Of a stretch of DNA of 64,000 nt, positions 1 to 64,000 are shown in pieces. Made by a program: the position numbers and the translations under genes. The notes beneath the pieces are model-generated. The model had not been told where the DNA came from, did not search any database, and was given only the letters and a program-made list of their open reading frames with translations. Within the stretch, counting starts at the first letter, position 1. Every line of letters starts with the position of its first letter. Source of the stretch: Asterias rubens (lineage: Eukaryota); NCBI RefSeq assembly GCF_902459465.1, contig NC_047072.1, positions 11,966,001 through 12,030,000 on the forward strand. Direction: 5' to 3'.

Positions 1-3000
1 TGCTCTGAGAGCTCCTCGTCCTTCTGTTTAAGATCCGTGCCATGTTCCTTCTTCTCGTCTTCCGTTTTTACTTCCTTCCCTGCGTCCTTTGGGGATTTCA
101 CCCTGGACGCCTTCTCCTCTCGTCGTTTCGCCTCCTCCGCAGAGAGCGCCCGTTGCTGCTTCTCAGGGGGTGGGCGCGGCACCTTGGGCTGCTCGGCCGT
201 GGAGGTCGCCTTGCTCACCATGAGAGGCTTGAAGTTGGTCGGGGACACGCCCTGTTTCAGTTTTGTAGGCGGTTTGATGAGACGATTGCTGTAAATGTTT
301 CGAACTTCAAGCTCTTTTTCTTTTTCCTGGCAACGAGAAGTAAACAAATCGATAAAGAGAATTTTAAGAGTAATGTACTAGATGGGTAGAGCTGGCTAAA
401 CATTAGCAGACAGTGTTCATGTTTTTTGTGATCAACAATACACATGTACATGAAAAAAACAAGCAGATATGTTTTTCAAATAAAAACCACCAGGGAAACT
501 GAGTAAATTTTAAATGATTTAGGGTTGAACAATGACAAACTGAATCTGAATAGAGTAGATCCCTTGGGTGTGATCCCAGGTTACACGACATTTAATGGCT
601 TCTAAATGGCACCCCCGACAACAGATTTTGGCATAATAGAGAGAACACCAACGTACTTGTAAGGCTGGATAGCTCAGTTGGTTTAAAAAGCACCAGCACG
701 AACATTAGTTCAAATCCCGCTCCAGTAAATTTGTCTTTGTTTAACCCCAAATAATTTTGTGAAAATTATGGGACCATTAGAAAACAAACATTAGTATTTA
801 AAACTTATAATAATCGGTTTTTTTAATAGCGCTTTACAAACCCAAAGGGCGTGTCAAAGCGCTTCAAACATTATGGTCACTGGGCCATTTTATTCATTCC
901 TTAAACCATCTCAGCTCCCTGTGGAGTATATACAAATATACGCTACTAAGCTAAATCAATCAAAAGAACCATCTCTGCTCTCACAGGTACCCATTTACCC
1001 CTGGGTTGGAGAGAAACAATAGTAATTAAGTGACTTGCTCAAGGACGCAAGTTTCTAGACCGGGACTCAAATACACACTACATGTATTTAACACTCACTC
1101 TGAGTTGTAACTGATATCGTTCGTTCTCCATCTCCAATCTCTCGATCTGACCCATCAGCTCTTGTTCCTTGGTCTGTCTCTCGTGGAGCTCATGTCGTTG
1201 GTTCTTCTTTATATTAGCCACGTAGCGTTCCAGATCCCTCACCGTCTTGTCTCGTTTCTCGACTTTCTCCTCCATACGCTCGACTCGGCGCTGGAGCTCG
1301 TGCCTCTCCAGTAGACCCTTGTCTTCGGCGACGCCCTTGATGTGTTTCAGCTCGTCTTGGGTCTGATTGAGCTGCTCGTCTTTGTCCTTTATACGTCGAT
1401 CTCGGTCTTTGTCGCGCTCCTGTTTATGACAGAAATGTATCAATTAGTTCTCACTATTTTTTACCGTGTAAAGGCATGTATGAACCAAATTAGGCAAACC
1501 CGTGCTTAACACGCAAGCTAGCCACCTAATTTACTTGTCAACCTGTGAAATTCTCTCACCATTTAATTTTTTTTTAAAATAAAACTAGTTTATTAACTGA
1601 AATTTGTCTGCTATAGTTGCTATGAAAATTTGCTTTTTGTTAAGCAGCGCTATTGAACAAATTTGCATTAAAAGTCAACACAAAACTTCAGACTACACCT
1701 AGGCCATGACGTAAGCATGTGTGACAGGCACGAGACACTATTGGTAATTACTAAAAATAATTGCTAGTATAAAACTTACTTAGTAACGAGTTTTTTTTTC
1801 TTTATTTATTCACTTGCCACTTCTTTACCAATTGAGTCCAAATTTGCACACATGTGTTAGTGTATACTTATTTTGGTTTACACCGAATGAGAACACTGGT
1901 GACAGTCTGAGAGAATATTGGTCTGGGACAATAACCAAAGATGTCCAGTTGCCCCTAAATCTTGCTACAATTTACCTGATACTTGCGTATTCTACGACGC
2001 ATGCTATCCAGCTCCGCGCTGTGCTTCTTAAGCATCTGCGGCAGCTCGCTCTCCTCAGCATCGTACTTGGACAGCGCCCTCTCTTGTCGGCGCTGGAGCT
2101 GCTTCAGGAGTTTGTTCTCGCGCATCGTCTCATCGTGCTCCTGCTGTAGCTGGTTGAACTCATTGCGGAGCCGGCTGATGGTGTGTCCCTTGGCGGAGAG
2201 CATGCGTTTTTGCACCTCCGTGTTGCGGGGTGAGGCCTGGCTGCTTGCTATGCTGTTGGAGCGCTTGGTGTTGTTGGCAGCAGCGGGTTTCTTGATCGGG
2301 GTTTTCTGGAAAGCTAATCAAGTTAACAGAATGTTATTAATACTAGTGTTCTGCACAATAAATGCAAAAAAAATAATCAAGATGAAATAGATTGATTTAA
2401 AGAAAGGTGCGGATATCATTCACAAATTATATATTTAACAATTTACATTAGGCGAGTCCTGAAGGACAATCTCTTCACTTTTGCCACAAAATCTAAATGG
2501 ATTGAAGAACACCATGTTGCATTCTCGGGGCTTCCTCCATGGGTACACTAAGTACAAACTGTTCAAAAAGTAAAAATATTACACTTACAGGCTCAGTTTA
2601 ACCATTTATAGCTCTATTCTATACAGAAACTATTTTACTTAAAGCCATTGGACCCTTTCGGTACAGAAAACAAAATAAAAGTTCACAGATTTACAAATAA
2701 CTTACAGGGTTTAGAGAAGGTAGTGGTGAAAGACTTCTCTTGACATATTATTTCACGAAATGCTTTACTTTTTGAGAAAACAGTAAAACAATATCAATTC
2801 TCGATATAGCGAGAATTACGGATTTATTTTAAACACATGTCATGACACGGCGAAACGCGCGGATACAAGGGTGGGTTTTCCCGTTATTTTCTCCCGACTC
2901 CGATGACCGATTGAGCCTAAATTTTCACAGGTTTGTTATTTGATATAGAAGTTGTGATACATGAAGTGTGGGCCTTGGACAATACTGTTTACCGAAAGGG

Positions 3001-6000
3001 TCCAATGGCTTTAATGTTGACTTCATTAAATCCTTCAAAAAAATTTTAATCCACAAATAAAATGTAAATAAATAAACATATTTCAGCCATAACTTTTAAT
3101 TGTCTTCAAGGTTTTTTAAAAAGTGTTTTTCATAAAATGTCAAGTAATAATTCACAATGCAAACTGACCGGGCTAAATTTTAAAAGATTTAAAATCTGTC
3201 ATTATGAGCAAATTCCTTACGGGGCTTCAAATAGTCAGACAGAGCCAAATCCATAATCTAAAAAAAGGCCATTAGGCACTTTCACAAAAACATAGAACTG
3301 GAAATACAACCCTTGCCATTTACCTCTGTGTGCATCCAAGTATATGTAGCACAACAGCAATCAAGGGTCAAGGGACCAGACTTTCCGTTTGGGAATCAAG
3401 AAGTGTCGTGGCCGAACGGTTAAGAGCACCGAATTCAAACTCTGGTGTTTCTGATCAGCAGAGTGTGGGTTCGAATCCCTAGCCGTGACACTTGTGTCCT
3501 TTAAGCAGGACACTTAACCATCGCTTCGTCCTTCGGATGGGACGTATATATGCAAAGCCGTTGGTCCCAAGGTGCTAAACAATTGGGTCTCAGAATTCAT
3601 CACTGCAATAACCTATCTTTCTGAAAGTTTGTATAGATACTCAGCGCCTTGAGTACATGTACCTTGTTTGGTAGATACGTGCGCTATATAAGACTTTGAT
3701 ATTATTATTATTTTATATTAAGATGGGTGCCATCCAAAACAAGTGGCTGATAAAACAAAATTCTAACCAATCATTCTCCCCTTTATTACATGCGTCACTA
3801 GAAAAATACTAAGCACATGTTGGAAATCAATGAATAACAAATCAATAAAAACGTAACTACATGTAGCACAGCCGATTTAGGCCAAATAACAAACTTAAAA
3901 AAACATGTTTATAAATAGCATCCTCACTTTTTTGAAAAAAAGGAAGGAGGAGGGCCTTTTATTTTTTTATTTTCTTGTTAGTTTTAAATGGCCACCCCAC
4001 ATTTTTTAATACAAACAGTTGGGCTATTTTTCAAATATGTTTTTTTTTATGCTGAGATTGTGAAATTTATATAAATTCTTTATTTTCATAACAGAAATAG
4101 AACATAAAAAATTCAGGAAAAAAAAGAAGGTCGGCCTCTAAAAAGGAAGCGGGCGGGGATGCTAAACATGTTCTTAATTTTTTTTGGCCTTACAGGTATT
4201 AGTAATACTGTTAGATGCTCTGGGCGCCTTTCGTGCGTACACGTACGTGATGAAGACAAGATGTCCACACACGCTTATCTTCATGCCGGTCTCTTAATTA
4301 CACGAATGACATTCAATACAATGCGACCTTGCCTGCATAACGTCAGATACATACATCTTCATTCAGATCCGTCACCAAGGCAACAGCCAACCAAAGGAGG
4401 AAATTCGACCCAATAAAGAAACTTACAAACAGAGAACTTGCAAATGGAGGCATAATGAAAAACACATCTAGATGTTTGTATCTGGACTTGCTTACTGCCC
4501 GTCTTAAACATTCATGAATGAAAAGTGACATTGTATCAAAATGACATGAGATAATTATGAGGAGTACAGCAATAGTGAGCCAAGTGCTTTCAAATTGCAT
4601 GTACACCATGTATATCAAACTCTAAATTACATGCAGGAATAATATCAATAGTAACACAGCATTGGTTAACCGTAGTGCAAGATGATGATATCCCAGAAAA
4701 TGCTGCACAAACCATCGCCAAAACATCTTACATGTAGGAATAATATCAATAGTAACACAGCATTGGTTAACCGTAGTGCAAGATGATGATATCCCAGAAA
4801 CTGCTGCACAAACCATCGCCAAAACATCTTACATGTCAGTAGGAATAATATCAATAGTTGGTTAACTGTAGTGCAAGATGATGGTATCCCAGAAACTGCT
4901 GCACAAACCATCGCCAAAACATCTTACATGTAGGAATAACATCAATAGTAACACAGCATTGGTTAACCGTAAGTGCAAGATGATGGTATCCCAGAAACTG
5001 CTGCACAAACCATCGCCAAAACATCTTTGTGTATTTTTTAGGGTTGATTACATGTATCATTTTGTAACGTCAACGAGGGTGAAGGTTTTTTGAAAACACT
5101 GCTGAGAAGCTAAAGAATTTTGGAACTCAAGAATTAATTGTTTTATTGTAATGTACAGTAATAAAAAAAGAAAAAAAGAAAAAAAGAAAAAAAGAAAAAA
5201 GGAATGATCAGTGTTCCTTTATCTCTTGAAATCTATCCTCTCGGCCCAATTTCATAGAGCTGCTTTTTATTTTAAGCAATAGGCCTACATTGTAAATACT
5301 GCTATTGCATAGAAGAAATTCTGCTGAGCAAAATATACAAGCAGGACACCTGTCATAGATTGTATATGTGCTAAAAGTGCAAGTGGTTTTTTTTTTGCGG
5401 GGGCTGGGGGGGGGGGCGCATTGTTCTTACAAGCACAATTTTGTTTGTCTGGCTAAGCGAGACTATGAATTTTTTTTGCTAAAAAAGCAGCCCTATAATG
5501 TTGGGCCCTGGCCTGCATATCAGGGACTAATTTCATAATTGTAAGCGCGGACACTTGCGTATCACAGAAAACTCAATTGCACCCTTGCTCTGGTGAGATG
5601 TACAAGAACAAAGAGCTAATTCCAGTAGCTTTATAAATACTGCATATCTCTTTGGAACTCCTTGCCTTGTGCATTTTTTTCCTCCACCCCATGATCTAGA
5701 CTGTTTTAATAGGAATATCAATTTCTGCCTTCAGCTCACAACCCCTACACGTATGTACCTAGTAATTTTCATATTTAATATTTTTCTTCTTGTAGCCCCC
5801 TTACTAAGAGTGACTTTTAGCCTTGTTTGGGGGCGAACTTGCATTCAAATATTACCTTTGGTTTTTGAAGAAACTGTAACTTTGTTTAATGTTATGTATA
5901 CAATAAAACTAGCAATTGAACATTTCTTTTCAAAAGTTGGTCCCTCTTTTTAGAAATCGGAGTGAATATTATTTATGTTCAGTCAGGCAGAATAATCCCA

Positions 6001-6777
6001 AAAGAAAAACGTTTCTGACAGTAACGCTTCTCAGATTCTAATATTGGGGTGTAAAAACTAAATATGTTTTTACATAACCACATAACTTTGATGAGAAAGG
6101 TTTTCAAACTAATTCTTTATTCAATCGAAAGCTGTTGTAGGCTTCTAACCAAAACCTCTTACTGCTATTAAAATTAGGAGTTATTACCAAACGTACCCTT
6201 TTAACTAAGCTGACTTAGTCTATTCCCACAAACAAATCTCACCTTTCTTATTCCGGTTGTTTTTGGCGCCATAGTTTGAGCTTCCTCCATGGCTCCTGAA
6301 CGTTGATCTACTATCGTGACTTGTACTGCTATTGAACCTAGTCGTCGTGTCCCCGTTACTTCTCTGCACTGACCTCACTCTTCCCTTCCTGCTCGGCTCC
6401 TTCCTCACGGGGGACCCCTTGCGTGAGTCTTGATCCGAGTCTTCCGAGTTGAAGGAGTCCGAGTAGTCTGGCGACCTGTACGGGCTCCTATACGGGGACC
6501 TTGACCGAGATCGGGAAAGTGACGGCGAGTCGTCGTAACGACGAGACCGTACCGACTTCTTATTCGACATAATTGAGTCTGATGATTTTGCGGAGAAGTT
6601 CCCAGAGGTTGAAGGGGTTAGGGATTTGATTCTTGGTGTATGCTTACTGACGGGGTCTTCATCGACAGGGGATTTGCCGCGGTCATACGCTCCTTTTAAG
6701 TATGGGCTGCTGACTTTATGATTGTCCTGCTCCCCGTCCGAGTCGAAGAAGGAGTCATTATCGTAAACGGCAGTCAT
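1..6777 (-). CDS. LCA5: Lebercilin (LCA5/LCA5L family) coiled-coil ciliary protein, 3'-partial. Coding exons 6777-6243, 2313-1976, 1419-1099, 326-<1
   Basis: All junctions GT-AG and phase-compatible. Spliced translation includes VQKRMLSAKGHTISRLRNEFNQLQQEHDETMRENKLLKQLQRRQERALSKYDAEESELPQMLKKH and EKEKELEVRNIYSNRL, matching the lebercilin domain. ATG at 6777 has an in-frame TGA two codons upstream. A small extra exon between 6243 and 2313 cannot be excluded. Confidence 0.9.
806..1075 (-). mobile_element. tRNA-derived SINE, partial
   Basis: Minus strand has a degenerate B box, GTCCTTGAGCAAGTCAC and CCCAGGGGTAAATGGGTACC central blocks, and an L2-like GCGCT...TTATT tail. Related fragment at 48665-48780. 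Confidence 0.6.
2643..3010. mobile_element. Kolobok-type MITE, family B
   Basis: TTAA on both sides; TIR AGCCATTGGACCCTTTCGGTA; AG...CT ends. Other copies at 40721-41084 and 49475-49660 (partial). Confidence 0.8.
3400..3712 (+). mobile_element. tRNA-derived SINE with L2-like tail
   Basis: A box TGGCCGAACGG, B box GGTTCGAATCC, GTGACACTTGTGTCCTTT..GGACACTTAACC block, tail GCGCCTTGAG..GCGCTATATAAG..(TAT)n. Confidence 0.8.
3880..4189. mobile_element. Zator/Harbinger-like MITE
   Basis: GGCC...GGCC ends with AAACATGTTT subterminal inverted blocks; TTA on both sides. Second copy in opposite orientation at 50498-50869. Confidence 0.65.
4626..5030. repeat. Minisatellite, about 100-bp unit, 4 copies, in an LCA5 intron
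   Basis: Unit TTACATGTAGGAATAATATCAATAGTAACACAGCATTGGTTAACCGTAGTGCAAGATGATGATATCCCAGAAACTGCTGCACAAACCATCGCCAAAACATC repeated with small indels. Confidence 0.9.
5587..5850 (+). mobile_element. CR1/L2-group LINE 3' end, degenerate
   Basis: Homologous to 13790-14052; residual SLWNSLP-like coding block and the same 3' tail. Confidence 0.65.
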
Positions 6778-7111
6778 CACTCAGGTTGGAGTTGTCCCTT
6801 TGACGTTTCTCAGCTGATGTCTTGTTTAGGAGTGAACCTTGATAGAGTAAAAGGAAAGATGATATATATATATTTTGTAATTCATTCTTGAGTTTTGGTC
6901 ATAATCAGTCTCCCGTAATCATTGGGACCCACTAAGTGCACAAGTTTGTTTCCTTCAGCAATGGCTCAAATGAAAGCTTGTAACTTTCTCGACCCCAATC
7001 AAAATACCTGAATTTTAAATCAAAATTGTTGGGTCAAATCGGCCAAACATCTGACAAAGCATCTTTAATGACCATAAAAATTGAGTGAATTGATTCATTA
7101 CACAAGATTAA

Positions 7112-7515
7112 AGACACTGGACCCTATTGGTAATTGTCAAAGACTAGTCTTCACAGTTGGTGTAACTCAACATATATGCATAAAATAACAAACCTGTGAC
7201 AATTTGAGCTCAATCGGTCGTCAAAGTTGCGAGATATTAATGAAAGAAAAAAACACCATTGTCGCACCATGGTCCCACAAAGTTGTGCGCTTTCAGATGG
7301 GTGACTTCGAGACCTCAAGTTCTAAACTTGAGGTCTCAAAATCAAATTCGTGGAAAATTACTTCTTTCTCAAAAATTACGTCACTTCAGAAGGAGCTGTT
7401 TCTCACAATGTTTTATAATATCAACCTCTCCCCATTAATCGTAATCAAGAAAGGTTTTAAACAAATATTTTATGATTATAATTATTTTGAGTAATTATCA
7501 ATATGTCCATTGCCT
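7112..7515 (+). mobile_element. Kolobok-type MITE, family A
   Basis: TTAA flanks; TIR AG(A/G)CA(C/G)TGGACACTATTGGTAATT; internal GAGACCTCA..TGAGGTCTC hairpin. Confidence 0.85.
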
Positions 7516-8148
7516 TTAAATCCATGTTCTCAGAATGTCTGGCATGATTTTATTTAATTTTAAAGTGGTAAAAATTGGGCAAATGTAGTGAATCGTGAAT
7601 CGTCTGACAATAATTGTCCAAATTGCCTCTTCAGTTGTTTGTCTATTACTGTCGGTAAGATGGATGGTTATGATTATCGCAACTAGTGAAAATAAATGAG
7701 ACACTTGTGTAGATTCCAGGTAGTATCTTCACTTTTGTTTGATTGCAATTCACAATCATTGTTTGCACAGCCACAGTACCGACACTGTAAACAAAACGCC
7801 CAGTTTGATTTGAGCCAAAAATGCTGGCAAAATACCTTGCAAAGGTATGCAGTGTCCAGGGTACGAAGTGGCAAAGGTACGAGGTGTCCTGACAACATAA
7901 TGGCAAGTTCGCAAGTAAAAAGTGTGAGATTTGTAACCCACTTCAAAATCAATTTTTTTTTTTAAACAAAGGACAAACAGATGCTGTCAGTGTCAACTCA
8001 AAGTCAGTTGTCAGCTTTTTATTCCTTTAAAGTGTTAGTGCGACCGCCAGTCTGCCAGTCCACGACTTACATTTACAGAGTGTCACTGTTTCTGTTCAGC
8101 GACAATTCATGCCACATTGAGTATTGAAAGATAAAATAATAACCTTTT

Positions 8149-8283
8149 GGATAACTTTCCGTATGGCGCCACCACTTTTCACTCATTTTTACAAAAAAGG
8201 ATATCTCATTGAGGTTAATTTGGTACTATATTATTTCATTTCACATCAAATTAAAAAGTGGTGGCGCTATACAGAAACTTTTT
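8149..8283. mobile_element. Short GG...CC MITE (Merlin/hAT-like), degenerate copy
   Basis: TIR TTCCGTATGGCGCCACCACTTTT, same family as 18713-18848. Confidence 0.7.
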
Positions 8284-8618
8284 GATTTTGAATGTCAATG
8301 TGATGATGATGGCAAAGAAAAAATGCTTTGTATTTGCATGATTTGGACTGGTGTATCATCATTATTTAAACTTCAAATCAAAGCTGCAAGCAAGGTAGTA
8401 AATCATTAATTTTATTAAAAAATAGCAAACTGTCAGTCAAAATCGTCACTGCACATTATCAAACATGAAATATTAATTATTAATGAAGATAGGCCGATGT
8501 ACTTCTGCACAAAATAAACATTACATTCGATTCGAAATCAACTTCTTCGCATTCGCTTTTTCTGATTTGTACGAAAGTTAAGATAAAAAGAGGCTATACA
8601 AATTGAAAGTCATATTAC

Positions 8619-8950
8619 CTGGCAACATTTGACGTGCATTATCATCAGCCACATTGGTATTAACAATTTATGAATTGTGTATATCAAAGAATGACAGTTT
8701 TATTAGCCATGTTTTATCTCGCAAAGTCGCACATTGAAGAAAATCACTGAAGCTGTTTTTGCTCGTTGAGGAATGGCATGCATTGCGCGAGCGCTGTTTA
8801 CTTGCTATGGAGATTGTCTGGAACGAGAAAACAATTGACCGCTGGTCACAAAACATTCCGTCGGATTTGTATGTGTATGTCACCGAGTACCAGTGAAATG
8901 TCGTCGAACAAAGCGCCTGCTACGCGATGGGTTTTGTTGTTTATAAGTTA
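8619..8950 (-). promoter_or_regulatory. Putative LCA5 non-coding first exon and promoter
   Basis: Donor CAG|GTAATATG on minus at 8619/8618, CpG-richer stretch 8700-8950, and an acceptor in front of the first coding exon near 6838 that requires an upstream exon. TSS not determinable. Confidence 0.4.
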
Positions 8951-11900
8951 GACAGGGATAGTATCCATTAAAATAGTATACTCAATCCTAGACGTCTAGG
9001 AGCCAGACATTCATGGTGCTTTAAATCCTCAGAGCCGATGTGGTATAGTGAAAAATGCTGAAAAGAGGGGTGTGACATGGCTTGACAGACATCCCAAAAT
9101 ATGGATCTTTAAAAGAATCATGGATACAGAAAACAATATTTCTGGATGATACGGATAACAAATCTGAATCTTATTCAGTTGTGTCGTATCTCCCACCATA
9201 ATTCTTCACAACTTTTAAAAGGAAAATATTCATCACTAAGTTGGATACCTTTAAAAAAAGGTTGAGTATAAAACAAAATCTGTGCCTGTAGCTAGAATGT
9301 CAAGTTGACATCCAACAACGTACCGCACCAGTAAACATTTGCATACACCGCCATGTGTAAAATACTGACACCAAAAGAGGCGGGGGGGGGGGGGGGGGGG
9401 CCTTCGCCCATTGACCACCCCCCCCCCCTAAAAAAAAACATGATTGGAGAAAGGGAATTGTGGCTCTAAATAACAAGTACTAATTTTCTCAAAGTCCAAT
9501 GACATGACATGGATGGGAAGGACATGTGTGTGAAATTCCTTGATAGCCTAGAATGGACCGTTCCACTTAATCTAAGAGGTTTTGGTCATGTCTCATAATT
9601 AAGATTGGTGTTTTTTTGTTTACAGGGTTATGTAATGAAGTCACTTAGATGTAAACATATCGCGATCGACATACGCACAGCAGCTAGACGTCTTCCTCCC
9701 TCATCGACGAGGGAGGAAGACGCATGGCATAATTGTACATGTGGGAGTGTTTTTAGAAAACACTTCTATCCTATCCTTGCTGCATGATTTTAGCGTTAAA
9801 AATTGATTTGTTATAAAATGTTACAAATATTCCACTCAGGGATTTTAGGGGTGAATTAAAAATAGTTAATATGATACAACCATTATTAACGTTCGAAAAG
9901 TAGGGGTGCTATAGCATATTCCAGCACCCCTTCGTTTTGGGTAGGGGTGCTCATTTGCAACACCAACAGCACCTCCGCTCTCGCGGGCCTGAACATTGTT
10001 GGAATTAATATCACAATGTATTTATTGTTTTAACCCTACTACCACCCGTTCCCCCCCCCCCCCCCCCAATCATGTTGCGCACCGTCTTCCAGGTAAAAGA
10101 AATTCTCGGGTATCGGACCATGGAGCAATATAATATTGCTCCATGGTCTGCCCTGACTCCCCTTGTGGTCCCCTGCTGAATTGAAACGCAAAACAATTGA
10201 ATAGATGGATATTGCCCCCCCCCCCCCCCCCCTCACCACCACCACCCCACCACCACCACCACCACACCCCGGGCAAAATAATGACTCCACCGGGGATCGG
10301 ATCCAGCCGGTGGGGTTGGATATTCCCATTAAAGGCAGGGGAATCACCATCGTTCTTCTATATAGAATGCTAACATAGCTACATAACTTGAACATGAGGT
10401 GATCTATCTAATTTCATCATCACCTGCAAAAGCAATCTCTTCAACTCACTCCCTTGAAATACCATAGACGCGAGCAGCAGTCTCAACTGGGCGCAGCTGC
10501 TACGCAAGTGAGATGGGGATGGGTTGGCAATAACATAGTTATTAGTCCGGGAAATATTGAGTGCAAAAGGTTCGAGTTGTGGGATGTGCAGGGCCCCCGT
10601 GGGGAACCTTAAAATGTGAATTCTTAAGCGCAGTGAGTGGTGCGTTGGGAGGGGGGAGCCCCCTAAACTCACCCCAAAAGTCCATTTAAATGAAATGTTG
10701 AGTGCAAGCAAAATTTCTTCATATATTGAAATGCCATGGTCCACTGACTATGAATTCCGTACTTAAGAAAATAAATAATGGTGCTAAGTGTACTTAAGAA
10801 GGCCCTTAATTAGTGCTAATTAGACGTTTAAATGAAATTTTGAGTGCAACAATGAAACATGTGTCAAAGTGTACCTTAGACTGTGCTGACTCAAAACCTA
10901 TATGGTCTACTATCCGTGTGACACTCAGCGGCCACAATAATTGTGTTTTCTGGTTTTCTCTCCACGTGTTTCTGGAGTGTGAGTTTTGGAAGGTTAAACC
11001 ATCTCTATTATAACGGCTCAAAGAGTTTATGTTCCAAAAAATGATGCAGACAAGTTTCTTGTGCGTAATTCGTTGTCGTTATTTTTTTAAGCGGCTTGTT
11101 GTTGTACTTGCTCAGGCAGATGCTCAGCTCTGTGATTAGTTTGGATTAGATTAGATAAGATTATATAGGACTCACTTAAAAAAAAAAAAGTTCTGTTGCT
11201 GTTATTTTATGATACTAATACAAAAGAAAATGCGTTGGGTCTAATAATATTATATTAAATATTAATAGACTATTAATAATAGAAGTACATAACAATTATC
11301 AAGAAATTAGTAAAAGAATGTGAAATGACACCCAAAGTACTCATTAATGATAACTGTAAAAATATCATAATAATGATAACATTACAAGATTTCAAAGGGG
11401 ATCTTCAAGAAAAACTGACAGATTTTGTATAGTATTCAAAATGAGCCGGCAAAAGCCATTATCAGTTCAACAACAAGAGCATCTTTAAATTCAATTTGTC
11501 CCCAGAAATGGGGAAAAAACTTAACGGGTCATTCTTCAAAGAATGACAGGAAGAAAAAAAACACACGTGAAAGAATGTAAGGGCCTCTGAAGTTACGTGC
11601 ATGCGCTTCGGGTGTTTTTCTAGTCGCAGGTAGCCACAAGCAGCCAAGGGGCCCCAGAGCCTGTGACTGTAAGCCTTTAAGTTTGCTAAGCACAGAAAAA
11701 AATTGCGCAGCAGAAACTGATACCAGCCAAAGTTCCTTAAAGTTGACATTGTTGCAGTTGGTGCCCCAGTCATATTTTGCTTATCATCTTAAAAATTGCT
11801 AAGAAGCTTTAGGATGTTGTGCAGGCGAGTGGGCGTGGCGCGTGGCTGCAAAAGAGCGCCCTCTTCGGGCTGCAGCTGAGGAATCCGGACAAAGTGCGCT

Positions 11901-12009
11901 GTCAAAGATTTGGTGTGCGGAGATTTTACAAAAATAGTCCAAATAGCAAAGGTATTTGGCAGATTTCTCGTTGATTCTGCTCCGAAAGTGTGCATTTTGA
12001 TACGCAATC

Positions 12010-14353
12010 ATGGTTATCAAATTCTATTTCTCCACCATTACATCGACGTTAGAGGTAGGTTCGTTGTTGATTTTACGCGAACAGTGTTTCTAATATTGTT
12101 TTCTATTCCCTCTCATGTGAAAAGTGACGACGATGCAAACGACGGGGAGCTCTCAACCATCGGTCTCTCCTCTCCGTTGCATTGCATGCAGTCAGTTTTT
12201 TTCCCCAGTGCATCCATCATTGCAACTGCACACATGTAACGGAGACAGGCGGTCAGATAAATGCAGACTGTCATTGCATTTTTTTCATTTTGTTTAACCT
12301 GTAGTTCTACCTCCATCCATGTTTTAACGATCAGTGTTCAAAATTTTAAACGGCTGTTCCGGGCTGCTTTAGTTAAGCAGAAAATATTGCTTAATTAAAT
12401 TTTTTGCGAAGCAAAAATTATCAGTAATCAGATTCAGGGACAGATTCAGGTCAGGGCAAGCACAGATGTAGATGACATTGACAGACAGTCCACTCCAGCC
12501 ACATTGTTATGTGACTGATGTGGAATGACTGTCTGTCTAGGTATTCTGATTTTAAAATGAGAAATGGTCAATATTGGCTGAAGCATAATTTTGTTTTGTA
12601 AATGTTTACAAGCATAATTTTGTTGTGTGCTTATCTATTTTCTGTGAAATGGGTGTGATGACATGTTAAATGTATGTATTACACTAATTGATATTAATTA
12701 TAAGGGAATAAGACTGAGAGTACTGACTCTGTCTTGAACATTCGTTTAAAACCGGCAGTTGCGGCTCATTGCTGCATGCTGCAACCATGTAAGGTTTTAA
12801 TGACTGGGGAAATACTATTTATTCCCATTTATAAATGCCCTTTTATTTATGTTAAAAAGCGTAAGTAATACTGATGGAAAATCTGTCAAATATTTAGCTT
12901 TTCTGGTTTGCAAACTGATCACTAGTCATAGTCATACATAGTGTGTTCTTTGCGCATGTTCTTTGATTCCGAAAAATTTCTTTTGGAGCGTTTCAAGTGG
13001 CAAGGCAGTGAACAGGGCTCAATTTCATAGAGTTGCTTAAGCAACAAAATCCTTGCTTAGTAAAATCAGATTACCGGCCAAGACTCCACTCAATTGTTAT
13101 GCTAAGTGAACAACAGCTAAATACCAGCCACAAGCAATGTGTATGGCCTGAGATTTTGGCCAGTAACATTTGAAAACAAGCAAGCTATTTTCGTGCTTAA
13201 GCAAGTTTTTTTGCTTAAGCAGCTCTATGAAATTGGCCCCAGGCTGTTGTTTTGATGCTAGCCCTGGTAGGACGTTAGTCAGTGCCACTGCACTTGTATG
13301 CAACAGAGGAGTCCAACCTGGGCTATTTTGATGCATGCTGTCTGAATAGAGGTTCAGAGCTTTGCAGCTGACACAGTATCTCGGATAGTTTTGAAAGATT
13401 GTAACCACATCTTTTCCTCGTCTGATGCAGATGGAGAAAAATCAACGGAAGATTGATTTTGTTCTGTCTTCCAAAGGGTATGATCTGGAAAAGATTGACA
13501 TAGCCACAAACCAAGAGGCAAAGCACAAGATGAGAGAATTGTTGAACAACCCTAAAGCCTTGCCGCCTCAAATCTTCAACGACGATGTTCATTGTGGGGT
13601 AAGGCGAACTCTTAAGGAAATTTTAAATTACATTAAAATTAATTTAACTGTGTTTGCCTCTGAAAGCTCATTAGGTAAACAGTTGGCACTGCTGAACTGA
13701 AAAATATTCCATCAGAAATGTTGTCATCTTTGGGAACACCTAGTAAAGCATGGACAATGGAACATGGAAGAAGCAAATATCCTTATAGTATATACTGTGG
13801 CTGTGCCGAGATGTAGAACAAAGAGCTACTCCAGTAGCTTTTTCCCTCGTAGTGCATCTCTGTGGAACTCCTTGCCTGGTGCATGTTTCCCTTAATCCTA
13901 TGATCTGAGAGGAATGTCAACTCCTAATTCCTACCTTCAGCTCCACTGAGTTTCTGCATACGGGTCTTTGTTTTCTTCCTTGTAGCCCTTAACCTAGAGT
14001 GGCATTTAGCCTTGTTTTGGGCAACTTGCATAGTAAAAAAAAGAAAAAAAGAAATATGGATCCTAAGTTCCAAAGTGGCGAATATCTTTTGTACATTATA
14101 TTACTTTTAGATGTGGTTATCTGAGTGCAATTAGCTTCTTTTTTAGTCTAGTGCAGTTAGCGAAGAATGGTGATCGTATAAAAAACACAGAATTCAGGGG
14201 TAAGCGGAGCCATGAAATTTGACCAAGATCATTTTCTTATTAATCAGTTAATAATTTCATATTTTTTTTGTCTTGTTTTCATTTTTGTAGGACTTTGATG
14301 CCTTTGATGCTGCTGTCGAGAATGAGACACTGGATGAATTCCTCAAGCTGTAG
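12010..14353 (+). CDS. SH3BGRL: SH3BGR-family thioredoxin-fold protein, copy A (91 aa). Exons 12010-12054, 13431-13598, 14291-14353
   Basis: MVIKFYFSTITSTLE|MEKNQRKIDFVLSSKGYDLEKIDIATNQEAKHKMRELLNNPKALPPQIFNDDVHCG|DFDAFDAAVENETLDEFLKL*. Family motif LPPQIFN...CGD; phase-0 GT-AG introns. Confidence 0.92.
13790..14052 (+). mobile_element. CR1/L2-group LINE 3' end in SH3BGRL-A intron 2
   Basis: Translates YTVAVPRCRTKSYSSSFFPRSASLWNSLPGACFP, a typical ORF2 C-terminus, followed by a 3' UTR and A-rich tail. Confidence 0.8.
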
Positions 14354-14589
14354 AGTCGTTTCTTCGGCATCGGGAATGAAAAACCGTCATCCTTCTAAAG
14401 GAATTTCTTACTAACCCAACTCTAACAGCTCAGAATCTTCCCAAAATTCATCTGTTGCTTTTGTTCCATTTTGGTTCATAGCACTCTGCTCTAATGACGT
14501 CACTTTTGCTCAAAACACAGATGTCGGACACAAATTTGAGAACTCACGTGATCACCACATGGCATTGGGCTGGCATGACAGCAGTAGTA

Positions 14590-14941
14590 TAGTCACACAC
14601 AAAAAACTGCACTTTATACAGTGCACTCACCTACAAATGCAAAAACGGATCAGCACCAGACTATCTCCAGGATTTAATTCAACACTACCACCCTCCGCGA
14701 ACACTTCGTTCCAGTTCAAAAGGTCTTCTCATAGCAGCTCCAGTTCACACGAAGTTCTACGGTCAACGTTCCTTCCAATATGCTTCACCTAGACTATGGA
14801 ACTCTCTTCCCAACAATCTCAAAGACTGTGCCACACTAGAACAATTTAAATCACGACTTAAAACCCATCTCTTCAATCACAGAAGCGCTTAGAGACTTTA
14901 TTTTGTATTATGCGCTATTTAAGAACTGTTTATTATTATTT
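14590..14941 (+). mobile_element. L2 LINE 3' end
   Basis: Translates LTYKCKNGSAPDYLQDLI...YGQRSFQYASPRLWNSLPNNLKDCATLEQFKSRLKTHLF, then GCGCTTAGAG..ATGCGCTATTT..(TTA)n tail. Confidence 0.88.
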
Positions 14942-16962
14942 ATCGAAAAGAGAAGGGGTTTGCCCTGGTGTTCCTAGTCCGATTGGCTGCATATTGTGCC
15001 ACAGCACCTTTTAAACTACATTACATGGTTCTTTGGATGGATGGGAGAAGGTATACTTCAAAAATGTAGCTCCACAATACCTTGCAGGAAAATGCTGTAT
15101 GTTGAAACGCCTTCAGCGTGACTGAGTGACAGTTATATGAGCGCTATATACACAAAGCCACTTCCATAATTGTTATTACTGTCTGCCAAACGAGTAAGAA
15201 TAAAGCTTGGACGTCTGCGAGCATGTATGTTTGTGGAATTTTGCATGTTGTCTAAGATCTGGGTTCTGAACTTCCATTTTTTAGCAATAGTGCGGAGTGC
15301 TACTGGACCAAACCAATCGTGGATGCTTGGGCCTAACATACCAATCTTGTCAGAAGTCCAACAGTTAAGGTGTTGAGACACCTTAAAATGTATTATTTTG
15401 TAGGAAAAACCTTCTGAAATGCTTCTTGCCAATCGAACTTTAAGGGTTAACAAAAAAAACCCAGCATTATCAAGTAACATAATTTTACTTTATTTATTGA
15501 GATATATACTTCCAGCCACGGCCCAATTTCACAAAGCCTGTGAGCAGACATTTTCTGCTTATGGAGTGGCGATTAGCAGAATCTCTTTTTTCATAAACAC
15601 TGCTGAGCATAAAGAGAGTAAGATGCATTCTAACTAGAGGCAGAGTGAGTGACACTACAATCTAAATCCACTGTGGACCACCCACGTCACAGCTCCTCAT
15701 TATCCATGAAATACACATTTGCTGACACATTTTGGCATGTATGGCTTCACATAGTTTTCCAACTTTGGTAGGCAAAAACTTGCCCTTTCAATAGAAAGAT
15801 CCACTGTGTTCACACAGTGTAATTATGCAGTTTGGTCACATACATGTTGGAACCAGACTATGTTTTTGACCCCAAGCCTCACTTTGAATCTCATAGCAAA
15901 AGCAATGGTTTAAAGGGACAGTTACAATGGCTGCTGCATGATTGTTAATGAGGAATTAATTGCTGTATATTTTTACACAAAAAGGCTGGACTACTCCATT
16001 TGCCTTAGGGGTTGTTCGCAGTTTTCTGCACAGTTAGATACTACTCAAATTATTTATTAGGCTTTTAATCATGTGTAATTTACATGCTATTTTTGTGTAG
16101 TTGGCTTGTTGTATTCATCGAGCGAAACAAAACAACTTCTTATCAGATGTATGCAAGCAAGTTTTTTTCCCCAAGTTCAACAGAATCATAGAGCTTTTAA
16201 GTACCGGACTTGTTTGCTAAACAGAAACTAAGTGGAAACCAGTCATAAACCATACAGGTTGCATTGAACTTTGGATGGTTACCAGTTCTACTTAACAGCA
16301 TTTTTCTGTGCTAAGCAACTGTGTGTGCATTAAACTAGCATAATTACAAAGAAATATTTGCAATCATGTTTTTCACATTCAAGTTATACATTTAGGTAAT
16401 AATTTATTCACCCAAAATGTTAGTTTTATCGTTTGTTTTCAAAATGTCTAAATTTGTTGCCAAAGGCTGTGACTGCAATTCTAAGTGTATTCAAACTTCT
16501 TGGACTAATGTTGGAGACCTTTTATTTAAAATAGCTGGGTCATTTCAGGCATTATTTTGTTCTTCAGTGCATAGATTGTTTATGAAACCATTCACTATTC
16601 AAACAAAAATTGGGATTGGTGGATTTAGAAAAAGAAAACAAATCAATGAAATAATTTAAGTTATGGGTCTCGGGTCTAGGATATAAAGTATTCACAGCAG
16701 CTACACCCTATTTATAAGAAATCATGGAATTGTAGAAATGTTTATAGCAATATTGTAAATTAGTTTTCTAGTCAAATAGTATTTAATAATATTATATATG
16801 TCAGATTTTTAGGAAGCCTTGTATGTAAAGCTCTTAATCAGTACTCTGAATTATGCAAATATAATTTCAGACGTTTGTGTCTTTGTGGACAATTGTTTTT
16901 GCTTGTTGATTTTATTTAAAGTCAAAGAATACCTTTGGTTACTGGAACCGTTCGCTTGTTAA

Positions 16963-17345
16963 AGGAACACGTTGCTTTGGATCGGTCGAGTTGGTCTTTA
17001 AAAAAACATTTGTAACCGTTTGTTATAAAATGCATATGATTAGAAAGATATTTTAAAAGTAGAATATAATGATCCACACAAGTATCATTCGAAATTGCGT
17101 GGTTTCCTTTTACTTCGTTCGTCGACTTAGTCGGCCATTTATTGGAGTCAAATTTTTTTCTTTCCATAAATGGCCGACTGTGTTAGTTCCCAAAGTAAAA
17201 GGAAATCCAAGCAATTTCGAGGCAAATTTGTGTGGATCATTGTATTCTACTTTTAAAACATCTTTCTAACCAAATGCATTTTAAAACAAACGGTTACAAA
17301 TGCTTTTCAAGGACCAACTCGACCGAGCCAAGGCAACGTGTTCCT
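16963..17345. mobile_element. Kolobok-type MITE, family D
   Basis: TTAA flanks; TIR AGGAACACGTTGC(C/T)TTGG.TCGGTCGAGTTGGTC. Confidence 0.85.
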
Positions 17346-18477
17346 TTAAAATCTGTGGACATTGTGTTTTGTGTTAAAAAAACAAAACAAATAGTGGTAT
17401 TCAGTATGTTTAAATGTTATTCTTTCATAGTGCTCATTTATTTATTGTTGCTGAAACTAATAGTGTGCAATCTCAAACACTCAAACCCCCTTTTGATAGA
17501 GAGAGAAAGGTAGAAGGCAAAATTTATATTTGTTTCAAAAACTTTTTCGTAAAAGTCCTTCCAAACTGTTTTGCTTCATTTGAAAATTTGCTTGATTTTG
17601 TTAACTTGTTTAGTGCTTGTTTTGGGCTAGGGGAAAAATAAATAATTTAAGTTGAAGTAGAAGTGAGTGATATTTTATTTGCCTTTTTTAGAGCATAGAA
17701 ATAGAATTTGCAATCACGAATGCATGAATTTATTGATTAAAATGACATTAAATATGTTCAAAATTAAGAAATTAAGTACCAGATTGTGCCGTGAATGCTT
17801 ATTTATGTACTGTGACTTGTTGACCCCAGAATTTACCCTGATTTTGTTTACACAAAAATTTATTTATTTATTTTTTTTGGTGGGGGTGGGGGGGGGGGCG
17901 GCTGTTCCCTTATTTTCTTGACCATAGTCTAATGTGATTGAGGATCTTGGATTTCAATTAGCATCAATCGATCAAAAAAGTATTGGTAAATTCACAGATG
18001 ATTTCTGTTGGTTCTTCATACATGACTTTGAGGAGAGTTTCAACAACATTTATTACAAGAATAAATCAATTTAATTTAATGAAGAAGAAGAAAAAATTCC
18101 TTTGTTTTTTTGCACAGAACTTGGGAAAGCACACAGTGCTTATATTTCACACATAAAAGGGTAAAACCAAAAAATAATAATAGGTTCAATGCACAAATTC
18201 CTTAGCCCAACAACAATTTACCCACTGGGGAATGGAAGCGCCCATCATCGAGGTCAGCCAGTGACCTCAAAAATAAATTACCATATCAAGTCTATAGGTC
18301 AAATAGTGGTTGTTTTGTTGCAGCAGTTTGGGGCACGGTCGTTTTTCACTTCACGCTCAACTAGTCCAGCTTTTTGTAGGTGTGGTGTGTGGATTCCGGA
18401 AGTTGAATTGAGCTGCAGTCAAGAATTACTAACATTTTGCCTTCATTTCTTCAAAGAGTCACATTTGTAACGCCACC

Positions 18478-21400
18478 ATGGGTATCACAGTGTACGTTTC
18501 GACGGTTTCGTCAAACGTGGATGTAGGTTTTACCGTTTAATTGAAGTGCTAGACTAGAATAGAGTGAACAAAAAATAAAACCAATGCCAAGAATGAAGGA
18601 GGGCAAAGCGCACTGACTCAGTCTTGGTGGTGTTCGGTCTGTTGTTGTCTTGTCGGGTTGTGTGTACGTGCACATTTTCCACAGTGCAGTTTACCCCAAA
18701 ATAAAAACATTGGGATAACATTCCGTATGGCGCCACCACTTTTTCACAAATTTTTACAAAAAAGGATATCTCATTGAGGTAAATTAGATACTATATGTAT
18801 TATTTCATATCAAATGAAAAAGTGGTGGCGCCATACGGAAACTTTTCCAAACATTGTTTCTGGTCGTATTTGAGTTTGCTTGAGTCATGATTTTAAATGT
18901 ATCCTGGTGTCATGTGTTTTCAGTCATATAGTCATCATGGTCATCATATTCATAGTCATAGGGGCCTACTCTCTCATTAGTCATATAGTCATATAGTCCT
19001 ACTTTCTAGGAGTGGAACAGTTTTGTTATCCTGCCATCACTTTTTCATTTGTTAGGATGTCTGAAATGAAATAATGTCTAATTTACTCACAATTATGAGA
19101 TATTCCTTTTTGTTATTAAAAATTACACATTAAAAAAGTAGCCATACACCTACTCCGGTTTCGTCCGCTATCGTCTCCCGTAGCGGGAGACGATAGCGGT
19201 CGGCTCCGAAATAGTTCTAGGAGTACCCAAAACCCAAGCATTATTTGTAAAGATTTCCGTATCCTGCCACTACTTTTTCACAAATTTTTACTAATTTATT
19301 AAAAGGAAGATCTCATAAAAAAAATTAAGTAAATAAGATCTAATCTTTTTCATAATGAATGAAAAAGTGGTGGCAGGATACATAGTTTGTTTCCAAAAAT
19401 GGGCGGGGCATATTAAGGGGAGAGTTGGATAAGTTGAGGCACTTTTGGGTCAAGTTGACATTAACGCTAATATCAGCAGGGGAGGGCCTATATGGTAAAT
19501 ATAGTGTCTTGATTGACCAATGCAGCCTGCATAGTGAGATGGGCAACAATACGCCTCTCTTAATTTGTATGCATGAAGTCGACTTCTTACCCAAAATGAG
19601 ACTATGGGCGCAAGTCCCCCATCACTTGCAGTGGCTGCGCTCATCGCCTCGTTTTGGGTTAGCATTGTGACGTACCTCATGCATAAATATTAAGAGAGGC
19701 GTATAGTGTCCAGAGTGCCTTTAAGGTGCAGTTTTCAAGGCTTATAACTTATATCCACACAATAAGTGTCATATCTTAAAAATTGTAGTTGGTCTTTTGT
19801 TACCTAACAAAAAATGGTTGAACTAAACACTTCTCATGTGGAATTCTTTAAAGTCACCTGGAAATAGATTTTTTCTTTCTTTCAAACATAAGAGTATATA
19901 CTTACGAACAATAAAACAATTTTTTTAGTAATTGTTTGTCACGATTTATATGTTTAAAAAGTATATAAAGTTGTTTGGGGGGCTGACTCCGCCTACCCCT
20001 TTTGTGCCGTCAATCGAGGCAGACTTTGCCTGAAATGCGTATAGTAAACACACGTGCAAAGTACATGTACGTCCAAGTCGTGAGTTGGTACATTTCAAAA
20101 AGTGTTTTTCTGCATTCAGCAGCAATACACCTGGTCGGCATTTTTTTTTAAACTTACAAACTCACGACTTGGTCCGTACATGTACTTGGCAATTGTGTTT
20201 ACTCTACGCATTACAGGCAAAGTCTGCCTCGATTGACGTCACGAACAGCGCCCTCTCGGGTCGGGGTCTACTCTTAAATTTGTAAATAACATAAGAACTG
20301 ATTTTTTAAAACCTTAGTTAACTGTTTATTCACATTCCACTCATCAAAACACATATATTAGTGACAAAAGCTTTATTTTGAAAAAATACCACTTCCAGGT
20401 GACTTTAACACCTACTTGTATAATAAATGTACATCTAGTGAGTCTAATTTGCTGTTCTTCTATTTCTATTCTGAAATCTATTTTGTAGATCAAAAAGCAA
20501 CAGCAGAGGATTAATATGATTTTATCCAGCAAAAAATTTGAGTTTGAAGAAGTTGACATCTCTTCGAGCGAAGATGACAAAGCAAGGATGAGAGATATTT
20601 GTAAGGATCCCAAAGCCCTGCCCCCGCAGATCACCAACGGTGACCAATATTGTGGAGTAAGTTATTTGACTTTAATTTTTTACTTTTTTTGTGTGTGCAT
20701 GTTTGCCTGTAAAAGGCTAAAAGCCACTCTTAGTTTTGGGGCTACAAGAAGACAAATTATTTAATGTGAAAAGAACTCAAGGGAGCCGAAGGTAGGAATT
20801 AATATTCCTCTTTAAAAAGTCTAGATTGTAGGATGGAGGGAAACATGCAGCAGGCACGGGGTTCCAAAGAGATGCAGTATGTGGAATAAAGATGTTGGTA
20901 ACCGGATTGCGACCAACCGATTGCCTCATTGGCCAAGTTTAATAAAGCTAAGAGCTTAAAAAGAAAACTGCTTAGCAAAGAAAAATGTAGTTTTGCAGAA
21001 GTTGGTTACTCGCACAAATCCATCTTGGATTAATAGGATTAATCCTATCTCGAGTTAGGACGAGTAACTTGTCCTAACTTGGACTGGGTTCAATGCGTCC
21101 TACGCCTTTGGATGTACCAAAATTAACTCGTCCTAAGTCCTAAGATTAAAGGACCACGTTGCCTTGGATCGGACGAGTTGGTCTATAAAAAGCGTTTGAA
21201 ACCGTTTGTTATTAAGTGTATATCGTTAGAAAGATGTTTTAAAAGTAGACTATAATGATCCACACAAGTATCATTCAAAATTACACGGTTTCCTTTTTAC
21301 GTCGCGAACTATCACGGTCGGCCATTTATGGGAGTCAAAATTTTGACCCCCATAAATGGCCGACCGTATTATTGGACGAGGTAAAAAGAAAACCACGCAA

Positions 21401-22221
21401 TTTCGAGGCATATTTGTGTAGATCATTGTATTCTACTTTTACATCATCTTTCAAAGACCAACTCGACCGCTCCAAGGCAACGTGTTCCTTTAATCCTAGA
21501 TTAGGAAGAGTTTGGTGAAATCGATGGCTGGGCACGATCAAAGGCAGATTGTATTCCTATTAAATAACTGTGTTTGGGGGCACAATTCTTGTTCCACTGG
21601 TCTGAACAAATGAACAGACGTTCACTGCAGCCGATTTCACGAAACCCTAGGATTAGTCCTATTTCGAGTTAGGACGAGTAACCCGTCTTAACTTAGGATG
21701 GGTTCAATGTGTCCTATCGTCTTTGGATACGGAACTGAACTCGTCCTACTTGTAAGTCCATCCCAAGTTAGGAAGAGTTTGGTGAAATTGACGGCTGGAC
21801 CCACATACTAAAGATTGAAGCATTCTGAAAATTTACACATGTGGAGATTACATGGTATTCAAAATCAAAGGATCAGGTTTTTGCGCACACAGTAGGATTT
21901 TGTGTGTGCACATTATATGGGTCCATAATAGTCTAAATCTGCCATTCCACACAAAATGTCAACCTCTGAGATTACCCACCCAGAAATCACTTCTATGAAA
22001 GAGTGATGTTTGCAGAATTGATCCACACATTTTGTAGTTATACAAAAAAAATGAAGCTGGTCTCTCCGCCAAAGCCCCTTGGCTGCTCCGAAAGTTAAAC
22101 TTGTTTATAACCTTTGTACTTATGAAACCCTTTGTTGTTATTGTTTTTGTTGCAGGACTTCGCAAAGTTTGAACTAGCCGTGGAGGATGAAATCCTGGAA
22201 GAGTTTTTGAAGCTTAAATAA
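18478..22221 (+). CDS. SH3BGRL: SH3BGR-family protein, copy B (92 aa). Exons 18478-18522, 20489-20656, 22156-22221
   Basis: Kozak GCCACCATGG. MGITVYVSTVSSNVD|IKKQQQRINMILSSKKFEFEEVDISSSEDDKARMRDICKDPKALPPQITNGDQYCG|DFAKFELAVEDEILEEFLKLK*. Same exon sizes and phases as copy A. Confidence 0.92.
18713..18848. mobile_element. 136-bp GG...CC MITE with 8-bp TSD AAACATTG (Merlin/hAT-like)
   Basis: TIR about 30 bp; exact 8-bp direct repeat at 18705-18712 and 18849-18856. Confidence 0.85.
19852..20404. mobile_element. Kolobok-type MITE (AGTCACCTGGAA TIR) in SH3BGRL-B intron 1
   Basis: TTAA at 19848-19851 and 20405-20408; inverted ends AGTCACCTGGAA / TTCCAGGTGACT. Confidence 0.8.
21150..21489. mobile_element. 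Kolobok-type MITE, family D, nested in another MITE
   Basis: TTAA flanks. Host (about 21020-21530) is homologous to the uninterrupted CAGCCGATTTCAC...GTGAAATTGACGGCTG element at 21629-21797. Confidence 0.85.
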
Positions 22222-23100
22222 TTCTCATATTTTCCCTCGGCATATAAAAACACAACTTTCTTTTTCATTTCATTCCTTAAGCAACACATTCCGCATGTCA
22301 TAAAGGTCGATGCAAGTCTTCTTTAAACGGGCCTGGATTTACACAAAGGTCACAGAGACCCCGACCTCATTTTCCCTGGCTTCCTTTGCCCCTCGTCTTG
22401 GCTGGCATTGGTGCCACTCCAAAAGTATCCCACAGACTTTCAGATTTTCCAGTGAAAGTGCCCTTAGCAAAATGAAAAGTGGCCTTGCCCTCTCAAAGAT
22501 GAAAGTTTCAGCAAAATGAGATGAAACTGTTGTGATGCAAGGAAGTTGGCCTTTAAAAAGCGCCCTCATGCGGTTAAAAAAAAAGAAGGTCAGTTACGTG
22601 TAGCTCTAATCAGGGGCATTGTGTATCATCATATATCAGGGGCCTAATTTATAGCGTTACTTAACAATAGGCAAATGTTGCTGCTAACTTTAACGGAAAA
22701 AATTGTGTATGCATATTTCCTAGGTTAGCAAGACAATTGGCAGCCAGCTTGCGCGTTCGCCATGGATTTGTCTTTAGTTACAGTAAGCACCAGAAGAATA
22801 GCATACCTATAGCACAAAAACTAGCTAGTAATTAAGTAGCTCTTTGAAGTTGGGAACTTCCCCTCCCTGGTAATTGCTGTATATTTTTTCAAAAGTTGTA
22901 TATTATGCTGAAGGTATCCTTACGTTTTATATTAGGTGCTTGGTTTTTTGTTTTCTTTTTTTTAATTGTCAAATTTTTAGTGTTTTGTCTCATATTTCGT
23001 ACTTATTCTTTAGGGGTAAAATATACATTTTTTACAACTTACTGTTAGTATCGAGTTGACCGAAATTTAGCTTTTTAATTAAAACTGCTTCATTCCTTAA

Positions 23101-23271
23101 GCTTGGTTCATACTTCCTGCGATTGGATTGCGAAGCGAATGTTGACGCACAAATTTGTAATGAATAATTCGCAGCAATTCAACTCTGCTCAACTCACTTG
23201 TGAAGATCGCTGCGAAAGGAGGGTTGCGACGTCAAATTCGCTTCGCATTCGCATGAAGTATGTACCGGGCT
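23101..23271. mobile_element. PIF/Harbinger-like MITE, family H
   Basis: TIR (A)GCCCGGTTCATACTTCCTGC; homologous to 37760-37947. Confidence 0.65.
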
Positions 23272-24020
23272 TTACTCTTATCATTACAAATTTTGTAACA
23301 TATTTACCCGACCGTCCCGGATCCTCACATAATCATCTTATTGTGCCGTATGATTTTGATGGGATTTGGTCCAGAGCTCTTACCCCCACCCACTCTTAGC
23401 GCGAGGTCAGGCAAACTTGTAGCTGTTGTTCTTACAAACCACGTCCGAAAGTTTTGGTTTATTTTTATGGATTTATTTTTATGGATTTATCTGACATTGA
23501 AAGGCAAGGGCTTGATTTTCACAAAGCACTATGATTTGTCTTCAAACAAATACCGCCGTAACTTTTTGTATTGTGATGTCACACTTTGCTTAATAGCAAT
23601 AGTTACACATCCCAAGATCAGGCTTAGGTCTTTGGGAAATCAAGTCCAGGAAGCTTAAAGATTCCTCTACTACTTCAAATAAAAACAGCTGATGAAGTAG
23701 AACAAAAGTAGGTTCACTTTCCTATGGCCACCTATTATCTTGAAATTGTTTGATAAAGTTTGAATGCTTTTACCGATCATAAAGATTACAACCTTTAATT
23801 ATTAATTTCATATATGGTGATTAAACCAATGAAATCTCAAAATTAACAGCTTGTTTGTGTTATTTACAGTTAAACTCACAGTATATTTCACTCAAGAAAT
23901 ACAATACGAGTGATATCAAGTAATGTTTGCAGGTAAATTGACTTGCTCAGTCACAACCGACTGTGTAAGTTTGAAATCTTTGGGGTTGAACAAACACAAA
24001 TTGACTACAGCCCCCAGATC

Positions 24021-24280
24021 AAAGATTATAGAGCACCGAAGGCGCAAGATACGGAACTCTGGCTGAAATTTGAAATCCCACCTGGCCGCCATTTCGGCAA
24101 GTAACTCTTTTGATACAACAATAGATCAGTGCAGATTAGTAGGACAATCCCCAATGACCATTCGTATCAATGGGAAACAAATCGTTCACTTGCTGAAATG
24201 GCGCTTATGTGTATTTCACGTTCAAACAATAGATAAAGCTCCAGTTCCGCATCTTGTGCCTTCGGCTCTCTAGAATCTTT
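24021..24280. mobile_element. MITE with about 38-bp imperfect TIR
   Basis: AAAGATTATAGAGCACCGAAGGCGCAAGATACGGAACT versus AGTTCCGCATCTTGTGCCTTCGGCTCTCTAGAATCTTT. Confidence 0.7.
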
Positions 24281-24773
24281 GCTCCTGACTTACGGCCAAT
24301 GCTCTGCCAACTGAGCTATCTAGCCATATGGCGGCAGTCTTCATAATATTATGTTTGGGGGTGCCAGTCAGAAGCCATTGAACATGTGACTGCTGTATAG
24401 CCAGGGATCACAACCAAGTTTGCAACATACAACTTAAATCGGTTTATTACTTAAAATATGAATTACTCAGACATTAGAGACAGATACTGCGTCACATGGT
24501 TCGGGACAATTTTTTGTATAGCAACCTCTAGCTGAGCAAACCCGAGAACCATAATATTGTGCCACCCAAATCATTGTAAAATGTGAGTGATTGTTTGCCA
24601 ACATCCATCCTACTACACAAAAGCTTACCATGACTCGTTTGACATAGCAACTGTATCTAGTCTCTCAGAGTTCATATTAAAATGAAATCTTGTGACTAAG
24701 CATGTTATTGTCCCAGACACGATTCAAATCCAACTTGCAAATAAATGCTTGGATACAACTATTTTCATTTTAA

Positions 24774-25153
24774 AGGCAGTGGACACTATTGGTAATTACT
24801 CAAAATAATTATTATCATAAAACCTTTCTTGATTACGAGTAATGGGGAGAGGTTGATAGTATAAAACATTGTGAGAAACGGCTCCCTCTGAAGTGACTTA
24901 GTTTTCGAGAAAGAAGTAACTTTTCCACGAAGTTGATTTTGATACCTCAGATTTAGAATTTGAGGTCTCGAAATCACACAACTACGTGTGACCATGGTGT
25001 GACAAGGGTGTTTTTTTCTTTCATAAATACTGCGCAACTTTGATGACCGATTGAGCTCAAATTTGCACAGGTTTGTTATTTTTTGCATATGTTGAGATAC
25101 ACCAAATGTGAAGAATGGTCTTTGACGACAATTACCAATAGTGTCCAGTGTCT
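24774..25153 (-). mobile_element. Kolobok-type MITE, family A
   Basis: TTAA flanks; reverse orientation relative to 7112-7515. Confidence 0.85.
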
Positions 25154-25404
25154 TTAAAACACTTAAGCTTTGAAGGGGGAAACAACCATTTCTCTATTAT
25201 CCATCACCAAATCTTTTGATTCAAGGCAGCTTAATTTTGGGGCACTCATGCCAAGACGAGGGCAACTGAGACCATTGCTTTTCTTGGTATTTTGGTGAAG
25301 TTCGAGGTTTGTGTACAAGCAATAGATCAAATAACATTTTGTGAAGACCAGTTTCCACAACCCAACATACACATGAAGTTACAAACCTGTCAACAGTATA
25401 AGAT

Positions 25405-25632
25405 CAATAGACCCTTCCCATGAAATATGTCAATTGCACGTAGCGCGTGCGCACTAACGTTTTGGTTGGCAAAATGAGGGAACATCGCGCTGGTTTGTAC
25501 ACGGCTAATGGGTGCGTGACGCAGACGCAATTGCGCGTCTGCTTAGTGTACAACTCTATGGCGTTTGCCAACCAACAGGGTCTGTACGCATGCGTGAATG
25601 TCATTAGCATATTTCATGGGAAGGGTCCATTG
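25405..25632. mobile_element. MITE with TIR CAATAGACCCTTCCCATGAAATATG
   Basis: Inverted ends around a GC-rich, partly palindromic core. Confidence 0.7.
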
Positions 25633-26451
25633 GTCATCAGAGTCACAAGTGAATAGTGAAACAAACAAACGAACAAACTTGTATGTTTTCACCGATATCA
25701 AATGTTGTATATTTGACTCACGAGATCAAAACATTTTTAAAATTTATTATACAGCATTTCAACAAAACTTAAACTGGCATTTCAGGCAAAGATATTTCAA
25801 GGGAAGTGTTCCACCATGATCATCTTTTAAAGGAATTGGTAATCACTCTTGAAATTAATGGAAATAACATTAAGGTTTTGTTTAGATAAATTTCTCTGTG
25901 ATATTTGTCAGTTTCTTCATTTGTTAATTCCAAATCAACAAGCTTTCAAAGTCCATTACTGGTATTCCATTTTGCTATTTATGTATAGGCCTACAATGCT
26001 ACGTTTTGCCAAATCAGCACAGCTGCTTTTAAAGAACTACACAATATATCTACAACACTGAATACGACCCTGTTTGTTCCCCTTTAAAATAAAGAAAGAA
26101 ATATTTATTTAAAGGGACACGTTGCCTTCAGATTGGGCGCTTTGGGCTACATAAACCATTTGTTGCAAAATTAACAAGGTTGTCAAATGTTTTTAAAGTA
26201 GAATATAAGGATCCACACCAAATATTCCTTAAAAATGTGTGGTTTTCTCTTTTCTTTTTGAATGAAATCCTTTAAGTTCAAGATAAAAAAGTAAAACCAC
26301 AATTTTTAGAAATTTTGTGTATCATTATATTCTACTTTTAAATCATCTACCCAACCCTGCCGTAAATCCACCTTGATAGAAATTAGGCGAGGGAGAAACC
26401 CTGGGAGCAGTTCACAGTACCTGCACAGGGTTACATTTATTTACAAATGGG

Positions 26452-26632
26452 CAGGCCTGTATGCTTCAACTTTGAAAGAGCACCAAGGCATTTCCTCTTG
26501 GCCACCCTATGAGGAAATTGTAAATTTCTATTGGAGCATTTCAAGGGCACCAAGGCAATGACCAGGGGGCATCGAAGCAATCGCCTTCGTTGCTCTATGA
26601 AGTATCAGGCCTGAACTGCAGAGACTTATAGA
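26452..26632. mobile_element. hAT-like MITE (CAGGCCTG ends)
   Basis: CAGGCCTGTATGCTTC...GAAGTATCAGGCCTG; related pieces at 22330-22560, 34510-34650, 40620-40700 and 48488-48642. Confidence 0.6.
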
Positions 26633-26659
26633 TTGCTATCTACTGGGAAAACAGCTGAA

Positions 26660-26829
26660 AGCCCGGATAATACTTTCTGCAAATGCGAATGTGATACAAA
26701 TGTTGACGTTACGAAATTTCGCACTGAGTTGAGTTGTGCTCAACTCTCTTGTGAATATCGCAGCGAATGAGGATTTGTGACGTCAATTTCACATTGCATT
26801 CGCATTCGCAGGAAGTATCAACTGGGCTT
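26660..26829. mobile_element. PIF/Harbinger-like MITE, family H
   Basis: AGCCCGGATAATACTTTCTGC...GCAGGAAGTATCAACTGGGCT. Confidence 0.65.
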
Positions 26830-27713
26830 AAGTCTCTACACGTCTCACTATTAACTCCTCTGCACTACGATAACAGTGTACTGAGGATATTTAACATGCG
26901 AAGCCTACGACTTTTTGTCCCATCCAAAGGATGAACTAAAAATGGTAAAGTGTCTTGCTTAAGGACACAAGTGTCAAGACCGAGTCTTTAAATACTGTGC
27001 TGACCAGAAACGCCAAGGTTGAAATGTTCGCCCACTAACTAACTCGTTTTCCTTCATACCACAGATGCATTTGGTTGGCGAGTAGTTTGAAACGGCTAAA
27101 TTTCCCGACATTCATTTCATAACAAACACTTTTATAGCCCTAAGCGCTTAATCCAAAGGCAACATGTCAACAATTAGAAACAAATTTCTTTTGTTGTAGC
27201 ACAAACTCACATGAAGCTAGTGGCAAGACAAAACTTACCTAAGCACTGAAATTTTCTGTCAAATGTTGACCAGATATTAGTGATTTGATATAGCGGGTAC
27301 TATTTATAATAAATTTTACAGCACTTACCAAAACCCCCCTCCACCCAAAACCCAAAAGGAATAAACAAAAATAAAGTTAATGCTAGGTTAACTTAACTGG
27401 TCAATGCATTAACATTGAACTAATGCACTAATTTACACTAGAGGAGTGCAGCAAATAATATCAAAGTCTTAATATCGAAATACCTTTACCTCTCCATAAA
27501 AAAACCAGAAAATGGCCACTGAAATCACTTGAGCTCAATTTCGTTTTGCCTGTAAGCACACAAATCCGCTAAGCCCTGAAAAATCTTGCTAAGAAGAAAC
27601 TGTGGGTACCATCTAAAATTCTATAAACATTGTTACAACTGGTGGCCTACTCCTATTTTGCTTAGCAGTATTTTCTGCTTAACAGCTTTAAGAAATTGGT
27701 TCCGGGTTGTAGT

Positions 27714-30700
27714 TTAGACAATGTCATCACGGATGTAGGTGGCAAACGTTAGATCATAACATTGAAACTCGGAGAACTGGCGATCGTGACGTCGGTAGGT
27801 ATCCATGAAGACTTCACGCAGTGCCTTTCGGCTGGTACCGCATTTGGCTGTCTGGAACCAAAAGAACATTGACAGTTATTTGAGAAAAAAAAGAAGTGTT
27901 ACGTTAACGGTTACAGACTCAAAAGATGTTGGTTTGTCTCACTACTAACCCATGGAGCTCATATGAGATTTACAATTTATTGCCTTGTAAACAAGTAGGC
28001 TGATCTTGTTATCTTTGGAATATTTGGGGACATAACTGCAGTCTTTTTTAAAGACAGTGGACACTATTGGTAATTGTCAAAGACAAGTCTTCTCACTTGG
28101 TGCATCTCAACATATGCATAAAATTACAAACCTGTGAAAATTTGAGCTCAATCGGTCGTCGAAGTTGCGAGATAATAATGAAAAAAAAAAAACACCCTTG
28201 TCACACGAAGTTGTGTGCTTTCAGATGCTTGAATTCGAGACCTCAAATTCTAAATCTGAGGTCTCGAAATCAAATTCGTGGAAAATTACTTCTTTCTCAA
28301 AAAGTACGTCACTTCAGAGGGAGCCGATTCTCTCAATGATTTTTTACTATCAACCTCTCCCCATTACTCGTTACCAAGTAAGGTTTTATGATAAACATTA
28401 TTTTGAGTAATTACCACTAGTGTCCACTGCCTTTAAATAATATTCAAATTATTAAGTCTTTACAAACCTTGCTTGCAAACAGGGTCATGACAACTTTCCC
28501 TGGATTGAACACCGTCAGAACTTTCTTCACAAACTCGCTGTAGTCCTTCTGCACAAATAAACATATGTTTTTACACTCGGTTAAATATTGATTAAAGGTA
28601 TAATAAGGATTGGTAAGGATACAAAAAAGAATTGTTTAAAGGGTCTATGTACTTTTTGTAGGACAAAAAACACAATGTCCACAGATTTACATTAAACTTA
28701 CACAGTTTTAAGATAATGATAGTAGAAAACTTCCCTGAAAATATTATTTGCTGAGGTGCTGTAGTTTTTGAGAAACGAGTAAAACAATGTCAACAATGTT
28801 TGTCTGTCAATAGGTTAGGGCACAAAAGCATTTTGCTTAACCTTACACCTAAATGTTGTCTTTAAATTACTACTTGTTAATTTTTTTGAAGTATTGTGTA
28901 CCTAATCATACCTCATACTATATTGCTTGTTTTAATTTTGACATAAATGTACGCTATTGTATTATTGTTTTGTATGACAGCATTGAAATAAATGTACTGA
29001 ATAATAAAAAAAAAAAAAAATAATAATTTTCCTCTCATTGATCATGAGACAAAAATTATTTTAGCATGTAAAAACGTATTTTCATAACATTTTTTTACTT
29101 ATTTCTCAAAAACTACAGCACCTCAGCAACTAATATTTTAAGGTATGCTTTCTACTATCATTATCTTCAAACGGTGTAAGTTTAATGTAAATCTGTGGAC
29201 ATTGTGTTTTGTGTTACAAAAAGTACCCAAATCCGTTAATTCTAGTCAGAAAACTTACTGATTATAAAGTTCAATTGGAGGAAAACTGTCTGAAAACCTA
29301 ACAAAATCAGCTAATTTTGAACCCAAATCAATGACGATGTGTTTGCATGCTGAAAACTGTGCGTAGATTTTCACTATTTGCTCCTGTCTCAACACTGATT
29401 ACGCCCAATTAATTTAATTGTCACCGGTTTGCTATTTCATGTGTATGGTTGATCACACAAAACATGAACGCTGTCTGTGACTACATGTATTTTATATGCT
29501 CTGCAAATCCTGTACATTAACAGATATGTATCTTTTTTAGTTCATGTCAAAAAAAAAGAGAAGGAAATAGCAACTGAAAATCAACTGTGACCGAGTTGTG
29601 AGTTTCCTGTGGCTCTATTATTAAAGGCACTGGACACGTTTGGTAATTGTCAAAGACCAGTATTCTCACTTGGTGTATCCCAACATATGCATCAAATAAC
29701 AAGCCTGTGAAAATTTGGACTCAATTGGTCATTGAAGTTGCAAGAAAATGATGAAAGAATAAACACCCTTGTTGTTGTACAAAATAGTGTGCTTTCAGAT
29801 AGGAATAAAAGACTTTTGGCCAGAAGTCTTTTATTAGGAATAAAAGACTTCTGGCCAGAAGTCTTTTACTATTTTAGTGAGAAATTACTTCTTTCTCAAA
29901 AACTAGGTCACTTCAGAGGGAATTGTTTCTTACAATGTTGTATACTATCAACAGCTCTCTGTTGCTCGTTGCCAAGTTATGCTAGATCAATAAATATTTT
30001 GAGTAATAACCAAACCTGAACAGTGCCTTTAAAGAGGACGGTAAGTTTAAAGAGGACGGGAAATGACCCAATTCAATTTTGCGATGTACTCATTTTCCAG
30101 TGGAAAGCAGGAAAGTGGCACGGCAAAAATATTCAAGAGGTTTATATTTCCATAATTTCAAACTGTTTGGCAAGTATTTTTGGGAATGACCATCATCATC
30201 TTACTTACCATTTCAATGTTAGTTTCAAAGCTGACGTAGGAATATTTTTCTTCTGGAGTAATGTGAATGGTCACATATCCATCCTGTTAAAAAAAAGAAC
30301 ACATTTGAAGGAGAAAAAAACCTCTTTATGACTGCATAAATAACGTAGAATTTTTAGTGTTTCAATGAAAGAACAAATACCAAATGTATTGTTCTCATTT
30401 ATTCTCATTTAAAGGAATTGGTGAGAACAAAACTCGTGAAGATCCCAGATTTACATAAAACTTACACGGTGTAATGATGATGATAGTAGAAAACATCCCT
30501 TTAAAAAATTTCTGTCTGAAATTTCATATTTGATGAGAAATAAATTATCTAATTTCCTGTTTAGAGTTTATCGCTCAGGGAGCGTTTTATTCATTTTTGT
30601 TTGGCATGGAAGCAATGCAAAATGTGTTATCGGTTTTTCACTGTTCTCTCGTGACCCAGATGGCCGATCGATCTCAAACTTCTACAGGTTTGTCAGTTTA

Positions 30701-33700
30701 TGTATATGGTGGATTACATAAAGTGCTTACACTGCCAGCAACTTTTTTGCTAGCAAAACCAATTCTGTAATGTTCCTTTAAGTCCTACAGCTTTCTCCTA
30801 AAGAGGAGTAGAGTATTACTGTTCAAACCAAACCGTCTCTTTTCAGAGCCAGCACTCCCTCAAAAGAGAATTATTACATGGTTGTACCCGCAAGTTTACT
30901 ATAATTTATAGATTATTCTGAACTCCTACATATCCCTCAACGACCGAACGAATTAAGCCAGGGTTAAAACAATAAAGTAAAATTAACTAGCTAGCTTAAA
31001 ATTAAAATGTGTGGACGTGTTACAAGGCCTACGTTACTGTGGACCCCTTTTGTTCTCGGGTCCACGCTGTGTTAAGTTAAAAACAAACCTGGCCCACAGA
31101 AGGACATAGTATTAGAAACACAATACCCCTTTTATGGCTTCGCCAATCGCGGGGACTCGCAATAAATTAAGGGCAGAGTTACTATAATTATACAATATCA
31201 ATTTCATTTATAAAATTTACATAGTTACCGTTTAAAATTCACATTATTAAAATGTATTTCAGACACAGAGCAATACGACAAATACTGGCGATAATAATGC
31301 GTCAGCCAATATAACATAAACTTGTAATCAATGTAAAATCAATGTTAAATCAATGCACAACCATTGAGCGTTGCATGCCATTTGACCCCTTACAGAAAAG
31401 GAGCCTTGAGGACATACCAAACAGGAATTGAAATTTAATAAAAACGGAAAATTTAATAGATGGAAAGTTAGCATTGGGGATATTAATTGTGGTTTTGCCA
31501 ATAACAGTGTTTTTAGCACTGTATACTCGGTACTAAATACTTTAGAATGGCAAAGGTCGTGGGTTCGAATCCTACCCGAGTAACGTGCCTGGGATTTTTT
31601 TTTAACAGAGCTCTGGAAAGTACTGAGTATACAGTGCTAACACACATTTCGGTGTATATGGGTAAACAGAAAAGTTAAGACAGATTTCCCTACATAATTT
31701 TGCTTTTTTAACAAATAGGGTATTCATGAATAGGAATAATCCAGTAGAAACAAACAGCTGCTGATTCTTTGCTTACGGTAAGCAGAGCCATGAAAGTAGG
31801 AGGGGTCAACTAATTATTTTCTTACCTTGGGCAACAAACCATTCATGGAATAGCCGCATGGTTCAAAAAGAAATTCATCAATCTGACAATCCGGTAACAG
31901 ATCTGCTATTCCAGACTCCTGAGAAAAAGATGACAAACGAAAGTTAATACTCAAGTTAATTAATAATAATAAATAATAAACAATATTTATTTAGAGCCAA
32001 ATTATGCCTAAAGCACTCCCAAGGTGCTTTACAGATATACAGTTGTTAAATAAAAGCCAATAAACATGTCGATAAATTTAAAACAACTGCAAACAGGGTA
32101 AACAAAAACACTTCACTTTCACTTCTAAAAATAAGTCCAAACAATGGGAGATCAAAGAGAAGTCTTCCATTTCCCGGGTCGATAAACATTTGTGTTCCAG
32201 ACCGAAGCTCGTGAAAACCCAGTGAGATACATGTAAACAAGTTTTTGTAAGAGCAATTTCGAGTGTGCACCATGGTTAACTAACGGTTGATTATTTTGAC
32301 TTGAACCCAGGCTGGTCGACTACTGGTCAGTTTGTTGGCTAGTCTGGTTGACCATTTTGGAACCAGCCGCAGTACATTGGTTTCAGACGATGGTTTCTTC
32401 TGTGGTCCCGATAGCCTGTTCCATGTAAACATGTGTAAAGGGCAGAGGGGAACCAGTGACACTACAAGGGAGCCAGTGACACTATAGCGTAATGCGGAAG
32501 GCAATGGAGTGTTGAATACCATGGTCAGATGGTACCGATGGTTAAAGACACTGCACACTATTGGTAATTGTCAAAGACCAGTCTTCTCACTTGGTGTATC
32601 TCAACATTTTGCATAAAATAACAAACCTGTGAAAATTTGAGCTTGATTGGTAACGAGTAATGGGGAGAGGTTGATAGTATAAAACATTGTGAGAAACGAG
32701 ATAATAATGAAAGAAAATACACCCTTGTCACACGAAGTTGTGTGGTTTCAGATGCTTCATTTTGAGACCTCAAATTCTAATTCTGAGGTCTCGGAATCAA
32801 ATTCGTGGAGAATTACTTTTCTCGAAAACCTTGTTACTTCAGAGGGAGCCGTTTCTCACAATGTTTTATACTATCAACCTCTCCCCATTACTCGTTACCA
32901 AGTAAGGTTTAATGCTTATAATTATTTTGAGTATTTACCAATAGTGTCCACTGCCTTTAACTAGGCTCACAAACTAGTTGTTTGAGTATGTCACTGCGCA
33001 TGTACGTTGCTGGTCAGTGGTCAAACATGGGTTGAATAAATGTTCGCATTTAATAGACGTTAAATTTGCATCAAGAATAAAGAAAATGAATTTTTGGTTT
33101 TTACCCATATACACCGATGTATGTTAGCACTGTATACTAAGTGCTTACCCGAATTCTGTAAGAACAAAAAATCACAGGCATATTACTCAGGTTGGATTCG
33201 AACCCACGACCTTTGCAATTCTAGAGCTGTGTCATACCAACTACATTGTAGACCACCAAGATTGTCCAGTGGCTAGAGGCAGTTTGAATCCTATGTTTTA
33301 GCAGCGGGTACTGCAAACGATTTAATAGATATTAAATTTGCATCGGGGATCAGACATCATTGTACATGGGTAAAAACCAAAACTGAATATAAATGTTTGC
33401 ACTCGAAATTTCTCTAGGATCCGATAAATACAGAATACAAACCTTAGTGACATCTTTGCCATTACGGCCGGTGGTGTTTTCAAAGTGCTTCATGACCTTG
33501 GGGTCAAGGTTGGTCATCAAGATGTGCAAATACGAGGTCAAGGGTCATAGAATAAGTGTTTATGTTACAAATTTTTTTAAAATACAATAAAATATAATGA
33601 ATGCAAATAAATTTAAAATTCTCCCAAACAAGATGCTACTACTGTATAATCTTTGGGCAAATTGACCTAAAAATTTCAGATTAAATTTAAAATAGATATT

Positions 33701-36700
33701 TTTGTTTAGCTTTAAGAAAGTTTAAGCTTTTACTTTAGGGTTTTGTACGAAAGAAAAGTGGTAGTTGAAAATTAATTATTGTCAGGATGACAACATTTCT
33801 TAATACATACAGCTTTACTAACATGTAAATATAAAAATTAACTAAAAATTAATCAATGTTATTTCTACATTAATTAACAATCGCTGTGTCAATGGTGAAT
33901 AAAAAAGTGATTGAGGTTGTTGAATACAAGATCTAAAGTTGTATCATTTGATGTCTTTGTATAAAAAAAAATTGCACCAATGATGGTGGCTGTGCACAAT
34001 GCAAAAATGCTTCTTTGTTTTTCAGTTTTGACACAGCGTCATCTGTCAACATTTGTTGTTTAAGCAAACAAAATAATAAAAATTTCTTTTGGGGAAAACC
34101 GGACCATGCAACTTTTTACAGAAATGATTAAAAGCAACTTTAAAAAATTATAAAGCATAAATTTAATCGTCAGTTTCAAAGGATATTTCAAGCGTTTGAT
34201 CAGGTTGGTTCTGGTTGGTGTTATCCAGTGTGTACAGATACCTGAAAAAAAAACACAAGAAATAGTTAGACAGTTTAGTTATACTTATTTGGAGTGATAT
34301 GGAATTTTAAATTCTTAGTTGACTCTGAAGTCTTAAAGAAGAAAAAAACAATTAAATTAAAAGCACCAACTTGTTTAAAACATTATAAAAGATGAAAGAG
34401 TGGCCAAAAAGAAAAATTGTATCTGTAAATTAATTCAGATGTCAGAAACTTTTTTTTTTACCATGTGATGAAAGGGTTTGGTGGGTAATGGACCGGAACA
34501 ATTACCCAACAGCACCCAAAGAAATTTCTGTGAAGCCCTGGTGCCCTTTGCAACGTTCCAAAATAAATTTCCATATGCCTCATCGAAGTGCCCCTCATTT
34601 GAGGGAAAATTGCCCCGCCCCTTCAAGTGTGAAGTTCCAAGGCCGGTATTGCATACTGCGAAACCTATTAATATTATGTGTGTTATTTTCAATTTAATGG
34701 AGTGCACAATGACGGACAGACCGATTTCCGACGATCTCAGTAAATGTTGGCAAGCAAAATTGTTTGGATGGATTCAGAAGATAAACGTACCAGCAATCTC
34801 CGTTGATTCGTCCCAACATGTAGGCTGCTCCATCTGCCAATTAATACAAAATCATTCCAGTCATCAGCAAATATTCACACGTAAACAAGGTTTTGGGAAA
34901 ACGAAACTTAAAGGGTCTGTTAGCGTTTGGCAATCACTCTTAAAATTATTGGCAATAAAAACTTAATTGACAAAAAGTACAGCGGCTTTTGATCGTATTA
35001 AGCATTTTTTGAGAAGCATTTCACTTTGAATTAATGTATTTATCAGGGATGAGATTCTGAAAAAAAAGGGAAAACACTGAAATCTTTTTGTTGTTGCGGG
35101 AGGTGAAGAACACACGTAAACTATATTTCCCTTAAACAAAATCTTCAGTCGCTGGCTGGATGAGTTAAAACCAAATTTTGTTACATTAAATATCCAACTT
35201 ACTGTCAAACAGAGTATCCAGGTATTGGACCTCACTGGCAAAGCTCTGATGAGGAACCTGCTGGAGCTCAGGGCGGAAGAAATTCTTTCGGGAGTAAAAC
35301 AAATCCTACAAAAAAATAATTGTTAAAAATGTTGGTTGTCTGTTGGCATTTTGTACACAGCAGTAGAATAATAAATAAATAATAATAATAAGACTTGTAA
35401 TGCGCCCATATCCACCCTGCTGGGTGTTCAAGGTGCAGAAGTAACAATAAGAGAGGAACTGGTCGCTAGGTGGCAGCAGACACCACGCCTGATGCTTCAC
35501 GAAAGCATCTGAGGCTATTGCCTCCATGCCCTTTGTGATAACCTCGGTGCCCTTTGTGTTAATTGTCTTAATGCCCCCGGATATAGACTCCTTGCCCCTG
35601 GTTATTGTCTTGGTACCTAAGCTTGGGCAATATCACGATATTATTGAATATCGCGATAACAATTTGGAAACGATTTCGATATCGGATCGATTTGGTTTTA
35701 ATCGAAATATCAATATATCGCGATATATCGCGATATATCGAAATATATTGTGAAATCGATTGCGAAATCGATTAAATATCGCAATATCACAATGTATTTC
35801 CTAGCTGAGACATCTTGCACCCCATAGGTTTGGAGTAAAACCAGAACAATATGTCATTAGAACACCTCTCTTATGCTATGACTGTCTCTTCTACAACTTT
35901 CACTTGGAGTTTGAAGACTGATGATGTCAAATTTAATTAATTGCGATTATATCGAATATCGCGATATATTGTCGGCGATATATCGTGAATAAAATAAATT
36001 GATATCGCCCAAGCTTATTGGTACCCCCTGGTCGTTGCCTCTATGCCCCATGTCATTGCATCCAAGCCCCTTGTCATTGCCGCTGTTGCCCCTAGTCTTT
36101 GCCTCCAGTCCAACAAGGATGTTCACAGGATGATTTTTAAAAAAAACAGGCATGCAACTGTAACTTCACCAAAAAAAGAGGAAATTACAAAACTTCAATG
36201 ATTTTGTAAAGTATTTTCGAATTTTGAATGGTAAAACTGAGATTAATAAAACAGGAAATCAGCTGATCAGAGAAAAAGTTGCATGTCTGGGGATATCTAC
36301 ACTGACTGACTGGTATAAAGGCAAAAACAAATTTAATGGCCAGACAATTCGACCTGAGCGGAGTCTTTCTCAAAGACTAAAAAGAGAAAAACTTTTAGCA
36401 GTCAAGAACGACTCTGCTAGGGTTGAAACATCAGACAATTAACTAATTTTTTGCTTTTCATTTTTACCTTAACAACAAAGTCACAGAACTCCTTGGCTAG
36501 TTTCATGATGGGCTCTATGGCATTCAGGAGAGTGGTCGTCCCACACGTCTTGAGAATAAAGCGCTTTGTTGACAGAAACATGCTACTCTCACTGAAATAT
36601 TGACAAGGGTTTTAAAAGGTTTTGAGTTTGAATCCAACCTAAGTATGCCTATGATTTTTTTCACAGAGCTCTGGAAAGTAATGAGTATTACAGTGCTCAC

Positions 36701-39700
36701 ACAAATAGCATCGGGATAAAACCAAAATTAATATTCTCAATCCTTGATGTTCAAAATGTCCACAGATTTACATTAAACTTACAGGGTTTGAAGATAATAA
36801 TAGTGGGAAGCTTCCCTTCAAATATTACTAACTGAGGTTGTGTAGTTTTTGAGAAATGAGTAAAACAAGTCACAAAATAGTTTTGGTCTCATGAGACCAA
36901 AATTATTTTAGCATGTAAAATCCCCTTAACCAGTTATGATATTATACCAAACTATAGCATAACTGGTTAATACATTTTTACATGCTGAAACTGAGACGAA
37001 AATTATTACTTTTACTCATTTCTCAAAAACTACAGCACCTCAGTAAGTAAAATTTCAAGGGAAGCTTTCTACTATCATAATTTTCAAGCTGTGTAAGTTT
37101 AATGTAAATTTGTGGACATTGTGTTTTTTGTTAGGAAAAAGTACATATACCCTTTAAAGACAGTGGACACTATTGGTAACTGTCAAAGACCAGTCTTCTC
37201 ACTTGGTGTATCTCAACATATGCATGAAATAACAAACCTGTGAAAATTTGAGCTCAATTGGTCGTCGAAGTTGCGAGATAATAATGAAAGAAAAAACACC
37301 CTTGTCACACAAAGTTGTGTGCATTTAGATGGTTAATTTCGAGACCTCAAGTTCTAAACTTGAGGTCTCGAAATCAAATTCGTGGAAAATTACTTCTTTC
37401 TCGAAAACTACTCCACTTCAGAGGGAGCCGTTTCTCACAATGTTTTATACTACCAACCTCTCCCCATTTCTCGTTACCAAGTAAAGTTTCGTGCTAATAA
37501 TTATTTTGAGTAATTACAAATAGTGTCCACTGCCTTTCAGAAGCTATGATCTTATACTTTTTACTTATTAAAACAATTATTTTTAATTTTAAATTTGCAT
37601 TGCTTACACCATGGATACAGAACATCATTTATGTTTTACCCAGACACTGATGTGTGTTCAGCACTGTACATAAAATAAAAATAAAACATAGGATTCAAAC
37701 TGCCTCTTGCCACTTGGCAAGCTCAGTGGTCCAGTGATAAGGCATCTTATAATTTCTAAAGCCCGGTTCATACTTCCTGCCAGCGAATGCGAAACAAATG
37801 TTGACGTCACAAATTCGCAACGAAAAGTTTGCAGCAGTTGCCCTCCGTTCAACTCACTCGCGAATATCGCTGCGAAAGGAGGGTTGTGACGTCAAATTCA
37901 CGTCAAAATTGCTTCGCATTCGCATTCACAGGAAGTATGAACCGGGTTTAAGGCTAAAAAAATGGGACGAAAATGAACTGCGAATTGTACAAAATTGATG
38001 ACCTATGACATATATGTAGGCCATTAGGGTGGATCTGCTTGGGTGCTATAATTGTGGCACTTTCTTGACTATAAGCCTGGACAATGCTGAAAGGTAAAGT
38101 ACTTTGTAGTAAAGGGTGGTACCAGTGTATTGTGAGTGGTTACAGTGGCTTCATCAGCGCTAAGCAAAATTACCTGAGGACGTAAGCGTGGAGATCATCT
38201 CGACACTTCTCACTCACTATCTCACAATGAACCAAACCAAGCAGTTCAACGAGGCGTTCCCTGGAGATCAAAATAAAACATTATATTGATAATGACATAT
38301 TATGTAAAGCGCATAATGCAAAAGCCTCTAAGCGCATAAAGAGAACAATAAAATATACATCGAGTGAAAGATACAATAAAAAATAGGCAGATTACAAATA
38401 AGCAGCTTCAAACAAATGAGTTTTTAACAGAGACATACACAAACAGTGTAATGAACTACATGTAGCCTCTTGAATATGCACAGAGAGACTGAAAAACAGA
38501 CATTTGAAAATTGATAATATACACAGAATTCAAAAAAAAAATTAACAGCAACGTCTTGTGAAGGTTCTAAACTTATTTATCACAACACTTAAACCACCCT
38601 TCAAGGGGCAGTATGTAAGAGTATGATCATCAATTTCTTAAAGGGCCAAGTACCTGGACTCGAGTAACTTACATGTAGGTCAGGTGTCTCATTTGAAATT
38701 ACTGGAAGTAACCATTTAGAGTGGCCTTAAATGGAGCTTGCATATATAACTGATTTCCAAAGCTTCTCACAGACTTTACACTTGATGTGTACTTAAAGAC
38801 AGTGGACACTATTGACAATTGTCAAAGACTAGCCTTCACAGTTGGTGTATCTCAACATATGCATAAAATAACTAACCTGTGAAAATTTGAGCTCAATCTG
38901 TCATCGAAGTTGCGAGATAATTATGAAAGAAAAAACACCCTTGTCACACAAAGTTGTGTGCGTTCAGATGGTTGATTTCGAGACCTCAAGTTCTAAATCT
39001 GAGGTCTCGAAATCAAATTCGTGGAAAATTACTTCTTTCTCGAAAACTATGGCACTTCAGAGGGAGCCGTTTCTAACAATGTTTTATACCATCAACCTCT
39101 CCCTATTACTCGTCACCAGGAAAGGTTTTATGCTAATAATTATTTTGAGTAATTTCAAATAGTGTCCACTGCCTTTAAGAAAGCCAAGATTTCTGTGTTT
39201 GACATACTTGCGGTTTTCATTTTTACACAAGACCAGTTCTAGAGTATTTCTGCCAAGAATGGCACACTTCAATACGCAAGGAGCAAAATAATTTTTTAGA
39301 ACGAGCCCTTCATACTATTTTAGGCTATGGATGTGTATTATCTATTCACTATGGCGTGGCGTGTCGTGGCCGAGCGGTTAACAGCACTGGATTCAAGCTC
39401 TGGTGTTTGATCAGCAGGGTGTGGGTTTGAATCCCTGTCGTGACACTTGCTATGTAAAATTGGGGAGGTAGTGCTTTCTGCTCTACCGGCCAGGCTTCGG
39501 ACTGATAGTACCCAAGCCTACATCCGTATGGACTGTAAAAGGGGTAACCCTGTTTTAGCCCTAGGAGTAGGTGGCAAAGGCCTCTGGAATAAAATCATTG
39601 TAGCCCACACCTTGAAGTGGCCTTCCGGCCTTGTTTGTCTGGCGACTTGCATAAAAAATAATATAAAAAAAAACTATTTAAAAAAATATGCTCTTACTAG

Positions 39701-39949
39701 TCTCAATATTCCCACTTTAGAATCTTGACGTCATCCGTTAATCAAGTTTGGTAATAGTCTTTGGTTCATCACTTACTACCTCCGGAGAGAAGTAAATTAA
39801 ACTAACCTGGGAATGGCTTTCAGGTCGTGGGTAACCTTATCGGGGATGTCACTCTTGCCCGAGGGCTCAAACCAAATTTCAAGAAGTTTCTCCGTACCCT
39901 CGTAGTGTGTCAGCTCACTCCCCGTGTCACGCATCCCAGAAAGGTCCAT
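27714..39949 (-). CDS. AMD1: S-adenosylmethionine decarboxylase proenzyme (340 aa). Exons 39949-39807, 38260-38174, 36591-36468, 35305-35203, 34833-34791, 34241-34187, 33523-33443, 31918-31826, 30283-30209, 28548-28468, 27851-27714
   Basis: Exon lengths sum to 1023 nt in one open frame. Motifs [21 protein letters not shown] (pyruvoyl self-cleavage site, E78/S79), [47 protein letters not shown]. Confidence 0.96.
28052..28432 (+). mobile_element. Kolobok-type MITE, family A
   Basis: TTAA flanks; near-identical to other family A copies; in AMD1 last intron. Confidence 0.85.
28640..29235. mobile_element. Kolobok-type MITE, family G, with an inserted poly(A)-tailed fragment (about 28800-29025)
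   Basis: TTAA|AGGGTCTATGTACTTTTTGTAGGACAAAAAACACAATGTCCACAGATTTACATTAAACTTACA and its inverted copy at the far end. Confidence 0.75.
29625..30028 (+). mobile_element. Kolobok-type MITE, family A variant
   Basis: TTAA flanks; same termini, different internal palindrome block. Confidence 0.75.
31965..32540 (-). mobile_element. Probable L2/SINE 3' fragment in an AMD1 intron
   Basis: Minus strand ends with GTAAAGCACCTTGGGAG..GCTCTAAATAAAT..(TTA)n, an L2-type tail; body unassigned. Confidence 0.45.
32546..32956 (+). mobile_element. Kolobok-type MITE, family A
   Basis: TTAA flanks; internal segment 32645-32690 resembles the family core in the opposite orientation. Confidence 0.8.
33059..33349 (-). 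repeat. Interspersed repeat with internal tRNA-like core and TTAAATTTGCATC direct repeats
   Basis: B box GGTTCGAATCC and oligo-T on minus. Other copies near 31490-31670, 36615-36735, 37585-37735, 46788-46900, 55090-55280 and 60955-61080. Confidence 0.7.
33524..34186 (-). other. AMD1: U12-type (minor spliceosome) AT-AC intron in AMD1, 663 nt, phase 0
   Basis: 5' site ATATCCTTT at 34186-34178, branch-like CCTTGAC at 33543-33537, 3' end TTTGCAC. Splicing joins PDQTLE to ILMTNLDP; unspliced read-through stops 8 codons into the intron. Confidence 0.93.
35618..36017. mobile_element. hAT-like MITE with 8-bp TSD TTGGTACC
   Basis: TIR TAAGCTTGGGC(A/G)ATATC; subterminal CGATAT repeats; TSD at 35610-35617 and 36018-36025. 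Confidence 0.85.
36760..37153. mobile_element. Kolobok-type MITE, family G
   Basis: Right end ...AAAAGTACATATACCCT|TTAA, with the TTAA shared by the adjacent family A copy. Confidence 0.7.
37158..37535 (+). mobile_element. Kolobok-type MITE, family A
   Basis: Starts at the TTAA shared with the preceding element; right TSD reads TTCA. Confidence 0.85.
37760..37947. mobile_element. PIF/Harbinger-like MITE, family H
   Basis: TIR AGCCCGGTTCATACTTCCTG / CAGGAAGTATGAACCGGGT; TAA and TTA flanks. Partial copy near 51855-51916. Confidence 0.75.
38797..39174 (+). mobile_element. Kolobok-type MITE, family A
   Basis: TTAA flanks and family TIR. Confidence 0.85.
39359..39675 (+). mobile_element. tRNA-derived SINE with LINE-homologous 3' tail and poly(A)
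   Basis: A box TGGCCGAGCGG, B-box-like GGTTTGAATCC, central block GGACTGTAAAAGGGGTAACCCTG, tail TGTAGCCC..GACTTGCATAAAAA. Headless reverse copy at 51256-51482; diverged copy at 63720-64000. Confidence 0.8.
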
Positions 39950-39957
39950 CTTGGCAT
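39910..39957 (-). other. Overlapping upstream ORF of AMD1, [15 protein letters not shown]
   Basis: ATG 8 nt upstream of the main ATG, out of frame, stop TGA at 39912-39910 inside the AMD1 CDS. The ORF is seen in the sequence; its translation is not demonstrated. Confidence 0.6.
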
Positions 39958-40234
39958 GACAGGGGGCGCTCTCTCCACAGGGTGTTTAGGCAACGCCGTG
40001 ATGAAAATTCTGTCTGAGAGAACGAGGTCAAACTGTTTTTTAAATAATTGCATTTTTTTCTCTAAAGGTGTAAAGGATTGGTAGAGTTGACAAAAATAAT
40101 CAAAGTTATCCTGTTTTTGGGGATCAACCATACATGAAATAACAAACTTGTAACAGTTTTGAAATAATCTGCTGTGAGAGTCGAGGCACTGTAAAGATGG
40201 AACATCAAGTTAGAAGTGGTACAATTCTGTTACA

Positions 40235-40613
40235 AGACAGTGTACACTATTGGTAATTGTCAAAGACCAGTCTTCTCACTTGGTGTATCTCAACATATGC
40301 ATAAAATAACAAACCTGTGAAAATTTGAGCTCGATCGGTCGTCGGAGTTGCGAGATAACTATGAAAGAAAAAAACACCCGTCTCACACGAAACTGTGTGC
40401 ATTTAGATGCTTGATTTCGAGACCTCAAGTTCTAAACTTGAGGTCTCAAAATCAAATTTGTGGAAAATTACTTCTTTCTCCAAAACTACATCACTTCAGA
40501 GGGAGCCGTTTCTCATAATGTTTTATACTATCAACCTCTCCCCATTACTCGTTATCAAGTAAGGTTTGATGACAATAATTATTTTGAGTAATTACCAATA
40601 GTGTCCACTGCCT
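40235..40613 (+). mobile_element. Kolobok-type MITE, family A
   Basis: Family TIRs; right TTAA intact. Confidence 0.85.
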
Positions 40614-40720
40614 TTAAGGGCATGTACCAGTGCTTCGCTTCGTTTTTGAATCAGCAAGGGCACCTTAGTAAAGGGTAAGGGTTGAATTTACATTTTACAG
40701 AAAGAAATGGTTCTATTTAA

Positions 40721-41084
40721 AGCCATTGGAGACTTTCGGTAAACAGTATTGTCCAAAGGCCCACACTTCATGTATCACAACTTATATATAAAATAACAAA
40801 CCTGTGAAAATTTAGGCTCAACCGGTCATCGGAGTCGGGAAAAAATTTCGGGAAAACCAACCATTGTTTCCGCACGCTCGCCGTGTCATGACATGTGTTT
40901 AAAATAAATCCATAATTCTCGATATCGAGAATTGATAATTGGTTTAATGTTTTCTCAAAAAGTAAAGCATTTCATGGAATAATACTTCAAAAGAAGTCTT
41001 TCGCCATTACCTTCTGTAAACACTGTAAGTTATTTGTAAATTTGTGAACTTTTTTTGTTTCTGTTCCGAAAATGTGCAATGGCT
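40721..41084. mobile_element. Kolobok-type MITE, family B
   Basis: TTAA flanks; homologous to 2643-3010 in opposite orientation. Confidence 0.8.
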
Positions 41085-41519
41085 TTAAAATTTATGACCA
41101 CATAGGGCCTAATCAGTAGTCTTTCAGACTAAAATTAAACATTGATGTTTGTTATTCCCCTGAATCCTGTATTTTTTATATCAAAGGCACCTTGGCCAAC
41201 AGATTTGGAGCAGTATTCAAGGTGAGCAGATGAATTGCTGTGTCACATAGTTCATGGCAAGCTTTTAAAAGCGAATACCTTCATACAATTTGGAATGAAT
41301 GATTTACCAGGGCACCTAGGTCTGTTCATTTGGGATGGGCTATACATACAAGGTGTCATGGCCGAGCGGTTTAGAGCCTTAATCTCAAGTTCTGATTGTT
41401 CAGTCAAACACTGGTTATTTTCAGAACACTTCTCAAAATGAGATTTTCACATGGTGAAAAACCTGACCTAGTTTTCTAGGCCTATACATAGTTCAGTCCT
41501 ATTCGTTATTGTATTTTAA

Positions 41520-42700
41520 AGGGTCTATGTACTTTTTGTAGGACAAAAAACACAATGTCACAGATTCACATAAACTTACACCGTTTGAAGATAACGATAG
41601 TAGAAAGCTTCCCTGAAAATATTACTTGCTGAGGTGCTGTAGTTTTTGGGAAATTAGTAAAACAATGTCAAAAAATAATTTTCGTCTCATTGATCATGAG
41701 ACGAAAATTAATTTAGCATGTAAAAACGTATTTTCATTACATTTTTTTACTCATTTCTCAAAAACTACAGCACCTCAGCAACTAATATTTAAAGGTATGC
41801 TTTCTACTATCATTAGCGAGGTTTCGCAACGTACGGATACACATACAGATACCGATACGTCGACACTTTGTGTGTTTACGTGACGCGTATCCGCGACTCC
41901 CGTATTTTGCATACACGTTACCAACTGATACGGGAGCTCATACATGTCGTAGAAAAACGGATACTGTTTTGCAGACGTTAAGCTGTATTTTTGTCCCAGA
42001 TGAAAAACATTTTCCAGGGAATTATTTACACTGGTATCGTGCTTGCTATAGACAGAAAATTGTTAGTCATTTGCAAGCAAAACGATGAAAAAGTGCAGTG
42101 TATAAAACCATGATAAAACACAGGGTCTCTAACGGTCATGTTTGTCAGAAAAACACTCATGATGAATGCGAGCGCACTCAAGTGAAACATTTACCTATAG
42201 TTTGCCAAACAAAATCCAACACTCGGCTGGCGTGAATGGATACGGTTATCATATCCGTATCTGTATCTGTATCCGTACGCTTGCGAAACCTCTCTAATAT
42301 CTTCAAATGGTGTAAGTAGAATGTGAATCTAAGGACATTGTGTTTCAAATGTGTTTCAAAAAGTACCCGGATCCTTTTCAAGGATTTACATTAAACTTAC
42401 AGCGTTTGCTTCCCTTCAAATATTACTAACTGATGTTCTGTAGTTTTTGAGAAATGTAAAATCCCAATAACCAGTTATGATTTTATATCATAACCATAGC
42501 ATAACTGGTTAATACGTTTTTTACATGCTAAAACTGAGACGAAAATTATTTGTTTTAACTCATTTCTCAAAAACTACAGCACCTCAGTAAGTAAAATTTC
42601 AAGGGAAGCTTTCTACTATCATAATCTTCAAACTGTGCAAGTTTAATGTAAATCTGTGGACCTTGTGTTTTGTGTTAGGAAAAAGTACATAATATACCCT
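41520..42700. mobile_element. Cluster of family G Kolobok-type MITEs with a nested TAG...CTA (hAT-like) element at about 41815-42295
   Basis: Family G termini at 41520 and 42700. Nested TIR TAGCGAGGTTTCGCAACGTACGGATAC / GTATCCGTACGCTTGCGAAACCTCTCTA interrupts the family G sequence. Confidence 0.7.
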
Positions 42701-42921
42701 TTAAGGTGAATAGGGCTGTATTATGTACTGTGTGTCAGAGTATTGTTGTGTTAGGCTCATTGACTCCATGCCCAAAATAGAATTCTTTCAGACCCAAGCA
42801 GTGCTGTAGCCAGACCATTTTTAGTGGTAGGCGCTAGTCTAAATCAAATTTAGTCCACTGAGGGCGAGCGGGTCAACAAAATTATTTTGATATTGTTTTG
42901 ATATGGGGGCCATCATTTTGC

Positions 42922-43568
42922 GGTCCTACTAAAAGCCGACAACTCGCCGACAACGCCGACAACAAGTCCAGAGCGCCGACAACTCGCCGCCAACAAGTTT
43001 TAATTACCTCAAAAATGGCCAATAAACCATAGATGTATTAGAACTATATGTGTTCTGTAATATAAACATAAAGTTAATGGAAAAACTTCACAAAAAGTGT
43101 GAATTTTTAACCAGAAAAAAACTTCACTTGCACGAAAAGCGGTCGGACGCCATCTTGGCTTAAAAAACGTGTTTGGACCAGACCATTATGATACGGGTAG
43201 ATTTAGCACTTGTCAACAACAGAGGGCGGGCTTCATGTGAAGACCTTCACTGCAGTGTGCACAGTGCATGACGCCCGCCCTCTATTGCTAAGTCTGACTC
43301 ACCCGCATCGTAATGGACTGGTCCGAACACGATTTTAAGCCAAGATGGCGTCCGACCGTTTTCCGTGAACGTTTCTGGTTAAAAATTCACACTTTTCGTG
43401 AAGTTTTTCCATTAAATTTATGATTATATTACAGAACACATATAGTTCTAATACATCTATGGTATATTGGCAATTTTCGAGGTAATTAAAACTTGTTGGC
43501 GGCGAGTTGTCGGCGCTCTGGACTTGTTGTCGGCGTTGTCGGCGAGTTGTCGGCTTTTAGTAGGACCC
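42922..43568. mobile_element. Foldback (Mutator-like) element, almost entirely palindromic, 9-bp TSD TCATTTTGC
   Basis: About 300-bp inverted arms with GCCGACAAC subrepeats; direct repeat at 42913-42921 and 43569-43577. Confidence 0.8.
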
Positions 43569-43994
43569 TCATTTTGCTGTGCAATCTGGGGGAAATCTGT
43601 GCTGGCTGGGAAGCACAGTGTATTCTGCTCAGAGTGCTCGGTAAAATTTGTTAGTTCTTGGCAGGTCTGCCTAGCACCGCCCATCGTGGCTACAACACTG
43701 GACCCAAGTACCTTTGTATATAGTGGCCCTGCTGAAGGGACATTCAAACAATACACTGTACTGCATATTTACATGAAAACCAAGTGAATATTCACGGTTT
43801 TCGCCCTGAATCGCAAAAATTCACTTAAATATTCACATGAATATTTGCAATTTAAGCCACAATCGCAAATATTAACATAAATATTAACGTAAAAAATTTT
43901 GATGTGTGCCCCAACAAATCACAAATATTCACATAAACCACAATCGCAAATATTAACATAAATATTATTATTAATATTAGCGTAAACAATTTTG

Positions 43995-44127
43995 GGAAAA
44001 GTTTCCGTATGGTGCCACCACTTTTTCATTCGATATGAAATAATATAGTATCTAATTTACCTCAATGAGATATCCCTTTTTCTAAAAAATGAGTGAAAAA
44101 GTGGTGGCGCCATACGGAAAGTTATCC
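43995..44127. mobile_element. GG...CC MITE with 8-bp TSD CAATTTTG, inserted in a CAATCGCAAATATTCACATAAA tandem tract (about 43800-44175)
   Basis: Exact TSD at 43987-43994 and 44128-44135. Further copies at 44380-44501 and 45911-46050 without a clean TSD. Confidence 0.85.
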
Positions 44128-44679
44128 CAATTTTGATGTGTGCCCCAACAAATCGCAAATATTCACATAAATAATTGTGATTTGTGCTCCCCACTCAATC
44201 AAGCGTATAAATAAAGAAAACAATCTCACCAACTGCACCAACCAATCAGTAATCCACAGTTTAATTTTGACAAACAAATTAAAAATTGTCATGCCCTTGG
44301 CCTTGTCATGCTTGTGAAACAAGAAAAAGTAGGCCTACGCCCCCCCCCCCCCCCCCTATGCAAAAAATACAAATCGTCTGGAAAAGTTTCCGGATGGCGC
44401 CACCACTTTTTCATTCGATATGAAATAATATAGTATCTAATTTACCTCAATGAGAATCCCTTTTTGTAAAAAAAGTGGTGGCGCCATACGGAAAGTTATC
44501 CAAAAAAATATCCTACTCCAAACCACAGCTTCATTGATAGAGTAGAGGATGGAGGACGGAAATGAATGGATCACCTTTGGAGGTAGAATTCTATTTCGAC
44601 CTCGGGATCGCCAAGATAAAATTACAAGAATCAGGATGGCATGTCAAAATTGTCAGTCATTTGGTAAGAAAATACTCAC

Positions 44680-44900
44680 GTAAAACAGCAAACGAAACAG
44701 AATTCAATGATGAGTGAGGAAACCGTATAAAAAAATTGTAATGCCGTATACGACAAGTAGATACTCAGTAACTTTAAAAGAGTAAAAGCCAGTTAGAATA
44801 AAACTTATGTTGTTCCAATCCAAGCTGCTTGCCCTAGAGCAGCGCAGCGCATGTGTGTGTGTGGTGTGACGAGTTAGCAGTCGAAAGCATTCATTTACCG
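44680..44900 (-). other. AMD1: Putative non-coding first exon of AMD1
   Basis: Strong donor GTGAGTAT at 44679-44672 on minus, next to a CpG-rich promoter-like region. Matching acceptor TTCTCTCAG at 40014 (alternative at 40010). TSS uncertain. Confidence 0.55.
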
Positions 44901-45700
44901 TGTGTGTACGGTGTGTGACGGATATGTAACAGCGCCCTCTGGCAACCAATTATAAGCGCGCTTTCAACAAAAATAGAAAACGACGGGAAATGCGCATTAA
45001 AGATGGTCCAGCAAATTTCACGCATTTCTATATTGCGCGAACTTCTGAGTACCCACTGTTGATTATTCAGTGATATTTTATTTAAATGATGGTCGTGTGT
45101 GATGTTTGACGAAAGTCTATAGCTCCTCAAACTTCATCACATTTCCAGCGATCCTGTCACCTTAAAAAGTTGAGGGCGCTTGTCCTTTTTAGCAGAAGGT
45201 CATGTCCCGAACGTGTTTATATAGTGAGGAAATTTACAAGGTACTTGGCACCAGACTAAGTAAGGTAATAATTGCCCGTTTTCGAAATTACGGCTTTACC
45301 TGGGAGTCACCTCAGGCTCCGCCGGATATTCTGAAGATGCACGCTTATCTTGCGGGGCTTCAAGCATGCAGACGAATACCAAGCAAAAGCCAAAGCCGAG
45401 TGTTAGCCGTAGTTTCGAAAAGTGTTTATGCATTGCACCAAAACATTGATGTTGACCGATGACGCACAGTCACGATAGGGATTGTTTTTTGTTGCTATAA
45501 TGACATCATTTCTTAGCTCGAAAAGAACGATTTAAAAACTCATTTATACGAATCGGTAAGTAACAGTAACAAGGACAATTGTTATATTTTATTTTAAATT
45601 GTTGCATAAGTTGTTAAGTTATTTAGATCTTCAATTTCAATAAAAGTACAATTTCTTCCTGCTTTTGTGTTTTTGTTTCTCGATCAGCTCAGCTGTGTGT
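44900..45700. promoter_or_regulatory. Head-to-head promoter region between AMD1 and CHMP1B
   Basis: CpG-enriched segment under 1 kb between the inferred AMD1 leader exon and the CHMP1B leader; GAGGGCGCT-type motifs at 44931 and 45171. Confidence 0.55.
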
Positions 45701-45854
45701 GGTGATTCTGTTTACATTTTTTACTAAAAAGTAAAACAAAACAAAATACAGCACCGACAAAGAAGAACAGAAGTCCGGGTTCCTGCAAGTGCGAGCAAGA
45801 AGTTAGGATTTTTTCTTCTCAATCAACAATCAAGAAAGTGAAATTGTCACCAAA

Positions 45855-48800
45855 ATGTCTGCTTTGGAAAGTATCCTTCTTAAAATTTGTTAAATATGAT
45901 TTGAAAACTTGGAAAAGTTTCCGGGTTCCGTATGGCGCCACCACTTTTTCATTCGATATGAAATAAAACAGTATCTAATTAACCTCAATGAGATATCCCT
46001 TTTTGTAAAAATTAGTGAAAAAAGTGGTGGCGCCATACAGAAATCTATCCGAAAATGGACAAGTATAACTATATGCTATTATAGTCATAAAAAAGTGTTT
46101 TATTTATTAATTTTGTAAACCAACATTCAAAACAACTGTTTTTTATAAAAGCCATGGTGATTGAAAATTTTGCTCTTTGTGAAAAAGGCAAATTACAAAG
46201 TTCTTGTTCCATGCTCAGCCAAATGTAACATTTTATTTATGATTTTGTGTATGCCATTTGAACAATTTTTTTAACAATATGTAAATATTCTTTTGTTTTG
46301 TAATGTATGTGTACCTTTTTAAATCAACAACAACAAATAATGTTAATTAAGAAATAAGAAAACAGATTCTAAAACGATTTTGTACATATGTACCATTGGA
46401 TTGTTTAAGAAATACAAAACTCAACATACCCAACCCCAAAAGAGAAATATTTATTTTTCTTAACAAGTTTTCTTCAGAGAATCTTTTCAACCTGAAATTT
46501 GCTGCAAAGCAAATGGAGCGCAGCTCAAAGAAATGTGAAAAAGATGAAAGGGTAGAAAAAGGGAAACTCAAAAAGGTAAGTTTTATTTTGACGATTCTGA
46601 ATTTTAATGGTTCCCTCTCTTTCCAATACGCAAGAGATCAGTCTTCCAGAGGCTGACACTTCAGAACAATTAAAAACCCAGGTGAAAACATATTTATATC
46701 TGTTGAATTTGTACAAATTGTTAATTTTTTGTTTACAGCGCTTTGGGACCTATTGGTGGTATGCCCTTAAGAAGTGTCCATTAACACTAAATTTGCATCT
46801 GCTCTAGAAATGGCAAAGGTCGTGGGTTCGAATCAAGTAATATACCTGTGGAATTAATCTTTTTTTCACTAGAATCAAGAAAGTACAGAGTATACAGTGC
46901 TTTACACACATGTTTTGAAAAGAACTGTAAACACGGAAAGAAGTTTTTCTCTTTTCTGATCCAATATTTTTTAGGCAATTCAGAAAGGGAACTCAGAGGG
47001 AGCCCGCATCCATGCAGAGAACGCCATCCGACAGAAGAACCAGTGTTTGAACTACATGAGAATGGCGTCGCGTATTGATGCGGTATCCCAACGTGTACAG
47101 ACTGCGGTCACAACGAGACAAGTCACAAAGTCCATGGCTGGTGTCGTCAAATCTATGGAAAGTGCTTTGAAGTCTATGAACTTAGAAAAAGTGAGTTACC
47201 AAACTGAATCACTGAAATTATAAATGGAGCATCTCGCAAGTCTTTGCATTAGATTTTAAAAGTCTCTGCAGAAGATCTTGTATGCCTCTACAGAAGATCT
47301 TAGAAGACTATGTAGAGGATCTTAAAGGTCTCTGCAGAACATCTTACAGATCGCTGCAGAGCATCTTACAGGTCTCTGCAGAAGATCGTACCTCTCTGCA
47401 GTAGATCTTACAAGTGTCAGTAGAACATCTTTAGAAGTCTTTGCAGAACATCTTACAAATCTCTGCAGAAGATCTTAGAAGATCTATCATTTATATCTAC
47501 CTGTATTACTATAATATTGGGAAAATGTTTTGTGGAAATAAATGTATATTGAATTGAATTGAATTGAATTGAAGTCTGATGTAGATGATCTTAAAAGTCT
47601 CTGCAGAGCATCTTACAAGCCTCTGTAGAACATCCTACAGATCTCTGCAGAACATCCTACAGATCTTTGCAGAAGATCTTATAAGTTTCTGCAGAAGATC
47701 TTACAAGTCTCTGCAAAAGATCTTACAAGTCTCTGCTGAATATCTTACTTATCCAAAGCCTGAACTATCTATCCCTATGGTGGCAGTCTCCCTATGTTGT
47801 CAATGTTTTGGTGGTGCCAGGCAGAACTTAAGAAGCCATTCAACCTGTTATTTCCATAGCCATGGTTCGCACCCAAGTTTATGGTACAACCTGCAGGCTT
47901 CAATTTCATAGAGCTGCTAAGCACAAAAATTTGCTTAGCATGAAATTTCTTCCTTGATAAAAACAGGATTACCAACAAAATTTACATTTGTTGCATATTG
48001 CTTGGTACTTGTATTCAGCTGTTGTTTGATTATCCTGAAAATCACGTGGAAATTTGGTTGAGAAATCCTGTTTTTATCACGGCAAAATTTCATGCTAAGC
48101 AATTGTTTGTGCTTAGCAGCTCTATGAAATTGGGCCCTTGGAAGCACTTGCTTCGCAGGTTCAAATCTCCCTCTAATAAATTTGTCATTATTCAACCCTA
48201 AATTTCTTTAAAAAAACTTACCCAGTCAGTTTTCACTGTGGTTTATTTACTTGTTCATTATACTTCTTATACAAGGTTACAAAAATCATGGACCAATTTG
48301 AGAAGCAATTTGAGAGTTTGGACGTACAGACGGCAGTGATGGATGATGCAATGGCGGGAACAACAACGTTGAATGTCCCAGAGGCACAGGTCGACACATT
48401 GATGCAAGAAGTGGCTGACGAAGCAGGGTAAAGTATCAGATTAAACATGACCTTTAATAATTGGTATTATTGCGCTTTATACACCCTCAGGCATGTACGC
48501 TTCGTTTTTGGAAGGAAAAAAGCACAGAGGCATTTTTTTTTGGGGGGGGGGGGGGGTAAAGGGCACCCTATGAGGAAGTTGTAAATTTCTACTTTAGCAT
48601 TTCAAGAGCACCTTTGTTGCCTCTGTGAAGTATCAGGCCTGCACCCAAATGGCGTCTCGAAACGCTTCCAGCATTATTACCCCTGGTCACTGGGCCATTT
48701 TAGCTCCCTGGAGAGTATACAGACTGTGCAACAAATATGCACTACTAAGCCAAATCAACCACAGGAACCATCTCTGCCCATACCGTTTATGCTTACAAAC

Positions 48801-49187
48801 AATTTATGCTTACCAGAATAAGGTTACCAGCTGAGCAAAATACCATGTCACATGTACAATTTGTGGCTAGTTTCCTGCAAATTTTTACTTAGCAAAAAAT
48901 GTGTAAGCAAACTGTTTGCTTAAGCAGCTCTATGAAATTAGGCCCGGTCTTTGACAATCGCCCAACCTGTCAGGTGTTTATAAGGTGAGGTATACATTTG
49001 GTAATCACTCTTAAGATTTAATGACAAATGAAAACTTAAATTTTTATTATTATGTGCTTTATCATTTAGACTGGATCTGAATATGGAGCTACCATCAGGA
49101 CAGACAACAGCCTTAGCCGGGGCCAGCGCAGCGTCTATGGAACAAGATGAACTGTCACAGAGACTAGCCCAGCTGAGAAATCAATAA
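45855..49187 (+). CDS. CHMP1B: Charged multivesicular body protein 1B-like (ESCRT-III, Snf7 family), 199 aa. Exons 45855-45870, 46478-46575, 46975-47190, 48276-48427, 49070-49187
   Basis: [27 protein letters not shown]...[14 protein letters not shown]...VQTAVT...[13 protein letters not shown]. 600 nt in frame. The N-terminus and [17 protein letters not shown] motifs are CHMP1B-type rather than CHMP1A-type. Confidence 0.94.
45871..46477 (+). other. CHMP1B: U12-type GT-AG intron 1 of CHMP1B
   Basis: 5' site GTATCCTTCT at 45871; branch-like TTCTTAAC at 46457-46464, 13 nt before the end of the intron; acceptor TTCAG. Confidence 0.88.
47245..47750. repeat. About 22-bp minisatellite (GAAGATCTTACAAGTCTCTGCA) in CHMP1B intron 3, split by an (ATTGA)n-tailed insert
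   Basis: Two blocks, 47245-47485 and 47585-47750; intervening AATAAA plus (GAATT)n tail. Confidence 0.85.
47894..48137. mobile_element. MITE family F (GGCCCAATTTCATAGAGCTGCT TIR)
   Basis: Inverted ends TTCATAGAGCTGCTAAGCACAAA / TTTGTGCTTAGCAGCTCTATGAA. Related copies or fragments near 5243-5510, 13015-13240, 48830-48946, 55740-55840 and 57330-57380. Confidence 0.75.
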
Positions 49188-62679: not shown

Positions 62680-63696
62680 ATGGAATCTACTCAACCTCAG
62701 ATGGACCAAGAAAACAGCAACGACTCCACAACACAACTACCTAGCATCCATCCCAGCTTCAGCATCTTAAGATGTTTCCTGCTTGTCATAACAACTCTTC
62801 TCATCTTAACACTCAATCCATTCTATCTTCTCATCCTGAGACATGTCAACAGCATCCAAGAAACCACCAAAGTATTCCTGCGAGCCATGACCATTGCTGA
62901 TATTGGAGTCGGAATTTGTATCGCTATTCCTGCTACGATTTCTGCATTTTTCAATAATTGGCCATTTGGGGAAGTAGTCTGTTCATTACAACCAACTGCT
63001 GGTGCAATTTCTTTCAGTTTAACAATATTTTCCCTGCTGATAGTCACTGTAGACCGTTACATTTCTGTGGTGTATGCCCTACGCTACCCTTCACTTGTTA
63101 CTGTCAAGCGAGCGCGTATTGCAGTCTGTTGTGCAGGGGGACTCGGCACATTTATCGCAATTGTGAATGGTTTCATAACAACATGGGAAACTTCTTATGT
63201 TCCTGATTTATTGACTTGTGGGTTTAAACTTCAAAATCAAGACATAAGTAAGTTGTTCGCCCAAGTATTTGCTACCATTTTTATAGCATTTAATCTCTTT
63301 ATAATAATAACAACCTACATTCGTTTATTTTTAATTTCTCGCCATCACGCTCGGCGTATACAAGCTTTAAATATTGCAGTCGGTGGTAACCAGCCGCCAC
63401 AACCTCCCCCAAGAACCAACAATAAGTCTCTTCATACAACGCTCTTCATAGTTCTGACATCATTCTTTCTTAATGTCGTACCACTTGTATGCTTTCTTAC
63501 TGTAGACCGTGATACAAATTCACATGTAGACATCTTTTATCTGTTCTTTTTTTTGCTGCCCTTGTTGACAAAAAGTTGGGTGAACGGAGTGTGTTATTAT
63601 CTGAGTAATACTGACTTTCGTCAGACTGCTAACAGACTCCTGAAAACACACTACAAACTTTGCAAATCTAGAATTCTCTTCAACAGAAACGCTTAA
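62680..63696 (+). CDS. Intronless rhodopsin-like (class A) GPCR, about 338 aa, orphan
   Basis: Seven hydrophobic segments, N-terminal glycosylation sequon NDS, TM2 IADIGVG, TM3 Cys, DRY (VDRYISVVYALRY), ECL2 Cys. First ATG at 62680 (the ORF track starts at TTG 62674). Confidence 0.88.
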   Translation: MESTQPQMDQENSNDSTTQLPSIHPSFSILRCFLLVITTLLILTLNPFYLLILRHVNSIQETTKVFLRAMTIADIGVGICIAIPATISAFFNNWPFGEVVCSLQPTAGAISFSLTIFSLLIVTVDRYISVVYALRYPSLVTVKRARIAVCCAGGLGTFIAIVNGFITTWETSYVPDLLTCGFKLQNQDISKLFAQVFATIFIAFNLFIIITTYIRLFLISRHHARRIQALNIAVGGNQPPQPPPRTNNKSLHTTLFIVLTSFFLNVVPLVCFLTVDRDTNSHVDIFYLFFFLLPLLTKSWVNGVCYYLSNTDFRQTANRLLKTHYKLCKSRILFNRNA

Positions 63697-64000
63697 GTTT
63701 ATTATGGGATTGCAATGCAGCAGAGTGTATGGTAGAATCCCGGTCAGGACACTTGTGGCCTAGAGCAAGGCACTTACAAAATAATTTTACCATAAAAAAA
63801 AGTTCGGTAGGTATTGCATTCTGTTCTACCAGTAAGGCTCCTAGTGGATAAAACCCATGTCAACATCTTTACAAAATTGTGAAGGCATAACCCTGTTTCA
63901 ACCAATGGAGTAAGTTGCAATGTGCCGCCGGTGATAGTTGATTTCAACAGCCCAAATCAATTAAGTGTATTCTCTCACCTTGAAGTGGCCATCCGACCCT

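What the first reader, a model, noticed from the sequence alone, without database searches (positions are those of the whole stretch)
1..22221. Head-to-head LCA5 - SH3BGR gene pair, as in two human paralogons
Sequence: LCA5 (minus) and the SH3BGR-family genes (plus) are divergently oriented neighbours with no gene between them. Recalled knowledge: human LCA5-SH3BGRL2 (6q14) and LCA5L-SH3BGR (21q22) are adjacent pairs; SH3BGRL and the intron-containing CHMP1B2P both lie at Xq21; AMD1 lies on 6q. Inference: this window may keep a pre-vertebrate deuterostome microsyntenic block, possibly held together by shared regulation.
Basis: partly seen in the sequence, partly recalled or inferred. Interest (0 to 1): 0.7.

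Follow-up and report, generated by a model that had tools for sequence, protein, structure and literature searches.

The report
Ancient lebercilin–SH3BGR head-to-head gene pair
In this sea star the only gene for the cilium protein lebercilin (LCA5) sits head-to-head with the only two SH3BGR genes, and a hemichordate, a scallop and a sturgeon share this arrangement, so it is a real gene neighbourhood at least as old as bilaterian animals, and one more case of a known kind.

Summary
One lebercilin/LCA5 gene lies on the minus strand, from beyond the window start to a 5' UTR exon at 8617-8778. Two three-exon SH3BGRL3-like genes lie on the plus strand (11902-14353 and 18478-22221). Nothing else is between them: no Pfam, Rfam or tRNA hit, and no RNA contigs except on repeats. 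These are the genome's only members of either family.

The same divergent pair is found in Saccoglossus (ATG to ATG 996 bp), in the scallop Pecten (1,498 bp), in a sturgeon (SH3BGR<->LCA5L-><-WRB, the gene set papers report in one human 21q22.2 chromatin domain) and in Asterias amurensis. It was absent within 10 kb in amphioxus, the urchin Diadema, a hoverfly and a sponge. A lebercilin tree places the LCA5/LCA5L split inside vertebrates. So the pair is at least bilaterian, not just deuterostome.

A 16-nt X-box-plus-forkhead element is identical in Asterias, just upstream of the LCA5 RNA 5' end, and in the Saccoglossus intergenic region. It occurs once in this genome. This is a testable lead for shared ciliary-type regulation, which remains unproven.

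In the sea star the transcript starts are about 3.1 kb apart, so this is not a classical bidirectional promoter. It is a new member of a known kind (conserved ancient microsyntenic pairs). No paper describing it was found, and the scan had not noted it before.

The parts
1..326 (-). Lebercilin/LCA5 exon (end of the lebercilin domain, '...EKEKELEVRNIYSNRL...'). It continues past the window start, and further exons lie up to about 7.2 kb to the left.
   Evidence: tblastn of Acanthaster lebercilin-like P0010; open frame across the window start
1099..1419 (-). Lebercilin/LCA5 exon, C-terminal half of the lebercilin domain
   Evidence: PF15619, 61.8 bits; 67% identity to P0010
1976..2313 (-). Lebercilin/LCA5 exon, N-terminal half of the lebercilin domain. 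The acceptor at 2313 is required by phase 1 of the preceding donor.
   Evidence: PF15619, 82.8 bits; 88% identity to P0010, with the alignment starting at 2314
6243..6835 (-). First coding exon of LCA5 (ATG at 6777-6775) plus part of the 5' UTR
   Evidence: RNA contig pieces covering 6243-6835 in 3 of the 4 runs, and two contigs (6243-6569, 6585-6835) in the fourth; P0010 residues 1-177 align
6836..8616 (-). 5' UTR intron of LCA5 (GT..AG on the minus strand). It holds a very abundant SINE-like repeat at about 6957-7520.
   Evidence: Joint 6835->8617 in all 4 runs; very high contig depth over 6988-7578
8617..8778 (-). Non-coding first exon of LCA5. The longest transcript contig ends at 8778.
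   Evidence: tables 5 and 8
8795..8814 (-). Candidate composite X-box (RFX) plus forkhead site, read in LCA5 sense as ATCTCCATAGCAAGTAAACA. Its 16-nt core CCATAGCAAGTAAACA (8795-8810) is identical in Saccoglossus and A. amurensis.
   Evidence: unique in the 417.6-Mb genome
8779..11901 (.). Spacer between the two transcript 5' ends (about 3.1 kb). No gene is present. It contains dispersed repeats at 9659-9995, 10550-10896 and 11664-11806, and homopolymer G/C runs near 9380-9430 and 10050-10250.
11902..12054 (+). SH3BGR gene a, exon 1 (ATG at 12010, 15 codons, phase-0 donor)
   Evidence: RNA contigs 11902/11932/11949-12054 in three of the four runs
13431..13598 (+). SH3BGR gene a, exon 2 (core of the thioredoxin-like SH3BGR domain, with the motif ALPPQIF)
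   Evidence: PF04908, 36.7 bits
14291..14353 (+). SH3BGR gene a, exon 3 with the stop codon. The product is 91 aa.
   Evidence: 100% match to the A. amurensis annotated 91-aa gene
18478..18522 (+). SH3BGR gene b, exon 1 (coding part)
   Evidence: A. amurensis orthologue P0002
20489..20656 (+). SH3BGR gene b, exon 2
   Evidence: PF04908, 43.5 bits; 58.1 bits
22156..22221 (+). SH3BGR gene b, exon 3 with the stop codon. The product is 92 aa.

Best explanation
The window holds a conserved ancient microsyntenic pair: the single lebercilin (LCA5/LCA5L pro-orthologue) gene and the SH3BGR family, transcribed divergently from a common intergenic region.

Shown: the two families are immediate head-to-head neighbours in sea stars, a hemichordate, a scallop and a sturgeon. 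Papers show they are neighbours twice in human. The LCA5/LCA5L split is vertebrate-specific. The adjacency therefore dates at least to the bilaterian ancestor and was copied by the vertebrate genome duplications. In the sea star lineage the SH3BGR gene was duplicated in tandem.

Inferred: the ancestral state was a compact spacer of about 1 kb or less acting as a two-way promoter, as still seen in Saccoglossus and Pecten. A break there would damage one or both genes, so selection on the shared promoter-proximal region kept them together. The lebercilin side of that region carries an RFX X-box plus forkhead site, the signature of the cilium gene programme, which may also act on SH3BGR.

In the sea star, repeat insertions have stretched the spacer to about 3.1 kb, and each gene now has its own distinct start.
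For: Adjacency and orientation:
- Saccoglossus: SH3BGR(-) ATG at 9004 and lebercilin(+) ATG at 10001.
- Pecten: SH3BGR exons at 8502-8464, 6055-5870 and 5162-5103 (-), lebercilin ATG at 10001.
- Sturgeon: SH3BGR(-), LCA5L(+), WRB(-).
- A. amurensis is collinear with the window at 90-95% identity.
- Human: PMC9276112 and PMC6088800.

Gene content and orthology:
- The genome has one lebercilin locus and two SH3BGR loci, all here.
- In the tree, vertebrate LCA5, LCA5L and cyclostome genes form one clade (SH-aLRT 89) and the ambulacrarians form another (99).
- The 15-codon first exon and its phase-0 intron are the same in the sea star, Saccoglossus and Pecten SH3BGR genes.

Regulatory leads:
- The 16-nt CCATAGCAAGTAAACA is identical, and in the same orientation relative to lebercilin, in Asterias (17-34 bp upstream of the RNA 5' end) and in the middle of the 996-bp Saccoglossus spacer.
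- Only 2 of 300 shuffles gave a shared word that long, and the word occurs once in the genome.
- In human, one eQTL raises WRB, LCA5L and SH3BGR together.
- A GeneHancer promoter element at SH3BGRL2 is linked to LCA5.
- Cooperation of RFX and forkhead factors on cilium genes is established (PMC10393296 and bioRxiv 10.1101/085571, listed).
Against: The pair is not obligatory. No SH3BGR lies within 10 kb of lebercilin in amphioxus, Diadema or a hoverfly, and the sponge Corticium has no lebercilin next to its SH3BGR.

In the window the two transcript starts are about 3.1 kb apart. In human, LCA5 and SH3BGRL2 are tens of kb apart (coordinates). A shared core promoter is therefore not needed today.

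X-box-like matches are not more frequent than in shuffled sequence. The Asterias site misses the 14-nt IUPAC consensus at 2 positions.

No co-expression data were obtained for the sea star. Contig depth cannot rank genes, and one of the four runs shows LCA5 but not exon 1 of SH3BGR gene a. No paper links SH3BGR proteins to cilia.
Confidence: 0.6

Rival explanations
1. Passive retention. The adjacency is ancestral but neutral. It survives only in slowly rearranging genomes (scallop, hemichordate, sea star, vertebrates), because a spacer of about 1 kb is a very small target for breakpoints. The two promoters are independent.
For: The pair is lost in amphioxus, Diadema and a fly without obvious consequence. 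In the sea star the spacer has tolerated repeat insertions and is now about 3.1 kb, with separate starts. X-box counts are not above chance. The lineages that keep the pair are, from general knowledge, those known for conserved synteny.
Against: Retention of both the adjacency and the 5'-5' orientation in four lineages separated by more than 500 million years, and in both human duplicates, is what Irimia et al. 2012 found to exceed neutral expectation for such pairs (PMC3514665). A 16-nt non-coding element is conserved between two phyla inside the spacer. Human eQTL and GeneHancer data link the neighbours.
Confidence: 0.3
2. Bystander or regulatory-block model. Enhancers of one gene, or of a third neighbouring gene, lie inside the introns or flanks of the other, so the genes cannot be separated even though their promoters are independent.
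For: In human, LCA5L, SH3BGR, WRB, HMGN1 and BRWD1 share one TAD and eQTLs. LCA5(L)-WRB adjacency is also conserved between amphioxus and sturgeon. This is the second mechanism described for conserved pairs in PMC3514665.
Against: Neither gene is a developmental regulator of the type that usually anchors such blocks. The conserved feature is the 5'-5' junction itself, with about 1 kb spacers in two phyla. WRB is 2.6 Mb away in the sea star.
Confidence: 0.08
3. Chance or convergent adjacency, or an assembly or annotation artefact.
For: None specific. Only one assembly per outgroup species was examined.
Against: A specified pair among roughly 20,000 genes being immediate neighbours has a chance of about 1e-4 per genome. 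Here it recurs with the same orientation in five independent assemblies (and the window). RNA contigs confirm the sea star exons.
Confidence: 0.02

Closest known systems
Conserved ancient microsyntenic pairs (CAMPs) in 5'-5' orientation, Irimia et al. 2012 (PMC3514665), e.g. HSPE1-HSPD1
   Same: Two unrelated genes kept as immediate neighbours, in divergent orientation, across distant animal phyla. The intergenic distance is short in compact genomes.
   Different: This pair is not named in that paper's main text, and its supplement could not be read. A shared promoter has not been demonstrated. The spacer is about 3.1 kb in the sea star and far larger at human 6q14.
Human LCA5-SH3BGRL2 (6q14.1) and WRB/GET1-LCA5L-SH3BGR (21q22.2)
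   Same: The same two gene families are neighbours. The sturgeon shows the 21q22-type order and orientation directly. The sea star gene is the pro-orthologue of LCA5 and LCA5L.
   Different: The sea star has one lebercilin gene and a tandem pair of short (91-92 aa) SH3BGRL3-like genes without a Glu-rich tail. WRB is 2.6 Mb away rather than adjacent. Human gene orientations and exact distances rest on my memory, not on a tool result.
RFX (X-box) plus forkhead (FOXJ1 / Fd3F / FKH-8) control of cilium genes
   Same: An X-box-like half-palindrome directly abuts a GTAAACA forkhead core, just upstream of the start of a known cilium gene. Factor cooperation of this type is described in PMC10393296 and bioRxiv 10.1101/085571.
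   Different: Binding is untested. The X-box is imperfect. Whether the site acts on SH3BGR at all is unknown.

Membership tests
Lebercilin / LCA5 family (Pfam PF15619) | Lebercilin coiled-coil domain scoring above Pfam's gathering score | tested here: met
   82.8 and 61.8 bits for the two exons against a cut-off of 34.3; 85.4 and 66.4 bits in the genome search
Lebercilin / LCA5 family (Pfam PF15619) | Orthology to vertebrate LCA5/LCA5L (groups with animal lebercilins, single copy) | tested here: met
   Tree: sister to Acanthaster (100) within the ambulacrarian clade (99), with vertebrate LCA5+LCA5L as a separate clade (89). It is the only locus in the genome.
SH3BGR family (Pfam PF04908) | SH3BGR thioredoxin-like domain above the gathering score | tested here: met
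SH3BGR proper (vertebrate SH3BGR type) | Long glutamic-acid-rich C-terminal extension | tested here: not met
   Both products end right after the domain, at 91 and 92 aa. They resemble SH3BGRL3 in size. The Pecten neighbour, by contrast, is annotated with 492 aa.
Conserved ancient microsyntenic pair (Irimia et al. 2012) | Unrelated genes that are immediate neighbours in several distant metazoan lineages | tested here: met
   Sea stars, hemichordate, bivalve, sturgeon; human from papers
Conserved ancient microsyntenic pair (Irimia et al. 2012) | Conserved 5'-5' orientation | tested here: met
   Divergent in the window and in L010, L012 and L016
Conserved ancient microsyntenic pair (Irimia et al. 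2012) | Presence in the published list of pairs | not testable with these tools
   Supplements of PMC3514665, PMC4729200 and PMC4085046 are not held. The pair is not in the main text.
Bidirectional-promoter gene pair (starts less than 1 kb apart) | Divergent transcription starts less than 1 kb apart | tested here: not met
   In the window the RNA 5' ends are at 8778 (minus) and about 11902 (plus), roughly 3.1 kb apart. In Saccoglossus the ATG-ATG distance is 996 bp, so the criterion is met there.
RFX/forkhead cilium regulon | X-box matching GTHNYYATRRNAAC near the start | tested here: inconclusive
   2 mismatches in Asterias and 1 in Saccoglossus. Hit counts are no higher than in shuffles. However, the composite 16-mer is conserved and unique.
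RFX/forkhead cilium regulon | Dependence of expression on RFX/FOXJ1, and factor binding | not testable with these tools
   Needs ChIP, CUT&RUN or knock-down

The most novel reading that the evidence does not exclude
The lebercilin-SH3BGR junction is a roughly 600-million-year-old two-way cilium promoter. One RFX/forkhead module drives both genes in ciliated cells, which would mean the small thioredoxin-fold SH3BGR proteins have an unrecognised, ancestral role in cilia alongside lebercilin. The pair may predate bilaterians.
Probability: 0.15. Interest if true: 0.6.

Novelty: new member of a known kind. Interest (0 to 1): 0.4.

Why it matters
The result gives a clean, datable example of a gene neighbourhood that survived from the bilaterian ancestor into both copies made by the vertebrate genome duplications.

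It also pinpoints a short, testable non-coding element at the junction. If the neighbours share regulation, that would suggest a cilium-related role for the poorly understood SH3BGR proteins. It would also be relevant to reading regulatory variants at the human LCA5 (Leber congenital amaurosis) and 21q22.2 loci.

If they do not share regulation, the pair is simply one of several hundred conserved pairs.

Tried and rejected
- X-box scan with GTHNYYATRRNAAC (1 mismatch or fewer) in eight lebercilin upstream regions: counts were no higher than in shuffles, so enrichment is not claimed.
- Shared k-mers among four spacers: only weakly above shuffles overall. The informative hits were the forkhead word and the X-box half.
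- NRF1, ETS, YY1, CRE, E2F and ZNF143 words: scattered one-mismatch hits and nothing consistent.
- Rfam and tRNA scans of 1-23000: nothing.
- Pfam on nine intergenic ORFs: nothing, apart from a sub-threshold TMCO5 hit.
- Word-indexed protein searches with both SH3BGR exons returned only 9 and 3 proteins and no vertebrate ones. No SH3BGR family tree was built, so the orthology of the four human paralogues rests on general knowledge.
- Look-ups that failed because only the longest isoform is on record: Saccoglossus P0014, Pecten P0053, Anneissia P0012, sturgeon P0045. The crinoid, brittle star, lamprey and tunicate were therefore not examined.
- Literature: no paper held LCA5 + SH3BGRL2 + synteny, or SH3BGR + microsynteny. 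Papers naming both genes are clinical or GWAS reports.
- No complex prediction was run: neighbouring genes alone are not a reason to claim binding.
Full report
**What is in the window**

The window is sea star DNA: G000, contig 12, from a 417.6-Mb assembly. The nearest named proteins are from Asterias rubens and A. amurensis.

On the minus strand, two exons carry the two halves of the lebercilin domain. Exon 1976-2305 scores 82.8 bits and exon 1099-1419 scores 61.8 bits against PF15619, whose cut-off is 34.3.

tblastn of the Acanthaster lebercilin-like protein P0010 lays out the rest of the gene:
- the first coding exon at 6243-6777;
- the next exon beginning at 2313, a phase-1 junction that matches the donor seen in RNA;
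- then 1099-1419 and 1-326;
- three more blocks reaching about 7.2 kb to the left of the window.

Contigs of four runs from four studies join 6835 to 8617 across a GT..AG intron on the minus strand and run on to 8778. The runs are labelled RNA only by guess, but they show this splice. The gene therefore has a non-coding first exon at 8617-8778 and spans about 16 kb.

On the plus strand lie two small three-exon genes of the SH3BGR family, PF04908:
- Gene a: exons 11902-12054, 13431-13598 and 14291-14353; 91 aa.
- Gene b: exons 18478-18522, 20489-20656 and 22156-22221; 92 aa.

They share the same 15-codon first exon and the same intron phases. The RNA contigs end exactly at the predicted donor at 12054.

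**Nothing lies between them, and these are the only copies**

The 3.1 kb between the two RNA 5' ends (8778 and about 11902) has no Pfam-bearing ORF and no Rfam family or tRNA. Transcript contigs are essentially absent there. At least three stretches are dispersed repeats: 9659-9995, 10550-10896 and 11664-11806.

A six-frame search of the whole genome finds one lebercilin locus and two SH3BGR loci, all in this window. The only correction is that the lebercilin gene reaches 8778 on one side and runs off the window on the other.

**Other animals**

I took lebercilin relatives from an exhaustive HMMER search, named them and looked at their genomic neighbours.

| Species | Arrangement |
|---|---|
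| Saccoglossus kowalevskii | 96-aa SH3BGR gene (-) head-to-head with lebercilin (+); ATG to ATG 996 bp |
| Pecten maximus | upstream minus-strand gene, unannotated for Pfam, carries the three SH3BGR exons; ATG to ATG 1,498 bp |
| Acipenser ruthenus | SH3BGR(-), LCA5L(+), WRB/GET1(-) |
| Asterias amurensis | collinear with the window at 90-95% identity, including the lebercilin 5' exon region and AMD1 downstream |
| Amphioxus | no SH3BGR within 10 kb (upstream PLA2; downstream WRB) |
| Diadema (urchin) | no SH3BGR within 10 kb (upstream CNNM) |
| Hoverfly | no SH3BGR within 10 kb |
| Corticium (sponge) | SH3BGR has other neighbours |

The sturgeon trio is the gene set that papers report in one human chromatin domain at 21q22.2. 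'Absent' here means only 'not within 10 kb'.

**Human**

Papers confirm the recalled adjacencies. Duplications of 0.21-0.24 Mb at 6q14.1 contain LCA5 alone or LCA5 plus SH3BGRL2 (PMC9276112). WRB, LCA5L and SH3BGR lie in one TAD and respond to the same eQTL (PMC6088800). A GET1-SH3BGR read-through locus is named in PMC12147916. Orientation and exact distances in human are from my memory.

**Orthology**

A maximum-likelihood tree of 26 lebercilins puts vertebrate LCA5, LCA5L and the cyclostome genes in one clade (SH-aLRT 89). The ambulacrarians form another clade (99), with the window's gene next to Acanthaster (100). The LCA5/LCA5L split is thus vertebrate-specific. The two human pairs are most simply duplicates of one ancestral pair.

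With a mollusc sharing the arrangement, the pair goes back at least to the last common ancestor of protostomes and deuterostomes. Amphioxus, Diadema and the fly are read as losses.

**How it may be held together**

The spacers are tiny in Saccoglossus and Pecten, so a two-way promoter is the natural ancestral state. That is the first of the two mechanisms proposed for such pairs by Irimia et al. (PMC3514665).

Comparing spacers, the word AAGTAAACA (a forkhead core) occurs in all four species that keep the pair. The 16-mer CCATAGCAAGTAAACA is identical in three places, each time in the same orientation relative to lebercilin:
- Asterias (window 8795-8810, minus sense);
- A. amurensis;
- Saccoglossus (L010 9427-9442).

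It reads as an X-box-like half-palindrome, (GTTC/ATCT)CCATAGCAAG, abutting GTAAACA. In Asterias it lies 17-34 bp upstream of the RNA 5' end. In Saccoglossus it sits mid-spacer, 423 bp from the SH3BGR ATG and 559 bp from the lebercilin ATG.

A shared word this long arose in 2 of 300 shuffles. The 16-mer occurs exactly once in the 417.6-Mb genome.

Amphioxus and the hoverfly also have X-box-like sites near the lebercilin start, as expected for a cilium gene. RFX-forkhead cooperation on cilium genes is well documented (papers listed).

In human, a GeneHancer promoter element at SH3BGRL2 is linked to LCA5. STRING groups the two families in one cluster.

None of this shows that SH3BGR uses the element. 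X-box counts are not above chance. The sea star starts are 3.1 kb apart. No paper ties SH3BGR proteins to cilia.

**Verdict**

The finding is a real and old conserved divergent gene pair, one more member of a class that numbers in the hundreds. I found no paper that names it, but it may sit in supplementary lists I could not read.

The most useful new item is the short conserved X-box/forkhead element, which makes the shared-regulation idea directly testable. Interest is moderate.

Noticed in passing
L009 30634-32964 (amphioxus); L016 16186-20133 (sturgeon); own genome G000:C12:9348437-9350701: WRB/GET1 (PF04420) lies tail-to-tail directly downstream of lebercilin in amphioxus and of LCA5L in sturgeon, with human WRB, LCA5L and SH3BGR reported in one TAD at 21q22.2. 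In the sea star it is on the same chromosome but 2.6 Mb away. This is a second conserved adjacency, possibly older than vertebrates.
   Followed up: partly
L007 10001-10421 and 14322-15287 (sponge Corticium candelabrum): The sponge SH3BGR gene lies 4 kb from a calcipressin (RCAN) gene. From memory, human RCAN1 and SH3BGR are both on 21q22, and RCAN3 and SH3BGRL3 are both on 1p36, so this may echo a very old linkage group.
   Followed up: no
L012 1-8502 (Pecten maximus): The scallop SH3BGR-family gene next to lebercilin is annotated with a 492-aa product and no Pfam hit on record. Only its first three exons are SH3BGR-like, so it has a long unexplained C-terminal extension.
   Followed up: no
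window 6957-7520 (also about 24786-25088, 28067-28339, 32689-32964, 38887-39162): A SINE-like repeat inside the LCA5 5' UTR intron is covered by thousands of contigs at summed depths of 2-7 x 10^5 in all four runs. It is a very abundant, transcribed repeat family.
   Followed up: no
window 4590-5060: A minisatellite in the LCA5 intron. Units of about 45-95 bp repeat an ORF-like 'FWRWFVQQFLGYHHLAL' frame on the minus strand.
   Followed up: no
window 46963-47196 (+): Exon with a weak Snf7/CHMP domain hit (PF03357, 28.1 bits).
   Followed up: partly
window 55264-55611 (+) and 62674-63696 (+): A SAP18-like open frame, and a 340-aa intronless seven-helix-receptor-like ORF. Both were judged by reading the translations only.
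   Followed up: no
window 8778-8787: ATGCATTGCG lies right at the LCA5 RNA 5' end and matches the 3' half of the ZNF143/Staf binding-site consensus as I recall it. The 5' half is not present.
   Followed up: partly
L015 18908-20726 (hoverfly): DONSON lies 7 kb from the fly lebercilin gene. From memory, human DONSON is on 21q22.1, so this may be a trace of the same linkage group.
   Followed up: no

Follow-up and report, generated by a model that had tools for sequence, protein, structure and literature searches.

Animal U12-type AT-AC introns, such as those of STK11, SPCS2 and PROX1 (PMC6717393), begin with ATATCCTTT and carry a TCCTTRAC-type branch sequence near the 3′ end. Each is a lone minor intron among major ones in a housekeeping gene, with conservation across phyla. 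The published lists of minor-intron genes for human and mouse include SMS, STK11 and RNPC3. Mammalian SMS (spermine synthase) offers a further point of comparison for the gene described here, as it also encodes a polyamine-pathway enzyme and has a U12-type intron. In addition, Asterias rubens was treated as a minor-intron-bearing species in a genome-wide survey (PMC10639083). No literature linking AMD1 to U12 splicing was found.

In the 64,000-nucleotide window of A. rubens DNA that was analysed (the whole stretch), intron 6 of AMD1 shares the features listed above for the STK11, SPCS2 and PROX1 introns. It differs from them in lying in phase 0, a minority phase (average 22%, PMC10639083), and in having a host that is absent from the human and mouse lists and is not a minor-intron gene in either species. 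SMS differs in being a separate gene, its U12 5′ site is of the GT type (GTATCCTTT), and no evidence was found that the SMS and AMD1 minor introns are related or co-regulated. Intron 6 is very probably a canonical U12-type AT-AC intron that is ancient, efficiently spliced and deleted on the turtle lineage. It is real yet ordinary and involves no new mechanism; the presence of the intron in the RefSeq gene model and the inclusion of A. rubens in the published survey are already known. The relevant features are as follows.

27714..39949, minus strand: coding region of AMD1 (S-adenosylmethionine decarboxylase proenzyme), 11 CDS exons, complete ORF
39949-39807, 38260-38174, 36591-36468 and 35305-35203, minus strand: CDS exons 1-4 of the spliced model
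34833-34791, 34241-34187, 33523-33443 and 31918-31826, minus strand: CDS exons 5-8 of the spliced model
30283-30209, 28548-28468 and 27851-27714, minus strand: CDS exons 9-11 of the spliced model
34187..34241, minus strand: exon 6, 55 nt, encoding ...PDQTLE, with a normal acceptor (...TTTTCAG)
33524..34186, minus strand: intron 6, U12-type AT-AC, 663 nt, phase 0, assigned from motifs, RNA depth and orthologues
34178..34186, minus strand: U12 5′ splice site ATATCCTTT, the first nine intron bases
33537..33544, minus strand: branch-point sequence CCCTTGAC, 7 of 8 matches to TCCTTRAC
33524..33525, minus strand: 3′ terminal AC; the last four bases are GCAC at 33527-33524
33443..33523, minus strand: exon 7, 81 nt, 27 residues (ILMTNL...), followed by a GTTTGT donor

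The spliced model translates into 340 amino acids and aligned with the human AdoMetDC proenzyme 1MSV over residues 15-336 (E = 7e-99). The product contains the autoprocessing motif YVLSE|SSMF (as YVLSESSMF) and has PF01536 on record, and its homology to eukaryotic AdoMetDC proenzymes is full-length, which places it in that family. Moreover, the model is identical to the A. rubens RefSeq protein XP_033635862.1 (P0428), indicating that the public annotation already uses the AT-AC junction. The Asterias amurensis protein XP_071800689.1 showed 99.4% identity, with the same residues over the junction. Among the ten introns of AMD1, intron 6 is the only one that is not GT-AG.

The junction separates the E185 codon from that of I186 (human E178|I179). 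The 5′ site fits the U12 AT-AC consensus /ATATCCTT. At the other end, CCCTTGAC supplies a TCCTTRAC-like branch within the usual ~10-20 nt of the 3′ splice site, with CCTTGAC at 33543-33537 and the branch A at 33538, 14 nt from the intron end. The intron closes with the terminal AC of the AT-AC subtype in the context ...TTTGCAC|ATC. These observations bore out the preliminary description, which had proposed an AT-AC U12-type intron of 663 nt with a GCAC end and a CCTTGAC branch that splits PDQTLE|ILM; the motifs are backed by the RNA coverage, by identity to the annotated protein and by conservation among orthologues. The window contains three copies of the ATATCCTTT 9-mer, where 0.87 would be expected, and a count of three was reached in 7 of 100 shuffles. 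The 9-mer alone is thus not improbable, and its significance comes from its placement at the only in-frame junction, together with the branch distance and the orthologue conservation. Cuts moved by 1 or 2 nt (TA-CA, AT-AT) would give the same mRNA, and AT-AC was chosen over them on the basis of the consensus and the orthologues. No Rfam match was found within intron 6, and the further [AG]TATCCTT sites in the window (13777, 22914 and 45871 on the plus strand; 28622, 18769 and 8204 on the minus strand) have no coding context for U12 introns.

From these signals, the U11 snRNP would be expected to recognise ATATCCTTT at the 5′ end, and CCCTTGAC, located 14 nt before the terminal AC, would be the pairing site of the U12 snRNP. 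Excision by the minor spliceosome, as the sequence signals predict, would then join the E185 and I186 codons. AT-AC introns of the U2 type exist, and the major spliceosome might accordingly remove an intron with AT-AC ends such as this one. However, the 5′ site carries the full U12 consensus, all six species compared have a TCCTTRAC-like branch 9-14 nt upstream of the 3′ end, and these signals are conserved over phyla, so that U2-dependent removal is considered very improbable.

Removal of intron 6 from the mRNA at its exact boundaries, within the 2-nt ambiguity of the cut, was evaluated using RNA data. In raw RNA-seq reads (X14), exon 6 was covered at ~30x and exon 7 at ~20x, while the five intron 6 bins averaged ~0.12x and the depth over 33560-34179 was ~0.1x. 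Two Logan contigs with two Asterias species labels (X3 record 1, 1202 nt; X5 record 7, 1216 nt) cover ~54 nt of exon 6, and their exon 7 piece (33442-33521) adjoins the exon 8 piece. In both, exactly 100 nt separate the exon 4 piece from the exon 7 piece, the sum of 43 + 55 nt and the 2 AT bases of ambiguous placement; with intron 6 retained, the distance would grow by 663 nt, and skipping of exon 6 would leave 43 + 2 = 45 nt. Support for the 34187→33523 junction thus consists of depth, contig arithmetic and annotation identity rather than split reads. No Logan transcript contig encoding exactly the A. rubens AMD1 protein was found, and an exact 30-mer across the spliced junction had no match among metagenome contigs, a result that is uninformative.

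The same data bear on the possibility that cryptic GT-AG sites or exon skipping are mainly used and that the AT-AC model reflects nothing more than a forced ORF. A GenBank model of Mya arenaria does place a GT-AG pair around the homologous AT-AC intron. However, this model drops 20 conserved residues, among them those corresponding to human D174 and E178; the RefSeq Mya protein retains all 20. In A. rubens, GT is missing from the vicinity of the donor and AG from that of the acceptor, so there is no in-frame GT-AG alternative. Furthermore, the depth over each of the two exons matches that of the gene, and the length of the contigs agrees with the AT-AC junction alone. The use of other sites, which the preliminary description had named as grounds for rejecting its model, is therefore largely refuted and was given even less credence than U2-dependent removal. 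The suspicion that automated annotation would mis-model the gene did not hold for A. rubens, where the RefSeq protein is identical, and proved justified elsewhere, in the Mya GenBank model. In view of this annotation error, the AMD1 intron provides a practical test case for gene predictors.

The age of the intron was assessed by mapping orthologous introns. A U12 intron at the same position and phase was present in Patiria miniata (160 nt), Amphiura filiformis (1270 nt), M. arenaria (328 nt), Owenia fusiformis (336 nt) and Limulus polyphemus (1952 nt, with AT-AA ends), that is, in five other named species over four phyla, and in host contigs from metagenomes. Among the non-canonical endings of minor introns, AT-AA is reportedly the most frequent (PMC10639083). 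The 5′ site ATATC(C/T)TTT is common to the six orthologues, and the branch sequence in the orthologues is TCCTTGAC, TTCTTAAC or TCCTAAAC, 9-14 nt before the intron end. The introns range from 160 to 1952 nt and show no conservation of length or internal sequence. The annotated Mya and Owenia proteins are compatible with no cut other than AT-AC. A recent gain in the starfish or echinoderm lineage has nothing in its favour beyond the absence of the intron from the vertebrate gene. It is refuted by the bivalve, annelid and horseshoe crab orthologues, which share the codon boundary and the U12 signals, and it retains next to no probability, the least of any reading considered. Across the named AMD1 loci sampled (echinoderms, a bivalve, an annelid, a horseshoe crab and one turtle), the comparison shows that the common ancestor shared by the echinoderm, mollusc, annelid and chelicerate lineages already had the intron, which therefore dates back at least to the bilaterian ancestor. 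AMD1 thus joins the genes that had a minor intron in early bilaterians.

In metagenomes, 41 more AMD1 host contigs showed PDQTxE followed by ATATCYTT, and 29 of them also had a branch motif, an A-C end and a downstream [ILV][ILV][ML] exon, although one of these 29 calls (L044) looks spurious and several others are truncated contigs. One group of unplaced taxon (L018, L022, L025, L028, L029, L034, L036 and L037) showed ~50-55% identity to any named bilaterian AMD1 and might be non-bilaterian. An ESM Atlas search with a 39-aa exon from this group returned meaningless bacterial matches.

The preliminary description had left a choice between loss in vertebrates and gain in the starfish, and had given human AMD1 a single 145-nt exon here, with neighbours of 87, 103, 43 and 93 nt. 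This arrangement was seen in the one vertebrate locus compared, the turtle Emydura macquarii (P0155, locus L009), in which a single 145-nt exon lacks the U12 intron; the mapping settled the choice for loss on the turtle lineage. The turtle CDS exons measure 131, 87, 127, 103, 43, 145, 93, 156 and 138 nt, and those of the starfish model 87, 124, 103 and 43 nt upstream of the U12 intron and 93 nt after the interrupted segment. Exons of 87, 103, 43 and 93 nt are therefore identical in the two genes, and the pairs 124/127 and 138/138 correspond. All eight turtle intron positions match starfish introns in position and phase (8 of 10). The two genes differ in the 145-nt exon, which corresponds to 55 + 81 nt around the U12 intron in the starfish, and in the 156-nt exon, which is unsplit in the turtle and divided into 75 + 81 nt by a further starfish intron. 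In this sequence comparison, an old bilaterian intron was lost on the turtle lineage, merging two exons into one of 145 nt; the deletion is judged clean, and its date within the chordates is inferred. AMD1 thus illustrates clearly how a minor intron was removed with precision on the vertebrate lineage: the other intron positions stayed in place and the two exons fused in frame.

Slow splicing occurs for some U12 introns. An invertebrate regulatory device could be envisaged in which slow or conditional minor splicing, intron retention and a stop after seven codons tune AMD1 and polyamines. Read-through into intron 6 gives ISFETDD and then TAA, the eighth codon, and would truncate the protein right after the equivalent of human E178. 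Moreover, the U12 type has been maintained in at least four phyla, and SMS, another polyamine gene, carries a minor intron in human and mouse. On the other hand, in the one informative library (X14), intron 6 reached ~0.12x against 20-30x for the flanking exons, or ~0.5% of exon coverage, and the U2 intron 5 next to it stood at ~0.3x. The RT-PCR-type libraries X15-X17 had no coverage of AMD1. The proposed splicing-level control is thus unsupported, since retention of intron 6 does not exceed that of the adjacent U2 intron, and splicing is efficient and constitutive in the sampled RNA. Furthermore, the turtle gene does without the intron, its length and internal sequence vary among species, and neutral models also predict long-term keeping of the intron type (PMC10639083). 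A regulatory role is accordingly regarded as unlikely, and slightly more so the version in which a pre-bilaterian intron was kept as an invertebrate retention brake on polyamine synthesis and replaced in vertebrates.

As a separate observation on expression in this region, an abundant and highly expressed repeat lies at 32444-33063.

A complete S-adenosylmethionine decarboxylase (AMD1) gene was found on the minus strand of the window, and its model was rebuilt using six-frame translation and splice signals.

Coding exons of the rebuilt AMD1 model (window positions)
39949-39807, minus strand, exon 1
38260-38174, minus strand, exon 2
36591-36468, minus strand, exon 3
35305-35203, minus strand, exon 4
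34833-34791, minus strand, exon 5 (43 nt)
34241-34187, minus strand, exon 6 (55 nt)
33523-33443, minus strand, exon 7
31918-31826, minus strand, exon 8
30283-30209, minus strand, exon 9
28548-28468, minus strand, exon 10
27851-27714, minus strand, exon 11

The 11 joined exons gave a 340-aa open reading frame (ORF) whose product matched human AdoMetDC proenzyme (PDB 1MSV) with E = 7e-99, the alignment covering residues 15-336, and retained the YVLSE/SSMF processing site. The model was identical at all residues to RefSeq XP_033635862.1/XP_033635863.1 of Asterias rubens, indicating that the public annotation of this species already uses the AT-AC junction, and the start and stop of the gene recorded in the assembly coincided with those of the model. 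In addition, the Asterias amurensis protein was 99.4% identical. An out-of-frame ATG lies 8 nt 5' of the AMD1 start and opens a 15-codon ORF (39910-39957, minus strand) that overlaps the main start codon.

Nine of the ten introns are GT-AG. The tenth, intron 6 (34186-33524, minus strand, 663 nt), begins with ATATCCTTT and ends with GCAC, and its branch motif CCCTTGAC at 33544-33537 places the A 14 nt from the last intron base. The intron is in phase 0 at the E185/I186 boundary, equivalent to human E178/I179 in the 1MSV alignment. GT was absent near the donor and AG near the acceptor, leaving no GT-AG alternative that keeps the frame; without splicing, the ORF gains ISFETDD and then TAA. The 5' 9-mer is not rare by itself (3 in the window vs. 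0.87 expected), and its significance is its location.

RNA evidence was drawn from a random-primed raw RNA-seq library (X14) and from transcript contig sets of two Asterias species labels (X3 and X5). In X14, depth summed to 13.3 in the exon 6 bin (~30x per exon base) and to 13.2 in the exon 7 bin (~20x), and the five intron 6 bins (33560-34179) showed 0, 0, 0.26, 0.35, and 0 (~0.12x). The three full bins of the neighbouring U2 intron 5 showed 0, 0.78, and 0.14. Moreover, in X3 record 1 (1202 nt) and X5 record 7 (1216 nt), the exon 4 and exon 7 pieces were spaced by exactly 100 nt and the exon 7 piece adjoined the exon 8 piece. This spacing equals exon 5 (43 nt), exon 6 (55 nt), and the AT common to the starts of intron 6 and exon 7, and the word-depth bins were consistent with it (exon 5, ~46 nt; exon 6, 54 nt; exon 7, 80 nt). 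A different length would be expected from retention, from exon 6 skipping, or from another junction. The junction of 34187 to 33523 is supported indirectly, by depth and contig spacing; cuts moved by 1 or 2 nt yield identical mRNA, so that the AT-AC boundary is ambiguous from mRNA.

For the orthologues, an exact spliced mapper was used to thread each annotated protein through its genomic locus. All five tabulated species have a phase-0 U12-type intron between the corresponding codons (PDQT[LV]E/[ILV][LI]M).

Introns orthologous to intron 6 (branch distance from the 3' end)
Patiria miniata (starfish), 160 nt, 5' ATATCCTTTT, branch CCCTTGAC, 14 nt
Amphiura filiformis (brittle star), 1270 nt, 5' ATATCCTTTT, branch TTCTTAAC, 13 nt
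Mya arenaria (bivalve), 328 nt, 5' ATATCCTTTC, branch TCCTTGAC, 11 nt
Owenia fusiformis (annelid), 336 nt, 5' ATATCTTTTC, branch TCCTTGAC, 9 nt
Limulus polyphemus (horseshoe crab), 1952 nt, AT-AA, 5' ATATCCTTTT, branch TCCTAAAC, 9 nt

AT-AC was the sole protein-compatible cut in Mya and Owenia, and AT-AA, as in Limulus, is reported to be the commonest non-canonical minor-intron ending (PMC10639083). Furthermore, a degenerate metagenome search (PDQTxE codons, then ATATCYTT) matched 43 contigs, 41 of which were host-genome AMD1 fragments with the same arrangement; the AMD1 contigs form several sequence groups, one mite-like and one Dreissena-like. Motifs, RNA depth, contig spacing, RefSeq identity, and orthologues together bear out the AT-AC U12 intron proposed in the preliminary description, and mapping its position across animal AMD1 genes showed it to be shared by echinoderms, bivalve, annelid, and horseshoe crab. 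Eight of the host contigs (L018, L022, L025, L028, L029, L034, L036, and L037) encode an AMD1 that has the same U12 intron, GYSANGLL in place of GYSMNGLL, fused exons 5 and 6, and ~50-55% identity at most to named bilaterian AMD1; this group may be non-bilaterian.

The coding exons of the turtle Emydura macquarii AMD1 measure 131, 87, 127, 103, 43, 145, 93, 156, and 138 nt, matching the human sizes given in the preliminary description (a single 145-nt exon, with 87, 103, 43, and 93). Every turtle intron position and phase has a starfish match, whereas the 145-nt exon spanning PDQTLEILM is split in starfish by intron 6, and the 156-nt exon by an additional phase-0 intron at M268/K269 (30209-30283 / 28468-28548, minus strand), a position also occupied in Mya and Limulus. 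AMD1 and AMD2 are absent from the human/mouse minor-intron gene lists in the PMC6717393 supplements, which include STK11, RNPC3, and SMS. The presence of the intron in all tabulated orthologues and its absence from turtle point to ancestral presence and later deletion: judged from these gene structures, the common ancestor of the bilaterian phyla sampled already had intron 6, and the intron was precisely deleted on the lineage to at least the turtle. Of the two histories initially offered, loss in vertebrates therefore holds for the turtle lineage, and gain in starfish was rejected because bivalve, annelid, and horseshoe crab carry the same U12 intron.

Ordinary constitutive minor splicing is the best-supported reading of intron 6, in which U11 would recognise the 5' site, U12 would engage the branch site, and the intron would then be removed efficiently. 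The suggestion that it acts as a rate-limiting or conditionally retained control on polyamine synthesis found no support in these data: retention was ~0.5% of exon depth, no higher than for the U2 intron, the interior and length of the orthologous introns are unconserved, and vertebrates manage without it. As the data come from one steady-state library, we leave conditional retention a small chance.

The concern that automated annotation would mis-model the gene was unfounded for A. rubens and valid for some pipelines. In Mya arenaria GenBank WAR06980.1 (P0002), a forced GT-AG intron (9731-10118 of the AMD1 locus, L004) encloses the true AT-AC intron (9764-10091) and removes 20 conserved residues (VGVSQPDQTVE LLMWDLCPK); exon 4 is also missing from that model. 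A literature search returned no paper tying AMD1 or S-adenosylmethionine decarboxylase to U12 or AT-AC splicing, and A. rubens is among the species of a pan-eukaryotic minor-intron survey (PMC10639083). Intron 6 is individually undescribed, though of a well-known kind and already in the RefSeq model.

An interspersed repeat of a few hundred nt was also observed, with 5-6 copies lying within or near AMD1 introns.

Copies of the interspersed family (window positions)
28027-28436, 29600-29987, 32697-32960, 37133-37539, 38772-39178, 40210-40617

RNA-seq depth reached thousands over the copy at ~32444-33063, indicating a very high abundance of the family, either among transcripts or in the genome itself. 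Within AMD1 intron 8, a weak tRNA match (31524-31583, plus strand) scored 29.6 bits, just above the gathering score of 29, and probably represents a pseudogene or a repeat derived from a tRNA.

Follow-up and report, generated by a model that had tools for sequence, protein, structure and literature searches.

In Asterias rubens, the start of AMD1 is overlapped by a short, AUG-initiated upstream open reading frame (uORF), whose position is conserved throughout the five echinoderm classes. In starfish and sea urchins, the substitutions within the overlap follow the pattern of a sequence coding in the uORF frame and not in that of the enzyme. Since the upstream ATG is kept in the five classes and the peptide is under selection in starfish and sea urchins, the overlapping uORF (uoORF) very probably acts as a brake on the synthesis of polyamines at the level of translation. 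AMD1 catalyses the committed, rate-limiting step towards spermidine and spermine, and uORF-mediated translational feedback on AMD1 is a textbook case in vertebrates and plants. To our knowledge, little is documented on AMD1 uORF control in invertebrate deuterostomes. Our literature search found neither an overlapping uORF of this type described for AMD1 nor an echinoderm Ribo-seq paper on uORFs; the supplementary figures of Ivanov et al. 2010, which lay outside the search, may list metazoan AdoMetDC uORFs.

AMD1 lies on the minus strand of the window (the whole stretch of 64,000 nucleotides that was analysed). The gene is identified by exon peptides that match S-adenosylmethionine decarboxylase and by a match of the window to P0366, an A. 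rubens protein. The minus-strand start region reads gtcATGccaagATGg, and the features of the leader and of the start are the following:

At least 44861-44680, minus strand: exon 1, non-coding leader, supported by RNA contigs reaching 44842 (X8) and 44861 (X5).
40014-44679, minus strand: repeat-rich 5'-UTR intron, GTGAGT...CAG, with GT..AG splice sites; RNA contig X8 record 17 joins 40013 to 44680.
39807-40013, minus strand: exon 2, made of 64 nt of leader and the first coding part, supported by RNA contigs X8 record 17 (39806-40013) and X5 record 9.
39957-39910, minus strand: uoORF (ATG 39957-39955, 15 codons, TGA 39912-39910), as indicated by sequence, conservation and frame-specific selection.
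39949-39947, minus strand: AMD1 main start codon in the strong context aagATGg, corresponding to residue 1 of P0366.

The initial annotation had described an upstream ATG located 8 nt before the main ATG, followed by 15 codons and by a stop past both in-frame Met codons of the enzyme (M1, M6), and the minus-strand sequence bears this out. Specifically, the uORF is in the +1 frame relative to AMD1, and its TGA maps inside the AMD1 CDS, 3' of M1 and M6. The claim that ribosomes using the upstream ATG are unable to make the enzyme also holds, because ribosomes terminating inside the CDS cannot go back.

The uORF is carried by the mature mRNA, as Asterias RNA contigs cover exon 1, exon 2 and the CDS. 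The leader-exon boundary, which had been guessed at 40013, proved to be real, the splice leading from there straight to 44680; an alternative acceptor is found 4 nt downstream, with exon 2 starting from 40009 (RNA contig X2 record 1 stops there). Exon 1 was located through RNA contigs only, and conservation did not locate it, since Asterias, Patiria and Acanthaster align over exon 2 alone (-56..+147). The exon 1 region 44680-44861 is conserved in A. amurensis, and half of the sampled words of 44843-44932 are present in several organism-A runs (library type '?'). The frame had also been said to stay open upstream through the leader, and the +1 frame is indeed open across exon 2 and into exon 1. 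At least 219 nt separate the uORF start from the 5' end of the Asterias RNA contig, and the depletion of other AUGs in the 227-nt leader is not significant (1 observed vs 3.5 expected, P=0.11). Other upstream AUGs occur in some leaders, so that the uoORF is not always the first AUG; these are short uORFs in the urchin transcript and, in Asterias, the following candidate:

44805-44852, minus strand: candidate cap-proximal uORF1 (MRCAALGQAAWIGTT, then a stop), within the X5 contig 44747-44861.

This uORF1 is on the mRNA only if transcription starts upstream of 44852, and A. amurensis retains it with a single I-to-V change. The GC-richer segment 43000-43560 was considered as a promoter and rejected, being a foldback repeat. 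In an attempt to bound the intergenic region, the neighbouring kinase of Patiria was searched for and gave no match in the 64-kb window.

An ATG-5nt-ATG arrangement was found in A. rubens and in 11 further echinoderm sequences, covering all five classes. The ATG at -8, in the +1 frame, is present in A. rubens, A. amurensis, Patiria, Acanthaster, Amphiura, Lytechinus, Diadema, Holothuria and Antedon, as well as in an urchin transcript, in a second brittle-star-like contig (L015) and in organism C, a close Asterias relative; the sea-urchin transcript contigs L010 and L011 carry the uORF. A second sea cucumber (a stichopodid) has the ATG at -11, not at -8, and in the same frame. The initial annotation had suggested aligning AMD1 leaders across echinoderms and hemichordates, and this comparison shows the upstream ATG and its frame kept across the five echinoderm classes and absent from hemichordate AMD1 at the one locus examined. 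The upstream ATG is more than a chance occurrence, since 9 echinoderm species all have an ATG at -8 followed by a C, against only 1 invariant column among the 23 of the flanking leader. The protein profile was built from a trimmed alignment, a fragment-based alignment having given a poor profile. Of two pattern scans of metagenomes, one gave no match, while the second returned one echinoderm contig together with four bacterial chance matches.

The upstream AUG has a purine at -3 and always a C at +4, a usable but imperfect context, and the main AUG with its strong context is likewise conserved. The uORF is 15-17 codons long in four classes, with its stop, always UGA-C, placed 37-43 nt into the AMD1 CDS. 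Starfish and sea urchins share the end motif R-G/A-V/A-S-stop, with the nucleotides AGC UGA CA; the crinoid uORF ends with TR-stop, not VS-stop, and the sea-cucumber uORFs have 33-36 codons and a different end.

The substitutions within the overlap were then compared between the two frames, in a small sample of 12-14 codons and three species per class. Variable overlap sites favour uORF third positions in both asteroids (8/12 vs 6/22) and echinoids (7/14 vs 5/26; pooled Fisher p=0.005), and past the uORF stop the periodicity flips to main-frame third positions (p=1e-5). In each of the six pairs of asteroids and echinoids, NG86 dN/dS is ~0.1-0.2 in the uORF frame and >1 in the main frame; when codon differences are summed, 21 are synonymous and 16 non-synonymous in the uORF frame, and 2 and 39, respectively, in the main frame. 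An example is given by the Lytechinus and Diadema uORFs, which reach the common end STMRAVS-stop via synonymous changes, over main-frame residues that read VNNEGSKL in one case and VNDACGQL in the other. The single brittle-star pair showed no frame preference (uORF 0.48/0.10, main 0.35/0.58), and its addition brings the pooled p to 0.06. Conservation of the peptide, a further point raised by the initial annotation, is thus seen as purifying selection in asteroids and echinoids, and the substitution patterns suggest that the uORF is translated. RNA structure was considered as the cause of the conservation and rejected, the single-sequence fold giving z = -1.18 and the four-asteroid consensus fold almost no covariation; an Rfam scan of 38000-42000 gave no match. 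The element has the features of a conserved-peptide uORF (CPuORF) of the overlapping type, namely an AUG-started ORF in the mature leader, a conserved start, frame and position, and, in asteroids and echinoids, selection at the amino-acid level.

All together, these data lead us to regard as probable a translated, cis-repressive uoORF, ancestral to echinoderms, whose C-terminus acts at termination. We infer repression, stalling, polyamine dependence and nonsense-mediated decay, which would come about as follows. Scanning ribosomes would reach the upstream AUG in its imperfect context and, 8 nt on, the strong-context main AUG; those initiating at the former would follow the +1 frame for 15-17 codons, up to termination at the UGA inside the AMD1 CDS, and the upstream AUG would in this way divert a set share of initiations from AMD1. 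As purifying selection acts on the peptide of starfish and sea urchins, and chiefly on its end R-G/A-V/A-S-stop, the nascent chain may act on its own ribosome during termination. A ribosome held at the uORF stop would stand about one ribosome length 3' of both start codons, where it would block early main-ORF elongation, and queuing behind it would block both start sites. By analogy with vertebrate MAGDIS and the plant small uORF, from which the idea of polyamine sensing by the echinoderm uORF is drawn, the stall would most likely be tuned by polyamines, giving feedback control. In addition, as the uORF terminates over 50 nt upstream of the exon 2/3 junction, the mRNA could be exposed to nonsense-mediated decay. 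More tentatively, the element may be a termination-arrest polyamine sensor placed inside the AMD1 CDS, whose arrested ribosome blocks elongation while the queue occludes or re-biases both starts, and which would have arisen independently of its vertebrate and plant counterparts and persisted from the echinoderm ancestor onwards; such a sensor would also have shaped the enzyme N-terminus, as Leu/Val-Thr codons supply the UGA.

An alternative reading, which we consider somewhat doubtful, is a constitutive leaky-scanning damper, in which the upstream AUG, its context and the 8-nt spacing set the share of ribosomes reaching the main AUG, with neither a peptide stall nor polyamine sensing. The class-wide invariants are indeed at the nucleotide level (ATG, C at +4, 5-nt spacer), the peptide sequence varies between classes, the brittle-star pair lacks uORF-frame selection, and the sea-cucumber uORFs deviate in length and end; moreover, according to PMC12415969, which cites Matsuda and Dreher 2006, closely spaced AUGs compete via local bidirectional 40S movement. 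Against a damper stand the purifying selection acting on the peptide independently in asteroids and echinoids, with main-frame dN/dS >1 over the same nucleotides, and the conservation of uORF length and stop position in four classes. The amino-acid-level selection in two classes would also fit a functional micropeptide of 15-17 residues acting in trans, AMD1 repression being incidental; this is very improbable, since the peptide is very short, has no recognisable motif and diverges strongly between classes, whereas its position relative to the main AUG is fixed, as a cis role would have it. Hardly credible at all is that the arrangement has no function, reflecting a chance ATG or a constraint at the level of DNA or Kozak context, or that it serves an antizyme-like programmed frameshift from the upstream AUG that makes AMD1. 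The small sample size is the only argument common to both, and they are opposed by an ATG that is invariant in five classes amid variable flanks and by three-periodic selection in the uORF frame. As for the frameshift, antizyme, in the same pathway, does shift at a UGA (PMC2811004), but its shift is +1, while going from the uORF frame into the main one needs -1; a +1 shift at the stop would meet stops within ~10 codons (frame +2), and the strong-context main AUG is itself conserved. The frameshift was rejected for its wrong direction and for the conserved main AUG.

A further possibility concerns starfish and would add to the AUG uORF without replacing it. The initial annotation had noted near-cognate start codons and a Pro-Pro pair in the upstream extension of the frame; the extension is present in asteroids, but in asteroids only, and with a weak coding signature (dN/dS 0.18-0.69). 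It includes the following block:

39991-40005, minus strand: 15-nt block TTCATCACGGCGTTG at the 5' end of exon 2, near-invariant in four asteroids.

Within the block, an ACG (39999-39997) in the uORF frame has an A at -3 and a G at +4. From such a near-cognate codon the starfish +1 frame could be started as a uCC-like element, with eIF5A- or polyamine-dependent pausing at Pro-Pro. In favour of this, +1 is the sole frame open in all asteroid species over -56..-9, and the extension peptide F-I/T-TAL...PV-E/A-R-x-PP is kept through several synonymous changes (Val gtg/gtc/gtt, Arg aga/cgg, Pro ccc/cca, and gcg-to-gcc in organism C). The phase signal is, however, weak (9/16, 6/16, 7/16), and the block, lying at the 5' end of its exon, could be a splicing enhancer instead. 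In addition, sea urchins have no Pro-Pro and show in-frame stops 7-15 codons upstream of the upstream ATG, and no counterpart was found in the brittle star, the crinoid or the sea cucumber. We therefore consider such an element unlikely.

Returning to the overlapping uORF as a probable cis-acting brake, its echinoderm architecture is a different one, with two competing AUGs 8 nt apart and termination within the CDS. Should it respond to polyamines, this enzyme would have a third design for sensing them, with an independent evolutionary origin. The overlap also provides a clean natural case of dual coding, its sequence being dictated by the short ORF and not by the enzyme; for annotation it means that echinoderm AMD1 is under constraint from the overlapping frame over its first 12-15 residues. 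The model is tractable, because embryos of sea urchins and sea stars take mRNA injection and DFMO or spermidine treatment, with a potential use in studying start choice between closely spaced AUGs and nascent-peptide-controlled termination.

Among known systems, ATF4 uORF2 is reported to be an overlapping out-of-frame uORF with ribosome queuing (PMC11058473). There, events in the overlap influence main-AUG initiation, as they would in echinoderms, whereas ATF4 control operates via reinitiation after uORF1 and eIF2 phosphorylation, with a long overlap and starts far apart. Closer in pathway are vertebrate spermine synthase and SSAT, for which uORFs overlapping the main-ORF start, in the +1 frame in SSAT, have been predicted (Ivanov, Atkins and Michael 2010; PMC2811004), no peptide-level selection within the overlap being reported there (PMC2811004). 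Here too, translation of a polyamine-pathway uORF excludes that of the main ORF; these are, however, other genes, with longer uORFs that start at least 70 nt upstream and lack the 8-nt AUG pair.

The uCC of AZIN1 and ODC mRNAs combines a near-cognate start with a Pro-Pro-Trp pause and ribosome queuing. The echinoderm element resembles it in lying in the leader of a polyamine-pathway mRNA, where start-site use would be altered by a paused ribosome and its queue, and, in the four asteroids alone, in having a Pro-Pro and a well-placed ACG, in A/G context, upstream of the upstream ATG; these features, with their weak coding signal, are absent in the other classes. It differs in being AUG-started, in overlapping the main ORF and in having no PPW or Pro-Ser end.

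Plant SAMDC mRNAs carry a tiny and a small uORF whose start codons lie very near each other and differ in strength; the small uORF, of 48-55 codons, has a Pro-Ser end, and both competing AUGs are upstream of the main ORF (PMC2811004). A conserved-peptide uORF on an AdoMetDC mRNA and a choice between two close AUGs are common to both systems. The echinoderm uORF, unlike the plant pair, is a single short one in direct competition with the AUG of the enzyme itself, and at its penultimate position it has Val/Ala and no proline.

MAGDIS ends with Ile-Ser(AGC)-stop, which the Val/Ala-Ser(AGC)-stop end of the echinoderm uORF loosely resembles, each having a branched or small hydrophobic residue before the Ser, with no homology implied. 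The initial annotation had called the element unlike MAGDIS, and this stands for sequence, position and length but not fully for the C-terminus. Both are short uORFs on the same gene, and the echinoderm one, like MAGDIS, would block enzyme synthesis, probably acting at termination; in vertebrates and plants, uORFs that respond to polyamines are established for this gene (PMC2811004; PMC7038982). The MAGDIS uORF, of 6 codons, is located 14 nt from the cap, separate from the main AUG and far upstream of it (PMC2811004), whereas the echinoderm one is 15-17 codons long, begins 8 nt ahead of the main AUG, terminates within the CDS and, in Asterias, lies at least 219 nt from the 5' end of the RNA contig; the echinoderm peptides contain no GDIS and no Asp-Ile, in contrast to the hexapeptide with its critical Asp4 and Ile5. 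Since MAGDIS is functional after N-terminal extension (PMC7038982), a longer peptide could plausibly have an active end.

The exon translations of the window are closer to the Asterias rubens S-adenosylmethionine decarboxylase P0366 than to the A. amurensis protein. At the AMD1 start the minus strand reads gtcATGccaagATGg, and the locus carries the following features:

39949 down to about 27717, minus strand: AMD1 coding exons (protein matches)
39957-39955, minus strand: uATG, in the +1 frame relative to AMD1 (sequence)
39912-39910, minus strand: uORF stop TGA, 37 nt into the AMD1 CDS (sequence)
44805-44852, minus strand: candidate cap-proximal uORF1 of 15 codons (MRCAALGQAAWIGTT, then stop) in exon 1, also present in A. 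amurensis apart from a single I-to-V replacement

The product of the overlapping upstream ORF (uORF) is a 15-residue peptide, and its stop lies downstream of both Met1 and Met6 of the enzyme; uATG, frame, peptide and stop are all present in the minus-strand sequence as the initial annotation had described them.

To read the splicing of the leader, contigs of four public sequencing runs were placed on 39700-45699. A 1294-nt contig of run X8 (from organism A, an Asterias-type source; library type unrecorded) joins 39806-40013 directly to 44680-44842, and the segment it skips opens with GTGAGT and closes with CAG. We therefore place a 4.67-kb leader intron at 40014-44679, and 40013, first guessed as the edge of a leader exon, is a real acceptor. 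A contig of run X2, which ends at 40009 and whose remaining 89 nt match exon 1, indicates a second acceptor 4 nt downstream (cag/acag/, 40009-40015, minus strand). The mature mRNA carries the uAUG 8 nt before the main AUG, with an ORF ending inside the CDS. For each of the two Asterias species, NCBI records a single AMD1 protein with two transcript variants.

Counted from 44842, the spliced leader measures 227 nt and has the -8 ATG as its sole upstream ATG, the depletion of other ATGs from these 227 nt being not significant. Since a contig of run X5 (sister species) extends to 44861, and several organism-A runs (library type unrecorded) contain half of the words sampled from 44843-44932, the 5' end of the AMD1 mRNA lies somewhere upstream of 44842. 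The candidate uORF1, with its ATG at 44852, would join the mRNA only if transcription starts further upstream. Ahead of exon 1, the two Asterias species share a conserved TATAA-like box (window 44895-44955, compared with 6720-6745 of the fetched locus L001) and differ by a 27-nt indel between the box and exon 1; given a transcription start at the usual distance from this box, the ATGs at 44896 and 44892 would enter the leader.

The 5'-UTR intron also holds interspersed repeats (40100-41100, 41500-41900 and 42500-42700), with a summed contig depth of 10^5-10^7 in all four runs and a related copy in the next intron (38887-39270), suggesting a SINE- or MITE-like family of very high abundance. The stretch 43000-43560 is a long inverted repeat of foldback type, with arms carrying GCCGACAAC-type short repeats; as a candidate promoter it was rejected, the foldback element explaining the local rise in GC.

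Echinoderm AMD1 proteins were collected by a representative search and three homology searches, after which genomic or transcript loci were fetched, together with one contig from a metagenome collection. An ATG at exactly -8, in the +1 frame, was found in Asteroidea (A. amurensis, Patiria miniata, Acanthaster planci), Ophiuroidea (Amphiura filiformis and a second brittle-star-like contig, L015), Echinoidea (Lytechinus variegatus, Diadema setosum and the sea-urchin transcript L010/L011), Holothuroidea (Holothuria leucospilota) and Crinoidea (Antedon mediterranea). In the close Asterias relative designated organism C, the spacer carries two changes and the uATG is retained. An anchored nine-species alignment shows the uATG and the C following it to be invariant, with 22 of the 23 flanking leader columns variable. 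At the uAUG, position -3 is a purine and position +4 a C without exception; at the main AUG, these positions are A and G in nearly every case.

Sea cucumbers apart, uORF length is 15 codons for starfish, 16 for the crinoid and 17 for both brittle stars and sea urchins, and the stop is always a UGA built from main-frame Leu/Val-Thr codons, immediately before the conserved HYEGTEK. The sea-cucumber uORF is longer (33-36 codons) because the enzyme there begins right at HYEGTEK. The stichopodid transcript L012 has its ATG at -11, also in the +1 frame; H. leucospilota carries one there as well as the one at -8. In L012 (250-310), ATGCCAAATGG at -48 resembles Asterias ATGCCAAGATGG minus one base; its first ATG is in the enzyme frame, with a possible longer N-terminus, and its second opens a 7-codon ORF. 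The sole hemichordate locus, from Glandiceps talaboti (L009:9960-10003), lacks an ATG at -8. About 38 nt upstream it has a +1-frame ATG in weak context that would overlap the AMD1 start for 46 codons; with a possible acceptor (ttcag) between it and the main ATG, it is only a candidate feature of the mRNA.

Within the overlap, from the main ATG to the uORF stop, variable sites cluster on the phase that is third position for the uORF and first position for the enzyme. Specifically, 8 of 12 such sites vary in asteroids against 6 of 22 in the other two phases (Fisher p = 0.036), 7/14 against 5/26 in echinoids (p = 0.07), and 15/26 against 11/48 when both are pooled (p = 0.005), over short stretches and with non-independent species inside each trio. 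Immediately past the uORF stop, the variable sites move to the enzyme third position (11/28 versus 1/56). By the Nei-Gojobori method, dN/dS in the overlap is about 0.1-0.2 in the uORF frame and above 1 in the main frame in six of six within-class pairs, and a normal 0.05-0.2 over the next 20 enzyme codons; summed over pairs, codon differences amount to 21 synonymous plus 16 non-synonymous for the uORF reading and to 2 plus 39 for the enzyme reading. The pattern shows best between Lytechinus and Diadema, where the last seven uORF codons read STMRAVS-stop in both, with four synonymous changes including AGG to CGT, and the enzyme frame across the same nucleotides reads VNNEGSKL and VNDACGQL, respectively. 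The single brittle-star pair, whose uORFs share only MPR... and ...GAVS-stop, shows no frame preference, and its inclusion raises the pooled p to 0.06. As far as sequence comparison goes, such substitutions mark a translated ORF, the peptide of which would matter more than the first dozen residues of the enzyme.

RNA structure was considered as another cause of the conservation, and no structure accounting for it was found. Just after the uORF stop, ACA CAC TAC (39901-39909) keeps its three synonymous sites invariant in all eight sequences compared, which represent three classes (the window and L001-L003, L005, L007, L008 and L010 of its relatives), and the next nine enzyme codons vary at most synonymous sites; the invariant triplets possibly reflect a constraint on the surroundings of the termination site. 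The initial annotation had also pointed to a non-AUG start upstream, coupled to a Pro-Pro pause. In four starfish the +1 frame is indeed the sole frame staying open upstream of the uATG, encoding F-I/T-TAL, three variable residues and P-V-E/A-R-x-P-P; several of the changes in it are synonymous, and dN/dS is 0.18-0.69. The first 15 nt of exon 2, almost invariant in starfish, include an ACG flanked by A (-3) and G (+4). Open frame, ACG and Pro-Pro fit this proposal; the signal is weak, however, and the extension is absent from the other four echinoderm classes, with stops interrupting this frame 7-15 codons before the uATG in sea urchins. What stands is a possible starfish-specific extension.

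The reading that we favour is centred on the uAUG itself, whose position is fixed across echinoderms and whose peptide, judging from substitutions, is selected in two classes. By established scanning rules, a ribosome initiating there would be unable to make AMD1, and reinitiation further downstream would give a product that lacks N-terminal sequence of the proenzyme. The uAUG being in a medium context, some of the scanning 40S subunits would pass it and reach the strong main AUG; AUGs so near each other are described as competing locally, with a scanning complex that moves both ways (Matsuda and Dreher 2006, cited in PMC12415969). Because the uORF C-terminus is selected and the distance fixed, we infer a nascent-peptide effect at termination. 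A ribosome stalled at the uORF UGA would cover roughly +22 to +50, and both start codons would be covered by the following ribosome or by a scanning complex queued behind the stall. Polyamine dependence would be the obvious expectation for the AMD1 enzyme, and NMD could contribute as well, with the uORF stop some 100 nt ahead of the exon 2/3 junction. All together, the uORF is very probably real and selected, and it probably represses AMD1 in cis; the explanation as a whole we hold with moderate confidence. A stall that depends on the uORF peptide is a tentative proposal, close to an even call, and a response to polyamines, expected by analogy, is somewhat more doubtful.

MAGDIS, the vertebrate AMD1 uORF hexapeptide, acts by nascent peptide at termination, tolerates long N-terminal extensions and loses its activity upon I5L substitution (PMC7038982); the plant small uORF likewise acts at termination through its nascent peptide (PMC2811004). 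As proposed, the echinoderm uORF would work alike, but it falls outside both the MAGDIS family and the plant dual-uORF family, since sequence, length, position and end all differ. The nearest architecture is found in vertebrate spermine synthase and SSAT, for which overlapping uORFs have been predicted (PMC2811004). According to the same review, there are AdoMetDC uORFs in metazoans, and their penultimate residue is proline in all but the vertebrate and sea-squirt ones. This residue is Val or Ala in echinoderms; for this reason, judged by the review's statement, the echinoderm uORF seems not to be among them. A full-text literature search for an AMD1/AdoMetDC uORF in sea urchin, Strongylocentrotus or other echinoderms returned nothing relevant.
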